Positions 1 through 64,000 of a stretch of DNA of 64,000 nt are shown piece after piece. Source of the DNA: Histomonas meleagridis 2922-C6/04-290x (taxonomy: Eukaryota > Protista > Parabasalia); contig JAANOX010000216.1 of the NCBI GenBank assembly GCA_020184695.1, positions 12,034-76,033 on the forward strand, read 5' to 3'. Each line of letters begins with the position of its first letter. The stretch's first letter is position 1. The notes beneath the pieces are model-generated. The model had not been told where the DNA came from. It did not search any database and worked only from the letters and a program-made list of their open reading frames with translations. The position numbers and the translations under genes were made by a program.

Positions 1-822
1 GTTTGGAAATCAACAATCTCCCAAACGCCTGAAACAGATTTCGTTACTGCTGTCAATTGCCTTCTTTCTCTTGACGACAGTCTTATCGAAGAATTCAAGC
101 TCCAACTTGATACCAACCTTACTTTTTTCTTTGAGCAACGAGAAGATTGTTCACAATTATCAGATACCTTTTCCTTTGATTCTTTTGTCAAGTACTTCAT
201 TCGTTATGGGTGTACCACTGATCTTCTTCAAACCCTTAAAGAAATAACATATTTTGATCAATCTGGTTTTGAACCATTATACTTTCCATTAACCTCATCT
301 GACATAAAAGCAAAGTTTGTTGGATGGTTTTCTCCATATCATCGGAATGATCATCTCATTCCTAATCCCGGCGATTGGATTTGCAACCCGTCAAATAAAA
401 TAAACGTCTTCTCGCTTCACTGCCGACAAGAAGACGATACGATAATTTCAATACACATTTATCACAATCCAACGGAAGACGATCAAAACCGTCGATACTC
501 AGTGAATTTTAAAGATGGTGTTAAAACTAGTCCAACACTTGATATTATGTTTAGAGATATACTATCATTAAGGTACACAAACACAAGACCAAACACACAC
601 GCAGAGAACTCGCGTGGGTATGAAAAATATGCCGATGTGATTGTGAATAAAAATAAAGAAAATCAACAGACAGAACAACAACAAAATGAACATGAAGAAG
701 ATAAATTCGCATCGGGCTCACAGATAACAGATTCCCAATTTCTTCCGTTTATGCAATTTAGCGGTACACAGAACTCACAAAATGGTTTTGGGCCATTCGA
801 TAGTCAGTCAACGTTTTTCTAG
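1..822 (+). CDS. 3' part of a gene starting upstream of the window; hypothetical protein with a possible SH2-like segment and a low-complexity Q/E/S tail
   Basis: Frame 1 is open from base 1 (VWKSTISQTP...) through the track ORF 502..822. The segment GWFSPY...PNPGDWICNPS...FSLHCRQ...IHIYH...YSVNF...TLDIMF has an SH2-like pattern by eye only. Confidence 0.6.
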   Translation, partial: VWKSTISQTPETDFVTAVNCLLSLDDSLIEEFKLQLDTNLTFFFEQREDCSQLSDTFSFDSFVKYFIRYGCTTDLLQTLKEITYFDQSGFEPLYFPLTSSDIKAKFVGWFSPYHRNDHLIPNPGDWICNPSNKINVFSLHCRQEDDTIISIHIYHNPTEDDQNRRYSVNFKDGVKTSPTLDIMFRDILSLRYTNTRPNTHAENSRGYEKYADVIVNKNKENQQTEQQQNEHEEDKFASGSQITDSQFLPFMQFSGTQNSQNGFGPFDSQSTFF

Positions 823-1328
823 TTATGAATTTATTAAAAGTCTTTGAAAATAATTTCTCTATGTAAAAGTTTCGACTTTAGGTATTTATATTAAATAAGT
901 AAATTGTTTTTGATTTTGATTTGATAATATTTTTAGCACATAAATATCATTTCATCAGTTTTATATTGAATCCGTTTAAGAGGCAGTAGTTAATCGAAAT
1001 GTTCTCGACTGGTCCAAAATGACTATTTAGCTTTTTTTGCCCCGCCTCAGGGAATACGTTTGGATTAGATAAATTTGCTTTACAAAAACTGAGTAAAGAC
1101 TATTTAATTATTTGGAAATGAATACCTGGGAAATACTTTAATTTCATTTGTCTGATTAAAACCGTTGTCCTGCTATTCAAATTTAGAAATGTTCAATTTC
1201 CAAACATTTTGCGTGTTTTACTTAAGTAAACAATTCATTACATTCAAAATTACCCAAAATGTTCGATAGATCTTGTGTGCATAAACATTTTCTTATGAGA
1301 AAAATTCAAAAATATTCTACCATCCAAA

Positions 1329-3454
1329 TCAGTTGTATTGATATCCTTGAACATCAATTCCTTTTTGTTCAAGAAGTAATTTAACTATTTCTGTATGACC
1401 ATAATAAGATGCATACATAAGTGCTGTTATAAATAATTTAAATAATTTCCAAATATTATTTTGAAATATAAAATTATTCAAATAAATTTTAAATAAAACA
1501 ATTAAATATCTTTATCATTAATATAAATTCTTTCTTGTTCAAGAAGTAATTTAACTATTTCTGTATGACCATATAAAGATGCTAAAATAAGTGCTGTTTC
1601 AAATAATATAAATAATTTCCATATATTATTTTGAAATATCAAATTATTAAAATAAATTTTAAATAAAACGAATGAATAGATGTAAAATTAATATCAATTC
1701 CTTCTTGTTCAAGAAGTAATTTAACTATTTCTATGTAACCACATCTAGATGCTACCATAAGTGCTGTATCAAATTCTTTAAATAATTTCCAAATATTATT
1801 TTGAAATCCAGAATTATTAAAATAAATTTTATATAAAACAAATAAATATTTTTAGCATTAATATCAATTCCTTCTTGTTCAAGAAGTAATTTAACTATTT
1901 TTATATGTCCATTTTCAGATGCAAATATAAGTGCTGTTCTAAATAATTTCCAAATATTATTTTGAAATATAAAATTATTAAAATAAATTTTAAATAAAAC
2001 AGATAAATATCTTTAGCATTAATATCAATTCCTTCTTGTTCAAGAAGTAATTTAACTATTTTTATATGTCCATTTTCAGATGCATTAATAAGTGCTGTTC
2101 TAAATAATTTAAATAATTTCCAAATATTATTTTGAAATATAAAATTATTAAAATAAATTTTAAATAAAACAAATAAATATCTTTAGCATTAATATCAATT
2201 CCTTCTTGTTCAAGAAGTAATTTAACTATTTCTATATAACCTTTTGAAGATGCTACCATAAGTGCTGTGTTAGCATTAATTCCTATTGCTTTTTGCTTGA
2301 ATAAGAACTTATACATTTCTGTAGAACTAAAATTAAAATTATTTATAATTTGTAAATAAAATAATTAAATAAAACGTTAATTAAATTTTTGATACATTAA
2401 ATTTTTGATATAAAACTATAAATAAATTAATTAAATATCATCATTACTTTTAATCAATATAAATTTATTTTTAAGAATATCTTTAAAAAGTTCTTTATTT
2501 CTTGCAATTAAAATTAAACTTAAAACATTTTTAGGGATTTTATCTATATTATTATTTACAAAATATTTAAATAAAAATATATTTCCAGTTTTAATCGAAG
2601 TTTTGATAAGTTCCTCAAAATTTTTATTTTCTTTATCAATTAGAAATGAAAGTATTTCAAAATTATAATAAAAAACACATTCAATTAATAAATCAGTATG
2701 CATAATATTTTCTGATTTATTTTCATAGATGTATTTAAAAATATCATTTCGATGAAATATAATTGCTGCTTCATATGCACCTTCAAATGTTGAATGATTT
2801 TTGTTCACATAAATGAATGATTTCTTCATTCCCACTTGCAACTGCATATTTACCTGTATTTTCTACATTAGCACCATTCATAAGTAAATATTTAAAACAT
2901 TGAACTGAAGAAAAAAATGCTGCATAATCAATTAATGTAACATTTTCTTCATTTATAAATGAACAACTTTCATAAAGTGATGGTTCAATTTTTTGATTAA
3001 AATCAAAATTTATTTGTGATGATATTTCTTGAAGTTTTTCTACTTCATCATTTCGAATTGTTTTTGCTATTTCTTTTGGATTATGTACTTCTTTAATTAA
3101 TTTCTTATGAAGTTCAAAATCATTCTTTGAAAGCTCTTTGTAATTATCTAAAATTGATTGTAGAAAATTAGATTTTATATTTTTAATTTCGCTTTTTCTT
3201 TTATAGTGAATAAATAACAACGAGTTTATATATCTAATCTTATTTTCTTCAATTATTTTATTTTCAATTAATCTTTCGAGAATATAATTCGATTCTTGTG
3301 TTTTAAAATTAAAAAGAAAATCTGTAAAAATATTAATGATATTATCTTCTTTCGTTTCATTATTTGTATCTTTTTTTTGATTATATAATTCTTCTTCTTT
3401 CATTTTAAATAATTTTATATATTCAAAAATTAATTGAATATTTTCATTTCCCAT
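1329..3454 (-). CDS. DUF3447-type ankyrin gene with interrupted ankyrin modules (locus A1); head frameshifted and probably 5'-eroded
   Basis: ORFs 2783..3454 and 2431..2847 encode the HNPxEIAKxIRND...TLIDYAAFF...AVAxGNxEIIHLCEQ head, split by one extra base in a T5 run near 2798-2802. About six ankyrin modules follow (e.g. TALMVASSKGYIEIVKLLLEQEGIDINAKD), separated by spacers of 80, 71, 80, 80 and 80 nt (2099-2178, 1938-2008, 1768-1847, 1598-1677, 1428-1507). Confidence 0.75.
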
Positions 3455-3850
3455 TAAAAAATACGAATAAAGTAATTGACAAATTATAAGCTTAAATGAA
3501 TATGGATATTGATGGGTTTTAATAAATAATGTTGATTCTTTGAATTTTTCTCCTCAACTTTGTATACAAATGACTTACCTTGAAAGAACCATTATTAACA
3601 GCAATAATATTTCTTAGGTTGGCAACCTTATGATTTTACGATTGATTTGATATCCATTGAGCAAACGTTCGTTTTTTAAAATTAACGTACAATTTCCGAC
3701 CGTTTATTTATTCGGTGTTACCTTTTTTTGAGACATTGGGTGCTTGTGCTTTTGTATTTTTGTATTTTTAGAAATTGTGTGTGTTATTTTGGTTAGATAT
3801 CGTCCAAATTTGGGTGTGAGATTCCTCATATGGCTCACGATTTGGTCTGT

Positions 3851-3858
3851 GACCGTTT
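3851..3858 (+). promoter_or_regulatory. M3-like core promoter motif (GACCGTTT)
   Basis: Lies 40 nt upstream of the ATG at 3898. Matches the Trichomonas vaginalis motif-3 pattern DRCSGYTD as recalled. The same motif precedes several other starts in the window. Confidence 0.5.
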
Positions 3859-3897
3859 AATTTCTGACGAATTTTTTAAAATAGCAATCGGGAGAAC

Positions 3898-6649
3898 ATG
3901 CAAAAACGCGAAACAAATTCAAGTAAAAAAGAAAAAATATTTCCCCAAAACAAAGGACTAGAATTGTTCTCTGAGCTTGAACAAATCATAATGAATCTAA
4001 CAGAAGAAAATATAAATTTTTCAGCTATCCATACAACAAAATTATTTGATTTTTCTTTACCATATTCATTTAATCTTGTTATAAGTCAATTAATTTATTA
4101 TGCATTTTTATCACAAAGAAATAAGTGTACTACGTATTTTAAATTTTTTGAAATTATTCAAAAGAAAGAAGAGGAAAAAATTGGTTCTAAATACAATATT
4201 ATTGAAATATTTCTGAATTATATCATAAAAAATAATTCTCAAGAAGCTCTATATCTAATTGAGCAAATGATTAGACAAAATTTAATTGATGCAAATATTA
4301 CAAAGATAATTCCTTCAAAATATTTTGCTCATTACAAAACTACAACTGAAAACAAAGAATGGATTAATGATCGATTTTTTTCTACTTTTATAAAAAATTT
4401 TGAAGAATTATCAAAGAATGATTGGGAGCTTCATCAGCAATATGTTAAAGAAGGACATAATCCAAATGAAATTGCAAAAATAATTCGAAATGATGAAATA
4501 GAAAAACTTCAAGAAATATCATCACAAATAAATTTTGATTTTAATCAAAAAATTGAACCATCACTTTATGAAAGTTGTTCATTTATAAATGAAGAAAATG
4601 TTACATTAATTGATTATGCAGCATTTTTTTCTTCAGTTCAATGTTTTAAATATTTACTTATGAATGGTGCTAATGTAGAAAACACAGGTAAATATGCAGT
4701 TGCAGGTGGAAATGAAGAAATTATTCATTTATGTGAACAATGTTGTTCATCATTTAAAGGGTCTTATGAAATTGCGATTGAATTTCATCGAAATGATATT
4801 TTTCGTTATCTTTATGAAAATAAAATGGATAATTTGTATGAGGTACATGATACAGAACCTCATAGAGATTTTCTGAAATATGAAGATTTAATAAAATTTT
4901 GTGTTATAAGTGGAAATTATGAAATCCTATCATTTTTAGAAGGAGAAGGAACAAAAATCAATGAATCTATTATCAATGAATCAGCAAAAATTGGTAATGT
5001 ATATCTACTCATTCATTTTCTTCATAATAATAAGAAAATACCAAAAAATATTTTAAGTTATACTATTGAATCAGAGAATGTTGAAGTTGTGGAATATATC
5101 ATTCTTAAACATAGAAAAGAAATCAATTTTAATTCTGTAAATATTTTTTGTAAAATTTCAATGTTTTCATATCATATTTAATAATGAATTATTAAGTTAT
5201 TTAAAACACCTTTGTTATATGTTGCTGAAAAAGGTTACACTGAAATAGTTAAATTACTTCTTGAACAAGAAGGGATCGATATTAATGCTAAAGACATTTA
5301 TTGGTTTTATTTAGAATTTATTTTAATAATTTTGGGATATTTCAAAATAATATTTGGAAATTATTTAAATTATTTAGAACAGCACTTATATTAGCATCTG
5401 AAAAAGGTCATACAGAAATAGTTAAATTACTTCTTGAACAAGAAGGAATTGATATTAATGCTAAAGGTATTTATTTGTTTTATTTAATATTTATTTTAAT
5501 AATTTTCTATTTCAAAATAATATTTGGAAATTATTTATATTATTTGAAACAGCACTTATAAATGCATCTAGATATGGTTACATAGAAATAGTTAAATTAC
5601 TTCTTGAACAAGAAGGGATCGATATTAATGCTAAAGATATTTATTTGTTTTATTTGAAATTTATTTTAATAATTTTGGTATGTTTCAAAATAATATTTGG
5701 AAATTACAAAAAATATTTAAAACAGCACTTATTTTAACATCTAGAGATGGTAATTTAAAAGTAGTTAAATTACTTTTGGAACATAAAATAATTGATTTAA
5801 ATGTTAAAGATGATATTTATTTACTATAATCGATATTATATAATGTAACTTTGGTTTTTAAGCCAAAATTTGAAATTTTACTGTATAATTTGAAACACCA
5901 TTAATTTGGGCCTCAAAATATGGACATAAAGAAATAGTTAAAATACTTCTCGAAAAAGAAGGAACTAATATTAATGCCAAAAATTTTTATGTATTTTATT
6001 TAAGGTTTAAACTAATTAAAATGGATTTCTTAATGATGTTTGGAAAATATTCATATTGTTTCAAACAGCACTTATAAAGGCATCTTCAAGTGGATACACT
6101 GAAATAGCCAAATTACTTTTAGGAAAAAAAGGAATTGATGTTAATGTTCAAGACATTGTTTTTATGTTTTGTTTAGAATTTATTTATACAATTTGATATT
6201 TTAAGTGTGTATTTGGGTTTTATTTAAAATACTTGAAACACCAATTGTGTTTGCAGCTAAAAATGGTCACACAGAAATAGTTAAATTACTTCTTGAACAA
6301 GAAGGAATTGATATTAATGCTAAAGATAAATTTTTGTTAATTTATTTGATAATTATTTTAACGATTTGATATTTTAAAATAATATTTGGAATTTACTTAA
6401 AATATTTTGTACAGCACTCATGAAAGCATCGAGAAATGGTTATGCTGAAATAGTTAAATTACTTCTTGAACAAAAAGGTATTAATATTAAAGCTAAAACT
6501 ATTCACTAAATTTATTTAAAATTCAATTAAATGATATAATATTTCAAAACAATATTTGGAAATTATTGAAATTATTTGAAACAGCACTTGATTTAGCATC
6601 TTCAAAAGGTAATCAAAAAATTGTTGCGTTATTTCATGAATTTTTTTAA
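3898..6649 (+). CDS. DUF3447-type ankyrin gene with nine interrupted ankyrin modules (locus A2)
   Basis: Intact 427-codon head ORF 3898..5181. Modules start at 5206, 5379, 5549, 5722, 5895, 6065, 6238, 6411 and 6581, with spacers of 63, 83, 80, 83, 83, 80, 83, 83 and 80 nt. The terminal module TALDLASSKGNQKIVALFHEFF* ends at 6649. Confidence 0.85.
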
Positions 6650-6800
6650 AAAATTTACTGTCAATAAAAACATTATTGAATAAAATCGTATTTCCATGGC
6701 GAAAACGGTCGCAAGAAGGTTTTTTTCCAGAAAAAACGAATCCTAACATCTAACTAAATGTGATTTATAGGTAAATTTTAGTCTAAAATATTATATTATA

Positions 6801-6889
6801 ACAATTAAAATTTATATCAATTCCTTTTTATTGAAGAAGTGATTTAACTATTTCTGTGTGCCATTATAAGATGCTCTAATAAGTGCTGT
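6801..6889 (-). pseudogene. Solo degenerate ankyrin module of the interrupted family
   Basis: ACA GCA CTT ATT AGA GCA TCT TAT AAT GG-CAC ACA GAA ATA GTT AAA TCA CTT CTT CAA TAA AAA GGA ATT GAT ATA AAT = TALIRASYNG(H)TEIVKSLLQ*KGIDIN, with a 1-nt deletion and a stop. Confidence 0.75.
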
Positions 6890-7360
6890 ATTTGTTCATC
6901 GTTGGTTATTGGGCTATTTTGATGGATAGCTCTGAATGCCTCCTTTGTTGCGTCTGCCTGAAAGAATCTGTTGAGCATGTACTTGACGTAGTTATCGAAG
7001 TCCAGTGTACTTCTTGATGATTTCCTTGCATTCATCTTCGGTAGAAATCTCACCGAGTGATGTAAGGCACGAGTTAAGTTCGTATGGCTCGAGCGTCTTG
7101 CTCTTGTCCTTGTCGAAGAAGTAGAATGTTTTAAGGAATTCGTTAAGTTGTTCTTCAGAGATTTCGATACCTTTAGCATCTGCAATTGCTTTGTCTGCTT
7201 CTTGGATTAATGTCTTAATATGTGATAATGTGTTGCCGAATAATTGTGAGATAGCTGATGGTGAGTTCTCGACTTCAAATTCGAGTGAATCCTTTTCAAG
7301 TTCTTCGTATGATGGAAGGATTTCTTCGACTTTGTCCTTTTGCTTCTGGAAGCGACTAAT
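6890..7360 (-). pseudogene. ACTN: Alpha-actinin C-terminal (EF-hand) fragment, truncated at both ends and frameshifted
   Basis: Manual translation in a frame other than the track ORF gives ...EISEEQLNEFLKTFYFFDKDKSKTLEPYELNSCLTSLGEISTEDECKEIIKKYTG / LDFDNYVKYMLNRFFQADATKEAFRAIHQNSPITNDEQI, typical of the actinin EF-hand region. Codons are C-rich, as in highly expressed genes. No start codon. Confidence 0.75.
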
Positions 7361-7443
7361 TAATTAATTCTTTTCTTTAAGCACTTATCTGTATAATTCA
7401 TTTAAATCAAAAAATAACTCAAAAAGATAATTGATTGCGTTGT

Positions 7444-9480
7444 TTATGTAAATGCTATGAATACGCAAACTGCTTTTCCGTTCTCTCTCTTTGCGCACAG
7501 TGGATAAGCACCGTCTCCATAACCACTGAATGTAATAGCGCCTCCAGGAACCACTCTCATTAGTGGTGCGTCTCTATCTTCAAGTAAAGATGTGTATAAA
7601 ATGGAAAACTCTTGTTTGATTTTTTGATCTTCCTGATTTGCCATAAAAAATCCATCTCTTACCACATATTTTCCGAACCTATTCAATGCCTCCTTATCTT
7701 CAGCCATTACAACGTCATTAGTATTAAAGAAATGTGACTGTGTAATTAGCATTGACATTGCAATATCACTACCAACCAATCCGGACACTTCAAATCCAGG
7801 CATATCATCCACAGGCGTTATCTTGTTTCTCTCAATATTCTCATGATTTCCAACAACTTTCTTATATAAGTTTTCATCTGGGATTTCCTTGAGCACTTTT
7901 TTGTAATCCTTATGAACTAATATGAGTGAATTCACAACCGAATCTCTGTATTGAATTTTTGCCACCCATTTACCCCCTAAACAATTCAGTACTTTAGGCG
8001 ACTTTTCTTCAGTGGCCCATAAGTCGCCAGGGTCGATTCCAAATATTGTTTCACCATCAACCACGTCAACCTCATTATAATCCCTTGGAATTTCTTTCTT
8101 CCATTTCGTCACGGGGATTTCATCAACATTTTTACGTTTATCTTTATCAATAGCTTCAACAATTCCAAGCCATAAAAGCTCATCTTTTCGAAGACAAGAA
8201 CCGCTATGATGTGATGAAGATAACCTCAAACTTGATAAGTCTGACATGTTATCTGGCAGATTTATCATTGCTGCATGGATAACATTATTCTCATTAGTGG
8301 TGACGAACCTTGTGTTTTGGGACTTATAAAAGATCGGGGCTCCAATTTTGGTTAATATTTCGATCTCATCAACTTCTTTGTAATCCTTTGATTTAAATTC
8401 TTTTGGTACTTTTCCAAACCCTTTTACGACTTTATAATTACAATACGGCTTTGCTGGGAGATACATATCGTATTTATTTTCTTCTTTTTTCATATCAAAT
8501 GCTTCTGGATATTTCGGAATATATTGAACATAATTAAGTTCTAATGGTGGTTTGTATTTATATTGATTACTAAGTTCAAATTGGATGTCATTAACGTTAA
8601 TAATTTTCCCAAGTTTATAATTATATCCCGAAATAACATGATAATGTTGATGTTGTTCAACAATGGCTTCTTTAAATACAATTGCAATGCGATCATTGCT
8701 AATGATTGAGATACAATACACTTCGGATTTAATGGCAATGTTAGTAATTCCATGAAATAGCTCATGCGTATTCGGATTATAAAGCGTAAACTCAAGATCG
8801 GCATCGGAGTTATGCGGAAACATCATATTGGATGGCCTGTTAATGGAAAGAAGACCTTTTGTTGGTAATGAAATTGTTGTGAATCCAAAATATTCTGCTG
8901 ACTCATCAATATGTTGAATAATCAGTTCGTCTGACTTAGGAACGAAAAGGAAAAGATGGTGGTCATTAGTAATATAGTATTTACCATCAAATTGTTGAGG
9001 AATAATAATTGGAATATTTTCATTGTCATGATTACGAGAAGAGAATTTGGAATTACAGTATATGCGTTCAGGTGGAATTGGTTTGCCACTGGATGACATG
9101 GCTGTGAGATTGATCGGCTTGATTTCGGTTTCGGTTATTAATAAAGTTTGATGTGATTTGGATAAAATGTAATAATTGCCTTCGAAGTTGATGAGGGATA
9201 AATCGTAATTACTATCAACGTTCTCTTGAAATGTGGATAATATTGTATCAGTATCACGATATAAAAGAAATGCATTAACTCCGTTACAACGAATCCAAAG
9301 AAGGTTTAGGTCTTGAGATAATTGAATTTGCAAATTAGAATATGATTGTTGAAGAAAATCATACTTGGAAAGTAATGGGGACTGTTGAGCATCGAAGAAA
9401 GCAACATTTTTGCTTTTGATGAATTGTACGTCTTCACCATTTTCAATGATTTCGCCAAATGGAGTTGCGTATTTCTGCAT
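7444..9480 (-). CDS. Hypothetical protein (about 678 aa) with a C-terminal FSGYGDGAYP motif (DUF4241-like)
   Basis: Long open frame. The track start is TTG; the first ATG at 9480 is preceded by an Inr-like TCACTT. Confidence 0.8.
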   Translation of the reverse strand: MQKYATPFGEIIENGEDVQFIKSKNVAFFDAQQSPLLSKYDFLQQSYSNLQIQLSQDLNLLWIRCNGVNAFLLYRDTDTILSTFQENVDSNYDLSLINFEGNYYILSKSHQTLLITETEIKPINLTAMSSSGKPIPPERIYCNSKFSSRNHDNENIPIIIPQQFDGKYYITNDHHLFLFVPKSDELIIQHIDESAEYFGFTTISLPTKGLLSINRPSNMMFPHNSDADLEFTLYNPNTHELFHGITNIAIKSEVYCISIISNDRIAIVFKEAIVEQHQHYHVISGYNYKLGKIINVNDIQFELSNQYKYKPPLELNYVQYIPKYPEAFDMKKEENKYDMYLPAKPYCNYKVVKGFGKVPKEFKSKDYKEVDEIEILTKIGAPIFYKSQNTRFVTTNENNVIHAAMINLPDNMSDLSSLRLSSSHHSGSCLRKDELLWLGIVEAIDKDKRKNVDEIPVTKWKKEIPRDYNEVDVVDGETIFGIDPGDLWATEEKSPKVLNCLGGKWVAKIQYRDSVVNSLILVHKDYKKVLKEIPDENLYKKVVGNHENIERNKITPVDDMPGFEVSGLVGSDIAMSMLITQSHFFNTNDVVMAEDKEALNRFGKYVVRDGFFMANQEDQKIKQEFSILYTSLLEDRDAPLMRVVPGGAITFSGYGDGAYPLCAKRENGKAVCVFIAFT

Positions 9481-9866
9481 TTGGAAAAGTGAAGTCAGCA
9501 AATACAAATTTAAACGGCTGTGAACTCACTTTTGAACGCAATCAGCTGACCAGATATCAATTCAAAAATTTACCATCAACGATTTGTACAGTTAAACCCT
9601 CTCTATATTTATCATTATTTTAGAAATGTATAAAAGCTTTTGGTAATTGTCTGGGTGGATAAGAAAGCAGAACTTAAAATATATGGAATAATTATTATTA
9701 ATTATTAATTTTTATCAAGATCAAAAACTTTGTTAGCTTGAGTGCTAGGCTACATTGGCCTTTTGAAATTGGTTGATATTTATTCTATTTTGAATTCTAT
9801 TTTGACAAATATGTGGATTTGTTCCAAATTATGAAATGTCATGTGAAATAGATATTAGACCAATAA

Positions 9867-11369
9867 ATGTCTGTTCTTTTAAGCGGGCCACTAATTAAAA
9901 GACATTTACCAGAAAATGAAGATCCTCCAACAGAAACAGATCGCGTTACTACAATAAGTTTAGAAGAGTTTCTTCAAGATAATGGATCTTTTGAATCCGA
10001 TGAACAAAAAGAACGACGTTCTGAAGTTTTATTCAAGTTAGAAGATTTGGTCAATCAGTTTGTCCGGGAAGTTTACGTGAAAAATTCTAATGATATTTCT
10101 GGAGCACAAAATTATTATGGAAAATTAATTGCTTTTGGTTCTTTTCGATATGACGTATCGAGCCCCGAATCAGACATTGATTCTTTGTGTATTGTCCCAC
10201 AATTTGTCAAAAGAACTGATTTCTTTACAATTTTTTACAGACTTTTATCAACAAATCAACTTGTTAAAAACCTTGTCAAAATCGAAAACGCGTATGTTCC
10301 AATCATTACCATGCAATTTCAAGGGATAGATGTTGATATTTCATTTGCACAACTTGCATTACCAAATATTGATCCTGAAATGGACATTAGTCTTCTTGAC
10401 GATGATAACATTCTTTCTAATGTTGATGCCCAATCTATGCGATCTCTTAATGGTGTTCGTGTTAGTAATATGATTGTTCGTCTTGTTGATGATAAGGCAA
10501 ATTTTGCACTATTTCTTCGATTTATTCGTATGTGGGCCAAAAAGCGTGGTGTATATGGTAATGTTTATGGGTATTTAGGTGGAGTTAATTGTGCATTATT
10601 ATGTGCATTTATATGCCAAAGATATCCAACTGCACTTCCATCTAAACTTGTCCTAATGTTCTTTAAGGACTTAATGTCATGGAATTGGCCTGATCCAATC
10701 TACATAAATACCCCTGCAATCGGACCTTTGCCATCTTGGGATAACAATCAAGGTTCACCGGGGAAGAACGATAAGATGCCGATCATAACCCCCGCGTATC
10801 CTGCGATGAACTCAATGGCCAAAGCTACCAAGTCCACTCGAGATAGGATGGTACACGAATTTAAGAGAGGTTATAAGTATACATTAAAAGTATTCCAAGA
10901 AGGTGAAGAATGGAAATGTTTAATTCAGCCCACGCACTTTTTCGTAAACTGCAGAAAATATGTACGAGTTCAAGTTTGGGCTTCAACTGCAGAAGAACTT
11001 AATAAATGGGTACAAACGGTAGAGGCGCAGATAAGAAAGCTAACACTAGCATTAGAATCGGTAAGATTCATGAATGCTGTTTATGCATATCCGAAACATT
11101 TCGATCGACAAGATGATGAAGGTCATGAATTCTCAAGCAATTTCTTCCTTGGATTGGAATATTGTATTCCAAAGGAAGAAAGTGTGGAAAGAAGAATTGA
11201 CATATCGGAATATGCACAAAAGTTCATCGATGATATGTATGACTCGCCAAACAGAACACCACAGATGGGGCTGTTCATGCATTTGATTGATAGAATGTTG
11301 ATGGTTCCATATGTGTTTGAAGATGGAAGACCAGTCAAAAAACACAGAAAACAGAAAACTGCACCTTAA
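9867..11369 (+). CDS. PAP: Canonical (class I) poly(A) polymerase
   Basis: GSFRYDVSSPESDIDSLC nucleotidyltransferase motif, SLNGVRV, WAKKRGVYGNVYGYLGGV, MPIITPAYPAMNS. Confidence 0.95.
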   Translation: MSVLLSGPLIKRHLPENEDPPTETDRVTTISLEEFLQDNGSFESDEQKERRSEVLFKLEDLVNQFVREVYVKNSNDISGAQNYYGKLIAFGSFRYDVSSPESDIDSLCIVPQFVKRTDFFTIFYRLLSTNQLVKNLVKIENAYVPIITMQFQGIDVDISFAQLALPNIDPEMDISLLDDDNILSNVDAQSMRSLNGVRVSNMIVRLVDDKANFALFLRFIRMWAKKRGVYGNVYGYLGGVNCALLCAFICQRYPTALPSKLVLMFFKDLMSWNWPDPIYINTPAIGPLPSWDNNQGSPGKNDKMPIITPAYPAMNSMAKATKSTRDRMVHEFKRGYKYTLKVFQEGEEWKCLIQPTHFFVNCRKYVRVQVWASTAEELNKWVQTVEAQIRKLTLALESVRFMNAVYAYPKHFDRQDDEGHEFSSNFFLGLEYCIPKEESVERRIDISEYAQKFIDDMYDSPNRTPQMGLFMHLIDRMLMVPYVFEDGRPVKKHRKQKTAP

Positions 11370-12138
11370 ATAAATAATAAATTGTTTCGCTAAATAAATT
11401 TCTTTTATTCTTAATTTCATATAAAAATACTTTAAATTAATTGTAAAAATGTTTTGTTCAGTATTTCTTAATTAATTAAAAAGTATATTTAAATTAAAAA
11501 TTTTATAATAAATTAATTTTTTATAATATTCTATTAATTATATCCCAGTCGGCTTTCTTGTGAGAAAATTAACTTTCATTAAGTATTTGCGATTGGTATT
11601 GGATTCAATTCTTTTTTGTTCAATTTGTAAGTGAACTATTTTTATTTACTTTAAAATAGAGAGTTCTTCACTCAAAACTACTTTCATTTTTTCAACCAAC
11701 ATGTAATGGTGTTAAATGTTCGATATCAACTTTTACTTTTTATCCACATTAAATTCCTCAATAAAATATTTCACTTATGAAATAAAACTTTCAACATGTA
11801 CATGTGTAATCGCTGCTTCATGGAAAAAAAATCAATTTCTTTATTAGATATTTTTATTATATATTTTATGATTAGAATTCATAACATTTTTCACACTTAT
11901 GACTCATTAAATGGATGTAAAAGAAACCCTCAATGTATAACAACATAGACAATAATCAAAATCAATACTTTCCGGTTTACAACAATTAGTTAAAATCCAC
12001 TCACATATTTAATATCAATGAAATTTTATAGCAATATGTAGAAATTTTTCACATTTTTTTCCCCTGCGTTTATAAAATATGAATATTTTATTAATTTGGT
12101 GATCACCAAAAAAATGTTTATTAAGGAGTTATCCTTTA

Positions 12139-13700
12139 TCACTTAAAATTTAAACCAAAGGGACTCGGGAAACGCATCTGATTAAATCCATTGTTGTTTG
12201 GTCCTTTTTCATTAAGTAATTGTTTTATTTCTCTGAGACCTAACTGTTGAGCAATTTCAATATGAAGTGCTGTTTCAAGTGATTAAAACATATTCTAAAT
12301 TATTAAAACATATTATAAATTATTCAAATGAATATCTTTTGCATTCACATCAATTCCTTCTTTATCTAAAAGTAATTTTACTATTTCTATATTATTATTT
12401 CTAACTGCTATATGAAGTGCTGTTTCAAATTATTAAAACATATTCCAAATTATTAAAACATATATCAAATTATTCAAATGAATATTTTTTGCATTAACAT
12501 CAATTCCTTCATTATCTAAAAGTAATTTTACTATTTCTATATTTCTTGATTTAACTGAATATGGTAAAATTGTATTTGGAATTTGTTGACTTTGTATATC
12601 ACTTTCTATTATGAATGTATTTCCTTTTGATGCTATTTCTTCAATAATTTCATTATTCATTTTCATTCCTTCTTTTACTAAAAACATTAAGATTTCATAA
12701 TTATTAAATTCCATACATTTTTTTCCAAGATATATTAAATTTTCTTCACTTAAATTACAATTATCTTGACTTTCGATATTGGAATTCGATTTTTTAAAAG
12801 AAAATGATGAAGATGACTTTTGTTTATCATTGGAAATTTTTCCAATTTTATTTTCATAAAGATACGAAAAATTTCATTTTGATGAAATTCTATCGCTGTT
12901 TCATATGCGTTTTCAAATGATGAATTGTTTTGTTCGCATAAATGAATAATTTCTAAGTTTCCACCTGCAATTGCATATTTAGGTGTATTTTTGATATTCG
13001 AATTATTTAACAACAAATATTTAAAACATTTAATCGAACCAAAAAATGCGCAATAATCAATTAATGAAACATTTTCAGTATTAACAAATGAGCATCTTTC
13101 ATAAAGTGATGGTTCAATTCTTTGATTAAAATTAAAACCATTTTGTGATGATATTTCTTGAAGTTTTTCTAAATCATCATTTCGAAGCACTTTCGCAATT
13201 TCTGATGGATTAACTCCTTCTTTTACATATTGAATATGAAGCTTCAAAGCATCTTTTGATAATTTATGAGGTTCTGCCCATTTGTTCATTAATTCATTCA
13301 TTTTTTCTTTTGTTTTAAATTGAGAAAAATATAATTTGCTCATGCTGTTTACGGTAGATGGTTCAGGTATTTCTTCTTCGATCATCTTTTCAAGAAGGAA
13401 ATATGATTCTTGATTTTCTATTCCAAGCAAATATTCACAAAATATTTGCACAAGATTAGCTTCAGTTAAACTTTTGTTTTTTGCTTTTTCTTCTTCTTTT
13501 GCTTTTAATGTAAATAAATATTTAACATATATATTTTCATTATTATGTTGAGAAACAAAAGCTGAGTATATAAATCTGGAAATAAGATAGTTAAATGTAT
13601 AAGGTAGATTATCAACAAATAAATTAATTGTTGCTTGAACAGATGTTTCAAAATTTTTTTCGTTGAGATTGAAGACAATGGATTCTAATGATTTCGATCA
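12139..13700 (-). pseudogene. DUF3447-type ankyrin gene with two 60-nt spacers (locus A3); several 1-nt frameshifts (pseudogene or sequence errors)
   Basis: The head frame is open from about 13690 through ORF 12750..13451, with frameshifts near 13697, 12868 and 12720, and continues in ORF 12433..12714. Modules are TALHIAVRNNNIEIVKLLLDKEGIDVNAKD and terminal TALHIEIAQQLGLREIKQLLNEKGP...FK* (12139..12273). Each spacer is three 20-nt units. Confidence 0.7.
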
Positions 13701-14840
13701 TTAACAAAATAATGGTCGAAAAGTTTTTGTAAGACGATAAAAATATCAAATACTTTACAGCATGCTGAACAACGTTAAAATATTTTGTTTAATGGCCACT
13801 TTTTGAATGCGTATCTATCGGTGAAATGGGGTGCCTTTTTCGCTTTTCAAATGTTCCAATAAGATAAAATTTGTCGTAAACAAGAGCATCCAACCAATAT
13901 TAAGTTGATGACATGCTTAAACAGATCACAAAATGCTTAGGGCTGGATGAATCAAAATACAGATCTTCTTGAAAAATCAATACAAGAAATAAAAGAAAGT
14001 TTTGAAAAAGAATACCAAAGGATAAATGACTCAAGGAAAAATTCAAGATCGTGTTTTTCATCAATTTGGTGATCTATTGAAACAATTTGGAAAAGAAATT
14101 GAATAAATATTATTAATTCCACCCGAAAGACAGCAACTGCATGCTTCCCTTTCATCAAAAATTCAAAGGCCTACAAAAATCAATATTTCTAAAACCACAA
14201 CACCATCTTCAGATTTTAAGAAGATTTCTCTAAAATCATTTCACAAATACAAGCAGGTGGCATAAACACAAATGGAATGACAATGATTGCAGAGAGAGCA
14301 ATGTTTTATAAAATCATGATCAAGTTTTCTTTAAGCGTTGAAACAAGAATTAAAAATAAATTAAGCGGAACAATAGGCACAATAGCAAAAGGAGAAGTTG
14401 TAACACATTTGCATAAGAAACTTGTTTAGATCAGTAATCGATAAAATACGAAATTAATCTAAGGTAAAAATCAGGATCGTTTTTGTGTTATCGGGTATGT
14501 TGATTTATGATTTGTTCATTGTTTTTTCTCCTATTGAAAACACTAAATAAATAAGTTCGTTTGTTTCTTTGAAGTATTATTTGTAATCTTCTTGCTGTAA
14601 ACATCAGAAAAAGTTTGAAGCTTTTCATACAAATCACAAATTAACGTACATTAACGATAACAACCGTATAAAACGATTAAAAAAATTTGAAAAAAAGAAG
14701 ATAATTATCCTCAAATTTACTAAAAACTTGCTAAAGAATACAGAAAAAAGACAAGCTCTTGAATGAAAAGGAGTTATACATTTTATAAATTTTGTCAATA
14801 ATTTCAAAATCATTTAAAAGAAAACAACAATTTTTAATAG

Positions 14841-15404
14841 TTAATGAATAAGTGTTATCCAAGAAATGACTGTGTACAATAGGCCACATGGAAACAACCC
14901 AAGTAATTTTCGATCTTCTGAAATATGTGAAGCAATGAATCTTGAAACAGAATGAATTGACCATACTAAGGTCAATGGAACCGTAATAACTTTTATAATG
15001 GTCCATGACAAAATTGCAGTGATCAATGAACCGCATGCAATTGGGAATAAGCAATAACCTATTGCACATATTGCTTGGAAAAATGAAACTGTGCTCCCAA
15101 GAAGCATGAAATTTATTGAAACAATTGCACCACCAATTGTAAGAATAATGAAAACACCAGTAAATAATAAAGTAGTTTGTCCTACCGGTGCTGTTATGGC
15201 GAGAACTGTTGACAGTATCAAGCAAATAAATAATGGACCCCAAAGATCCCAATTTCTTAAAGCGTTTTCAGATGATGCCTTTGGATTCAAAACAACCAAT
15301 GTTTTACTCTTGATTCCGTTAAGATCTTTCATTAAAGTTTCCCAAACAGTTTCTGTTAAGAGTTCTGAGTCAACATTTTGGTAAACAAGTGGTTCTTGTT
15401 CCAT
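14841..15404 (-). CDS. YIPF6: Yip1-domain membrane protein (YIPF6-like)
   Basis: LRNWDLWGPLFICLILS, SFFQAICAIGYCLFP, LGLFPCGLLY; multiple transmembrane segments. Confidence 0.85.
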   Translation of the reverse strand: MEQEPLVYQNVDSELLTETVWETLMKDLNGIKSKTLVVLNPKASSENALRNWDLWGPLFICLILSTVLAITAPVGQTTLLFTGVFIILTIGGAIVSINFMLLGSTVSFFQAICAIGYCLFPIACGSLITAILSWTIIKVITVPLTLVWSIHSVSRFIASHISEDRKLLGLFPCGLLYTVISWITLIH

Positions 15405-15528
15405 TTTTCAATTTTATTTGGCTAAAATAAACCGTTTATGTTCAACACTTTTATTTACATTTTTTTCTGTGATTTACAACTTATCGTTACCAAGCAATTT
15501 GTCACTTTTTGAAATACGTTAGTTCAGC

Positions 15529-18500
15529 ATGTCGGGATATACTGGACTACGTCTTGAACCAGTAACAGCGCTTGGTATAAATATCCTTGATAACAAAACA
15601 ATACACTGGAATGGGTCAAGACAATTTTTTTATCCTGTCGGTATTCACATTCAACAATATCAATTAGAAACTAATCAAACACAATTTTTATTTTCAGAAC
15701 GATTCGAGCAAAACAGTGCCGAAACAATCAAAATTTGTGATGTATGTATTTTTGGAAATGGTCAATTCATAGCAATATCAGAAGTATTTCGTCCAAAGCA
15801 TGGAATTCTTTCAATATATGACACTGAAACTCAAATGCTACACACTCGTTTGAGGCATGACAAAGTGAATGAATTCGTTTCTCTTACATTCTCATATGAA
15901 GATGGAATGATTGCAGCTATCGGAAAAGGAGAAGAAGAAAATAAAGTTTTTGTTTGGAAGATGGGACGTCAGGTTGGTCTTGCAGCTACATTTCAAGTTT
16001 CTAAGGATATTACATCGATTTGTTTTGATCCTCAAAATTCTTTTCGTCTTCTTCTTTTTAGCAAAGAACAAATATTAATTGTTCTCATTGACACACCAGA
16101 TCGTACACAGACTGTTATTGACACCAATGATATAAGAAATTATAATTGTTATTCATTTGTTCCTTCAATTCGTAACCTTTTACTTGTTTCATCTAATAAC
16201 ACGCTCATAACAATTTTAGGTGAAACTGTTGTTGACATGCAAGAACTCATTTCAACAAATATTGATCAAATCGAATCAGTGAGAAATTTTGTTTTTCTTA
16301 TCTCAAAAAACGTAATTCACTGTTTTAAAGCATCCCAAAGTTATCCTTACTTAGAGTTTATCGGTCCTTTAAATCTTCAAGCAGATATAATAAATGAATT
16401 TTCCCCATCACCAGATGGAGATTTGGCAATTGTTTTATACAATAACTCATTTACGTATTTACTTGATTTTAACATTGCCCAAAAGTACATTCGACAAAGA
16501 AATGAAATGAAGAATAAAAATGGAGTATCATTAGATAGCGGCCGTATTTATTCTTTTGATGACTTTTTGGAAATTAAAACTAAGAATGATAATCAATTTC
16601 TTGACATATATGAAATCGAACAATACATTGGTTTATTAACTCCATTACCAATGTGTTTTCAAATGGGCCCGATTACAGCAATTGCAAAATGTCCAAGAAA
16701 GCCATTAATAGCAACATGTGGGAAAGATTTAACATTAATGATTTGGAATTTAGCTAAAAAAACCGTTCTTTCGACCGTTAGGCTCTCGGAGACCGTTAAC
16801 AGTTGTAGCTTTCATCCATCAGGAGATTTATTAGCTGTAGGGAAATCGAACAGTTTATCATTATATTCATTATCATTTAATTCTCTTATACTTAATCATA
16901 AATGGGAACCATTATCATGTACATGTGTCAGTTTTTCAAATGGAGGTCATCTTTTAGCAGTTGGTTCTGTAATGATAAAAGTAATTTCCACTTATACAAA
17001 TAAAACGGTAGCATCATTACGAGGCCATAATTTATCCATCAAATCTATTGCATGGGCTAATAATGATTCATTTTTTATCTCTGCAGGATTAGATGGTAAT
17101 ATATTTAAATGGTCTGCGAAATCATGGGAACGTACATGTGAAATAACGCAGCCATATCAATTTATAAATGCTATTTTAACGACACCAAACATACATGAAG
17201 AAGAAACGACTTCGAATAATTATAATATTTTAGCATTAACTTCAAACAGTTTAATTTATGATAAAGAAAACTCAAACGGTCGCAGCCCTAACAAAAAGTG
17301 CAAATTAACCGCCATGTGTTTACCTGTCAATTTTTCTATCGTTACTGGTGATCAAAGAGGTAATGTTCAAGTAATCCCTTATCCATTATTACCATTTGAA
17401 AAAGATAATCCATTTCATATTGGTATTGAAGTCTCAGTTCATACATTACCTGTCAATTATATAATGCATAATAATGGACAAACATTATATTCAACATCAG
17501 AAGATTCATCAATTTTTATATTTAATATAATTCAACCACATCAAATGGTATTAACAGCACCAGTATCAATAGCATTATCACGAGAAGAACAAAGTTTTTT
17601 AGTGGATAAAGAAATATTCACCGAAAAACAAGAAACGATTTTACATTTACGTGAAATGTTAAATTTACATCGATCACAATTTAAGACATCGAATAATAAA
17701 TTAAATGAAGAACAAAATAAAGAAATCGAGAAATATAAAAATAAATGGAAAATGACTTTGTCATCATTAAAGAAACAATTGACAGCACTTTCCAATGAGA
17801 AAGAAGAACAAGAAAGAAAAGCAACGCAAATAATAATCGAAAGTGAAAATGAACATAATGAAAAGATGAAAAAAGTTAAAGAATTATATGAAAAAAAATT
17901 GGCAGAACAAACTCAAGCTTCTGCTGAACTAATGAAAGAGAAAATTAGTATTCAAGCTGATTACGAAGATAAAATACATAAAATGACTGAAGAGTTTAAA
18001 GCGAAATTAGTCGAACGGAAAGAATCAGCTAAAAGACAATTAGAAATTCAGGCTTCTGATAATGTAGAAGCTGAAAAGGAATTTAAGCAAGTAGAAAGAT
18101 TACAAGTCGAAGAAAAAATTACATTGCAACATGAACATGAATTAGAAATGGAAAATTTTAAACAAAAATTCGAACAAGAAATTAATAATTTAAATAACGA
18201 AATTGATATCGTACGAACAGACTTAGTCAATCACCAAGATGCTTATGATGGTAACATAGAACAAATTTCGTCAATGAAATCAAATATTGTTAGTATAACT
18301 AATGAAAATAAGTTACTTGAACAAAAGAAAAGAGTTTTGACTGAAAAAACAAATCAAATACAAAACGATCTTTTAGGTCGAAATGAACGAGTGACACATC
18401 AAACAACAAATTTGCTTGAGCTTAAATCTAAAAATGATGAGTTACAAAAATGGCGTGCAGTTATGGACTTCAGATTATCGGAGCTTAAAACTCAAGTTGA

Positions 18501-19212
18501 ACCAAATTCACAAAATATCGAAAATCTTAGGAAACAAATTTCGGATAATGAAATTCTATTGCGGCAAATGAAACAAATCAATACTAAAGACTCACAACAA
18601 CTCGAGAAAATGGAGAACAAAATCAACGATTTATATAACAACATCATAAAAACCGAAAATCAAATTCAAAAATTTGAATCGACGATAAATATTTTCAAAA
18701 ACAAAATTCGTTCTTTATATACTGAAGTTAAACCCGAGAATTGGGTAACAGAAATTGAACAATTTTATAAGAACTTCATTTCTAACATCGAAGTCGAAAT
18801 TAATGATAATGAGATTGAAATCGATGATGATAATAATATGTTAAAAGAAACTATTGACGAGTTTGATCGACATAAAGATACTCTCTCCAATAAAATCATC
18901 AAGTTAAGGGTTAAAGTTGAGGATAACGTCGAAAATTCGGGATTATCATTCTTGAAGCAAATCGACAAAAATGAAGAATTGATAAACGAATTGGCGAAGT
19001 TAAGAAAAGAAAACAGAAATCTGAAGTCGAACTTGCACTTGGCGCAGACAGAAATTAATACATTGCTGAGACAATGTTCACATGAATCGAAATCGTTGGA
19101 AACTAAGGTGAAGACTTTGTTTAAGTCCTCGAATATAATTCAGCCCGTACCACAAATTCAAAAGAGAACAACAAAAACGGGCGTACCTGTTACTGTGGAA
19201 CATTTTACATAG
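15529..19212 (+). CDS. CFAP57: WD40-repeat plus coiled-coil flagellar protein, CFAP57/WDR65-like
   Basis: GPITAIAKCPRKPLIATCGKDLTLMIWN, FHPSGDLLAVG, FSNGGHLLAVG and LRGHNLSIKSIAW WD repeats, followed by a long coiled coil. Confidence 0.8.
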   Translation: MSGYTGLRLEPVTALGINILDNKTIHWNGSRQFFYPVGIHIQQYQLETNQTQFLFSERFEQNSAETIKICDVCIFGNGQFIAISEVFRPKHGILSIYDTETQMLHTRLRHDKVNEFVSLTFSYEDGMIAAIGKGEEENKVFVWKMGRQVGLAATFQVSKDITSICFDPQNSFRLLLFSKEQILIVLIDTPDRTQTVIDTNDIRNYNCYSFVPSIRNLLLVSSNNTLITILGETVVDMQELISTNIDQIESVRNFVFLISKNVIHCFKASQSYPYLEFIGPLNLQADIINEFSPSPDGDLAIVLYNNSFTYLLDFNIAQKYIRQRNEMKNKNGVSLDSGRIYSFDDFLEIKTKNDNQFLDIYEIEQYIGLLTPLPMCFQMGPITAIAKCPRKPLIATCGKDLTLMIWNLAKKTVLSTVRLSETVNSCSFHPSGDLLAVGKSNSLSLYSLSFNSLILNHKWEPLSCTCVSFSNGGHLLAVGSVMIKVISTYTNKTVASLRGHNLSIKSIAWANNDSFFISAGLDGNIFKWSAKSWERTCEITQPYQFINAILTTPNIHEEETTSNNYNILALTSNSLIYDKENSNGRSPNKKCKLTAMCLPVNFSIVTGDQRGNVQVIPYPLLPFEKDNPFHIGIEVSVHTLPVNYIMHNNGQTLYSTSEDSSIFIFNIIQPHQMVLTAPVSIALSREEQSFLVDKEIFTEKQETILHLREMLNLHRSQFKTSNNKLNEEQNKEIEKYKNKWKMTLSSLKKQLTALSNEKEEQERKATQIIIESENEHNEKMKKVKELYEKKLAEQTQASAELMKEKISIQADYEDKIHKMTEEFKAKLVERKESAKRQLEIQASDNVEAEKEFKQVERLQVEEKITLQHEHELEMENFKQKFEQEINNLNNEIDIVRTDLVNHQDAYDGNIEQISSMKSNIVSITNENKLLEQKKRVLTEKTNQIQNDLLGRNERVTHQTTNLLELKSKNDELQKWRAVMDFRLSELKTQVEPNSQNIENLRKQISDNEILLRQMKQINTKDSQQLEKMENKINDLYNNIIKTENQIQKFESTINIFKNKIRSLYTEVKPENWVTEIEQFYKNFISNIEVEINDNEIEIDDDNNMLKETIDEFDRHKDTLSNKIIKLRVKVEDNVENSGLSFLKQIDKNEELINELAKLRKENRNLKSNLHLAQTEINTLLRQCSHESKSLETKVKTLFKSSNIIQPVPQIQKRTTKTGVPVTVEHFT

Positions 19213-19659
19213 ATTTGTTTGTATAAAATTTTGTATATTATTTTTTTAATGATAAAATCAAATTGCGAACATAAGAATTCCATTTAATTTTGTGCTATTT
19301 GGAATCTCATGTTATGTATGATTTAAATCAAAACAAAAGTTTTTTTGACGATATGATTAAATGAATGAAAAAACATCGTATTTCCATTCAAAAACTATAA
19401 CGGTCGACAAGAATAAAAGCAACCGTTTAATTTCTTATGAATCGTCTCAAAATATATTCGTAAATATTTCATATATCTCTGTGTGAATCTGACTTTGCTT
19501 TGCTTACGCTTTGAAAAAAATAAAATTGAAAACCATCAAAAAAAAAGTCAATTTTTTTTAACTAAAAATCTTATTAAATATATAAAGAAAATATTAGAGA
19601 AAAGAAAAAGATGTTATTAATTTCATAACATTTTTATATAATTATCAATAATTTTTTTA

Positions 19660-22600
19660 TTAATAACAAATACATTTCGCAGGAGATTTCTTACTAATTA
19701 AATCCGCGATGTTGGTATATGAATTTTTTATTGCAAGGGAAAGAGCTGTGTCAAACTATTAAAATGAATTCCAAATATCATTTTAAATCATCACGTTACT
19801 AAAATTAACATTATCTACAACATTAATATCAATATTTTCTTCATCAAGAAGAATTTCTACGATTTGGAAAAATCCATTTTCAGATGCCTTCATAAGTGCT
19901 GTTTGAAATATTTTAAGTCAATTCCAAATAAAATTTTGATATCCGAAATAAATAAAAAAAATATCAAAACAAGTAAACAAATATCTTGAGCATTAATATC
20001 AATTCCTATTTGATACAGAAGTATTTTAACAACGCCTTTGTTTCCTTTTTCAGATGCTTTTATAAGTGCTGTTTGAAATATTTTACGTCAATTCCAAATA
20101 ATATTTTGATATCCAAAATAATTAAAAAGAATATCAAAACAAGTAAACAAATATCTTTAGCATTAATATCAATTCCTTTTTCAAGAAGTAACCGAACAAC
20201 GCCCATATTTCCTTTACTAGATGCACAAATTAGTGCTGTTTTATAAATTTTTATCAAATTCCAAATAATATATTCGAATATAAAATATTTCAAGTTTACA
20301 ATAATTAAGACAAATTGATATCCCTTACATTTATATCAATATTTTTGTGTTTAAGAAGGAAACCAACAATTTCATATTGGCATGCTTCAGCTGCAAATAT
20401 AATTGCAGTTTCATATCATTTTAATATATTCCATGCAATAATAAGTAATTCCAAATAATTTATATACACTAAAAATAAGCAAATAATACACTTTTCGCAT
20501 TTATATCAATACTTTCTTGTGCAAGTAGTAATTTAACTACATCAATATTACCCATTAAAGATGCTTTCATTAATGATGTATAAAATATTTCAAATAAATA
20601 CAAAATTTAATGACAAAATCAGAAATTATTTAAATAAACATTATAATCAGTAAAGCAAAAATCTTTAGCATTAATATCAATTCCTTCTTGTTCAAGAAGT
20701 AATTTAACTATTTCTATATGACCATTTTTAGATGCTATGATAAGTGCCGAATCAAATAATTGAAACAATTACCAAATATTATATAAAAATACCAAATTAT
20801 TTAAGCAAAAACCAAATAAACTAATTAAATATTTTTAGCATTAATATCAATTCCCTCTTGTTCAAGAAGGAATTTAACTGTTTCTGTTTTGCCATTTTGC
20901 GATGCAATAATAAGTGCAGAGTCAAATAATTAAAACAATTACCAAATATTATATCAAAATACCAAATTATTAAAATAAATATTAAATAAACAAATCAAAT
21001 ATTTTTAGCATTGATATCAATTCCTTCTTGTTCAAGAAGTAATTTAACTATTTCTATATAACCATTTTTAGATGCTAAAATAAGTGCTGAATCAAATAAT
21101 GTAATTAATTACCAAATATTAGTTTAAAGCAGAAAATTATTTAAACAAAAATCAAATAAACAAATCAAATATTTTTAGAACTAATATCAATTCCCTCTTG
21201 TTCAAGAAGAAACTTAACTGTTTCTAATTTACCATTTTTAGATGCGGAAATAAGTGCTGAATCAAATAAAATAAACAATTGCCAAATATAATTTTGAAAC
21301 AGAAAATTATTTGAATAAATTTTATTTTTATCATTAATATCAATTCCTTCTTGTTCAAGAAGTAATTTAACTATTTCTATATGACCATTTTTAGATGCCA
21401 CAATAAGTGCTGAATCAAATAATATAAATAATTACCAAATATTATATAAAAATACCAAATTATTTAAACAGAAATCAAATCAAACAAACAAATACCTTTA
21501 GCATTGATATCAATTCCTTCTTGTCCAAGAAGAAACTTAACTGTTTCTGTTTTACCATTTTTAGATGCGGAAATAAGTGCTGAATCAAATAATTTAAACA
21601 ATTACCAAATATAATTTTGAAACAGAAAATTATTTGAATAAATTTTATTTTTATCATTAATATCAATTCCTTCTTGTTCAATAAGAAACTTAACTGTTTC
21701 TGTTTTACCATTTTTAGATGCTACAATAAGTGCTGAATCAAATAATATAAATTATTACCAAATATTATATAAAAATATCAAATTATTTAAACAGAAATTA
21801 AATAAACAAATTAAATATTTTTAGCGTTAATATCAATTCCTTTACTAAGAAGAAATTTAAACATTTCAATATGGTCATATTTTGACGCCAAAATAAGAAC
21901 TGTATTAAATAACTTCAATAATTTCCATATGAAATATTGAATTATCAATATATTAGAAGAAAAATCAAATAGTATATATAAATATCTTTGGTATTAATAT
22001 TAATCAATCCTTGAGTTAAAAGATTTTGAATTGTTTTAACATTTCCCTTTTCTAATGCTTTATTAACTTTCTTGAGAAATATTTTGATGAGATTTTATAT
22101 TTTATTATTAAACCCAAAATTAACAAAATAAATATTTTTCATACTATTTACGTCAATTCCATTTTGTTCAAGAAATAGTTGAAATATTTCTCTTCGATTT
22201 TTTTTTGCTGCCCAAATAAGTGCTGTTCTAAATATTTAAAACAATTTTCATATGTTATTTTGAGACTTTAATTTGTTAAAATAAAATTTAAATAGAGCAA
22301 ATAAATATCTTTAGCATTAATATCAATTCCTTCTTGTTCAAGAAGTAATTTAACTATTTCTATATGACCATTTTCAGATGCTAATATAAGTGCTGTATCA
22401 AATAATTTAAATAATTTCCAAATCTTATTTTGAAATATAAAACCATTAAAATAAATTTTAAATAAAACAGATAAATATCTTTAGCATTAATATCAATTCC
22501 TTCTTGTTCAAGAAGTAGTTTAACTATTTCTATTTGACCATTTTCAGATGCTAATATAAATGCTGTTTTAAATAATATAAATAATTTTCAAATATTATTT

Positions 22601-25154
22601 TGAAACCCAAAATTATTAAAATAAATTCTAAATAAAACAAATAAATATCTTTAGCATTAATATCAATTCCTTCTTGTTTAAGAAGTAATTCAACAATTTC
22701 TGTGTGACCATTTTCAGATGCCAAAATAAGTGCTGTATCAAATAATTTAAATAATTTCCAAATATTATTTTGAAATATAAAATTATTAAAATAAATTTCA
22801 AATAAAACAAACAAATACTTTTAACATTAATATCAATTCCTTTCTGTTCAAGCAATACTTTCGTTATTCCTATTATACCTTCAGAACAAGAAACCATAAG
22901 TGGATTTTGTAATATTAAGAATAATTTTTAAATATTATTTAGAAATACTTAATAATGCTTAAAATACATAGGAAATAAATCAAATAAATATTTTTGATAT
23001 CAATATCAACGTTTTTGTACTTAATGAGTAATTTTAATAGTTCTGACTGATCATTCCACGTTGCCCACCAAAGTAACTTTTCAAATTTTATAAATAAATT
23101 CCAAAAATCAACAAAAAATCTTATATTAAACAAATTAACACTTTTAGAATCAATATCAAAATTTTTATGTTTAAGAAGTAATTTAACTATTTTCATGTTA
23201 CCTTTTTGAGATGCAATCATAATTGCTGTAAGAAATATTTCAAATAGTTTTTAAATAACTTAATAAAATTTTGAATATCAATAACAAATTGCAAATAAAA
23301 TAATTTGATATTTTGTGCCATTATATCAAGTTCATCTTTTTTAACAAGCAATTTTATAATATCAACATGTTGATTTTCGGCTGCCCATATAAGTACTTTC
23401 TCAAATATTTTAAATAATTACCAAATATTTCTTTAAAGCATTAAATCATTATGATAAATTTTATATAAAATAATTATAATATTTCAACATTAGCATCACA
23501 ATTTTTATGTTCAAGAAGTAATTTAAATATATCAAAATAATTATTTGAAAATGCCTTCATAACTGCTGTTTCATATATTTTGAATAATTATTAAATATTA
23601 TATTAAAATATATAATCAATAAGATAAACATAAATTTTAAAATGTAAATATCTTTGGAATTTATGTCAATATCTTCAAATTCAAGAAGTAATTTAACTAT
23701 ATCAATATGGCCTTTTTCAGATGCATACATAAGTGCTGTTCTAAATAATTTAAATAAATACTAAATATTATTTTGATATCAAAAATCATTAAAACAAACA
23801 AAAAAAATAAACAATAAAACACCATTAGCATAATTAATATTAATATCTTTATGTTTAAGAAGTAATTTAACTACTTCTGTATGACCTTTAATAGATGCAA
23901 TTATTAATGCTGGATAAAATATTTTAAATAATTTTTATAAAATATGTTTAAATATGATGAGAACATTAAAATAAATATTAAGTAAAACAAATAAATATCA
24001 ATTGCATTAATATCAATTCCTTCTTGTTCAAGAAGTAATTTAACCATTTCGATATCACCTTTTTCAGATGCTTCCATAAGAAATGTATAAAATAATTTAA
24101 ATAATTTCCAAATATTATTTTGAATCACGGGTTTATGATATTTTGAAATATCAAGACAAATAAATAAATAATTCTGCAATTTATATCAATTCCTTTTTGT
24201 TTAAGAAGTATTTTGAACATTTCTACTTTACCATTTTTGAATGATTCAATAAGTGCTGTTTGAATTATTTTGAATAATTTCCAAATATTATTATGAAATA
24301 TAAAATTATCAGAAGAAATTTTAAATAAAACAAATAAATACTAAAAGCATCAATATCAATTCCTTCTCGTTCAAGAAGTAATTTAACAATTTCTGCATAA
24401 CCTTTTCCAGCAGCAATAATAAGTGCTGTTTCAAATAATTTAAGTAATTTCCAAATATTATTTTTAAGTATCAAAATATTGTCATAAATTTTAAATAAAA
24501 CAAATAAATATCTTTAGCATTAACATCAATTCCTTCTTGTTCAAGTAGTAATTTAACCATTTCTACATTACCTTTTTTAGATGCCATAATTAATGCTGAT
24601 TGAAATAATTCGAATAATTTCCAAATATTATTTTGAAATAAAATATTAATCAAATAAAACTGAATTAAAACAAATAAATATCTTTAGTATTAACATCAAC
24701 TCCTTCTTTATTAAGTAATAATTTCATTATTTGTGTGTGGCCATTTTGATATGCTTTCATAAATGCTGTTTCAAATGTTATGAATAAATTCCAAAAATTA
24801 TTTTAATACATGCAATCATAAGAACAAATACTAAATCAATTAAATAAATATCTTTAGAATTAACATCAATTCCTTCATGTTCAAGTAATAATTCAACTTT
24901 TTCTGTATAGCCTTTTATGCATGCCCATATTAGTGCTGTAAAAAATTATTTTAACAATATCCAAATTTTATTTGAAAATATAAAATTATTAAATTAATCT
25001 GAAAATGAAATTTTGAGATATCTTTAGCATTTACATCAATTCTTTTTTGATCTAGAAATAATTTAAAGTTTTCTGGAGTCAATCGATTAACAGCCTTTAT
25101 AATTTTTGGAAAAAATAAATCAAATAATCTCCTAATATGATTTTGAAATATCAT
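19660..25154 (-). other. Array of 33 diversified ankyrin modules, each separated by a spacer, with no DUF3447 head (locus A4)
   Basis: Module starts counted by hand from about 25110 and 24939 down to 19749, with periods of 150/153/167/170/173 nt. An ATG at 25154 lies in a half-spacer. The terminal capping module is TALSLAIKNSYTNIADLISKKSPAKCICY*. Most small track ORFs in 20.0-25.2 kb are single modules running into spacers. Confidence 0.85.
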
Positions 25155-25594
25155 CCCCTTTAGACTCGTTTAGGAACTTCATATAAGAAATTTGATCTTT
25201 AAATGGAAATATGTTTTCTTTTTTCATTGATTTGGTGGGGAACAAGACTGCAAAAAATTCAATGATACGTCATAAAAATAAACATATCAATTTTCAATCA
25301 AACGATCAAGACTCTTTCAAAAATGTTTTATACTCTCAAAAGAGCCCTTATGCAAAAAGTGGCAAATTGCGCTATTTCATGAAATAGCAAAAAATGTGGG
25401 ATATAGAGATAACACTATATGCAATTTCTATTTCAGGGAGTGAAAAAACATAAACCCAGTTTAAAAACAAATATCATTTTTATTTAATCTTGATTTTTTT
25501 TTTCAAAAATTGATTCAGTATAAATTTCATGAAATAGCAAAAAATGTTTCACAAACAAATAGAGGTAATGGAATTCACGTGTAAAACAGAAAAA

Positions 25595-25987
25595 TCAGTT
25601 GAAACCTGTGTCAGGATTAATTAAATTTTGTGGTTGCTGATTTTGATGATATAAAAATGGAACACTTTGAGCTTGCATCATGAGTGAATTCATTTGAGTA
25701 CCCATAACTGGAGGCATTAAAGTTTGACCATAAATTTGAAGTTGTTGGACTGGTTGATCTTTTTTGTTTCCACCTGATATTCTTATTTGAGGTGGAAGCT
25801 CTTGGAATTGATTGTTGGCCATCATATTTGGTTCAGGATTATATCCATTAAAGCCATTATTTTGCAAAACAAAAAATCTGTGAAAATTTTTGAGAGCCGC
25901 TTCGGCAATTTCGGAATGTATTGGACTTGATTGAGCGAGATCCATTATTTCTTGTCCATATTTTTGTAAGACTTCTATTCCTTTCAT
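25595..25987 (-). CDS. Hypothetical protein with a Q/N/P-rich C-terminus
   Basis: 130-codon ORF with an ATG start and host-like composition. Confidence 0.65.
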   Translation of the reverse strand: MKGIEVLQKYGQEIMDLAQSSPIHSEIAEAALKNFHRFFVLQNNGFNGYNPEPNMMANNQFQELPPQIRISGGNKKDQPVQQLQIYGQTLMPPVMGTQMNSLMMQAQSVPFLYHQNQQPQNLINPDTGFN

Positions 25988-26288
25988 TTTTATTAATTGA
26001 ATAACTCTGTTTGATTTTGGATCAAAAAAAATATGATTTTCTCAATACAAATTCATTCTTTATTAATATTTAATTTCTAATATTCACGAAGGTTGACATT
26101 GCCTTTCGTCAAAAAATTTGAGATCTTATAAATGAAGAATGGAAATTGATTATAAATGGATAATTGCTATTTTAGCTTCAAACATTGATCAAATTCATTT
26201 TTTTTAACTGTAACAATAATTTCATTTATTTTTTTCACCATTTCGAAATAATTTATAAAATCAAAATTCGTTATTTACAAAACATTAA

Positions 26289-27242
26289 TTATAAAGATGA
26301 CATTAAACTTGCAGCATTTGAAAAATGCTGATTTGAATTCTGACTAATTTGTTCTTGATGATTTTCTTCTTCTTCGTCATCATTAAATTCTATCTCTAAC
26401 CCAACAGCTTTGCACAAGAAAACAGTCGCATCCATTATAACTTTCGTTGGTCTGTCGTCGTTGTGTTTCCCAGGCACCAAATGCAGTTCCTTATTTGGCG
26501 AATCGATTGCTTCGAATAATCGTTCGCTGTTCGTTTTATCCACGAAATCGTCATCTGTTCCATGTATGAAGAAAACTGGCGTCTGTATCATCTGACATGA
26601 TTCAATCGGATTGACATCAAATATATCAAATTTGGCTGTTTTGAGAATTGCCTTGCGAGCTTTCTTAATGGCTTTTTTAGCAACCCATTTGGGCACCTTT
26701 TCGTTCTCTGCGATTTGTAAAAAGAGATCTTTTAAAGAACAATATGGAGAATCAACAACAGCGGCTGAAATAAATCTGTTCTCTGGTATGGTCATAAGTG
26801 TTACAGCTGCACCCATTGAACGACCCCAAAGTAAAATCTTTTGTATTTGGAAATCGGTCCGTAATAAATCAATAACTGAACGAACATCGTTTTTCTCAAA
26901 ATATCCTAAGGAAACGTATTTACCAGGAGAACACCCGCATCCTGAAAAATCGAAGCAAAAGACATTAATACCAACAGGTACAAATAATGAAACCAAATAT
27001 CGGCCTTCAAGTTGATTGGATGCATTACCATGAAGATAAATTATACATGTTTTTGGGTTGTATTGTTCGGGTGCTGCATAATATGATCCATATATCAATG
27101 TGCCAAATGAATTTGGAAATGCAATTGATATCCGTTCTACATTTCCAAACCCTTGAACTTCAGCTATGTGAGGAATAGAGCTTTCGTCATATTGGGCTCG
27201 AGGTGGGCGAATGACAGCGCGTGCTATTTTTTTGGTTATCAT
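26289..27242 (-). CDS. Alpha/beta-hydrolase family serine hydrolase
   Basis: IIYLHGNAS, FDFSGCGCSPG, nucleophile elbow WGRSMGA, FIHGTDDDFV, GKHND. Confidence 0.9.
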   Translation of the reverse strand: MITKKIARAVIRPPRAQYDESSIPHIAEVQGFGNVERISIAFPNSFGTLIYGSYYAAPEQYNPKTCIIYLHGNASNQLEGRYLVSLFVPVGINVFCFDFSGCGCSPGKYVSLGYFEKNDVRSVIDLLRTDFQIQKILLWGRSMGAAVTLMTIPENRFISAAVVDSPYCSLKDLFLQIAENEKVPKWVAKKAIKKARKAILKTAKFDIFDVNPIESCQMIQTPVFFIHGTDDDFVDKTNSERLFEAIDSPNKELHLVPGKHNDDRPTKVIMDATVFLCKAVGLEIEFNDDEEEENHQEQISQNSNQHFSNAASLMSSL

Positions 27243-28309
27243 TATGTTATTGAGAGAGATTTTTACAACAATACAATCAACAAGTTCTTAACAGAAATTT
27301 GAATGATTACAAACGTAAACCTATAAAAAGTGTGATATTCTGGAGAATTGGATTTACAAAAAATTAACGTTCACATTTTCGGTGACAAATAGACGTTTAT
27401 AGATGGTTGAAAAGTGGCTGACAGTCGCAATTACGAACGTATAGGAATGAACTTATCGTGATTTGATTTTTAACTTTTCATATGGTTTTATTTGCATTCC
27501 AATAATGATTTAACTATGTTGAATATGCATCAGTTAATTTGTGAACCACTGGTAGAAAAAGTCAAATGACAAAAAAAAAAATGTTACAATTTTATAGAAT
27601 GGGATTCTGAAAATAAAGGCTAGGATGACTAACTACTAAATGCCAAAAATGTATTTTCTTCATATAGTTTAAATATATTTACTCGTGGATCCTTTTAAAT
27701 GTAATGAATTTTTTAAGAATTTTATATTTTACTGATTCATTCAGTTAAGTATTTTAGGTATTGTGTATATGTGTTAAGTAACTTTTAGCTTTAATGTTCT
27801 TCATTGTTTGGATCTTGTTAGAAATCAAAGAATAAAAAAATAAGTTTTTTGTTAGGAAAACATTTTTAAATTTAAAAAAAAACAATATTAGATAATATTT
27901 CATTCCTTGTTTATTTAACAAGATCAATATAATAAATTTGGCTGATAATAGAAAAAATTTCGTTTATTTGCTTAAGAAATACCTAAAAAAGTGATAAAAA
28001 ATATTTAATTTAACCAAAAGAAGTGCTTTATATTCTTATAAATTTGGTTATTCATACTTTTTCCGATATTAAGAAAAAAATCATATATGGTTCCATATTT
28101 AATTAGCTGTTCTTAAAATAGAGCAATGCTACATTAAATTTGATCCTGATTGTGCGAATAAATCAGCCTCTATTTCGTCATTCCGATTTATTTTTGATAT
28201 TTCATATGGATGATATCCATCTTTAATTAAAGTTGTTGTCACAAGAAGTTCCATTCATTTTGAAAGTTCTTCATAATTTCTTATGAATAAAAGTTATATT
28301 ATTTGATTT

Positions 28310-28654
28310 TTATTTAAAATCAGCTTCAAACAGATGTGTAAAAATATAATTTTGTCTTTGTGAGTAAAGACATGGTTTTAATGGAACCAAACGAGAATTA
28401 GTCTGAAAATTAAAATCAGAACTTTTTGAATTTGGATTTTTTTCTACATGCAAAGATTGCCTGTGTTGTTGCAAGTGTGTTGCGCTTATAGGTTTTCCAC
28501 AATCAGGGCAATGTATTATACGAACAGGTGTTTCTGATGGTGCATATCCAAAAAATGGGCTTTCACTCTCTTGGCTTTGTTGTATGTAATTTACATCATT
28601 TATGTCATTGATTGCATAGAGATGTCTTGGAACTTGAATCACCTTCTCCCCCAT
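28310..28654 (-). CDS. Small protein with a CxxC...H...H zinc finger
   Basis: HCPDCGKPISATHLQQHRQSLH. Confidence 0.6.
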   Translation of the reverse strand: MGEKVIQVPRHLYAINDINDVNYIQQSQESESPFFGYAPSETPVRIIHCPDCGKPISATHLQQHRQSLHVEKNPNSKSSDFNFQTNSRLVPLKPCLYSQRQNYIFTHLFEADFK

Positions 28655-29189
28655 TCAAAGAACACGTTACCACTTGATATTCAAAAAGTGGCCGAAATGA
28701 ATAAAAGTGACACTGGGCACTTTAACAGGGTTCAAGATTCTTTCTAATTGAAAACATCTCAATTTATAATCATTCACTATTCCTTCATGGGTTGCCTAGG
28801 ATCAACTTGCAAGGTATGATATTATATTCAAATTTAAAGTCTTTTTATTCTCACTTTTTTAGATTAAATTCCGGATTTTTGCTAAATCCCCAAAGGACTT
28901 TTAAGTTTTTTTAAAAAAAATTATCAGTAGCTTATATGAGCACACGATGTATGTAATTATCGAATATATATATGATGAGAAAAAAATTAAAAGCCTAACA
29001 CAGGAAAGATCGCAATTGAAATATGATGTCTTATGATCAGAAAAAATTAAGGAATATATGATATTTCCTATTTTTTTCATAGTCAAATGATTGAAATTTC
29101 CATAATCTATCATAAGTTTTTATCTTTTTCTTTATTTATCAAATCTATGACTAATAACAATGTTTTTTTATGAGAAAAATAATATTACT

Positions 29190-30344
29190 TTATTCATCAG
29201 GTTCAGTATCTAATTTTATTTTCGGAAATGGATTATCTTTGCTAAACACAACTTTCTTTTTGTAGTGATAAATATAAGCCCTTACGAGGCCATTTCCGAT
29301 CAAGTTTGCCAAAATCAATTCAACCTCTTCAATCGAAGGGTTATCGAAAAACATCGCAAATGCAGCTTGGAATACCTCAATATCTATTATATTATTTGCG
29401 TATGCGTGGTGTACAATTTCGACTATTCTTCGCTCGACCAAATTTCTGATTTGTGCAATAATTTCCCAAACGCCAAGTCGAATGAAAACCATCTGATTTT
29501 GCTCAAGTGAAGCTTCATACAATGATAGATCGCCGATTTGCATCGCTATGACCAATTCATTGTAAATATTCATTGAATAATTTTCCAATAATTCTTTACT
29601 TGGAATTTGCCCAAATAACATGTTCACAGGGATCAAGAAAGAATACACAAGCCTTCTATCCCGTGCGTTAGAGTTGGGAATATGACTAAGCGCTTTTGTG
29701 AGATTTGTTTTTGAATTAGTATATCGACCAAAAATTGCATCAACTTTGCCTAGATTGAAGTAAAAACTAGCAACTTCACTCGAAGAAAAAACGTCTTCAT
29801 TGATTAAATAGAATCCTTTTTTTAATGATTCGAATTGCTGATAAGCAAGATTAAAGTTATTGCGTATAAAATAAAAGTTTATGAGTGTGTTAAACGTGGT
29901 TAAGAAAGGAGAATCATTCATTGTTTTTTGTTTAGGCTTTGTATCTCGTACTAATTTTTGGAAGTATTGCACTGGTTCATCTGAAATTTGTCCAAATTTA
30001 AAAAGAGACTTAACTATTGATTTAACTATTTTCGTGTAAATTTCGGGATTTGTTGTAATTGGATGATATTTTAATAATTTTTGAAAAGCTTTTGCATATA
30101 AAGAAAGGGATTCTGATGCATCTCCAATGGAAGATTTTAGCAAATTCGAAATTACTTTTTGAAATAATCGTTCTGAAATATAAACATGAATTCCTTCTGA
30201 TAATAATCTTTTACATATTTCTTTATGTGAAAGTAATTGATCAATATCCAACAAATATCCCAAAAAGGAAAAATCTTGCCTATTGATCATTGAATTTAAT
30301 TCTGTTCCAGCATTTTGTGCAGAGCTGGAAAGAATGCTCCACAT
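29190..30344 (-). CDS. PCID2: PCI-domain protein, PCID2/Thp1/Csn12-like
   Basis: LIPVNMLFGQIPSKELL, FIRLGVWEII, EVELILANLIGNGLVRAYI...VVFSKDNPFP. The first ATG is at 30344 (the track start is TTG). Confidence 0.85.
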   Translation of the reverse strand: MWSILSSSAQNAGTELNSMINRQDFSFLGYLLDIDQLLSHKEICKRLLSEGIHVYISERLFQKVISNLLKSSIGDASESLSLYAKAFQKLLKYHPITTNPEIYTKIVKSIVKSLFKFGQISDEPVQYFQKLVRDTKPKQKTMNDSPFLTTFNTLINFYFIRNNFNLAYQQFESLKKGFYLINEDVFSSSEVASFYFNLGKVDAIFGRYTNSKTNLTKALSHIPNSNARDRRLVYSFLIPVNMLFGQIPSKELLENYSMNIYNELVIAMQIGDLSLYEASLEQNQMVFIRLGVWEIIAQIRNLVERRIVEIVHHAYANNIIDIEVFQAAFAMFFDNPSIEEVELILANLIGNGLVRAYIYHYKKKVVFSKDNPFPKIKLDTEPDE

Positions 30345-30374
30345 TTCAGTTGCATCGAACAAAGGTAGTCAAAT

Positions 30375-30382
30375 AAACGGTC
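30375..30382 (-). promoter_or_regulatory. M3-like motif in a 50-bp divergent promoter gap
   Basis: GACCGTTT on the minus strand between the head-to-head ATGs at 30344 and 30395. Confidence 0.45.
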
Positions 30383-30394
30383 TCCCACTACCAT

Positions 30395-31834
30395 ATGATA
30401 TCATATAAATCAAGTTTTGATAAACGTTTATCAAAATATGAAAAAATGACTTACTTTAAACCATCAACAAAAGCAAATAGCAATGATAGTGATGTACAAG
30501 ATGATTTTGAAGAAGAAGATTCATATCAAGAATTAGAAAAGTCAATTCAATTGTTTTCGCAAATGGGTGAAGATTGTGACCATGAACAATTAGATCACTG
30601 CGTTTGGGAACTATCAAGAAATGCAACTTATTCAGGTGAAGGATTTTTTGGTCATCAATCTTTTTTTAAAAAAGACACTTACAATCATCTATTATTTATT
30701 ATTCAAAATGATTTTATTCCTATTAGCCCTCGTATAGCATCAATTTGTTGTCTTACGTTAATACTTAAATCCTTAAAAGTTGAAGATTGTGAAGACTTCT
30801 CAAAGCAAGATGTTATTTCTAAAATCAGTGAATTATTGTCATTATGTGAAACACCAAGCCACGCTATCAAAATACTTGATTTTTTTTCTCATCTAGCTTC
30901 AATCAGTGAAGAATGTCGAAATTCTGTATTAAATTATTTTGAGCTCCAACAAATATTTGAGCATATAGCTGACATATCAGATCTATCGAAATCGTATTCG
31001 GTACTTCTTCAAATAATTTCCTCCTACCCTTTAAATGACGATGCCATTCAAAACATCGTAAACTTTTCAATTCACGTTTTTGTGAGCATAAAAGAACCGT
31101 TTATTTGGGAACGATTTATTATAATTCTTTTAAATTTCTGTGAACTTGGTTATACAGAATTAGTCTCTAATGATATATTATTGGAACAAATTCCTCGATT
31201 ATTACGAAAAGGAAATCACAAAATTATAAAGAATGTAATAAGTTTAATATTTTTGTTGGGCGATAAAATTAATTTTTCATATTTCGACTTTAAGCAAATA
31301 GTTGAAAAGTTATTAGACGAAAATAAATCTATAGCACGCTATTATGCTAGATTTATTAAATATATTATAAGTATAAATGAGGAGTTAGCGATTTTCTTGA
31401 TTCGAAACGATCTTTTTACTACATTAAAAAAGTTTTTGATGGAAAGTAGCGCGAAAAATAAAACTGTTGCATTGGACATAATTGTGGAAATTGTTGAGCA
31501 TTGTGGTGTAAATTTGCTTTCGTTAATTGTGAAATATGGTTTAGTCGAAGAAATGGTTCCGTTGTTTGAGTTGGATATTTATGAGATTAATATGTCGCTG
31601 CTAAAGATATTTTCCAGACTTTTTAATGAGTGTAATGATAATGGAATAGTCATCGCATTAAAACAAAAGTTTGATGAAAATGATGGTGTAACATTTTTGG
31701 AAAATTTGATGCAAAGCGAAAATGACGAAATTGCTACTGGAGCAGAATTACTGTTAAATACTTATAATGAAATTAATACAGACGAATTTTCTGATGTTGG
31801 AACAATTTTGTTTGACTCTGATGATGATATATAA
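30395..31834 (+). CDS. ARM/HEAT-repeat-like alpha-solenoid protein
   Basis: 479-codon ORF with helical Leu/Ile-rich repeats and a LEKLxxSENDEI-like end typical of ARM folds. Confidence 0.75.
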   Translation: MISYKSSFDKRLSKYEKMTYFKPSTKANSNDSDVQDDFEEEDSYQELEKSIQLFSQMGEDCDHEQLDHCVWELSRNATYSGEGFFGHQSFFKKDTYNHLLFIIQNDFIPISPRIASICCLTLILKSLKVEDCEDFSKQDVISKISELLSLCETPSHAIKILDFFSHLASISEECRNSVLNYFELQQIFEHIADISDLSKSYSVLLQIISSYPLNDDAIQNIVNFSIHVFVSIKEPFIWERFIIILLNFCELGYTELVSNDILLEQIPRLLRKGNHKIIKNVISLIFLLGDKINFSYFDFKQIVEKLLDENKSIARYYARFIKYIISINEELAIFLIRNDLFTTLKKFLMESSAKNKTVALDIIVEIVEHCGVNLLSLIVKYGLVEEMVPLFELDIYEINMSLLKIFSRLFNECNDNGIVIALKQKFDENDGVTFLENLMQSENDEIATGAELLLNTYNEINTDEFSDVGTILFDSDDDI

Positions 31835-31889
31835 ATAAATAAATAAAATATATTATAATTTAATAATATTTCTGTTATATAAAAAAAAT

Positions 31890-32270
31890 ATCAATATGAA
31901 TAAACAATTTATTACAAGAAACATTAATGATTTTCCTTCAAAGCTCATTTTTCTTTGTTTGAATAATTATAAAATAATATAAAATAGAAATACAAATACT
32001 TTTTACTTATTTAATCAATGTATGTATGAACAAAACATTCGCATTTATAATATTTTTTATTTTCATTTATGCATGAATATATCTGTTATATAAAAGCATC
32101 AATATGAATAAACAATTTATTTAATGAACCATTAATGATTTTCCTTCAAAAGTCTTTTTTGTTTGTTTTAATAATTATAAAATAATATAAAATAGAAATA
32201 CAAATACTTTTTATTTATTTAATCAATGTATGTATGAACAAAACATTCGCATTTATAATATTTTTTATTT
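31890..32270. repeat. Local tandem duplication (about 208-bp period) between convergent gene ends
   Basis: The block TCAATATGAATAAACAATTTATT...CATTCGCATTTATAATATTTTTTATTTTCATTT occurs from about 31891 and from about 32099. Confidence 0.8.
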
Positions 32271-33617
32271 TCATTTCCGATTCTTCTCCAAATATTCGTT
32301 CATATATTTTATCGAATTTTCCAATTCGTTAACTTCGATTCCGATCGATTTAATGTTATCCAAATTGCACTTATTTTGCACGTAAATATCATTCGCTAAT
32401 TGCTCAAAAGCTTTCAGCGCTTTGTCGTCTGTTATATTCTTTGCGTTCGGATTCCCGATTCGCTCCAACTCTTTAATTATCATCGACTTTCGCTCTGATT
32501 CGAATTGAAGCGATTTTAACTTTTGTTCAATTTGTTGATTCTTTGTTTCGATTTCTTCATTTTCCGATATGTAATTATCAATTAAGTTACTTAGCTCAAT
32601 AACTATGGGCGAATCAATGTCTGTTACTGATCTATTTTTTCGTTCAATAATAATTCGTTTTTCTAATTGTTGTATCAATTCAATCTTTTTTTGAGTAGAC
32701 TTCTTCTTATTAATCTCACTGGCTTGGATTTTACTTTGAAGTTGATTGATTTCGGTCTGTAATTCATTAAGTGTATTCTTTTGTCTTTCAATTTGTTCAA
32801 GAATTTTCTTGATCTCAGAGTTGTCACTTTTGCTCATTTCATTGGCTTTATTCAATTTTTCATTGACTTCTAACAAATGCTCTGAAAGTTCATAACTTAA
32901 CTTGTGATAAATGTCACTTTTTTGGCTTAGTTCACTTTTCTTTTGAGATATTTGCCATTCGATTTCTGATAATTCGCTTTCAAGGCTTCGAAGATTGTTT
33001 TCTTGTGCATCAGTGACGGTCTTGGTTTGCTTAATCCAATTATTTAAGCGGTTTCTTTTCCCATTTTGTAGATCTTTAAGATGTTTTAAATCTTCATACT
33101 GATAAAGTAAATCTTGGATATATAAACCATGGAAAGAACATGCCTGGATTTGAGGAATAAGAGCTCTGAATTTAGAAACAATCAATTCGGATTTTTCAAG
33201 TTGAAATGTTATTTGTTGTTCTGCTGTAGCTGCATTTGCTAGATTCATTGCGACTTCTGTTTCTTCATTTTCAAGTTGCTCTACTTTTTCTAATTCAGCA
33301 TGTAGTTTTTGTTCTAAAACATGAACTTGGTTATCTTCCGATGATCCAAATAATGAGTTTAAACTTAATGATTTCTGTGCAACAGGGTTAGCCAATTGCG
33401 CGTTAAGGATTTTTTCTTCTTTTTCATAAGCTTCTCTTTCTATTTCTAGTTGTTTTTGACTTTCTTGTATTGATTGCTCAAAAATGGGAATTTGTGTTTC
33501 ATTTGCTTGAAGTTTATCTATTTTGGTCAGTATGTCTTCTTTTTGATTTGTTAGCCTTACCATTTGCTCTTGGAACACTTCGAACTCTTCGTTGGAGATC
33601 ATTTGCCACTTTTCCAT
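32271..33617 (-). CDS. Coiled-coil protein
   Basis: 448-codon ORF with heptad-rich E/K/Q/L composition. Confidence 0.8.
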   Translation of the reverse strand: MEKWQMISNEEFEVFQEQMVRLTNQKEDILTKIDKLQANETQIPIFEQSIQESQKQLEIEREAYEKEEKILNAQLANPVAQKSLSLNSLFGSSEDNQVHVLEQKLHAELEKVEQLENEETEVAMNLANAATAEQQITFQLEKSELIVSKFRALIPQIQACSFHGLYIQDLLYQYEDLKHLKDLQNGKRNRLNNWIKQTKTVTDAQENNLRSLESELSEIEWQISQKKSELSQKSDIYHKLSYELSEHLLEVNEKLNKANEMSKSDNSEIKKILEQIERQKNTLNELQTEINQLQSKIQASEINKKKSTQKKIELIQQLEKRIIIERKNRSVTDIDSPIVIELSNLIDNYISENEEIETKNQQIEQKLKSLQFESERKSMIIKELERIGNPNAKNITDDKALKAFEQLANDIYVQNKCNLDNIKSIGIEVNELENSIKYMNEYLEKNRK

Positions 33618-33757
33618 CGTTCATTTTATAAACGAAAGAAGTATTCGTACTAAATGTCATTTCAGACACAATTCCGTCGACAATTTATATCACATTTCAT
33701 AACAAATTCGTAATTAAAAGTATTTATTTATTTATTAAGAAACTATTTACATTTCAA

Positions 33758-36260
33758 TCAATGTCGTCTTCTTCCATTTGGATTATGTCGATGCGTTCTC
33801 TTGTGCCAACTCATTTGTCTTTCGGCGTTTTCATTTCTTCGCATGAAGTAACCTTTCGACTTAAAATTACTTCTTTCTCCTTCTTCACTTTCACTACTGT
33901 AATATGATCGATCGCTTTCGTTATCATTTCTCGCTTCGTTTTTGCTTTCGTTTGTTTCGCCCAATATGCTTTTGTCTTCATAAATGTCCGAATCGGAGCT
34001 GAATCGGTCATCGTCGGGTGTGATCGCCGGCGGCATTTTGATTTCTTTATTCGATTCATTCTTACGTCGATAATATGTTTCGTCGGTTGAATTACTTTCA
34101 CTGTCGGATCTTGTTTTCCTTTTGCCGTAATATCGGTCGCTGTATTCGCTTGTTGAATAACTTTCGCTGTCGGAGCTGTAGTCAGCGTCTCTATGATATC
34201 TGCTCCTGCCGTATGAAGTCGTTCGATGACGTTTTCCGTGGTCTTCGGCGCGGTCATATTTGGGCCTGATGCTGCGCTTTTCATATCGGTCGCTTGGACG
34301 CCTATGATATGATCTGCCGTCGTCTGAATCGTCGTTGCGATCATGTGACGGACGGCGGAAAGTTCTATCGTTGTCATATGGCTGCACGCGATATCTGTCA
34401 TATGAATTGCGGTAACTTCTGTCATCATCATAAGTATCGTTGCGATCACGCAATTGCTTGCGATAGCTTCGATCATCATCATAAGTATCATTGCGATCAT
34501 TTGATGGCCTACGACGCGATCTGTTTTCGTATGTTTCATTTCTATTGTGTGATGGCTTGCGGTAACTTCTGTCATCATCATACGTTTCTTCTCTATCATA
34601 CGATTGTTTGCGGTAACTTCTGTCATCATCATAATCATCATCTCTATCATACGATTGTTTGCGGTAACTTTCGTTTCTATCATATTTTGGTTTAAGGTAA
34701 CTTCTGTCATCATCATAATCATCATCTCTACCATATGTTGGCTTGCGGTAACTTTCGTTTCTGTCATACAATGGTTTGCGATAGTTTTCGTTTCTTTCAT
34801 ACTTTGGCTTGCGATAACTTCGATCATCTTCGTCATATGACTTTCTGCGGTATGCTTTATCTCTGTCATAATCAGAGCCGGAGTCGGAGTAATAACCATC
34901 TGATTCTGAGTTCGTTTTCCTTCGATATCTTCTATCATATGAATTATCTTTTTCCTTATTTTCGTATTCGAATTTTCGTTTCTGTCTTCTTGTGTCCATT
35001 TGATCTTTGTCGTACTCAGAAGAACTATCATATTCGTAACCTGTTTTCATTTCGTAATGTTTGTCTTTATTTTTGGATTCGTATTTTTGATTTTGTTCGC
35101 TTACATTTGGTTCATCTTCTTTGTGATTGTAATCAAATTCGAATTTATTTATTTCATTTTCTTCTTCATGTTTAACTTCATCTTCGTTATGTTCTGTTTG
35201 TATTTCATTTTGTTGAATTATTTCTTTTCTTTCATTAACTTCAATTTGCATTTCGTTTTGTGTTTGAGGTGTTAATGTGTTTTCATTAACTTGTGGCTTA
35301 ACTTCAATTTGTATTTCGTTTTGCGTTTGTGGTATTAATGTGTTACTCATTTGCAAATTAGTAATTGGCAACTCATTTTGTTGCGCTATCTTCTCGGTTC
35401 TATGGTGCGCCCTCTTTGACGATTTATGTCTATGCGATTTCGAATGCGGATTTTCGCTTCCGTTATTTTCTGAATCTGATTTATGCTTTCGTGATTTTTT
35501 GTGATGATGTCTATGATGCTTATGACTACTGTGAGGCTTATGATGCTTATGACTACTGTGATGCTTGTGGTGTCTGTGAGAATGCTTTTCTTGACTTCGA
35601 TACTGATACCAAACTGGCTGATAATTATTATTATGATTTTCATCAGTTGTTGTAGGCGTGGTTTCTATTGGCATGGGAGCTGGCTCTTGTTCTGGTTGTT
35701 CGGTTCTCGCAGGTGGAGGCGATGGTATGTTTGGTTGATCGCCTATATCAGAATATGTGGAATAATCTGTGTCAGATGAAGAGTCACTGGATACTTCATC
35801 GAGTTTTGATTTAATGGCTGCAGCTTGACGCATCTTTTCTTGAATGGATCTTTTGGATTCTTCCAAAATTCTTGTTGGTATTCCAATTCCATTTGTTTTA
35901 GCATCAATAAGCAAATCCCAAAGAGCTGTTACAAATTCAGTAGTATGTTCCTTTAGATCTTCCCGTAAAGAAAGACCAAATTCTTGTGAATTAATTTCTT
36001 TCCCTTGAATGAAACCAAGTACAATTTGTGGGAGAAAATCATCATCAGTATATTTTTGAAGCTCCTTAGTAATCCAGGGTTCAAAAGCTTCTGCATTTAT
36101 ATTTTCAAGATTTAATGTTTCTGTTACACTTGGAGGATAATCAATGTGATCATCAATGTGAGCGTTTTTAAAGCGTGGGTCGCGCTGCGCTGTAATTCCG
36201 TGATAAAATTTAACTCTTGACAATTTGTTGAAGAAAGAAAGTTTAAAATTTTTTTTTCAT
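33758..36260 (-). CDS. PWI-domain protein (SRm160/SRRM1-like N-terminus) with a His-rich tract and DDDRSYRK-type repeats
   Basis: KFYHGITAQRDPRF...EAFEPWITKEL...DDDFL...EFVTALWDLLIDA is a PWI pattern. The track start is TTG at 36223. An ATG at 36260 becomes in frame if the T9 run (36249-36257) is really T8. An M3-like motif lies at 36276-36283. Confidence 0.8.
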
Positions 36261-36988
36261 ACTTTTTTCAAAAGAAAACGGTCCCCACCATGTAAAAATT
36301 GACAGGCAGATTACCTCACTTGTCATTGTAAACCATACATTAGAATAAACGGCCATATACTTATAAAAAAAATTGATTTTAGAAGCAGATAGAAATGGTA
36401 TTAATCATAAATAAAATAGAACAAAGATGTGCTTTTTAGTTTTTATTAAAATATTAAACAACATCAAAGTGTATAACTTTTGGTTTAAATTTTATTTTAA
36501 GGATTGAAGAATTGGAGTTCTTATGTTTATCTAGAAAATAGCATTTATATAAACTTGATTAAGTTATCAGCTCAAACTTGATGAATATGGATTTTTTAAA
36601 TCAGTTAGATGTGTAGAAATTAGAAAGGTGAAAAGAAGGTTTGAAGTTGATGAAGTTATCAGATTTTAGTCATATGTAAAATGGTGATTATTTGGGCATG
36701 AAAAAATATAAATATCATTCATTTACATAAATATGGGAAATACAATAATGATGAAAAACTAAAAATTATCCAAAAATGTTTTAGTTCATTACTAATGTTC
36801 CATGGGTATCATAGGAAAAAAAGCTTATGGGTTATTAAGAAAAACCAAAGAAAACAAAAATACAAGTAAAAATGATTTGGATATGCACATGTTATAATAA
36901 AGAATGAGGTAATTGATGAAAAAAGTGTCTGATCATCACACCACTTTTAATATAAAATATTGAAAAACAACAAGTAAAAATTTAACTT

Positions 36989-37579
36989 TTAGCAGCATGC
37001 TCCCCCATTTATTTCGTTGCTAGGCTTCACAGTTGTTACATTGTTGTCATTGTTCCTTGAATTTATCTTCTTCTCTAAAGCAATTTTTGCAAGATACATA
37101 AATGCGTCTTCAATTCCCGAATTCTCTTTGGCAGATGTTTGGAAGTATGCAATTCCGTAGCTGTCTGCTAATTCTTTTGCCTCTTGTGGTGTTACGGCAT
37201 TTTCAAGATCAGCTTTATTTCCAACCAAAATCATATCTATAGGGTCTGATGAAGCTTCCTTAATTGAGTCAATCCACATTCTTGTTTGATTGAATGTATC
37301 TCTTCTAGACAAATCAAAAACGACAAGAATTCCATGAGCTCCACGATAATAAGCTTTAGTAATTGACCTGAATTTTTCTTGTCCTGCTGTATCCCATATC
37401 TGGAGTTTTACGTCTTTATCATCAACTTTGATATGTTTTGTTTTAAAATCAACACCTATTGTTGTCATGAATGATTCCTGAAATTTTCCATCAGTATACC
37501 TAAGGAGCAGGCAGCTTTTCCCGACAGCACTTTCTCCAATTAAGAGGATTTTAAGCAATTGTTCGCTTGTTGCAGCCAT
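36989..37579 (-). CDS. Rab family GTPase (Rab1/Rab8-Sec4-like)
   Basis: GESAVGKS, TIGVDF, WDTAGQEKFRSIT, GNKAD, TSAK and a C-terminal CC prenylation motif. Confidence 0.95.
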   Translation of the reverse strand: MAATSEQLLKILLIGESAVGKSCLLLRYTDGKFQESFMTTIGVDFKTKHIKVDDKDVKLQIWDTAGQEKFRSITKAYYRGAHGILVVFDLSRRDTFNQTRMWIDSIKEASSDPIDMILVGNKADLENAVTPQEAKELADSYGIAYFQTSAKENSGIEDAFMYLAKIALEKKINSRNNDNNVTTVKPSNEINGGACC

Positions 37580-37587
37580 AAAAGTGA
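37580..37587 (-). promoter_or_regulatory. Initiator (Inr)-like TCACTTTT immediately before the Rab ATG
   Basis: Matches the trichomonad Inr TCA(Y)T(W). Similar motifs precede the ATGs at 9480, 39618 and 43009. Confidence 0.55.
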
Positions 37588-37930
37588 CCCAAAATTCAGT
37601 TTTTGAATTAAAATTAAAATAATTGAAAAAGTGTTGTTTCCATTAACGTTCGCCATAAAATCTCAATGATTTGATCGAAAAAGGATTATAAATCTTGAAC
37701 AAATAAATGTAAACGATATTGTATTTTATTTTTCAGTGAAATAGATGTATTTGTTATTAACATTCTTGATTTTTATTAAAAGGAAAAGTTAAAAACATAA
37801 TTTTAATGATTTTTCAACAAAAATTAATTGCTGCCCTTTTTTTTAAAAAAAAATTTTACTTAAAAAAAGTCCGTTTATTTACAACAATATAAAAAATATG
37901 TTATTCGTTCGATGAATTTAAAGAAAAAAC

Positions 37931-38593
37931 TTATTTGCTTGAATTAAGAATTTCAATTTCATCTTCAGCAATCTGTATGTTCTTTTTTAAGGCTTCGATT
38001 TTCCCTTGTAATGATTGAACATGAGTTCGTAAGGTGATGATTTGTGGTGCATCTGCTGACTTTTCTTCTGTTTTTGGTGTGATTGGTTCATCAAGCATTA
38101 CAAAGAGGTTACTAAGATCGTTATCTATATTTCTATAGTCTTCAAATAACTCCGATTTTTGACGTATGTATGCTTCCAAATCTTTTATTTCTTTCTGTTT
38201 GATATTGATTTGATTTTGCATTTCTTGAGATTGTTGTTTTGCTCTTTCATTCTCTCTTTCAACTACTTCTACCTCTGTTTTTAATTCGTCTACTTTTTTT
38301 TCGAGGGCCATTAATCGTTGTAATGCTTGAATTTCAGATGGAGAAGTTTCACGTTCTTTTTGAAGATCATTCAATGCTTTTTCAACAAGAGATCCAAAAA
38401 TTTGATCCGAGTCTGCAATTTTTTTTAGCATTTCAATAAAAATATTAATTCTTTCTTCACTTCCCATTCTTGAATTCCTTGCTCTTTCACGAAGATTCCT
38501 TTCGAGCCATAGCTCTAATTTCACTTGTGGTGCTTTATCCTTTGAATATATATCACGAGAATTTGCATTTGTTTTTAAAGCACTCGAATTCAT
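37931..38593 (-). CDS. Coiled-coil hypothetical protein
   Basis: Open frame; first ATG at 38593 (the track start is GTG at 38626). Confidence 0.7.
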   Translation of the reverse strand: MNSSALKTNANSRDIYSKDKAPQVKLELWLERNLRERARNSRMGSEERINIFIEMLKKIADSDQIFGSLVEKALNDLQKERETSPSEIQALQRLMALEKKVDELKTEVEVVERENERAKQQSQEMQNQINIKQKEIKDLEAYIRQKSELFEDYRNIDNDLSNLFVMLDEPITPKTEEKSADAPQIITLRTHVQSLQGKIEALKKNIQIAEDEIEILNSSK

Positions 38594-39617
38594 GTGGACG
38601 TTTACATCGAAAAGTGACAATTTCACGAAAAAAACCCTTAAACTCGGCAGGAGGAGTTTTATGGCAAAAAAATAGAGAGGTTGCAGAAGGCTATGTTATA
38701 TATAAAATGGATAAGAAAATTGAATTTTTTTCAAATTTGGGGGTTTTGACTTCATGATATTTGGACAAATGTTTCTTGAATTCCTAGGTAGCAATATGCT
38801 ATTAGTGTTTTTTTTTACAAAATTCCTTAAATAATTTTTTATGAAGAATTTTCTTTTTGAAACGAATTTTTAATTTTTCTCAAAATTAGTCAAAAGAATT
38901 TCTTAGATATCCGAGAGCCTTAGATATTCTCATAACTGTACTCCACAACATGAACCATATAAATTTTTATTTGTCCAATTTTTTAATCATGGAGCTTTCC
39001 TTTGAACCATGTTGGTAAAACGATTAAATTCTTCACAAATGTAAAAATTGTTTTTTTAGGATTCAAATGAACTCAACAAATCGATGCAGACTTTTTTTTT
39101 TTGAATCTATATCATAAACATTATCAAAAAGATAAGTAGTGTTCATAATATCAATCAAGAAAACAATAATTTTCTTCAAAATAACGAGCCGAATTAACGA
39201 TCAAAAATGATTTAATACCCATAAAAATTAAAATTTAAATTTTTAAAAACTCCACGAACAAATTGTGCTTATCCTTCAATATAGAAATATAAATGCTGAT
39301 TTTTTGATTATTTTGATCTTAAAACTTTCTTCACAATTTTTAAATTTTTGATTCCCAAGCACCCAAAAATCCCCATTTTATGACAACGGTTGTTTATTTT
39401 ACAACCATTCAATCCATCAAAAGCAAATTTGTGCAAATCGTTCGAAAATTGAGTAAATTGAATTCATGTTTTTGAGTTTATTGTTCGTTGGGAATCTGTC
39501 AATTTCTGCCGCTAGAAAGTGAAACCAATATTCAAAAAAAAAAGAGCATTTCGATGGAATTTTGAAACGATATTTTAGGATTCAATTTATCGTTCTGACT
39601 TACCAATTATCATTTTT

Positions 39618-41432
39618 ATGTTTTTGGTGAATCATTTTGTTGCCATCGTTTCTTTTATATATTTCATACATGAATTTAGAGCTTCACATACTAATGTCAG
39701 TTCAAACATCAATAAAATCTTATATCTACACACCATTAAAAAAGATTATAATAAAATTGGAAAAGAATCACATATTTCAAGATTTCCAACATATGTTGGA
39801 TGTAGTTCTTATTGTGATTTTTCATTTTGGAAAATGCATTTTTATGATAAATCTTATAATGATTATACTTACTTATGTTTTCATACCAATGACATTAATA
39901 AATTCAAGAAGAATATAGCAGCAAATAATTATTCTTCCATTATAACATTCATAATCTTAGCATTAGCTTCAGCAGAAATTTTGTTCGAATCAAAGGAGAA
40001 AAAACTCAAAAACTTATTGAATGATTTGAAAATGCCAAATTTATTATTTCACATATTTTTCATAAATTCATTTCAAAGTTTTGAATCAGGCACACTCACA
40101 ATTAATTCTGATGATGATTTCCTCGAAGATTATAGCCAATTTATGTATTCAACATATCATGTTGTTATCGGAAATGGAGTAACACAAATTCCAGATGCAG
40201 AATTCGCAAATTGGAATATAAACACAGCTTATATTGGTGATTCAGTTACGAGAATTGGTGTTATTGCTTTTCAATCATGCAGTTATCTGCATTCAATATA
40301 CATCGGGAAGAGTGTTACAAAAATTTATGCAGCATCCTTTTCGGGTGTTTCAAATCTAAAATGCATATTTTTTAGTGGTGTGAAAGAGCCAACAATATCG
40401 CAATATCGGTGGTTCACAACTGCTTTTGATGATTATTTAGAAATGATAGTAATGGTTCCTTCAAATTATGAAGGAAATAGTTTTGATATTTTTGATGTTA
40501 CCAAAGGAATAATTCTTGATGAGTGTCGCGATTTGGGATGGGAAATTCCAACTGTTACTCCAACAAATACGTTTACCAAATCAAATGCATTTACCAAGTC
40601 AAATACTTTCACTAAATCAAATTCATTTAGTATATCAAATACATTCACTAAATCAAATTCATTTACTAAGTCAAATACATTCACTAAATCAAATTCATTT
40701 ACCAAGTCAAATACATTCACTAAATCAAGTGCATTTACCAAATCAAATACATTCACTAAATCAAATGCATTTACTAAATCAAATACATTCACTAAATCAA
40801 ATGCATTTACTAAATCAAATGCATTTACTAAATCAAATACTTTTACCAAGTCAAATACATTCACTAAATCAAGTTCATTCACTAAATCAAGTTCATTCAC
40901 TAAGTCAAATGCATTCACTAAGTCGAATACTTTTTTTCAGTCAAATGCAATTTCAGATTTCACTTTCACATTTTCATATATTTTAACTCATTCACTACGA
41001 ATTACAGAAACATTTTCATTCACATTAATCATTTCGAATTCATTTGTAGTTACGATGTACAATTCGAGTTATTTCTATACATTAACCAAATTTTTAAATT
41101 ACAATTATACAATAATTAAATATTCTCAATACTTAACTATTATTTCCAATTACTTTACTATTTATCAACAAAATTACAAAACAAATAATCAGAAAAATGA
41201 CACAATAATCATTGTAATTGTTGTAATAATAATTGTTGTAATTATTTTGGTTATAATTTCAATTTTCTTGATAAGGAGAATAAAAATCACAAAACAAATA
41301 ACATCAGAAGTTATTACCGAAGAAGAAAATAATTCAACAAATGAAATCACAACAATTATGTCAATGGACAATACCGAAATTGATCCATTTGCAAAAGATT
41401 TCGCTGAAGATAATCGACTAAATCACTTATAG
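39618..41432 (+). CDS. BspA-like (TpLRR) type I surface protein with an S/T-rich repeat stalk, TM helix and short acidic tail
   Basis: VVIGNGVTQIPDAEF, IGDSVTRIGVIAFQSC and IGKSVTKIYAASF are TpLRR repeats. There are 21 copies of [NS][TAS]FTKS, then IIVIVVIIIVVIILVIISIFLI (TM) and a DPFAKDFAED tail. An alternative start lies at 40032. Confidence 0.85.
   Translation: MFLVNHFVAIVSFIYFIHEFRASHTNVSSNINKILYLHTIKKDYNKIGKESHISRFPTYVGCSSYCDFSFWKMHFYDKSYNDYTYLCFHTNDINKFKKNIAANNYSSIITFIILALASAEILFESKEKKLKNLLNDLKMPNLLFHIFFINSFQSFESGTLTINSDDDFLEDYSQFMYSTYHVVIGNGVTQIPDAEFANWNINTAYIGDSVTRIGVIAFQSCSYLHSIYIGKSVTKIYAASFSGVSNLKCIFFSGVKEPTISQYRWFTTAFDDYLEMIVMVPSNYEGNSFDIFDVTKGIILDECRDLGWEIPTVTPTNTFTKSNAFTKSNTFTKSNSFSISNTFTKSNSFTKSNTFTKSNSFTKSNTFTKSSAFTKSNTFTKSNAFTKSNTFTKSNAFTKSNAFTKSNTFTKSNTFTKSSSFTKSSSFTKSNAFTKSNTFFQSNAISDFTFTFSYILTHSLRITETFSFTLIISNSFVVTMYNSSYFYTLTKFLNYNYTIIKYSQYLTIISNYFTIYQQNYKTNNQKNDTIIIVIVVIIIVVIILVIISIFLIRRIKITKQITSEVITEEENNSTNEITTIMSMDNTEIDPFAKDFAEDNRLNHL
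40566..40943 (+). repeat. 18-bp coding tandem repeat, 21 copies
   Basis: AAT ACA TTC ACT AAA TCA-type units encoding NTFTKS. Confidence 0.9.
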
Positions 41433-41437
41433 AATAG

Positions 41438-41621
41438 AACTGTTATAACTTTACGCAGTTACATATTTATGTGAATACGTTTATACACAAAAAAATTATT
41501 CATAAAATGTTTACATATTATTATGCTAAAACTGTTATAACTTTACGCAGTTACATATGAATGTGAATACGTTTATAACCAAAAAAATTATTCATAAAAT
41601 GTTTACATATTATTATGCTAA
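41438..41621. repeat. 92-bp tandem duplication between convergent 3' ends
   Basis: AACTGTTATAACTTTACGCAGTTACATAT... starts at 41438 and at 41530. Confidence 0.85.
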
Positions 41622-42853
41622 AACTGCTGGTATGGCATTAACGTTGCCATCAACTTATTTAATTCCTTATTTCTCTTCGGAGAAATTGCAGCGTCGAACA
41701 TGCTCGCGAATTCTCCTTTTTCTTTTTCGGAGAATGGAACCGAAGAATAAAATTCAGTTGTTTGTGTCTTCAGACAAAATGTTAAATCGTTTGAATTTTG
41801 CATTATAATTTCATTTACGTTTTGCCCACTTTCGAATATGTCGTGCGCAAATATGATATTACTTTCCATTGATGATGACATATATTTTTCATTTGACCTT
41901 AAATAACATAAAGCGTTATCATAGATTGCTGTGTTCGCTTCAAGTGATGGCTCTGGATATTGTTGGAATTGTTGATTCATGTTCTCAAATGATGGACGTA
42001 ACGCTTCTTTAATTTTCTTCTTTTCTTCTTTCGTTAAGTCAGGTGAAGTTAACACATAAAAAGTGACATCGGGCCCTTCAAATTTTAAGAGTAAAGTTTT
42101 GATAATTTCATCGTTTGGAATATTTGAATTGCATTTGGGAAAATTACAAATGGCACTTTTTTGCTTGGGATTCATGTAAACGATAGCGCGGTTTTTGACA
42201 AATGGAGCAAAAACAAAAAAGGAAGCAAACTCAGGGGAAATGTGTGAGATAAATAACTTGTTTTGAACATGGCAGGAGATGCCCCATATGTTTGGATTTG
42301 AGTTTATAATTGTGAATTCGGTAATGGCTGTCATGACTATTGAACGATTCCAATTACCACTGAGAATTTGTGGGAAGGTAAAGTTAATAGGGGTTAAGCA
42401 AAAAATTTGATCACATAATTTTTTGCCTTTATCCTTTAAATAGTTTTCGAGTTGTTCACTACATTGGATTCCTGGGCCAAGTGAAAAAAGTGAAATATCG
42501 ACAATCCTATCAAGAGCTCTTAAAACAGCAGCTCCAGTATAACTTGCTGGCATTCTTAATACGAAAAATAAAAGGTTTTCTCCATTGAACGGTATTGTTC
42601 TGATGGCAGCATTTGTCTGTTTGTATGCAATTACATTTACTCCATCACCTTCAAATGTTACTGTCATAAATGTGTAAAGAGAAACAACTGAACTGAGAAA
42701 ATTTTCTGTGGTTTCATCTGAAATATTCGGAGGATAACGATATTTTACGGAGTCCAATAGGTTGCCTTCTTCTTCTCCTTTCGCACCTTTTTTTGCTGGC
42801 TTATGAATGAAAACATAAAAAGAGCAACTTTGGTTTGCCCCGGAAAATAGCAT
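41618..42853 (-). CDS. Probable longin-domain protein, CCZ1/INTU/HPS4-like
   Basis: The N-terminus FYVFIHKP..KGEEEGNL..KYRYPP..SSVVSLYTFMTVTF resembles the first longin domain of CCZ1 by eye. First ATG at 42853. Confidence 0.6.
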   Translation of the reverse strand: MLFSGANQSCSFYVFIHKPAKKGAKGEEEGNLLDSVKYRYPPNISDETTENFLSSVVSLYTFMTVTFEGDGVNVIAYKQTNAAIRTIPFNGENLLFFVLRMPASYTGAAVLRALDRIVDISLFSLGPGIQCSEQLENYLKDKGKKLCDQIFCLTPINFTFPQILSGNWNRSIVMTAITEFTIINSNPNIWGISCHVQNKLFISHISPEFASFFVFAPFVKNRAIVYMNPKQKSAICNFPKCNSNIPNDEIIKTLLLKFEGPDVTFYVLTSPDLTKEEKKKIKEALRPSFENMNQQFQQYPEPSLEANTAIYDNALCYLRSNEKYMSSSMESNIIFAHDIFESGQNVNEIIMQNSNDLTFCLKTQTTEFYSSVPFSEKEKGEFASMFDAAISPKRNKELNKLMATLMPYQQF

Positions 42854-43008
42854 TTTACAAACGATAAGAAATTCCAATGCATTTTGATCGTCACTGAACC
42901 ACCTTTCCCTAGGGTACCCCAAATGTGTTGAACACTTTTTGCTTGGAATACTTGTGTCACTTTTGGATCAGCCTGCCCCAGAAACATTCAAAACTTTACA
43001 TTCATTAA

Positions 43009-44673
43009 ATGGGGGTACCAGGACTATGGAGAATACTCGACATGGCTTCCCAACCCTTTAATTTCGAACAACATTCTGGAATACGAATTGCCGTAGATAT
43101 ATATCCTTATTTAAACAGATTACTTCATAGTTCAAATTCATCAAAATGGCTTTTTTATTTAATGAAAAGCATTTTCAAAATATGTCATTTCAATATTAAA
43201 CTCATCATAGTGTTCCAAGGTAAAAAGCCAGCCGAAAAGATGTACAGTACTTCTCTTGGTACCGAATCAGATTTATTAGATTACACTCGAGTTCGATCTG
43301 CTCTACTTCGGTCTAAGCCACAAAACACAGACGTTGTAGAACCAAAGAAAACGAATGAACAAATATCACTTTTACCAATACCAAATCAATTTTCATCAAA
43401 TTCACCATCGAAAATCATCCAAATCCAAAATCCAGATGACCCATTGCTATTCTCAATGGAGCAACTTCAAAATATGTCTAAAACAAAATTAATTGTCAGT
43501 AAAACCCCAAATATTATACATTCAAATGCAACAAATCCTATTTTTTTCCACGAAAATCCAAAGCCGCCGTCCACCAATTCCTCTCCAAACAAGAAGAAGT
43601 CCGAAATTAAGTTAGCTCAACCTGTTGAACAAGATTTCGAATATCATTCCAAAATTCTCGAGGGAATCGATGATATCATCAACGAAGACGACATTGATCC
43701 TGACGAAGAACCCGGAAGCAGTCATTCCCATATACCAATATCACTTTTACCTGCCGATAATCCTTTTTTACCACCAATTGAAAATTATGTTACCGCAGAT
43801 CATGTTCGAATGTCAATACATCTCTTTGAATTGCTTAACATTCCTTATGTTATGGCACCAGAAGAAGCATGCGCTGAATGTGTCCGATTAGAAATGGAAA
43901 ATATTGTCGACGCTGTTGGTAGTGATGATAATAATTCTGTTTTGTTTGGTTCTAAATGGTTAATTCGAGGTCTATTTACAAGTCCTCAATCGATTACGTT
44001 AAAATCTTTGGATGATATTGGATTGACTCGGGAAAGATTATTAAATTTGGCCATGATGATTGATGGCGATTATAACTATGACATTAGAAGAAGATTGTTT
44101 ACTGTTGGCCCTGTTCGTGGTATTGAAATTTTATCCCAATTTCCAAATAAGGAAAAAGGTTTAATTGAATTTAAAGAATGGTGGCTAAGAATAATAAAAT
44201 ACAAAGGACAAGAAGAAGATGATGATAAGAAAAAGCTGGCCAAGAAAAAATGGATTCGAAGGCTCGCAATGCCAACCGATTTTCCCCCTTCAAATTTGAT
44301 GCAAGCATTCAAAAAGCCGGTCGTTGGCACTGAAAAAGTGGCGACAACAAAGTTGACCGTTAAGAAGGATGAATTGATTAAATATGTAAGTCAAAACTCA
44401 ATGACATCGCCAAATACAATAGAAGAATATGTTAACGCTTTCATAAAAAGAATTGGAAGCTTTGATGGGAATGCTAAATTGATTGGATTCTCAAAAAATA
44501 GTTTGGCGATTCCAGAAAAGTTTGAAGTGTTTTTGGATAAAATCAAAGAATACGACAAAGAAAATAAAACTGTTGATAGCAGTAATGGTCAGGAGTTTTT
44601 GGATGATGATGATTCAAGTACATTGTCAACGGAAGAAGAATCCGAAAAAGATTCAATTGAAGAATCACAATAA
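43009..44673 (+). CDS. XPG/Rad2-family structure-specific nuclease homologue with active-site substitutions
   Basis: MGVPGLWRIL, IAVD, LIIVFQGK, IPYVMAPEEACAEC, GSDDNNSVLFGS, and the H3TH segment LAMMIDGDY...VGPVRGIEIL. Confidence 0.85.
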   Translation: MGVPGLWRILDMASQPFNFEQHSGIRIAVDIYPYLNRLLHSSNSSKWLFYLMKSIFKICHFNIKLIIVFQGKKPAEKMYSTSLGTESDLLDYTRVRSALLRSKPQNTDVVEPKKTNEQISLLPIPNQFSSNSPSKIIQIQNPDDPLLFSMEQLQNMSKTKLIVSKTPNIIHSNATNPIFFHENPKPPSTNSSPNKKKSEIKLAQPVEQDFEYHSKILEGIDDIINEDDIDPDEEPGSSHSHIPISLLPADNPFLPPIENYVTADHVRMSIHLFELLNIPYVMAPEEACAECVRLEMENIVDAVGSDDNNSVLFGSKWLIRGLFTSPQSITLKSLDDIGLTRERLLNLAMMIDGDYNYDIRRRLFTVGPVRGIEILSQFPNKEKGLIEFKEWWLRIIKYKGQEEDDDKKKLAKKKWIRRLAMPTDFPPSNLMQAFKKPVVGTEKVATTKLTVKKDELIKYVSQNSMTSPNTIEEYVNAFIKRIGSFDGNAKLIGFSKNSLAIPEKFEVFLDKIKEYDKENKTVDSSNGQEFLDDDDSSTLSTEEESEKDSIEESQ

Positions 44674-45025
44674 ATAAAATGTATGTATAAGCATTAATGG
44701 TCATGTCGAACAATTTTAACTTTTGTTAGATTTGTAGAAAGAATCGAATTGTGAATGTTGTATGAAAACATGAAAAGGAAATTCTTTTGTTTTAAATTTC
44801 CAAAAGTGAATTTTTCTTACCAACATATGAATGTGGGCTAACATAGATAAGAAGGGAAGGTTTTAAATATGCTTTTTAATAATGAGTTCAATCGATTCTG
44901 AATAATTTCTCATAAAATTCATAAATTAACTTTTATATACAATTGGGGCATTTTTTTGTCACTCGTTCTCTTTTTTTGTGATTCTTTCTAATCGTTTGGA
45001 GCACCCTGCACATTTTGTTTGACAA

Positions 45026-48000
45026 ATGACGAACAATGTTACTAATGATGATACTAATGTCTTAAACACAGGAAATAAAAATTTAAATTATTTATCAATC
45101 TGCTTGAAATTCCTAAATGAGCTTGAGAAAACTATATTCAGTTTAACATAAGAAAACTTTCAGACGTACTTTACAAAAGTATTGGGATTTTTTGATTCAA
45201 ATTATCCCTATACATTTAATACGATTAATATATATTATTACCATTATAAGTAATATAGTTTTTAATGCATTTTCATCACGAAAACAAGTATTTGATATTT
45301 ACATAAATTTTTTAAAAGAACTTCAAATGAAAGAAGAAGAAATTAATCAAAATATCGTTAAATTAATATCAATTTTTATCAAACGTATATCTACAACGAA
45401 CACACAAGAATCATATTATTTAATAGAACAAATGATTGAACAAAATTTAATTGATAAAAATATCACCAAAAATATTAATTCAAAATATTTTGCACATTAT
45501 AAACCAAAAGAAGAAAATCAAATCCAAATGACATTTGGATCTAATAGAAATGATCCGATAGAAAAATACTTTTTGGATAATCATTTATAATATGTTTTAA
45601 TAATTTGGAATATGTTTTAATAATTTAAAATATGTTTTAATAATTTAAAATATGTTTTAATAATTTGAAATATGTTTTAATAATTTAAAATATGTTTTAA
45701 TAATTTAAAATATGTTTTAATAATTTGAAATATGTTTTAATAATTTAAAATATGTTTTAATAATTTGAAATATGTTTTAATAATTTAAAATATGTTTTAA
45801 TAATTTGAAACAGCACTTCATATAGCAGTTAGAAATAATAATATAGAAATAGTAAAATTTACTTTTAGATAAAGGAATTGATGTTAATGCAAAAACTATT
45901 CATTTGAATAATTTGGAATATGTTTTAATAATTTGAAATATGTTTTAATAATTTAAAATATGTTTTAATAATTTGACACAGCACTTCATATAGCAGTTAG
46001 AAATAATAATATAGAAATAGTAAAATTACTTTTAGATAAAGGAATTGATGTTAATGCAAAAAACATTCATTTGAATAATTTGGAATATGTTTTAATAATT
46101 TGGAATATGTTTTAATAATTTGGAATATGTTTTAATAATTTGACACAGCACTTCATATAGCAGTTAGAAATAATAATATAGAAATAGTAAAATTACTCTT
46201 AGATAAAGGAATTGATGTTAATGCAAAACTATTTATTTGAATAATTTGGAATATGTTTTAATAATTTGAAATATGTTTTAATAATTTGGAATATGTTTTA
46301 ATAATTCGGAATATGTTTTAATAATTTGGAATATGTTTTAATAATTTGGAATATGTTTCAATAATTTGGAATATGTTTTAATAATTTGACACAGCACTTC
46401 ATATAGCAGTTAGAAATAATAATATAGAAATAGTAAAATTACTTTTAGATAAAGGAATTGATGTTAATGACATTCATTTGAATCATTTATAATATGTTTT
46501 AATAATTTGGAATATGTTTTAATAATTTGGAATATGTTTTAATAATTTGACACAGCACTTCATATAGCAGTTAGAAATAATAATATAGAAATAGTAAAAT
46601 TACTTTTAGATAAAGGAATTGATGTTAATGCAAAAAACATTCATTTGAATCATTTATAATATGTTTTAAAAATTTTGGAATATGTTTTTAATAATTTGGT
46701 TTATGTTTTAATAATTTGAAACAGCACTTCATATAGCAGTTAGAAATAATAATATAGAAATAGTAAAATTACTTTTAGATAAAGGAATTGATGTTAATGC
46801 AAAAAAAAAAAAAAAAATAATTTTAATAATTTTGGATTTATTTTAATAATTTGGAATATGTTTTAATAATTTGGAATATGTTTTTTATAATTTGGAATAT
46901 GTTTTAATAATTTGGAATATGTTTTAATAATTTGACACAGCACTTCATATAGCAGTTAGAAATAATAATATAGAAATAGTAAAATTACTTTTAGATAAAG
47001 GAATTGATGTTAATGCAAAAAACATTCATTTGAATAATTTGGAATATGTTTTAATAATTTAAAATATGTTTTAATAATTTAAAATATGTTTTAATAATTT
47101 AAAATATGTTTTAATAATTTAAAATATGTTTTAATAATTTGGAATATGTTTTAATAATTTAAAATATGTTTTAATAATTTGAAATATGTTTTAATAATTT
47201 AAAATATGTTTTAATAATTTAAAATATGTTTTAATAATTTGAAATATGTTTTAATAATTTAAAATATGTTTTAATAATTTGAAACAGCACTTCATATAGC
47301 AGTTAGAAATAATAATATAGAAATAGTAAAATTACTTTTAGATAAAGGAATTGATGTTAATGCAAAAACTATTCATTTGAATAATTTGGAATATGTTTTA
47401 ATAATTTGAAATATGTTTTAATAATTTAAAATATGTTTTAATAATTTGACACAGCACTTCATATAGCAGTTAGAAATAATAATATAGAAATAGTAAAATT
47501 ACTTTTAGATAAAGGAATTGATGTTAATGCAAAAAACATTCATTTGAATAATTTGGAATATGTTTTAATAATTTGGAATATGTTTTAATAATTTGGAATA
47601 TGTTTTAATAATTTGACACAGCACTTCATATAGCAGTTAGAAATAATAATATAGAAATAGTAAAATCACTTTTTAGATAAAGGGAATTGATGTTAATGCA
47701 CATTCATTTGAATAATTTGGAATATGTTTTAATAATTTGGAATATGTTTTAATAATTTGGAATATGTTTTAATAATTTGGAATATGTTTTAATAATTTGG
47801 AATATGTTTTAATAATTTGGAATATGTTTCAATAATTTGGAATATGTTTTAATAATTTGGAATATGTTTTAATAATTTGACACAGCACTTCATATAGCAG
47901 TTAGAAATAATAATATAGAAATAGTAAAATTACTTTTAGATAAAGGAATTGATGTTAATGCAATTCATTTGAATCATTTTATAATATGTTTTAATAATTT

Positions 48001-49325
48001 GGAATATGTTTTAATAATTTGGAATATGTTTTAATAATTTGAAACAGCACTTCATATAGCAGTTAGAAATAATAATATAGAAATAGTAAAATTACTTTTA
48101 GATAAAGGAATTGATGTTAATGCAAAAAACATTCATTTGAATAATTTGGAATATGTTTTAATAATTTGGAATATGTTTTAATAATTTGGAATATGTTTTA
48201 ATAATTTGGAATATGTTTTAATAATTTGGAATATGTTTTAATAATTTGGAATATGTTTTAATAATTTGGAATATGTTTTAATAATTTGGAATATGTTTTA
48301 ATAATTTGGAATATGTTTTAATAATTTGACACAGCACTTCATATAGCAGTTAGAAATAATAATATAGAAATAGTAAAATTTACTTTTAGATAAAAGGAAT
48401 TGATGTTAATGCAAAAAACATTCATTTGAATCATTTATAATATGTTTTAATAATTTGGAATATGTTTTAATAATTTGGAATATGTTTTAATAATTTGAAA
48501 CAGCACTTCATATAGCAGTTAGAAATAATAATATAGAAATAGTAAAATTACTTTTAGATAAAGGAATTGATGTTAATGCAAAAAACATTCATTTGAATCA
48601 TTTATAATATGTTTTAATAATTTGGAATATGTTTTAATAATTTGGAATATGTTTTAATAATTTGAAACAGCACTTCATATAGCAGTTAGAAATAATAATA
48701 TAGAAATAGTAAAATTACTTTTAGATAAAGGAATTGATGTTAATGCAAAAAACATTCATTTGAATCATTTATAATATGTTTTAATAATTTGGAATATGTT
48801 TTAATAATTTGACACAGCACTTCATATAGCAGTTAGAAATAATAATATAGAAATAGTAAAATTACTTTTAGATAAAGGAATTGATGTTAATGCAAAAACT
48901 ATTCATTTGAATAATTTGGAATATGTTTTAATAATTTGAAATATGTTTTAATAATTTAGAATATGTTTTAATAATTTGAAACAGCACTTGAAATAGCACA
49001 ACATTTTGGTTACACAGAAATCATAAATTTACTCCTTGAAAAAAGTACAAACGAAAATTCTAATTCAGATTCCTCTTCTACAAATATCAAATCTTCATTT
49101 TCAATCAGAAATAGAAATGAAGCATATATTGCTAATAATCAAAATCAACTCAAAGATCGAATGTATGCAGAAAACAATCGAAATAATTGTATCAAAACAA
49201 AAGTTGATATAAACACACAAACATATGAAAATCATCGAAATTGCAATATACAACATAACAAATATCACCACAAAGCAAAATATTTTATAATAATCGCTTT
49301 GGGTTCAAATGAATCGAAATTTTGA
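45026..49325 (+). pseudogene. DUF3447-family ankyrin paralogue with an internally deleted head and a homogenised module array (locus A5)
   Basis: The N-terminus parallels 50618, but has a premature TAA (TTA ACA TAA vs GAA) and a frameshift. The head is cut at about 45581 and joined directly to 20-nt repeats. There are 16 near-identical modules TALHIAVRNNNIEIVKLLLDKGIDVNAK[NT] (45810-48900) and an open 114-codon terminal module/tail at 48981..49325. Confidence 0.75.
45582..48980 (+). repeat. Compound tandem repeat: 87-nt ankyrin module plus n x 20-nt unit (ATATGTTTTAATAATTTGGA)
   Basis: Module-to-module distances are 147-347 nt, about 87+20n with n = 3 to 13 and a mode of 4. Confidence 0.9.
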
Positions 49326-50586
49326 TATCTGCAAATGTTCTCAAGGTATTTAATAATAATTTCATTGTTTGCATCATCGTTTAGAAAATGAAACAGTTTA
49401 ATTTCCATATTACAAAAGTTACACACATAAACAAATGACTTTTTGAAATTGACATGCTTGGAAACACATTAAATAAATATACAATTAGAATTTACCAAAG
49501 TAAATATGAATTTTTTTTTGATAATGATTTTATATATTTTTTGTTTAAAGACTACTTTTTTGAGATTATATTCTTAGAAATTATATTATTAAATCACAGA
49601 AAAAATAAAACCAAGATAATGAATTTTAAAATATATTTTTTTGAGAAACCAAAAAACCACATGAAATGTTTTGAAAATGTTTGAAAATAATGAACAAAAT
49701 ATATCTTTAATTTGTACATCATAAAAATTTTATTGCAATAAAAACAAAATCAAATGGTTTTAACGCACTAACATAAATAATCACCACACAAACACATAAA
49801 AAATTCAATATTATAATTGTTCGTTTTATGAAACAATTAATACGAGTAAGCCGGAGAAATCGACTCTATATGTTAATTTTATAATTATATGCCAAACTGA
49901 TCAGTTTTGTGAACAATTTTCCTGATTCATGATTTTCATTTCGTGAAAAAGACATAATGGAAACACTATTACTATCACTTCTTGTTTTCAAAAGAGATAA
50001 ATGTGCTAACGCAATAAAAACCATGGAGAAATAGGTATTTCCCATTGATGAAAATTTTGATTATTTCAAAAAGTTCAAAAAATTAACAGTTATGATTCAA
50101 AAATTGAAAAAAATGAGCGTAACAATTGAGAATATTTCGTCAAATCGCAATTTTTAACACAATAAATTGAACGTTAAACAAATCAATTTCGTTGTCTTAA
50201 AAGTTCGAGCAACTCTATCTATTTGTATACATATGGATTTGTCACTTTTATTTTGGAATAAATTCTCTTTAAAATTTTTCTCGAAGTCGCTCCATACCTA
50301 TCAAATATACCAGCACTCCGGGTCATTTGTTTTAGTTTTTGATATATATAATTTGTTCATTTGTTATTTTGGAATTTTTATCTCCCCATTAAGTTTGTTT
50401 CAACGTCACTTTCCTGTAAAGTAACAAATGAAATTATATACATTACTTGATTTTAGCTCGATATAGGACGTTAAAAACAATGACAGTAACCTCAAAATAT
50501 TTTGGGGGGTGCCGAGCGTGGCATTCTTTTTTCCCAATATTTTGACGTATTCAACTTTTTGAATTAATAAAGTTTTGAAAACCAGT

Positions 50587-50594
50587 GACCGTTT
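50587..50594 (+). promoter_or_regulatory. M3-like core promoter motif (GACCGTTT)
   Basis: Ends 23 nt upstream of the ATG at 50618. Confidence 0.5.
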
Positions 50595-50617
50595 ATTGAC
50601 AATTATTTTGCTAAAGC

Positions 50618-53600
50618 ATGCCTAATGATGATACTGCCAAAAACACAGGGGACAAACAGTTGGGTGATCTGTCAACCTGCTTGAAATTCCTAATTGAGCT
50701 TGAGAAAACTATTTTCAGTTTAACAGAAGAAAACTTTCAGATGTACTTTACAAAAGTATTGGAATTATTCGATTCAAATTATCCCTGTACATTTAATATT
50801 ATTATAAGTAACATCGTTTATAATGCATTTTCATCACAAAAACATGAATTTGATATTTACTTAAATTTTTTAAAAGCACTTCAAACTAAAGAAGAAGAAA
50901 TTAATCAAAACACAGTTAAACTAATATCAATTTTTATCAAACGTATATCTACATTCAGCACACAAGAATCATATTATTTAATAGAACAAATGATTGAACA
51001 AAATTTGGTTGATAAAAATATAACTAAAAACATTAAATCAAAATATTTTGCTCATTATAAAACAGAAAAAGAAAATCATTTTTCATTTGGGTCTAATAGA
51101 TATGATCCAATAGAAAAATACTTTTTGGATAATTATGAAGAACTTTCAAAGAATGATTGGGAACTTCATAAGAAGTATATTAAAGAAGGAAATAATCCAA
51201 CTGAAATTGCGAAAATAATTCGAAAAGATAAAATCGAAAAACTTCAAGAAATATCATCACAAAGTAATTTTGATTTTAATCAAACAATTGAGCCATCACT
51301 TTATGAAAGATGTTCATTTATTAATCATAAAAATGTTACATTAATTGATTATGCAGCATTTTTTGGATCAGTTAAATGTTTTAAATATTTACTTATGAAT
51401 GGCTTTAACATAAATAATACAGGTAAATATGCTGTTGCAGGTGGAAATCTTGAAATTATTCATTTATGTGAACAGAATCATTCATCATTTGAAGGTTCAT
51501 ATGAAACAGCAATTAAATTCCATCAAAATGATATCTTTAAATATGTTTATGAGAATAAATTAGAAAAAATACGATCAACACCGAAAATGTCTGAAGATAA
51601 AACTAATGATTTAATCAGCTTCTGTATTTTAAATGATAATTATGAAATTTTAGCATTTTTGGAAGAAAAAGGAAATAATATTAATGCGGGTGATATAAAT
51701 GAATCAGCAAGAAATGGGAATTTATATCTCGCTAAACATTTCCTTCAAAAAAATCAAATTCCAAAAGATATTTTATTATTTGCTTCAGAATCAGGAAATA
51801 TTGAACTTGTGAAATATGTTTTGGAACAAAAAGGAATTGATGTTAATGCAAAATATATTCATTTGAATAATTTTATATATGTTTTAATAATTTGGAATAT
51901 GTTTTAATAATTTGGAATATGTTTTAATAATTTATAATATGTTTTAATAATTTTATATATGTTTTAATAATTTGGAATATGTTTTAATAATTTGGAATAT
52001 GTTTTAATAATTTATAATATGTTTTAATAATTTGAAATATGTTTTAATAATTTGGAATATGTTTTAATAATTTGGAATATGTTTTAATAATTTGACACAG
52101 CACTTCATATAGCAGTTAGAAATAATAATATAGAAATAGTAAAATTACTTTTAGATAAAGGAATTGATGTTAATGCAAAAAACATTCATTTGAATCATTT
52201 ATAATATGTTTTAATAATTTGGAATATGTTTTAATAATTTGGAATATGTTTTAATAATTTGGAATATGTTTTAATAATTTGACACAGCACTTCATATAGC
52301 AGTTAGAAATAATAATATAGAAATAGTAAAATTACTTTTAGATAAAGAAGGAATTGATGTTAATGCAAAAACTATTCATTTGAATAATTTGGAATATGTT
52401 TTAATAATTTATAATATGTTTTAATAATTTGGAATATGTTTTAATAATTTGACACAGCACTTCATATAGCAGTTAGAAATAATAATATAGAAATAGTAAA
52501 ATTACTTTTAGATAAAGAAGGAATTGATGTTAATGCAAAAAACATTCATTTGAATAATTTGGAATATGTTTTAATAATTTATAATATGTTTTAATAATTT
52601 GGAATATGTTTTAATAATTTGACACAGCACTTCATATAGCAGTTAGAAATAATAATATAGAAATAGTAAAATTACTTTTAGATAAAGAAGGAATTGATGT
52701 TAATGCAAAAACTATTCATTTGAATAATTTGGAATATGTTTTAATAATTTGGAATATGTTTTAATAATTTGAAATATGTTTTAATAATTTGACACAGCAC
52801 TTCATATAGCAGTTAGAAATAATAATATAGAAATAGTAAAATTACTTTTAGATAAAGGAAAACATTCATTTGAATCATTTATAATATGTTTTAATAATTT
52901 GGAATATGTTTTAATAATTTGAAATATGTTTTAATAATTTGGAATATGTTTTAATAATTTGACACAGCACTTCATATAGCAGTTAGAAATAATAATATAG
53001 AAATAGTAAAATTACTTTTAGATAAAGGAATTGATGTTAATGCAAAAAACATTCATTTGAATAATTTGGAATATGTTTTAATAATTTGGAATATGTTTTA
53101 ATAATTTAGAATATGTTTTAATAATTTAGAATATGTTTTAATAATTTGGAATATGTTTTAATAATTTAGAATATGTTTTAATAATTTGAAATATGTTTTA
53201 ATAATTTGACACAGCACTTCATATAGCAGTTAGAAATAATAATATAGAAATAGTAAAATTACTTTTAGATAAAGGAATTGATGTTAATGCACATTCATTT
53301 GAATCATTTATAATATGTTTTAATAATTTGGAATATGTTTTAATAATTTGAAATATGTTTTAATAATTTGACACAGCACTTCATATAGCAGTTAGAAATA
53401 ATAATATAGAAATAGTAAAATTACTTTTAGATAAAGGAATTGATGTTAATGCAAAAAACATTCATTTGAATCATTTATAATATGTTTTAATAATTTGGAA
53501 TATGTTTTAATAATTTGAAATATGTTTTAATAATTTGAAACAGCACTTCATATAGCAGTTAGAAATAATAATATAGAAATAGTAAAATTACTTTTAGATA

Positions 53601-54213
53601 AAGAAGGAATTGATGTTAATGCAAAAATTATTCATTTGAATAATTTAGAATATGTTTTAATAATTTGGAATATGTTTTAATAATTTGAAATATGTTTTAA
53701 TAATTTGAAACAGCACTTCATATAGCAGTTAGAAATAATAATATAGAAATAGTAAAATTACTTTTAGATAAAGGAATTGATGTTAATGCAAAATATATTC
53801 ATTTGAATAATTTGGAATATGTTTTAATAATTTGGAATATGTTTTAATAATTTGGAATATGTTTTAATAATTTGACACAGCACTTCATATAGCAGTTAGA
53901 AATAATAATATAGAAATAGTAAAATTACTTTTAGATAAAGGAATTGATGTTAATGCAAAAATACATTCATTTGAATCATTTATAATATGTTTTAATAATT
54001 TGGAATATGTTTTAATAATTTGGAATATGTTTTAATAATTTGACACAGCACTTCATATAGCAGTTAGAAATAATAATATAGAAATAGTAAAATTACTTTT
54101 AGATAAAGGAATTGATGTTAATGCAAAAACTATTCATTTGAATAATTTGGAATATGTTTTAATAATTTGGAATATGTTTTAATAATTTGGAATATGTTTT
54201 AATAATTTGAAAT
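50618..54213 (+). CDS. DUF3447-type ankyrin gene with 12 homogenised interrupted modules, 3'-truncated by the palindrome (locus A6)
   Basis: Intact 429-codon head ORF. The first spacer is 51857..52096 (240 nt, 12 units). Modules start at 52097, 52284, 52454, 52624, 52794, 52964, 53211, 53373, 53540, 53710, 53877 and 54045. There is no terminal module; the array stops inside a 20-nt unit. Confidence 0.8.
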
Positions 54214-56675
54214 ATGTCTTTGCTGTCTTTAGAGACTTTACTTTGTTTTGAAATTTGTAGGCACAACGGCAAAAAGGCACAAATTAATGATATTATTATT
54301 AAAGATTGATATATAGAGATTAATTATATAATAGTATTATTATTAAAAGCATATTATTAGAGATTAATTATATAACAGATTTATTATTAAAAGCATATTA
54401 TTAGAGATTGGTATATACAGATTAATTATATAACAGTATTATTATTAACAATTGATATATGGAGATTAATTATTCACAGATTAATTATTAACAATTGATA
54501 TATGGAGATTAATTATTCACAGATTAATTATTAACAATTGATATATGGAGATTAATTATTCACAGATTAATTATTAACAATTGATATATGAGATTAATTA
54601 TTCACAGATTAATTATTAACAATTGATATATGGAGATTAATTATTCACAGATTAATTATTAACAATTGATATATGGAGATTAATTATTCACAGATTAATT
54701 ATTAACAATTGATATATGGAGATTAATTATTCACAGATTAATTATTAACAATTGATATATGGAGATTAATTATTCACAGATTTTATTTTAAAAAATCTAA
54801 GTGTCTTCATGTCTTTGGATGTCTTCGGTGACATTACCTTGTTTTGAAATTTGTAGGCACAACGGCAAAAAGGCACATAGATTAATTATTATTTTTTAGA
54901 GATTTATTCATTAAAACATATTGCTATCTATAGCTATATATATACAGATTTTATTATTATATGCTATTTGCTTCAAAAACCTCATAGTTTAATATCTCAT
55001 CTAAAGACATAAAGACAAAGAAAAATAATAAATTAATTCAATATGTTATTCTCGAATTATTAACAGTTATATATGTAAAGAATATCATTCTAGAGAGATA
55101 ATTTCTTAGTATTATACTTCAAAATAGAACTTCTAAATACTCATATTTTAACAGTGCATTATTTCAACAGATATATAATAGTTATAAATTCAAAATAGAT
55201 ATTAATACTTTATTCTCGATATATAGGTTGTTAATAATTGATTATATGAGTAAAAATAAATAACAGCAAATCTATCCCTAGCCCAACTATTGACAAATAA
55301 TTACATCAAAATATACGTTAAATATTAACATTAACAACTATATTTTAAAACCTATATTTAAAAATTTTTAAATTCCAACATCCAACCTCCAACATCTCTA
55401 TACCTTAATAAAGTAAAATCTAATCTCTATCATCTAATAACAATTTTTTAACAGTTTTGAATTTAAAATAATAACCATAAAGAATAAAAAATTAAAAAAT
55501 AATAACCATAAAGTATAAAAATTTTTAAATATAGGTTTTAAAATATAGTTGTTAATGTTAATATTTAACGTATATTTTGATGTAATTATTTGTCAATAGT
55601 TGGGCTAGGGATAGATTTGCTGTTATTTATTTTTACTCATATAATCAATTATTAACAACCTATATATCGAGAATAAAGTATTAATATCTATTTTGAATTT
55701 ATAACTATTATATATCTGTTGAAATAATGCACTGTTAAAATATGAGTATTTAGAAGTTCTATTTTGAAGTATAATACTAAGAAATTATCTCTCTAGAATG
55801 ATATTCTTTACATATATAACTGTTAATAATTCGAGAATAACATATTGAATTAATTTATTATTTTTCTTTGTCTTTATGTCTTTAGATGAGATATTAAAAC
55901 TATGAGGTTTTTTGAAGCAAATAGCATATAATAATAAAATCTGTATATATATAGCTATAGATAGCAATATGTTTTAATGAATAAATCTCTAAAAAATAAT
56001 AATTAATCTATGTGCCTTTTTGCCGTTGTGCCTACAAATTTCAAAACAAGGTAATGTCACCGAAGACATCCAAAGACATGAAGACACTTAGATTTTTTAA
56101 AATAAAATCTGTGAATAATTAATCTCCATATATCAATTGTTAATAATTAATCTGTGAATAATTAATCTCCATATATCAATTGTTAATAATTAATCTGTGA
56201 ATAATTAATCTCCATATATCAATTGTTAATAATTAATCTGTGAATAATTAATCTCCATATATCAATTGTTAATAATTAATCTGTGAATAATTAATCTCCA
56301 TATATCAATTGTTAATAATTAATCTGTGAATAATTAATCTCCATATATCAATTGTTAATAATTAATCTGTGAATAATTAATCTCCATATATCAATTGTTA
56401 ATAATTAATCTGTGAATAATTAATCTCCATATATCAATTGTTAATAATAATACTGTTATATAATTAATCTGTATATACCAATCTCTAATAATATGCTTTT
56501 AATAATAAATCTGTTATATAATTAATCTCTAATAATATGCTTTTAATAATAATACTATTATATAATTAATCTCTATATATCAATCTTTAATAATAATATC
56601 ATTAATTTGTGCCTTTTTGCCGTTGTGCCTACAAATTTCAAAACAAAGTAAAGTCTCTAAAGACAGCAAAGACAT
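54214..56675. repeat. Long palindrome: arms 54214..55370 and 55516..56675, with a 145-bp spacer
   Basis: ATGTCTTTGCTGTCTTTAGAGAC... at 54214 is the reverse complement of ...GTCTCTAAAGACAGCAAAGACAT ending at 56675. The arms differ only by a few small indels where checked. Confidence 0.9.
54448..54782 (+). repeat. 43-bp tandem repeat, 8 copies (last partial); mirrored at 56107..56441
   Basis: Unit ACAATTGATATATGGAGATTAATTATTCACAGATTAATTATTA starts at 54448, 54491, 54534, 54577, 54619, 54662, 54705 and 54748. Confidence 0.9.
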
Positions 56676-58217
56676 GAAGACACTTAGATTTTTAAAAATA
56701 AATTTAAAATGACATAAATCTCTCAAATAATAGCTGTTGAAATCAATAACTGTTGAGAATATAACTGTAGAGATGTAACTGTAGATATATAAATAACATA
56801 TATAATTAACTGTTGACAGATTACTGTTTAATAATATATCTTTATATAATATACTTTTTGAATATATACTTTAAAAATCAATACTTTAAAAATCAATACT
56901 TTAAAAAAATATACTTTTTGAATATATACTTATAAATATACAATTTTAAAAGCAGAACCATAAAAAAAGACCATATTTTCATGTCAAAAGTATTAATAAT
57001 TTATAGTAATATATTATTTTTATCTATTATTTTTCTATATATTTTTCAAACACTATGGTTCTTAGGTTCTTAGATGAGATATATAAACTATGAAGTTTTT
57101 TAACGCATATATATATTATGTTAGAATATTGCGTGATTGCGTTGTTGCGGGTCAAATTTATAATAATGTCAAGTTCTCAGGAACATCCAGGAACCCAGGA
57201 ACTTCTAAAAACCCTATAAAAATAACCAAAAACATCATACTTTTTAATAATACACCTTTATACATAATTATTAATAATTTAACCAAAAATAACTAATTGA
57301 TTTGTTAATAATATCTGAATATTATAACTACTAAAAACAATGATTTGTTATAATAACTGTTTAAATATAACTATTGAAATATAAATAACATATATAATTA
57401 ACTGTAGAGATATAACTGTAGATATATAAATAACATATATAATTAACTGTTGACAGATTACTGTTTAAATATAACTGCTGACATATAACTGTTGAAATAT
57501 AAATAACATATATAATTAACTATAGAGATATAACTGTTGAAATCTATAATGCAAAAAGCAGAAGCAGAAAAAACTCATTTTTGGGACCTAACCTTTAAAA
57601 CCCCCATTTCATCCTGCACATGTGCAAGATACAAAAACCTTATAAAATCAATCTTAAACATCGTATTTCCAAAATAATACACTTTTATACATAATTATTA
57701 ATAATTTAACCAGAAATAACATATTTGATTTGTTAATAATATCTTTAATAATATAACTTCTCAAAAACAATGATTTGTTATAATAATTGTTGAAATAATA
57801 ACGTCTAAATATATAAATCTCTCAAATAATAGCTGCTGACATAATAACATCAAAATACATTAATTTATAAATATAACTGTTGACATATAACTGTACATAA
57901 TAATATCTTAAGCAATAATTTATTAATAATATAACTGTTGAAAATATAACTATAGAGATATAAATAACATATATAATTAACTGTAGACAATATAACTGTT
58001 GACAATATAACTATTGACATAATATATCTTTACATAATAACTGTTGACATAATATATCTTGCAATAATAACGTCTAAATACATTAATTTGTAAATATAAC
58101 TATTTAAATACAAATAACATATATAATTAACTGTTGACATAATATATCTTAATAAATAACATCTAAATACATTAATTTGTAAATATAACATCTGTGTTTT
58201 AAATCTAATAAACTAAT

Positions 58218-58811
58218 ATGGAGAAAAATACTGACGATAGAACTTCCGACAGAGTTGACGCTAATGCTATTATTTCAATAGATATTGGTGTTAAAAACTT
58301 AGCTGTTGTAATCATTACTAATTATAAAACCAGTTTAAAAGATATATCTATAAAATTCAATTTATACAATTTAAATGATTATAATTATAACTGTGACAGT
58401 ATTATTGTAAATAGATGTCTTGCTATAAGTAATATATTTAAAGAATTAACTGCAAAATATAATATACAACAAGTAGTTATTGAAAGACAAGTTATTCAAA
58501 ATACTGTTGCTAATAGATTGTTATATTCTATAATTACTGCTGCTTTAAATTATACAGATAATATTATTATATTTAATCCTGTAGATAAATTCATTAAATT
58601 AGATATTAAATATACTACTAAAAATAAATCTCATAAAAAACTTAGTATTGATCTTATAAAGAATTTTTTATACAATATTGATAATGAGAGTTTAATTACA
58701 TTTAATTCATTTGTTAAAAAGGATGATTTAGCAGATGCTTTATTACAAGGTCTTATAGTTATAGCTAAGAATAATAGTCAGTTAATAGAACTTCGAGAAA
58801 TGGTGATATAA
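58218..58811 (+). CDS. Poxvirus A22-like / NCLDV RuvC-type Holliday junction resolvase
   Basis: IISIDIGVKNLAVV (motif I Asp), VVIERQ (Glu) and KKDDLADALLQG (two C-terminal Asp). All four RuvC catalytic acids are present. Confidence 0.85.
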   Translation: MEKNTDDRTSDRVDANAIISIDIGVKNLAVVIITNYKTSLKDISIKFNLYNLNDYNYNCDSIIVNRCLAISNIFKELTAKYNIQQVVIERQVIQNTVANRLLYSIITAALNYTDNIIIFNPVDKFIKLDIKYTTKNKSHKKLSIDLIKNFLYNIDNESLITFNSFVKKDDLADALLQGLIVIAKNNSQLIELREMVI

Positions 58812-59039
58812 ATAATAATACACAGCAAAGCTGTAATCAGCATATAAGCTGACTGTTATTTTTGGTCATAGAGACATTATTATACAAGATATATTATTTT
58901 GAAGGTATTGATTTTTAAAGTATTGATTTTTAGATGTATTTTTTAACAGTGATATTTTATTAATTATTTTAGAATTAATTATTTTGAAGATTAATTTTTA
59001 GACGTATTATTTTTGGAGGTGGTATGATCCTGTCATCTT

Positions 59040-59170
59040 ATATATCACTCATAACAGTATATCACTCAATAACTCACACATAACAGTATATCACTCAATA
59101 ACTCACACATAACAGTATATCACTCAAATATATCACTCAATAACTCACTCATAACAGAGTCACTAACAAC
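59040..59170 (+). repeat. Iteron-like short repeats (TATATCACTC / ATAACTCAC / ATAACAG)
   Basis: About five TATATCACTC copies in a C-rich patch within about 85% AT DNA. Confidence 0.7.
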
Positions 59171-59477
59171 ATATCACATATCAACAGTATTATTATCAAC
59201 AGTATTATTATCAATGTATATTTTATTAATTATTTTATTATTTTTGCACGTTATTTTTATATTGTTATTTTTTAACAGTATTGATTTTTAGATGTATTAT
59301 TTTTTGAAAGTATTGATTTTTGATGGTGCTCCCAAAAAGGTGGACCCTATATATGAGCTATTTGGTGTTTGATTTTTGATGGTAGTTGTTTTAAATATAT
59401 TTTTTGTAAATTCATTATTTTGAAGTTATTATTGACAGAGCTATTATCAATAGTATTATTTTACCATATATAAATAC

Positions 59478-60038
59478 ATGACTTATTGTAAAGGGTTTAA
59501 TATTAATATTTCTAAAGATATAACCAAATCAGAATATTTAATGATTTGTAAAGAACTAACTGTAAAATTAAATGATTATTACAATCTATATCATAAAGAT
59601 TATCATTTTAAACTAAATGTTATTCCAGAAGCTATTACAGAAGGTGGTTTTCAAATCAAATTTTACACAAAAAATGTTAGAGAAAAAGACTATTACAAAT
59701 CTATGAGAATAATTAACACTGATGATTTATACAAATATGTAAATAAATATCCTTTTGTAGAAAGAGATTATACTGAAACATGGATTGATAATAATGATAT
59801 TGTTTATAAGGCTAATAAATACACAAAAACCTTCCTAAAAGCATTTTATAAAGCAAATCGTTGGAATAGAGATGAATTAAAGATATTTCTTGAAATATTT
59901 AAAAAACATGGTATTTACTTAGTAAATTTATTCCCGAAAGATAAGATGTTAGATACAATTATTAATAATTATACTCCTTTTAGAATTAATAATGAAGATA
60001 AATGTTATATTAAAACTAAATTAAATGATTTTAAATAA
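59478..60038 (+). CDS. Element-borne hypothetical protein, possibly related to uncharacterised giant-virus ORFs
   Basis: 186-codon ORF with the element's AT-rich codon usage. Motifs are PEAITEGG, YKSMR, TFLKAFY and WNRDELKIF. Confidence 0.7.
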   Translation: MTYCKGFNINISKDITKSEYLMICKELTVKLNDYYNLYHKDYHFKLNVIPEAITEGGFQIKFYTKNVREKDYYKSMRIINTDDLYKYVNKYPFVERDYTETWIDNNDIVYKANKYTKTFLKAFYKANRWNRDELKIFLEIFKKHGIYLVNLFPKDKMLDTIINNYTPFRINNEDKCYIKTKLNDFK

Positions 60039-60126
60039 AAGGTTTTGATTAAAGATTATATATTTTGAAGATTTATTATTTTGAATATTAATTTTTATTA
60101 TTTTATTATTTTGAAGATATTATCGA

Positions 60127-60245
60127 CAGTATTATTATAACAGTATTATTATAACAGTATTATTATAACAGTATTATTATAACAGTATTATTATAACAGT
60201 ATTATTATCAACAGTATTATTTATCAACAGTATTATTATCAACAG
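60127..60245 (+). repeat. 14-bp tandem repeat AACAGTATTATTAT, about 8 copies
   Basis: Directly visible. Confidence 0.85.
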
Positions 60246-61338
60246 TGTATATATTTATTAATTATTTTAGAATTTATTATTTTGAATATTAATTTTTATG
60301 AGATTTATTTATAAGATTAATTTATTAACAGTGTATATATTTTATTAATTATTTTAGAATTTATTATTTTTGTTCAATGATTATTTTTTATACATTTTTT
60401 TTGAAGGTCCGATCTCCGATATTTTACTCTCTACTCAATTTGTAAATTGTAACCATATGTTGACATGGAATATCGGAGTATTAGATATTGACAGTAAATC
60501 TTTTGATGCTTTAATCGGTTACAGGGTTACAAGGTTACAGCCAATCCCTTTTATAAATTGTCGGAAACCCTACTTTCTACTTTTACTTAAGAACTTTTTA
60601 AGTACTTTTTCAACATATGTTTATTATAAAACTGATGTGAAATATATATATATTAACGTATTATAATAATGATGTTTTTAAAAAATACACATTTATATAT
60701 AATTATTAATAATTTAACCAAAAATAATATAACTGTTAAATAATATGTACTTCACAATAATAATCTGGTAATAATATATATCTTTACATTATATTGTCGA
60801 AATATGTGTATTTAGAAGTTCTATTTTGAAGTATAATACTAAGAAATTAACTCTCTAGAATGATATATCTTTACATAATAACTGTTAAATAATATATTCT
60901 CATAATAATAACTGTTTAAATATAACTACTGAAATATAAATATCATATATAATTAATTGTCAATAATATATCTTCACAATAATAACTTCTAAAAAACAAT
61001 GATTTGTTGAAATATAACTGTTGAAATATAACTGCTAACATATAACTGTCGAGATATGAGCTTATTTGGTGTTTGATTTTTCAAGTTAATTGTTTTTAAA
61101 TTTTAAATCATTTTTTTTATATATATAACGTCATAAGGCAGATCTCTCTTTAGACTCATTAATTAGATCATTAGCTTTCAAAATTCCTTGCGTTTGGTGC
61201 TTCATTTTTAAAATATATTTTTGTAAATTCATTATTTTGAAGTTATTATTTTGAAGTTATTATTTTTGAAGTTATTATTTTGAAGTTATTATTTTGAGAT
61301 TGATGTTATAGAGATTGATGTATACAGATATATTATTT

Positions 61339-61830
61339 AAGAGATATATTATTAAAAGTATTATTATTTTGAGATTTATTTTAAAAAATCCAAGTGTCTT
61401 CGTGTCTTTACTGTCTTTAGAGACATCACATTACTATGAAAATTGGTGGCACAACGGCAAAAAGGCACAAATTATTAACAGATTTATTATTAACAGCACT
61501 GATATATTAGAGATTTATTTTTCAAAAGTTTATTATTATAAGTATTATATATTAACAGATTGATGTATATATAGAGATTTATTTTTTAAAAGTTTATTAT
61601 TAACAGTATTATTATTAACAGTATTATTTTTAACAGTATTATTTTTGTTTATAGATTCATTATTAACAGTATTATTATTTAAGAGATATATTATTAAAAG
61701 TATTATTATTTTGAGATTTATTTTAAAAAATCAAAGTGTCTTCGTGTCTTTACTGTCTTTAGAGACATCACATTACTATGAAAATTGGTGGCACAACGGC
61801 AAAAAGGCACAAATTATTAACAGATTTATT
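61339..61830 (+). repeat. About 150-bp direct repeat (two copies, 342-bp period) carrying the GGCACAACGGCAAAAAGGCACA motif
   Basis: The blocks starting near 61339 and 61681 are nearly identical. Confidence 0.85.
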
Positions 61831-62231
61831 ATTATAAATTTTTATTATTAACAGTATTATTTTGTTTATAGGTTTATTATTTTTGAGATTTATTTTTATA
61901 GTTTTATTATTATACGTATTATTATTATAAGTATTATTTTTAAAAGTATTATTATTTAGAGATTCATTATTATAAGATTTATTATTATAAGTTTTATTAT
62001 TATAGATTTATTATTATAAGTATTATTTTTAAAAACATATTGTTGAATGAATTATTATTGAAAACAAAATTAATATACAGTAAAAAATATATAATATATA
62101 TTGTTTTATATGCATTTTGCTGTCAAAAACCTCATAGTTTTAATATCTCATCTAAAGACATAAAGACAGAGTAAAAATAATGAATTGATTCAATATGTTA
62201 TTTATTATATTCTATTATTATTTCTGTTATT

Positions 62232-63870
62232 TCAATCTTCATCATCATTATCATAATAATTTACAGTTTGATGATATATCTCTTTACACTCATCTTTCAG
62301 GAAGTAATAATACGGTTTTTTACCATCGCGTCTAAGTTGTTTTCTAATACATTTATCCTTAAGATGTAATGTAAAAGATCTTTCTTTAATTTCTTGTGGT
62401 CTAGTAAGTAATGCATCTGAACATAACATACCTTTACATAATTCATCATAATTATTACATATCCATACATCAATAGGGTTTCTACTAGCTTCTATAAGAT
62501 CTTGTTTAGCTTCTGTTAAAGGTATAATTCTAGGGTTAAATTCACTAATATCTCGTTTTATAAAGAATGTTAATAAATTATTATAAAATTCTGTATTTAA
62601 ACCGTTATATAAAGTATCCCAATAATTATGATTATTTTTATATTTACCGTTACAAGCTAATACAACATATCTCCTATCACCAGACTCTATTTTAACGGGA
62701 TAACTGTTATTAGTAATAAATATTAAATTAGAAACGTTTTCAGATGTTCTTCTAGGTTGATTTTTTTCATTAATTCTAATGGTTTTATCAGTAATAATTG
62801 ATTTCAAAGTATCAAAATTAGCTAATCTATCTTCTCCAACATTCTTTAATTCATTAAGTATTAATAACATTTTACTCTCTACAACACTGTTAAAAGTACC
62901 TGTTAATTCACCAATTTGATTAATATTATTTTCGCTATAACCACTTAATAATTCACACAATATATCTGTAAATGTATTCTTACCTATACCTTGTAAACCT
63001 TTCAAAACAATAGCTGTTTCAGTCTTTTTCCCAGGATTTTGAATTATAAAAGATATCCAATTTAACAAATAATTATATATTTCTTCATTATTATCAGCAA
63101 TTACTTCATGAATAAGACTTAAAAAGTTAGATATTACTTCTGTATTTATATTTTCAACAGTATTATATTTAAAACCATTAAATATTGAAAATATATCTTT
63201 ATCAGTAGGACTATAAAACATAACTCCTTTAACAGATAACCTTGATTGATAAGCTATAAAAGCATCATAAACTGTTATATATTTTCTATCATCTTTCCAA
63301 AGTTTTATCATTTTAAGTGACTCTTTCATATTAGTATTTGTCATATAACCAATAACATATTTATTATTTATAGTATCATATGTTTTAATAATAAACATCA
63401 AATTATTACTTTCTACAAACCTTATTACTTTAGATAGATCTTCAATAACATCTTTATAAGTTTTATATAAATGTTTTTCAGCTTTATTTCTAATATTTCG
63501 CATTGAAAAATTATCATTTAAATCTATATTACTTATTTTAATTTCTTCTTCTGTTATATCGGTTTTTATAAATTTATTATAATATTCTTTGTTATGATAT
63601 TTTAACATATTAATTAATACATAAGGATTTGTTTTCATATTTATATATCTTTTTCTAGCATTATTATAATTAGATTTAGCATTAGGAGTTAAATTACTGT
63701 TTTCAAATATATAGTCATAAGCATCATTTATAACATCATTTGGTAAAGAATTAATAGCTTGAAATAGTGTAAATAAAGTAATTTCTTTAGTAATAGGTTG
63801 ATTTTCTCCATCATTATGTATCTCTACTTCTTCAAAACCATATATTAAAGTTCTAGCAAATTCAATAGTA
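62232..63870 (-). CDS. D5-like (SF3) primase-helicase C-terminal part; 5' end interrupted or missing
   Basis: Walker A GKKTETAIVLKGLQGIGKNTF, Walker B LLILNE, motif C NLIFITNN, and ESGDRRYVV. The track N-terminus MEACCVCVC comes from a (TG)n microsatellite. Confidence 0.9.
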
Positions 63871-64000
63871 CACACACACACACAGCAGGCCTCCATTCCT
63901 TCGGAATTTCATCCTGCACTTCGCTTCGCTCGGTGTGTGCTCTCAGCTCATTATCATTCGCTTCGAGAATAAAATTAAATTTTGAAAGCATATATCCTAA

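Follow-up and report, generated by a model that had tools for sequence, protein, structure and literature searches.

Interrupted ankyrin genes in the window

A 30-codon module profile, run over the 64-kb stretch of Histomonas meleagridis DNA analysed here (the window), located about 80 ankyrin modules grouped in seven arrays; interrupted junctions number 72. Modules measure 87 or 90 nt, and an AT-rich spacer follows each of them, always at the same codon boundary. Spacers shift the frame or contain stops; the interruption at a shared boundary and the disruptive spacers, both reported in a preliminary description of this DNA, are real. Illumina-derived DNA contigs match the spacers exactly, so the spacers are real DNA. 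With 33–34-residue repeats of the form T-[PA]-L...G...[VI]..LL...G.D.N..D-x-x-G-x as the ankyrin criterion, the genes belong to the ankyrin family (Pfam Ank / Ank_2; DUF3447-type trichomonad family): their heads match DUF3447 and Ank, and paralogous head proteins are annotated in H. meleagridis GCA_020186115.1. The arrays and genes are given below, with 'insert' denoting the 17-nt element described in the next section.

1338–2322, 12334–12573, 19813–22073 and 22137–25109, minus strand: ankyrin module arrays (module profile)
5206–6649, 45808–49070 and 51767–54131, plus strand: ankyrin module arrays (module profile)
1329–3454, minus strand: gene A1, with a head ORF (2783–3454), a complex first junction and 6 modules with 5 junctions
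3898–6649, plus strand: gene A2, with a head exon, 9 junctions containing 35 inserts, 9 ankyrin exons and a terminal exon
3898–5142, plus strand: A2 head exon (N-terminal region, DUF3447 and first ankyrin repeats)
6578–6649, plus strand: A2 terminal exon (kept codon GAA and C-terminal capping repeat, including the stop codon)
12139–13451, minus strand: gene A7, with a DUF3447 head carrying a 1-nt frame break; stop at 12139–12141
19660–25227, minus strand: arrays A4 and A3, with a short N-terminal exon and about 33 diverged ankyrin exons; cap-exon stop at 19660–19662
45027–49322, plus strand: array A5, with a truncated head, an in-frame TAA and 17 near-identical modules, three of them frameshifted
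50618–54213, plus strand: gene A6, with an intact DUF3447/Ank head (50618–51856) followed by 12 modules

The modules are under coding selection and the inserts are not. Forty-three modules, which differ from their own consensus at 16 sites on average, contain no in-frame stop, against 27 ± 5 expected under neutral placement (minimum of 1,000 simulations, 12), and module indels are multiples of three only, array A5 being the exception; the earlier statement that modules keep length and frame holds. In the two spacer frames that were open at the outset, by comparison, 37 and 30 stops have accumulated versus 34.5 and 32.4 expected, a neutral outcome. Framework codons show a diversity of 0.14 at position 2 and 0.30 at position 3, the latter equal to the 0.30 of spacers. 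Distances between modules track those between spacers (r = 0.56, Mantel p ≤ 0.0005), indicating that the two are inherited together. On the stop counts we rejected a neutrally decaying tandem pseudogene or satellite, array A5 excepted; some members are decaying, and A5 probably represents either a pseudogene or damage from errors in long-read assembly.

Spacers built of 17-nt inserts and kept codons

The preliminary description had assumed one intervening sequence of 80 or 83 nt per repeat. A spacer is instead n × [17-nt insert + one kept codon]. When junctions of the window are pooled with those of related loci, 90 in all, the spacer measures exactly 80 nt in 57 and otherwise 83, 63, 60, 100 and up to 260 nt. 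Eighty nucleotides correspond to 4 × (17 + 3), 83 to one codon more and 63 to one insert fewer, and spacers of 60 to 260 nt comprise 3 to 13 insert-plus-codon units. Every junction length (90/90) equals 17a + 3b, and segmentation leaves no base over in 78. Two junctions of A2, the first and one that we use as the type, illustrate the layout.

5143–5205, plus strand: first A2 junction, 63 nt, with inserts at 5143–5159, 5163–5179 and 5186–5202 (segmentation)
5160–5162 (AAT), 5180–5185 (AAT AAT) and 5203–5205 (AAA), plus strand: kept codons of the first junction
5469–5548, plus strand: type junction, 80 nt (sequence read, slot statistics and segmentation)
5469–5485, 5489–5505, 5509–5525 and 5529–5545, plus strand: inserts of the type junction (segmentation)
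5486–5488 (AAT), 5506–5508 (TCT), 5526–5528 (GGA) and 5546–5548 (GAA), plus strand: kept codons of the type junction

In the 80-nt class (57 spacers), the kept codons occupy positions 18–20, 38–40, 58–60 and 78–80, each after a 17-nt insert. These four slots contain 0 stops among 228 triplets (about 16 expected), whereas the neighbouring offsets 17, 37, 57 and 77 contain 29, 18, 11 and 38, respectively. Slot 3 encodes Gly in 45 of the 57 (79%), by way of GGA, GGT and GGG, and GC content is 34.5% in codon slots versus 10.7% in inserts. Read together, the kept codons supply the ankyrin hairpin D-x-x-G-x-T that the modules lack (among others KYGR, KDGE and NSGE), the type junction giving the loop N-S-G-E between ...NAKG and TAL...; the predicted loops are classical ankyrin tips. 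The four codons that the earlier reading had inferred to be missing from each repeat are thus located inside the spacer. Its proposal that the first 9 nt and last 3 nt are retained fails, as at least 10 junctions have TAA or TGA for their second in-frame spacer codon, and the 'conserved last 3 nt', taken as the 3′ end of the intervening sequence, are a kept codon. A single non-canonical intron of 77–80 nt per repeat, with the spacer (or all but its ends) removed in one step, would suit the strikingly constant length and the R-T at the spacer 5′ end. It would, however, yield 30–31-residue repeats without a hairpin, and it leaves unexplained the stop-free, Gly-rich triplets at the first three slots, the length classes 17, 3 or 20 nt apart and the 12–15-nt linkers in RNA contigs described below; we regard it as very improbable.

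The 17-nt rule, applied in silico, restores entire genes. A2 without its 35 profile-found inserts is one 718-aa ORF that opens with the ATG at 3898 and closes with the stop at 6647–6649, with zero bases over and nine regular repeats with D-x-x-G-x-T loops; with the inserts left in, the head ORF meets a stop at 5181. Removal predicts loop-spanning peptides such as ...NAKGNSGETALINASR. A6 without 60 inserts gives an open frame of 847 aa up to the last parsed module, and the heads of A2 and A6 are both open ORFs, as had been claimed. A1 has the loops KYGR, KWGD, KDGE and KYGI, one damaged insert and a stop near 1329. In A7, two 60-nt junctions (12424–12483 and 12274–12333) each hold three inserts and three codons, and the C-terminal cap exon has a unique tail. 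Junctions in A4 and A3, which are probably one gene, measure 80, 83, 63, 81 and 84 nt, and those of A5 are runs of 3 to 13 copies of a homogeneous 20-nt unit, made up of one codon and the insert ATATGTTTTAATAATTT. Elsewhere, locus L003 without 16 inserts becomes a 1,113-aa ORF that joins two annotated Histomonas genes, L005 without 24 gives 584 aa with no stop, and 8 inserts come out of L007 by the same 17-nt rule. The rule also works in gut-metagenome relatives, and relatives with heads of only 33–53% identity share the insert layout; in one relative, L006, one junction has no inserts. Only after insert removal are the heads, the cap exons and a C-terminal ORF of 505 aa open and in register.

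The inserts are always 17 nt long, with the consensus R-T-T-T-R-T-T-T-N-A-A-T-W-A-T-T-T, which begins R-T, ends A-T-T-T and is almost without C; purine-rich codons flank them. A purine comes first in 95% and T is at +2 in 82%, which gives the inserts a 5′ end resembling a splice site. Among Histomonas inserts the first base is A in 154 of 184 (84%) and G in 20, and 166 of 184 end in TT; in relatives G is first in 26 of 44, usually as GT or GC. An A occupies position 10 or 11 in 79% and position 14 in 86%. AG is absent from insert 3′ ends, general GT-AG was not found at spacer ends in the 90 pooled junctions, and the CTAAC..AG motif was not found in spacers. The parabasalid branch motif CTAACNNNNAG has one match in the window versus 2.6 expected, none in a spacer. 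These results bear out the earlier observation of non-GT-AG spacers without a branch motif. RNAalifold on 38 junctions with flanks returned 0 conserved pairs, and no matching pattern was found between the first or last bases of inserts and the flanking bases. Look-alikes outside the arrays number 111 versus 57 expected, and the motif alone is therefore too weak to define sites.

RNA and DNA contigs and the probable removal of inserts

Public RNA data point to excision of the inserts from the transcript. Contigs from three RNA runs join the end of a module (6327, or 6330 where a codon is attached directly) to exon starts at 5376, 5379 and 5719, with 12–15 other letters in between in the form of x-x-G-x linkers, which read ENGH, EYGW, RSGN, KLGI, KGGR, KWGK and QNEE. 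An exact RNA-run contig (X4) begins at 6578, the first base of the predicted A2 terminal exon, and insert positions, taken relative to modules, are depleted 6- to 160-fold in RNA compared with DNA. The joined forms shown stem from better-expressed paralogues, no exact spliced copy of a window locus being among the RNA contigs examined. Two insert look-alikes in the A2 head stay in RNA contigs. The RNA runs also contain insert-bearing contigs, which could be pre-mRNA or contaminating DNA.

The preliminary description had left RNA splicing, DNA excision and ribosomal bypassing side by side as removal routes; of these, RNA-level removal is the best explanation. Skipping of inserts in translation, by ribosomal hopping or frameshifting, would fit a consensus 80-nt spacer with no stop in either the upstream or the downstream frame and a length of 3n + 2 in 37 of 41 family-1 spacers. 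Diverged spacers nevertheless gain stops in both frames at the neutral rate, one mRNA would require at least 35 hops, and take-off and landing codons do not match. Because inserts are already missing from RNA contigs and spacer lengths step by 20 nt, we consider bypassing extremely unlikely. Excision from DNA in expressed nuclei, as for ciliate eliminated sequences, could account for inserts that are short, AT-rich, precisely bounded and variable in presence or absence. DNA contigs keep the inserts, however, which makes this route highly improbable: the check for spacer-less DNA proposed earlier found the insert-bearing form at full depth and almost no joined forms in DNA runs, and run X1 has no contig for 12 of the 15 best-supported joints, joint counting for DNA being incomplete. 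On these data we rejected programmed DNA elimination of the ciliate IES type, and parabasalids are not known to have nuclear dualism.

Alternatively, the insert-bearing arrays could be silent, as decaying pseudogenes, a 170-bp satellite or donor cassettes, and gene conversion from insert-free genes could maintain their modules, those genes being what the RNA contigs show. In keeping with this, A5 has a head stop and frameshifted modules, L006 has its insert-free junction, published gene models terminate head proteins within the first spacer and, because not all DNA-run joints were counted, insert-free paralogues could supply some joined forms. Yet the spacer codon slots, which have no conversion partner, still avoid stops and retain Gly; distances in the framework correlate with those in the spacer (r = 0.59), indicating that both descend together in place; and neither the in-register heads, cap exons and C-terminal ORF nor the layout kept across diverged relatives fits silence. 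We judge silent arrays unlikely.

We think it likely that these are real, selected ankyrin genes in which 17-nt inserts between hairpin-loop codons are removed from the transcript while single codons are kept. U-rich inserts would sit exactly between the roughly four β-hairpin loop codons (D-x-x-G-x-T) of each repeat, in the order insert-codon-insert-codon-insert-codon-insert-codon for an 80-nt spacer; with inserts lost and single codons retained, the mRNA would encode ordinary 33–34-residue ankyrin repeats. As a working guess, removal could be a length-measuring splicing reaction, akin to metamonad mini-introns with a fused 5′ splice site, branch and 3′ splice site, and differing from them in having no AG and mostly A at +1. 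If inserts are removed one by one, each 3-nt exon would first be joined to a large neighbour. The lack of AG and CTAAC, with A at +1 in most Histomonas copies, counts against an ordinary spliceosomal reaction. More tentatively, and as a possibility that we would not put at even odds, Histomonas and its relatives may have a novel RNA cut-and-rejoin system, either a strongly re-tooled spliceosome or separate machinery with additional guides, that removes exactly 17 nt in the absence of GT-AG and can build mRNA out of single-codon exons. Its elements would spread as 20-nt units of codon plus insert, and a large gene family of about a thousand repeats would be 'encrypted' in this way. No description of such a system was found in the literature searched, in agreement with the preliminary description.

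Local duplication appears to spread the elements as 20-nt 'codon + insert' units, along with whole repeats, and the inserts vary by exact presence or absence. If excised from RNA, they would be intron-like elements outside every described class (17 nt, R-T...T-T, tandem around 3-nt exons), shifting the known limits of intron size, exon size and splice-site definition in a lineage thought nearly intron-free. Two old questions would become testable: how little sequence and space a splicing reaction needs, and how new intervening sequences originate and multiply. In the published Histomonas gene set these genes are broken up, appearing as truncated 'head' proteins and as orphan ORFs; an important poultry parasite thus has a large ankyrin family that is wrongly annotated, and the insert junctions would escape standard RNA-seq aligners.

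Comparison with known systems

Translational bypass elements, such as T4 gene 60 and the mitochondrial 'byps' of Magnusiomyces, are inserts that stay in the mRNA. Like them, the inserts described here are short and break the reading frame of an intact protein; unlike them, they are missing from RNA contigs, and for this reason, and for the lack of a matching pattern at insert ends and flanks, we rejected translational recoding. U12-type introns carry the 5′ motif RTATCCTT and a branch site, TCCTTAAC, 10–15 nt upstream of the 3′ end. The inserts, with their nearly C-free profile, have nothing but the R-T start in common with these introns, and a minor-spliceosome intron was rejected.

Euglenid nonconventional introns form large families without GT-AG that are removed from RNA by an unknown route. 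Amoebophrya has non-canonical introns or introner elements in repeated families without GT-AG (PMC7789003). The inserts resemble both as large repeated families of intervening sequences without GT-AG. In those introns, however, terminal inverted repeats or pairing draw the ends together and length varies, whereas the inserts have no conserved pairing, a fixed 17 nt and single-codon exons. The RNAalifold result led us to reject structure-defined introns altogether (archaeal or tRNA bulge-helix-bulge, IRE1-type and euglenid or Amoebophrya hairpin).

Parabasalid introns are strictly GT-AG, with [AT]CTAAC fused to the 3′ AG (PMC12316389); Trichomonas type B introns measure 23–25 nt, the parabasalid and diplomonad 5′ motif is GTWYWD..TT, and there are about 60–100 introns per genome and at most one to a few per gene (PMC12316389, PMC6679479). 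The inserts share the lineage, an extended 5′ motif (here G/A-T-T-T-R-T-T-T), fused signals and tight length. They differ in numbering hundreds per 64 kb and in having neither CTAAC nor AG; with ends that are not GT/AG, no [AT]CTAAC and 17 nt rather than at least 23 nt, they were rejected as canonical parabasalid spliceosomal introns.

The tiny spliceosomal introns of Stentor coeruleus are 15–16 nt long, GT-AG and placed between normal exons, with a conserved A 5–7 nt from the 3′ end, at position 10 of 15 (PMC9505925). Extreme shortness, near-fixed length and AU-richness are common to both, and the Stentor A, expected as a branch A at position 10–11 in introns of this type, may have a counterpart in the A at insert position 10 or 11 and at 14. 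Unlike Stentor introns, the inserts run R-T...T-T with no AG, have mostly A at +1 and lie in tandem around 3-nt exons. Exons down to 3 nt can be spliced in animals and plants, where such micro-exons are rare, have long GT-AG introns on either side and need special enhancers (PMC8831610, PMC7935315); here, by contrast, three 3-nt exons stand in a row, 17 nt apart, in every repeat.

Interrupted ankyrin arrays

Searching both strands of the window with a profile made from eight modules recovered about 80 ankyrin modules in seven arrays (A1–A7), which lie on both strands. Each module is 87 or 90 nt long and reads T-[AP]-L ... [IV]-N-A-K-[DN], after which an AT-rich spacer begins at a constant codon boundary. 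The central observation of the preliminary description, that every module is followed by such a spacer, is borne out, and because single spacers are matched exactly by Illumina-derived DNA contigs, they cannot be put down to assembly error. Arrays open with heads that carry an ATG; they close with cap repeats that have unique tails and stop codons. Family 1 spacers (n = 41) measure 80 nt (29 copies), 83 nt (7), 63 nt (2) and 71, 81 and 84 nt (one each); those of family 2, found in arrays A5, A6 and A7, consist of 20-nt repeat units and measure 60, 80, 100 and up to 260 nt.

The H. meleagridis genome (43 Mb, 28% GC) was assembled from Nanopore and Illumina data and annotated with AUGUSTUS; it has few introns, and ankyrin genes go unmentioned in the paper that describes it (PMC8529796). 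In GCA_020186115.1 the head ORF at 3898-5181 has paralogues, which are annotated there as 'caskin-like' proteins of about 420-506 aa. All H. meleagridis matches in the protein database have ENA or NCBI as their source and thus supplied no junction peptides. The remaining genes of the window are uninterrupted, with long ORFs for poly(A) polymerase, a Rab, a WD40 protein and an XPG-type nuclease. Separately, a very AT-rich stretch at 56000-64000 carries virus-like genes, which may represent a Maverick/Polinton-like or giant-virus-like insertion:

58218-58811 (+), ORF for a poxvirus A22-type RuvC resolvase (E 6e-7)
62232-63896 (-), ORF for a DUF5906/VapE-like D5-type primase-helicase (E 1e-20)

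Coding modules and segmented spacers

The preliminary description suggested a dN/dS check. Over whole modules pN/pS is about 0.9, a value that misleads because hypervariable and framework codons are mixed in it; the framework codons taken by themselves, and the distribution of stops, do reveal coding constraint. Framework diversity is 0.27, 0.14 and 0.30 at codon positions 1, 2 and 3, and the framework Leu codons alternate between CTT and TTA while staying Leu. Diversity reaches 0.37-0.51 at the classical surface codons (5, 8, 9, 11, 12 and 28-30) and is 0.30 in spacers. When the observed number of differences in each of 43 modules was placed at random in 1000 trials, 27 ± 5 in-frame stops were expected (minimum 12), and none is observed. 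Applied to the spacers in the two frames that the consensus leaves open, this test returned 37 and 30 stops where 34.5 and 32.4 were expected, so that these frames accumulate stops neutrally. Modules are coding and spacers are not. Module and spacer distances are correlated (r = 0.56, Mantel p <= 0.0005), indicating that both are inherited as one unit.

A young consensus family 1 spacer, such as 22397-22476, has no stop in either the upstream or the downstream frame, all five of its TAA triplets being in the third; older copies lose this two-frame openness at the neutral rate. The two open frames are consistent with growth by frame-keeping duplications. A -1 shift that would let the spacer be translated could draw on the same openness of the consensus, but was rejected because diverged copies gain stops at the neutral rate.

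Within the spacers, four codon-sized slots behave differently from their surroundings. Across 57 spacers of 80 nt, slots 18-20, 38-40, 58-60 and 78-80 contain no stops in 228 instances, where about 16 are expected from their own base frequencies; one base before the four slots, the counts are 29, 18, 11 and 38. The third slot encodes Gly in 45 of the 57 (GGA 36, GGT 7, GGG 2), and slots are richer in GC than the intervening sequence (34.5% vs 10.7%). A T is invariant at spacer positions 17, 57 and 77, and the triplets that follow it are unusually variable. The reading that fits the spacers is of four inserts, each 17 nt long, with single retained codons between them. It predicts loops such as KYGR, KDGE, NSGE, KNGE, KWGQ, DDGN and NDGD, which complete the canonical ankyrin D-x-x-G-x-T hairpin and supply exactly the four codons that had been noted as missing from each repeat. 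The accompanying proposal, that the first 9 and last 3 nt of the spacer are retained, fails, as at least 10 junctions have a stop (TAA or TGA) as their second spacer codon. The four-slot result also supersedes a model with one intron whose end lies 3 nt upstream of the module, and derivation of the spacer from a decayed ankyrin module was unconvincing (local alignment p = 0.04-0.08).

Permitting solely 17-nt inserts and non-stop codons between known modules, we segmented 90 junctions, and this rule explains every spacer length class. Four inserts with four codons account for 57 junctions, four with five codons for 7 (83 nt) and three with four codons for 3 (63 nt); further classes have equal numbers of inserts and codons (3, 5, 7, 8, 10, 12 or 13 of each). 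Zero bases are left over in 78 of the 90, and the irregular junctions lie mostly in A5. The window holds 72 insert-type junctions and about 319 inserts in all.

Restored genes and RNA evidence

Removal of the inserts restores reading frames. Without its 35 inserts, A2 becomes one ORF of 718 aa with nine regular repeats, and removal of 16 inserts from L003, an H. meleagridis paralogue outside the window, fuses two annotated genes into one of 1113 aa:

3898 to 6649 (+), A2 gene, with its head exon at 3898-5142
L003:4001-7614, WSYJ01000186.1 (GCA_020186115.1), L003 gene, annotated as genes of 506 aa and 505 aa

In L003 the exon that follows the fourth spacer is open for 505 codons and forms the separate gene of the public annotation; the start ATG of this gene model overlaps both the last insert and the final kept codon. 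Wrong splitting of this kind probably affects the whole ankyrin family in the public gene set. Two gut-metagenome relatives, L005 minus 24 inserts and L007 minus 8, have open frames to their contig ends. Layout, coding constraint and restored ORFs are in this way established.

Several loci are irregular. In the first junction of A1, 2272-2440 (-), several inserts begin with GT and one is 18 nt long; the partial module after it joins the next as ...G-I-N-A-N|T-A-L, with zero loop codons. The head of A5 (45027-49322) is truncated, carries an in-frame TAA and is fused directly to twelve 20-nt units, and three modules of the array carry homopolymer-type frameshifts, possibly Nanopore errors; this array looks dead or mis-assembled. 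In the A7 head, 12840-12900 (-), the frame is broken by 1 nt at ...ttt cgt atc ttt atg...; paralogues read F-R-Y-L-Y-E-N at this point. The break is either a genuine frameshift or an assembly error in a homopolymer.

Over 3800-6800, read contigs of one DNA run (2021) were compared with those of three RNA runs (2023). RNA contigs pass from a module end to the next module through 12-15 other nucleotide letters, which translate as ENGH, EYGW, RSGN, KLGI, KGGR, KWGK, QNEE, DYRV and KNRK; these joined forms represent better-expressed paralogues of the window loci. Their break points coincide with the predicted exon end 6327, or 6330 where a codon directly follows the module, and with the predicted exon starts 5376, 5379 and 5719. 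Twelve of the 15 best-supported joints had no DNA-run contig, in an incomplete count of DNA-run joints. Insert positions (5333, 5677-5680) are depleted in RNA: set against the adjacent modules, they occur there 6- to 160-fold less often than in DNA. The A2 tail is matched exactly by an RNA contig whose first base, 6578, is also where the predicted last exon starts. Inserts are still present in some RNA-run contigs. A run search with three unique spacers found 0.42 of sampled words in DNA runs and 0.19-0.33 in RNA runs, coverage being low even in DNA. Insert removal at the RNA level is well supported, if not proven here.

The inserts (n = 228) follow the profile R(A.75, G.20)-T-T-T-R-T-T-T-N-A-A-T-W-A(.86)-T-T-T(.92-.94), and the codons that flank them are purine-rich (R-R-W). 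The first base is A in 154 of 184 Histomonas inserts and G in 26 of 44 from relatives. No pair of offsets near the spacer ends yields GT-AG or AT-AC boundaries generally, and the 3' half of the insert contains neither CTAAC nor AG; the absence of general GT-AG sites and of the parabasalid branch motif had been correctly noted. The CAG of ACA-GCA, rightly discounted as an acceptor, is merely part of Thr-Ala codons, and relatives encode this Thr as ACG, ACC or ACT. Covariation of the first and last insert bases, with each other or with the flanks, was not found; a consensus RNA fold of the junctions predicted 0 pairs, and Rfam and tRNA scans gave no match. The profile alone is non-specific in this AT-rich genome: a threshold that keeps three quarters of the true inserts also admits 111 look-alikes outside the arrays (57 by shuffling), and two of these in the A2 head (4196-4212 and 4309-4325) are kept in RNA-run contigs. 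The motif alone therefore cannot define the sites; some further determinant must be involved, which may be the tandem 20-nt register, a trans-acting guide or the ankyrin context.

Insert turnover and comparison with known introns

Gut-metagenome contigs share the layout and the 80-nt spacers; their heads are 47-53% identical (L001, L002, L005, L006 and L007) or 33% identical (L004). Ungapped, the relatives' spacers match the Histomonas consensus at 60-84% identity (40% expected); they frequently begin with GT or GC and carry a G every 20 nt. Single inserts are exactly absent from the 63-nt junctions, and a loop in L006 is insert-free, which shows turnover at codon boundaries. The latter junction, L006:1851-1868, holds just a 12-nt loop, GTC ATG TTT GAG (V-M-F-E), and the next has the usual four inserts; it reflects either exact loss or the pre-insertion state.

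Family 2 spacers contain 3 to 13 copies of the 20-nt 'codon + insert' unit, an amplification that yields loops rich in Gly, Lys and Glu, and to judge from these sequences the family appears to show how the elements grow. The long junctions at 46937-47283, 48044-48330 and 51857-52096 have 10 to 13 units, and the loops predicted from them are odd and of low complexity; examples are a ten-residue loop made up almost entirely of Gly and a 13-mer rich in Lys and Glu. Lying within a coding loop, the unit acts as an expanding minisatellite would.

We know of no precedent for the missing AG, the A at +1 or three consecutive 3-nt exons, and none was found; literature searches on Histomonas, Dientamoeba, parabasalid introns, ankyrin introns, non-canonical introns and micro-exons yielded no description of such a system. 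As to the enzymology of removal, which we infer, the inserts recall the smallest spliceosomal introns in their fixed 17-nt length, U-rich composition and R-T start, and in having an A some 4-7 nt before the end. Stentor introns are 15-16 nt long with the branch A at position 10 (PMC9505925), and those of Trichomonas are 23-25 nt with a 5' motif, GTWYWD..TT, that the 5' half of the insert resembles (PMC12316389). The inserts also recall metamonad introns that are length-constrained and have fused signals (PMC6679479). The nearest analogues differ from the inserts in defining features.
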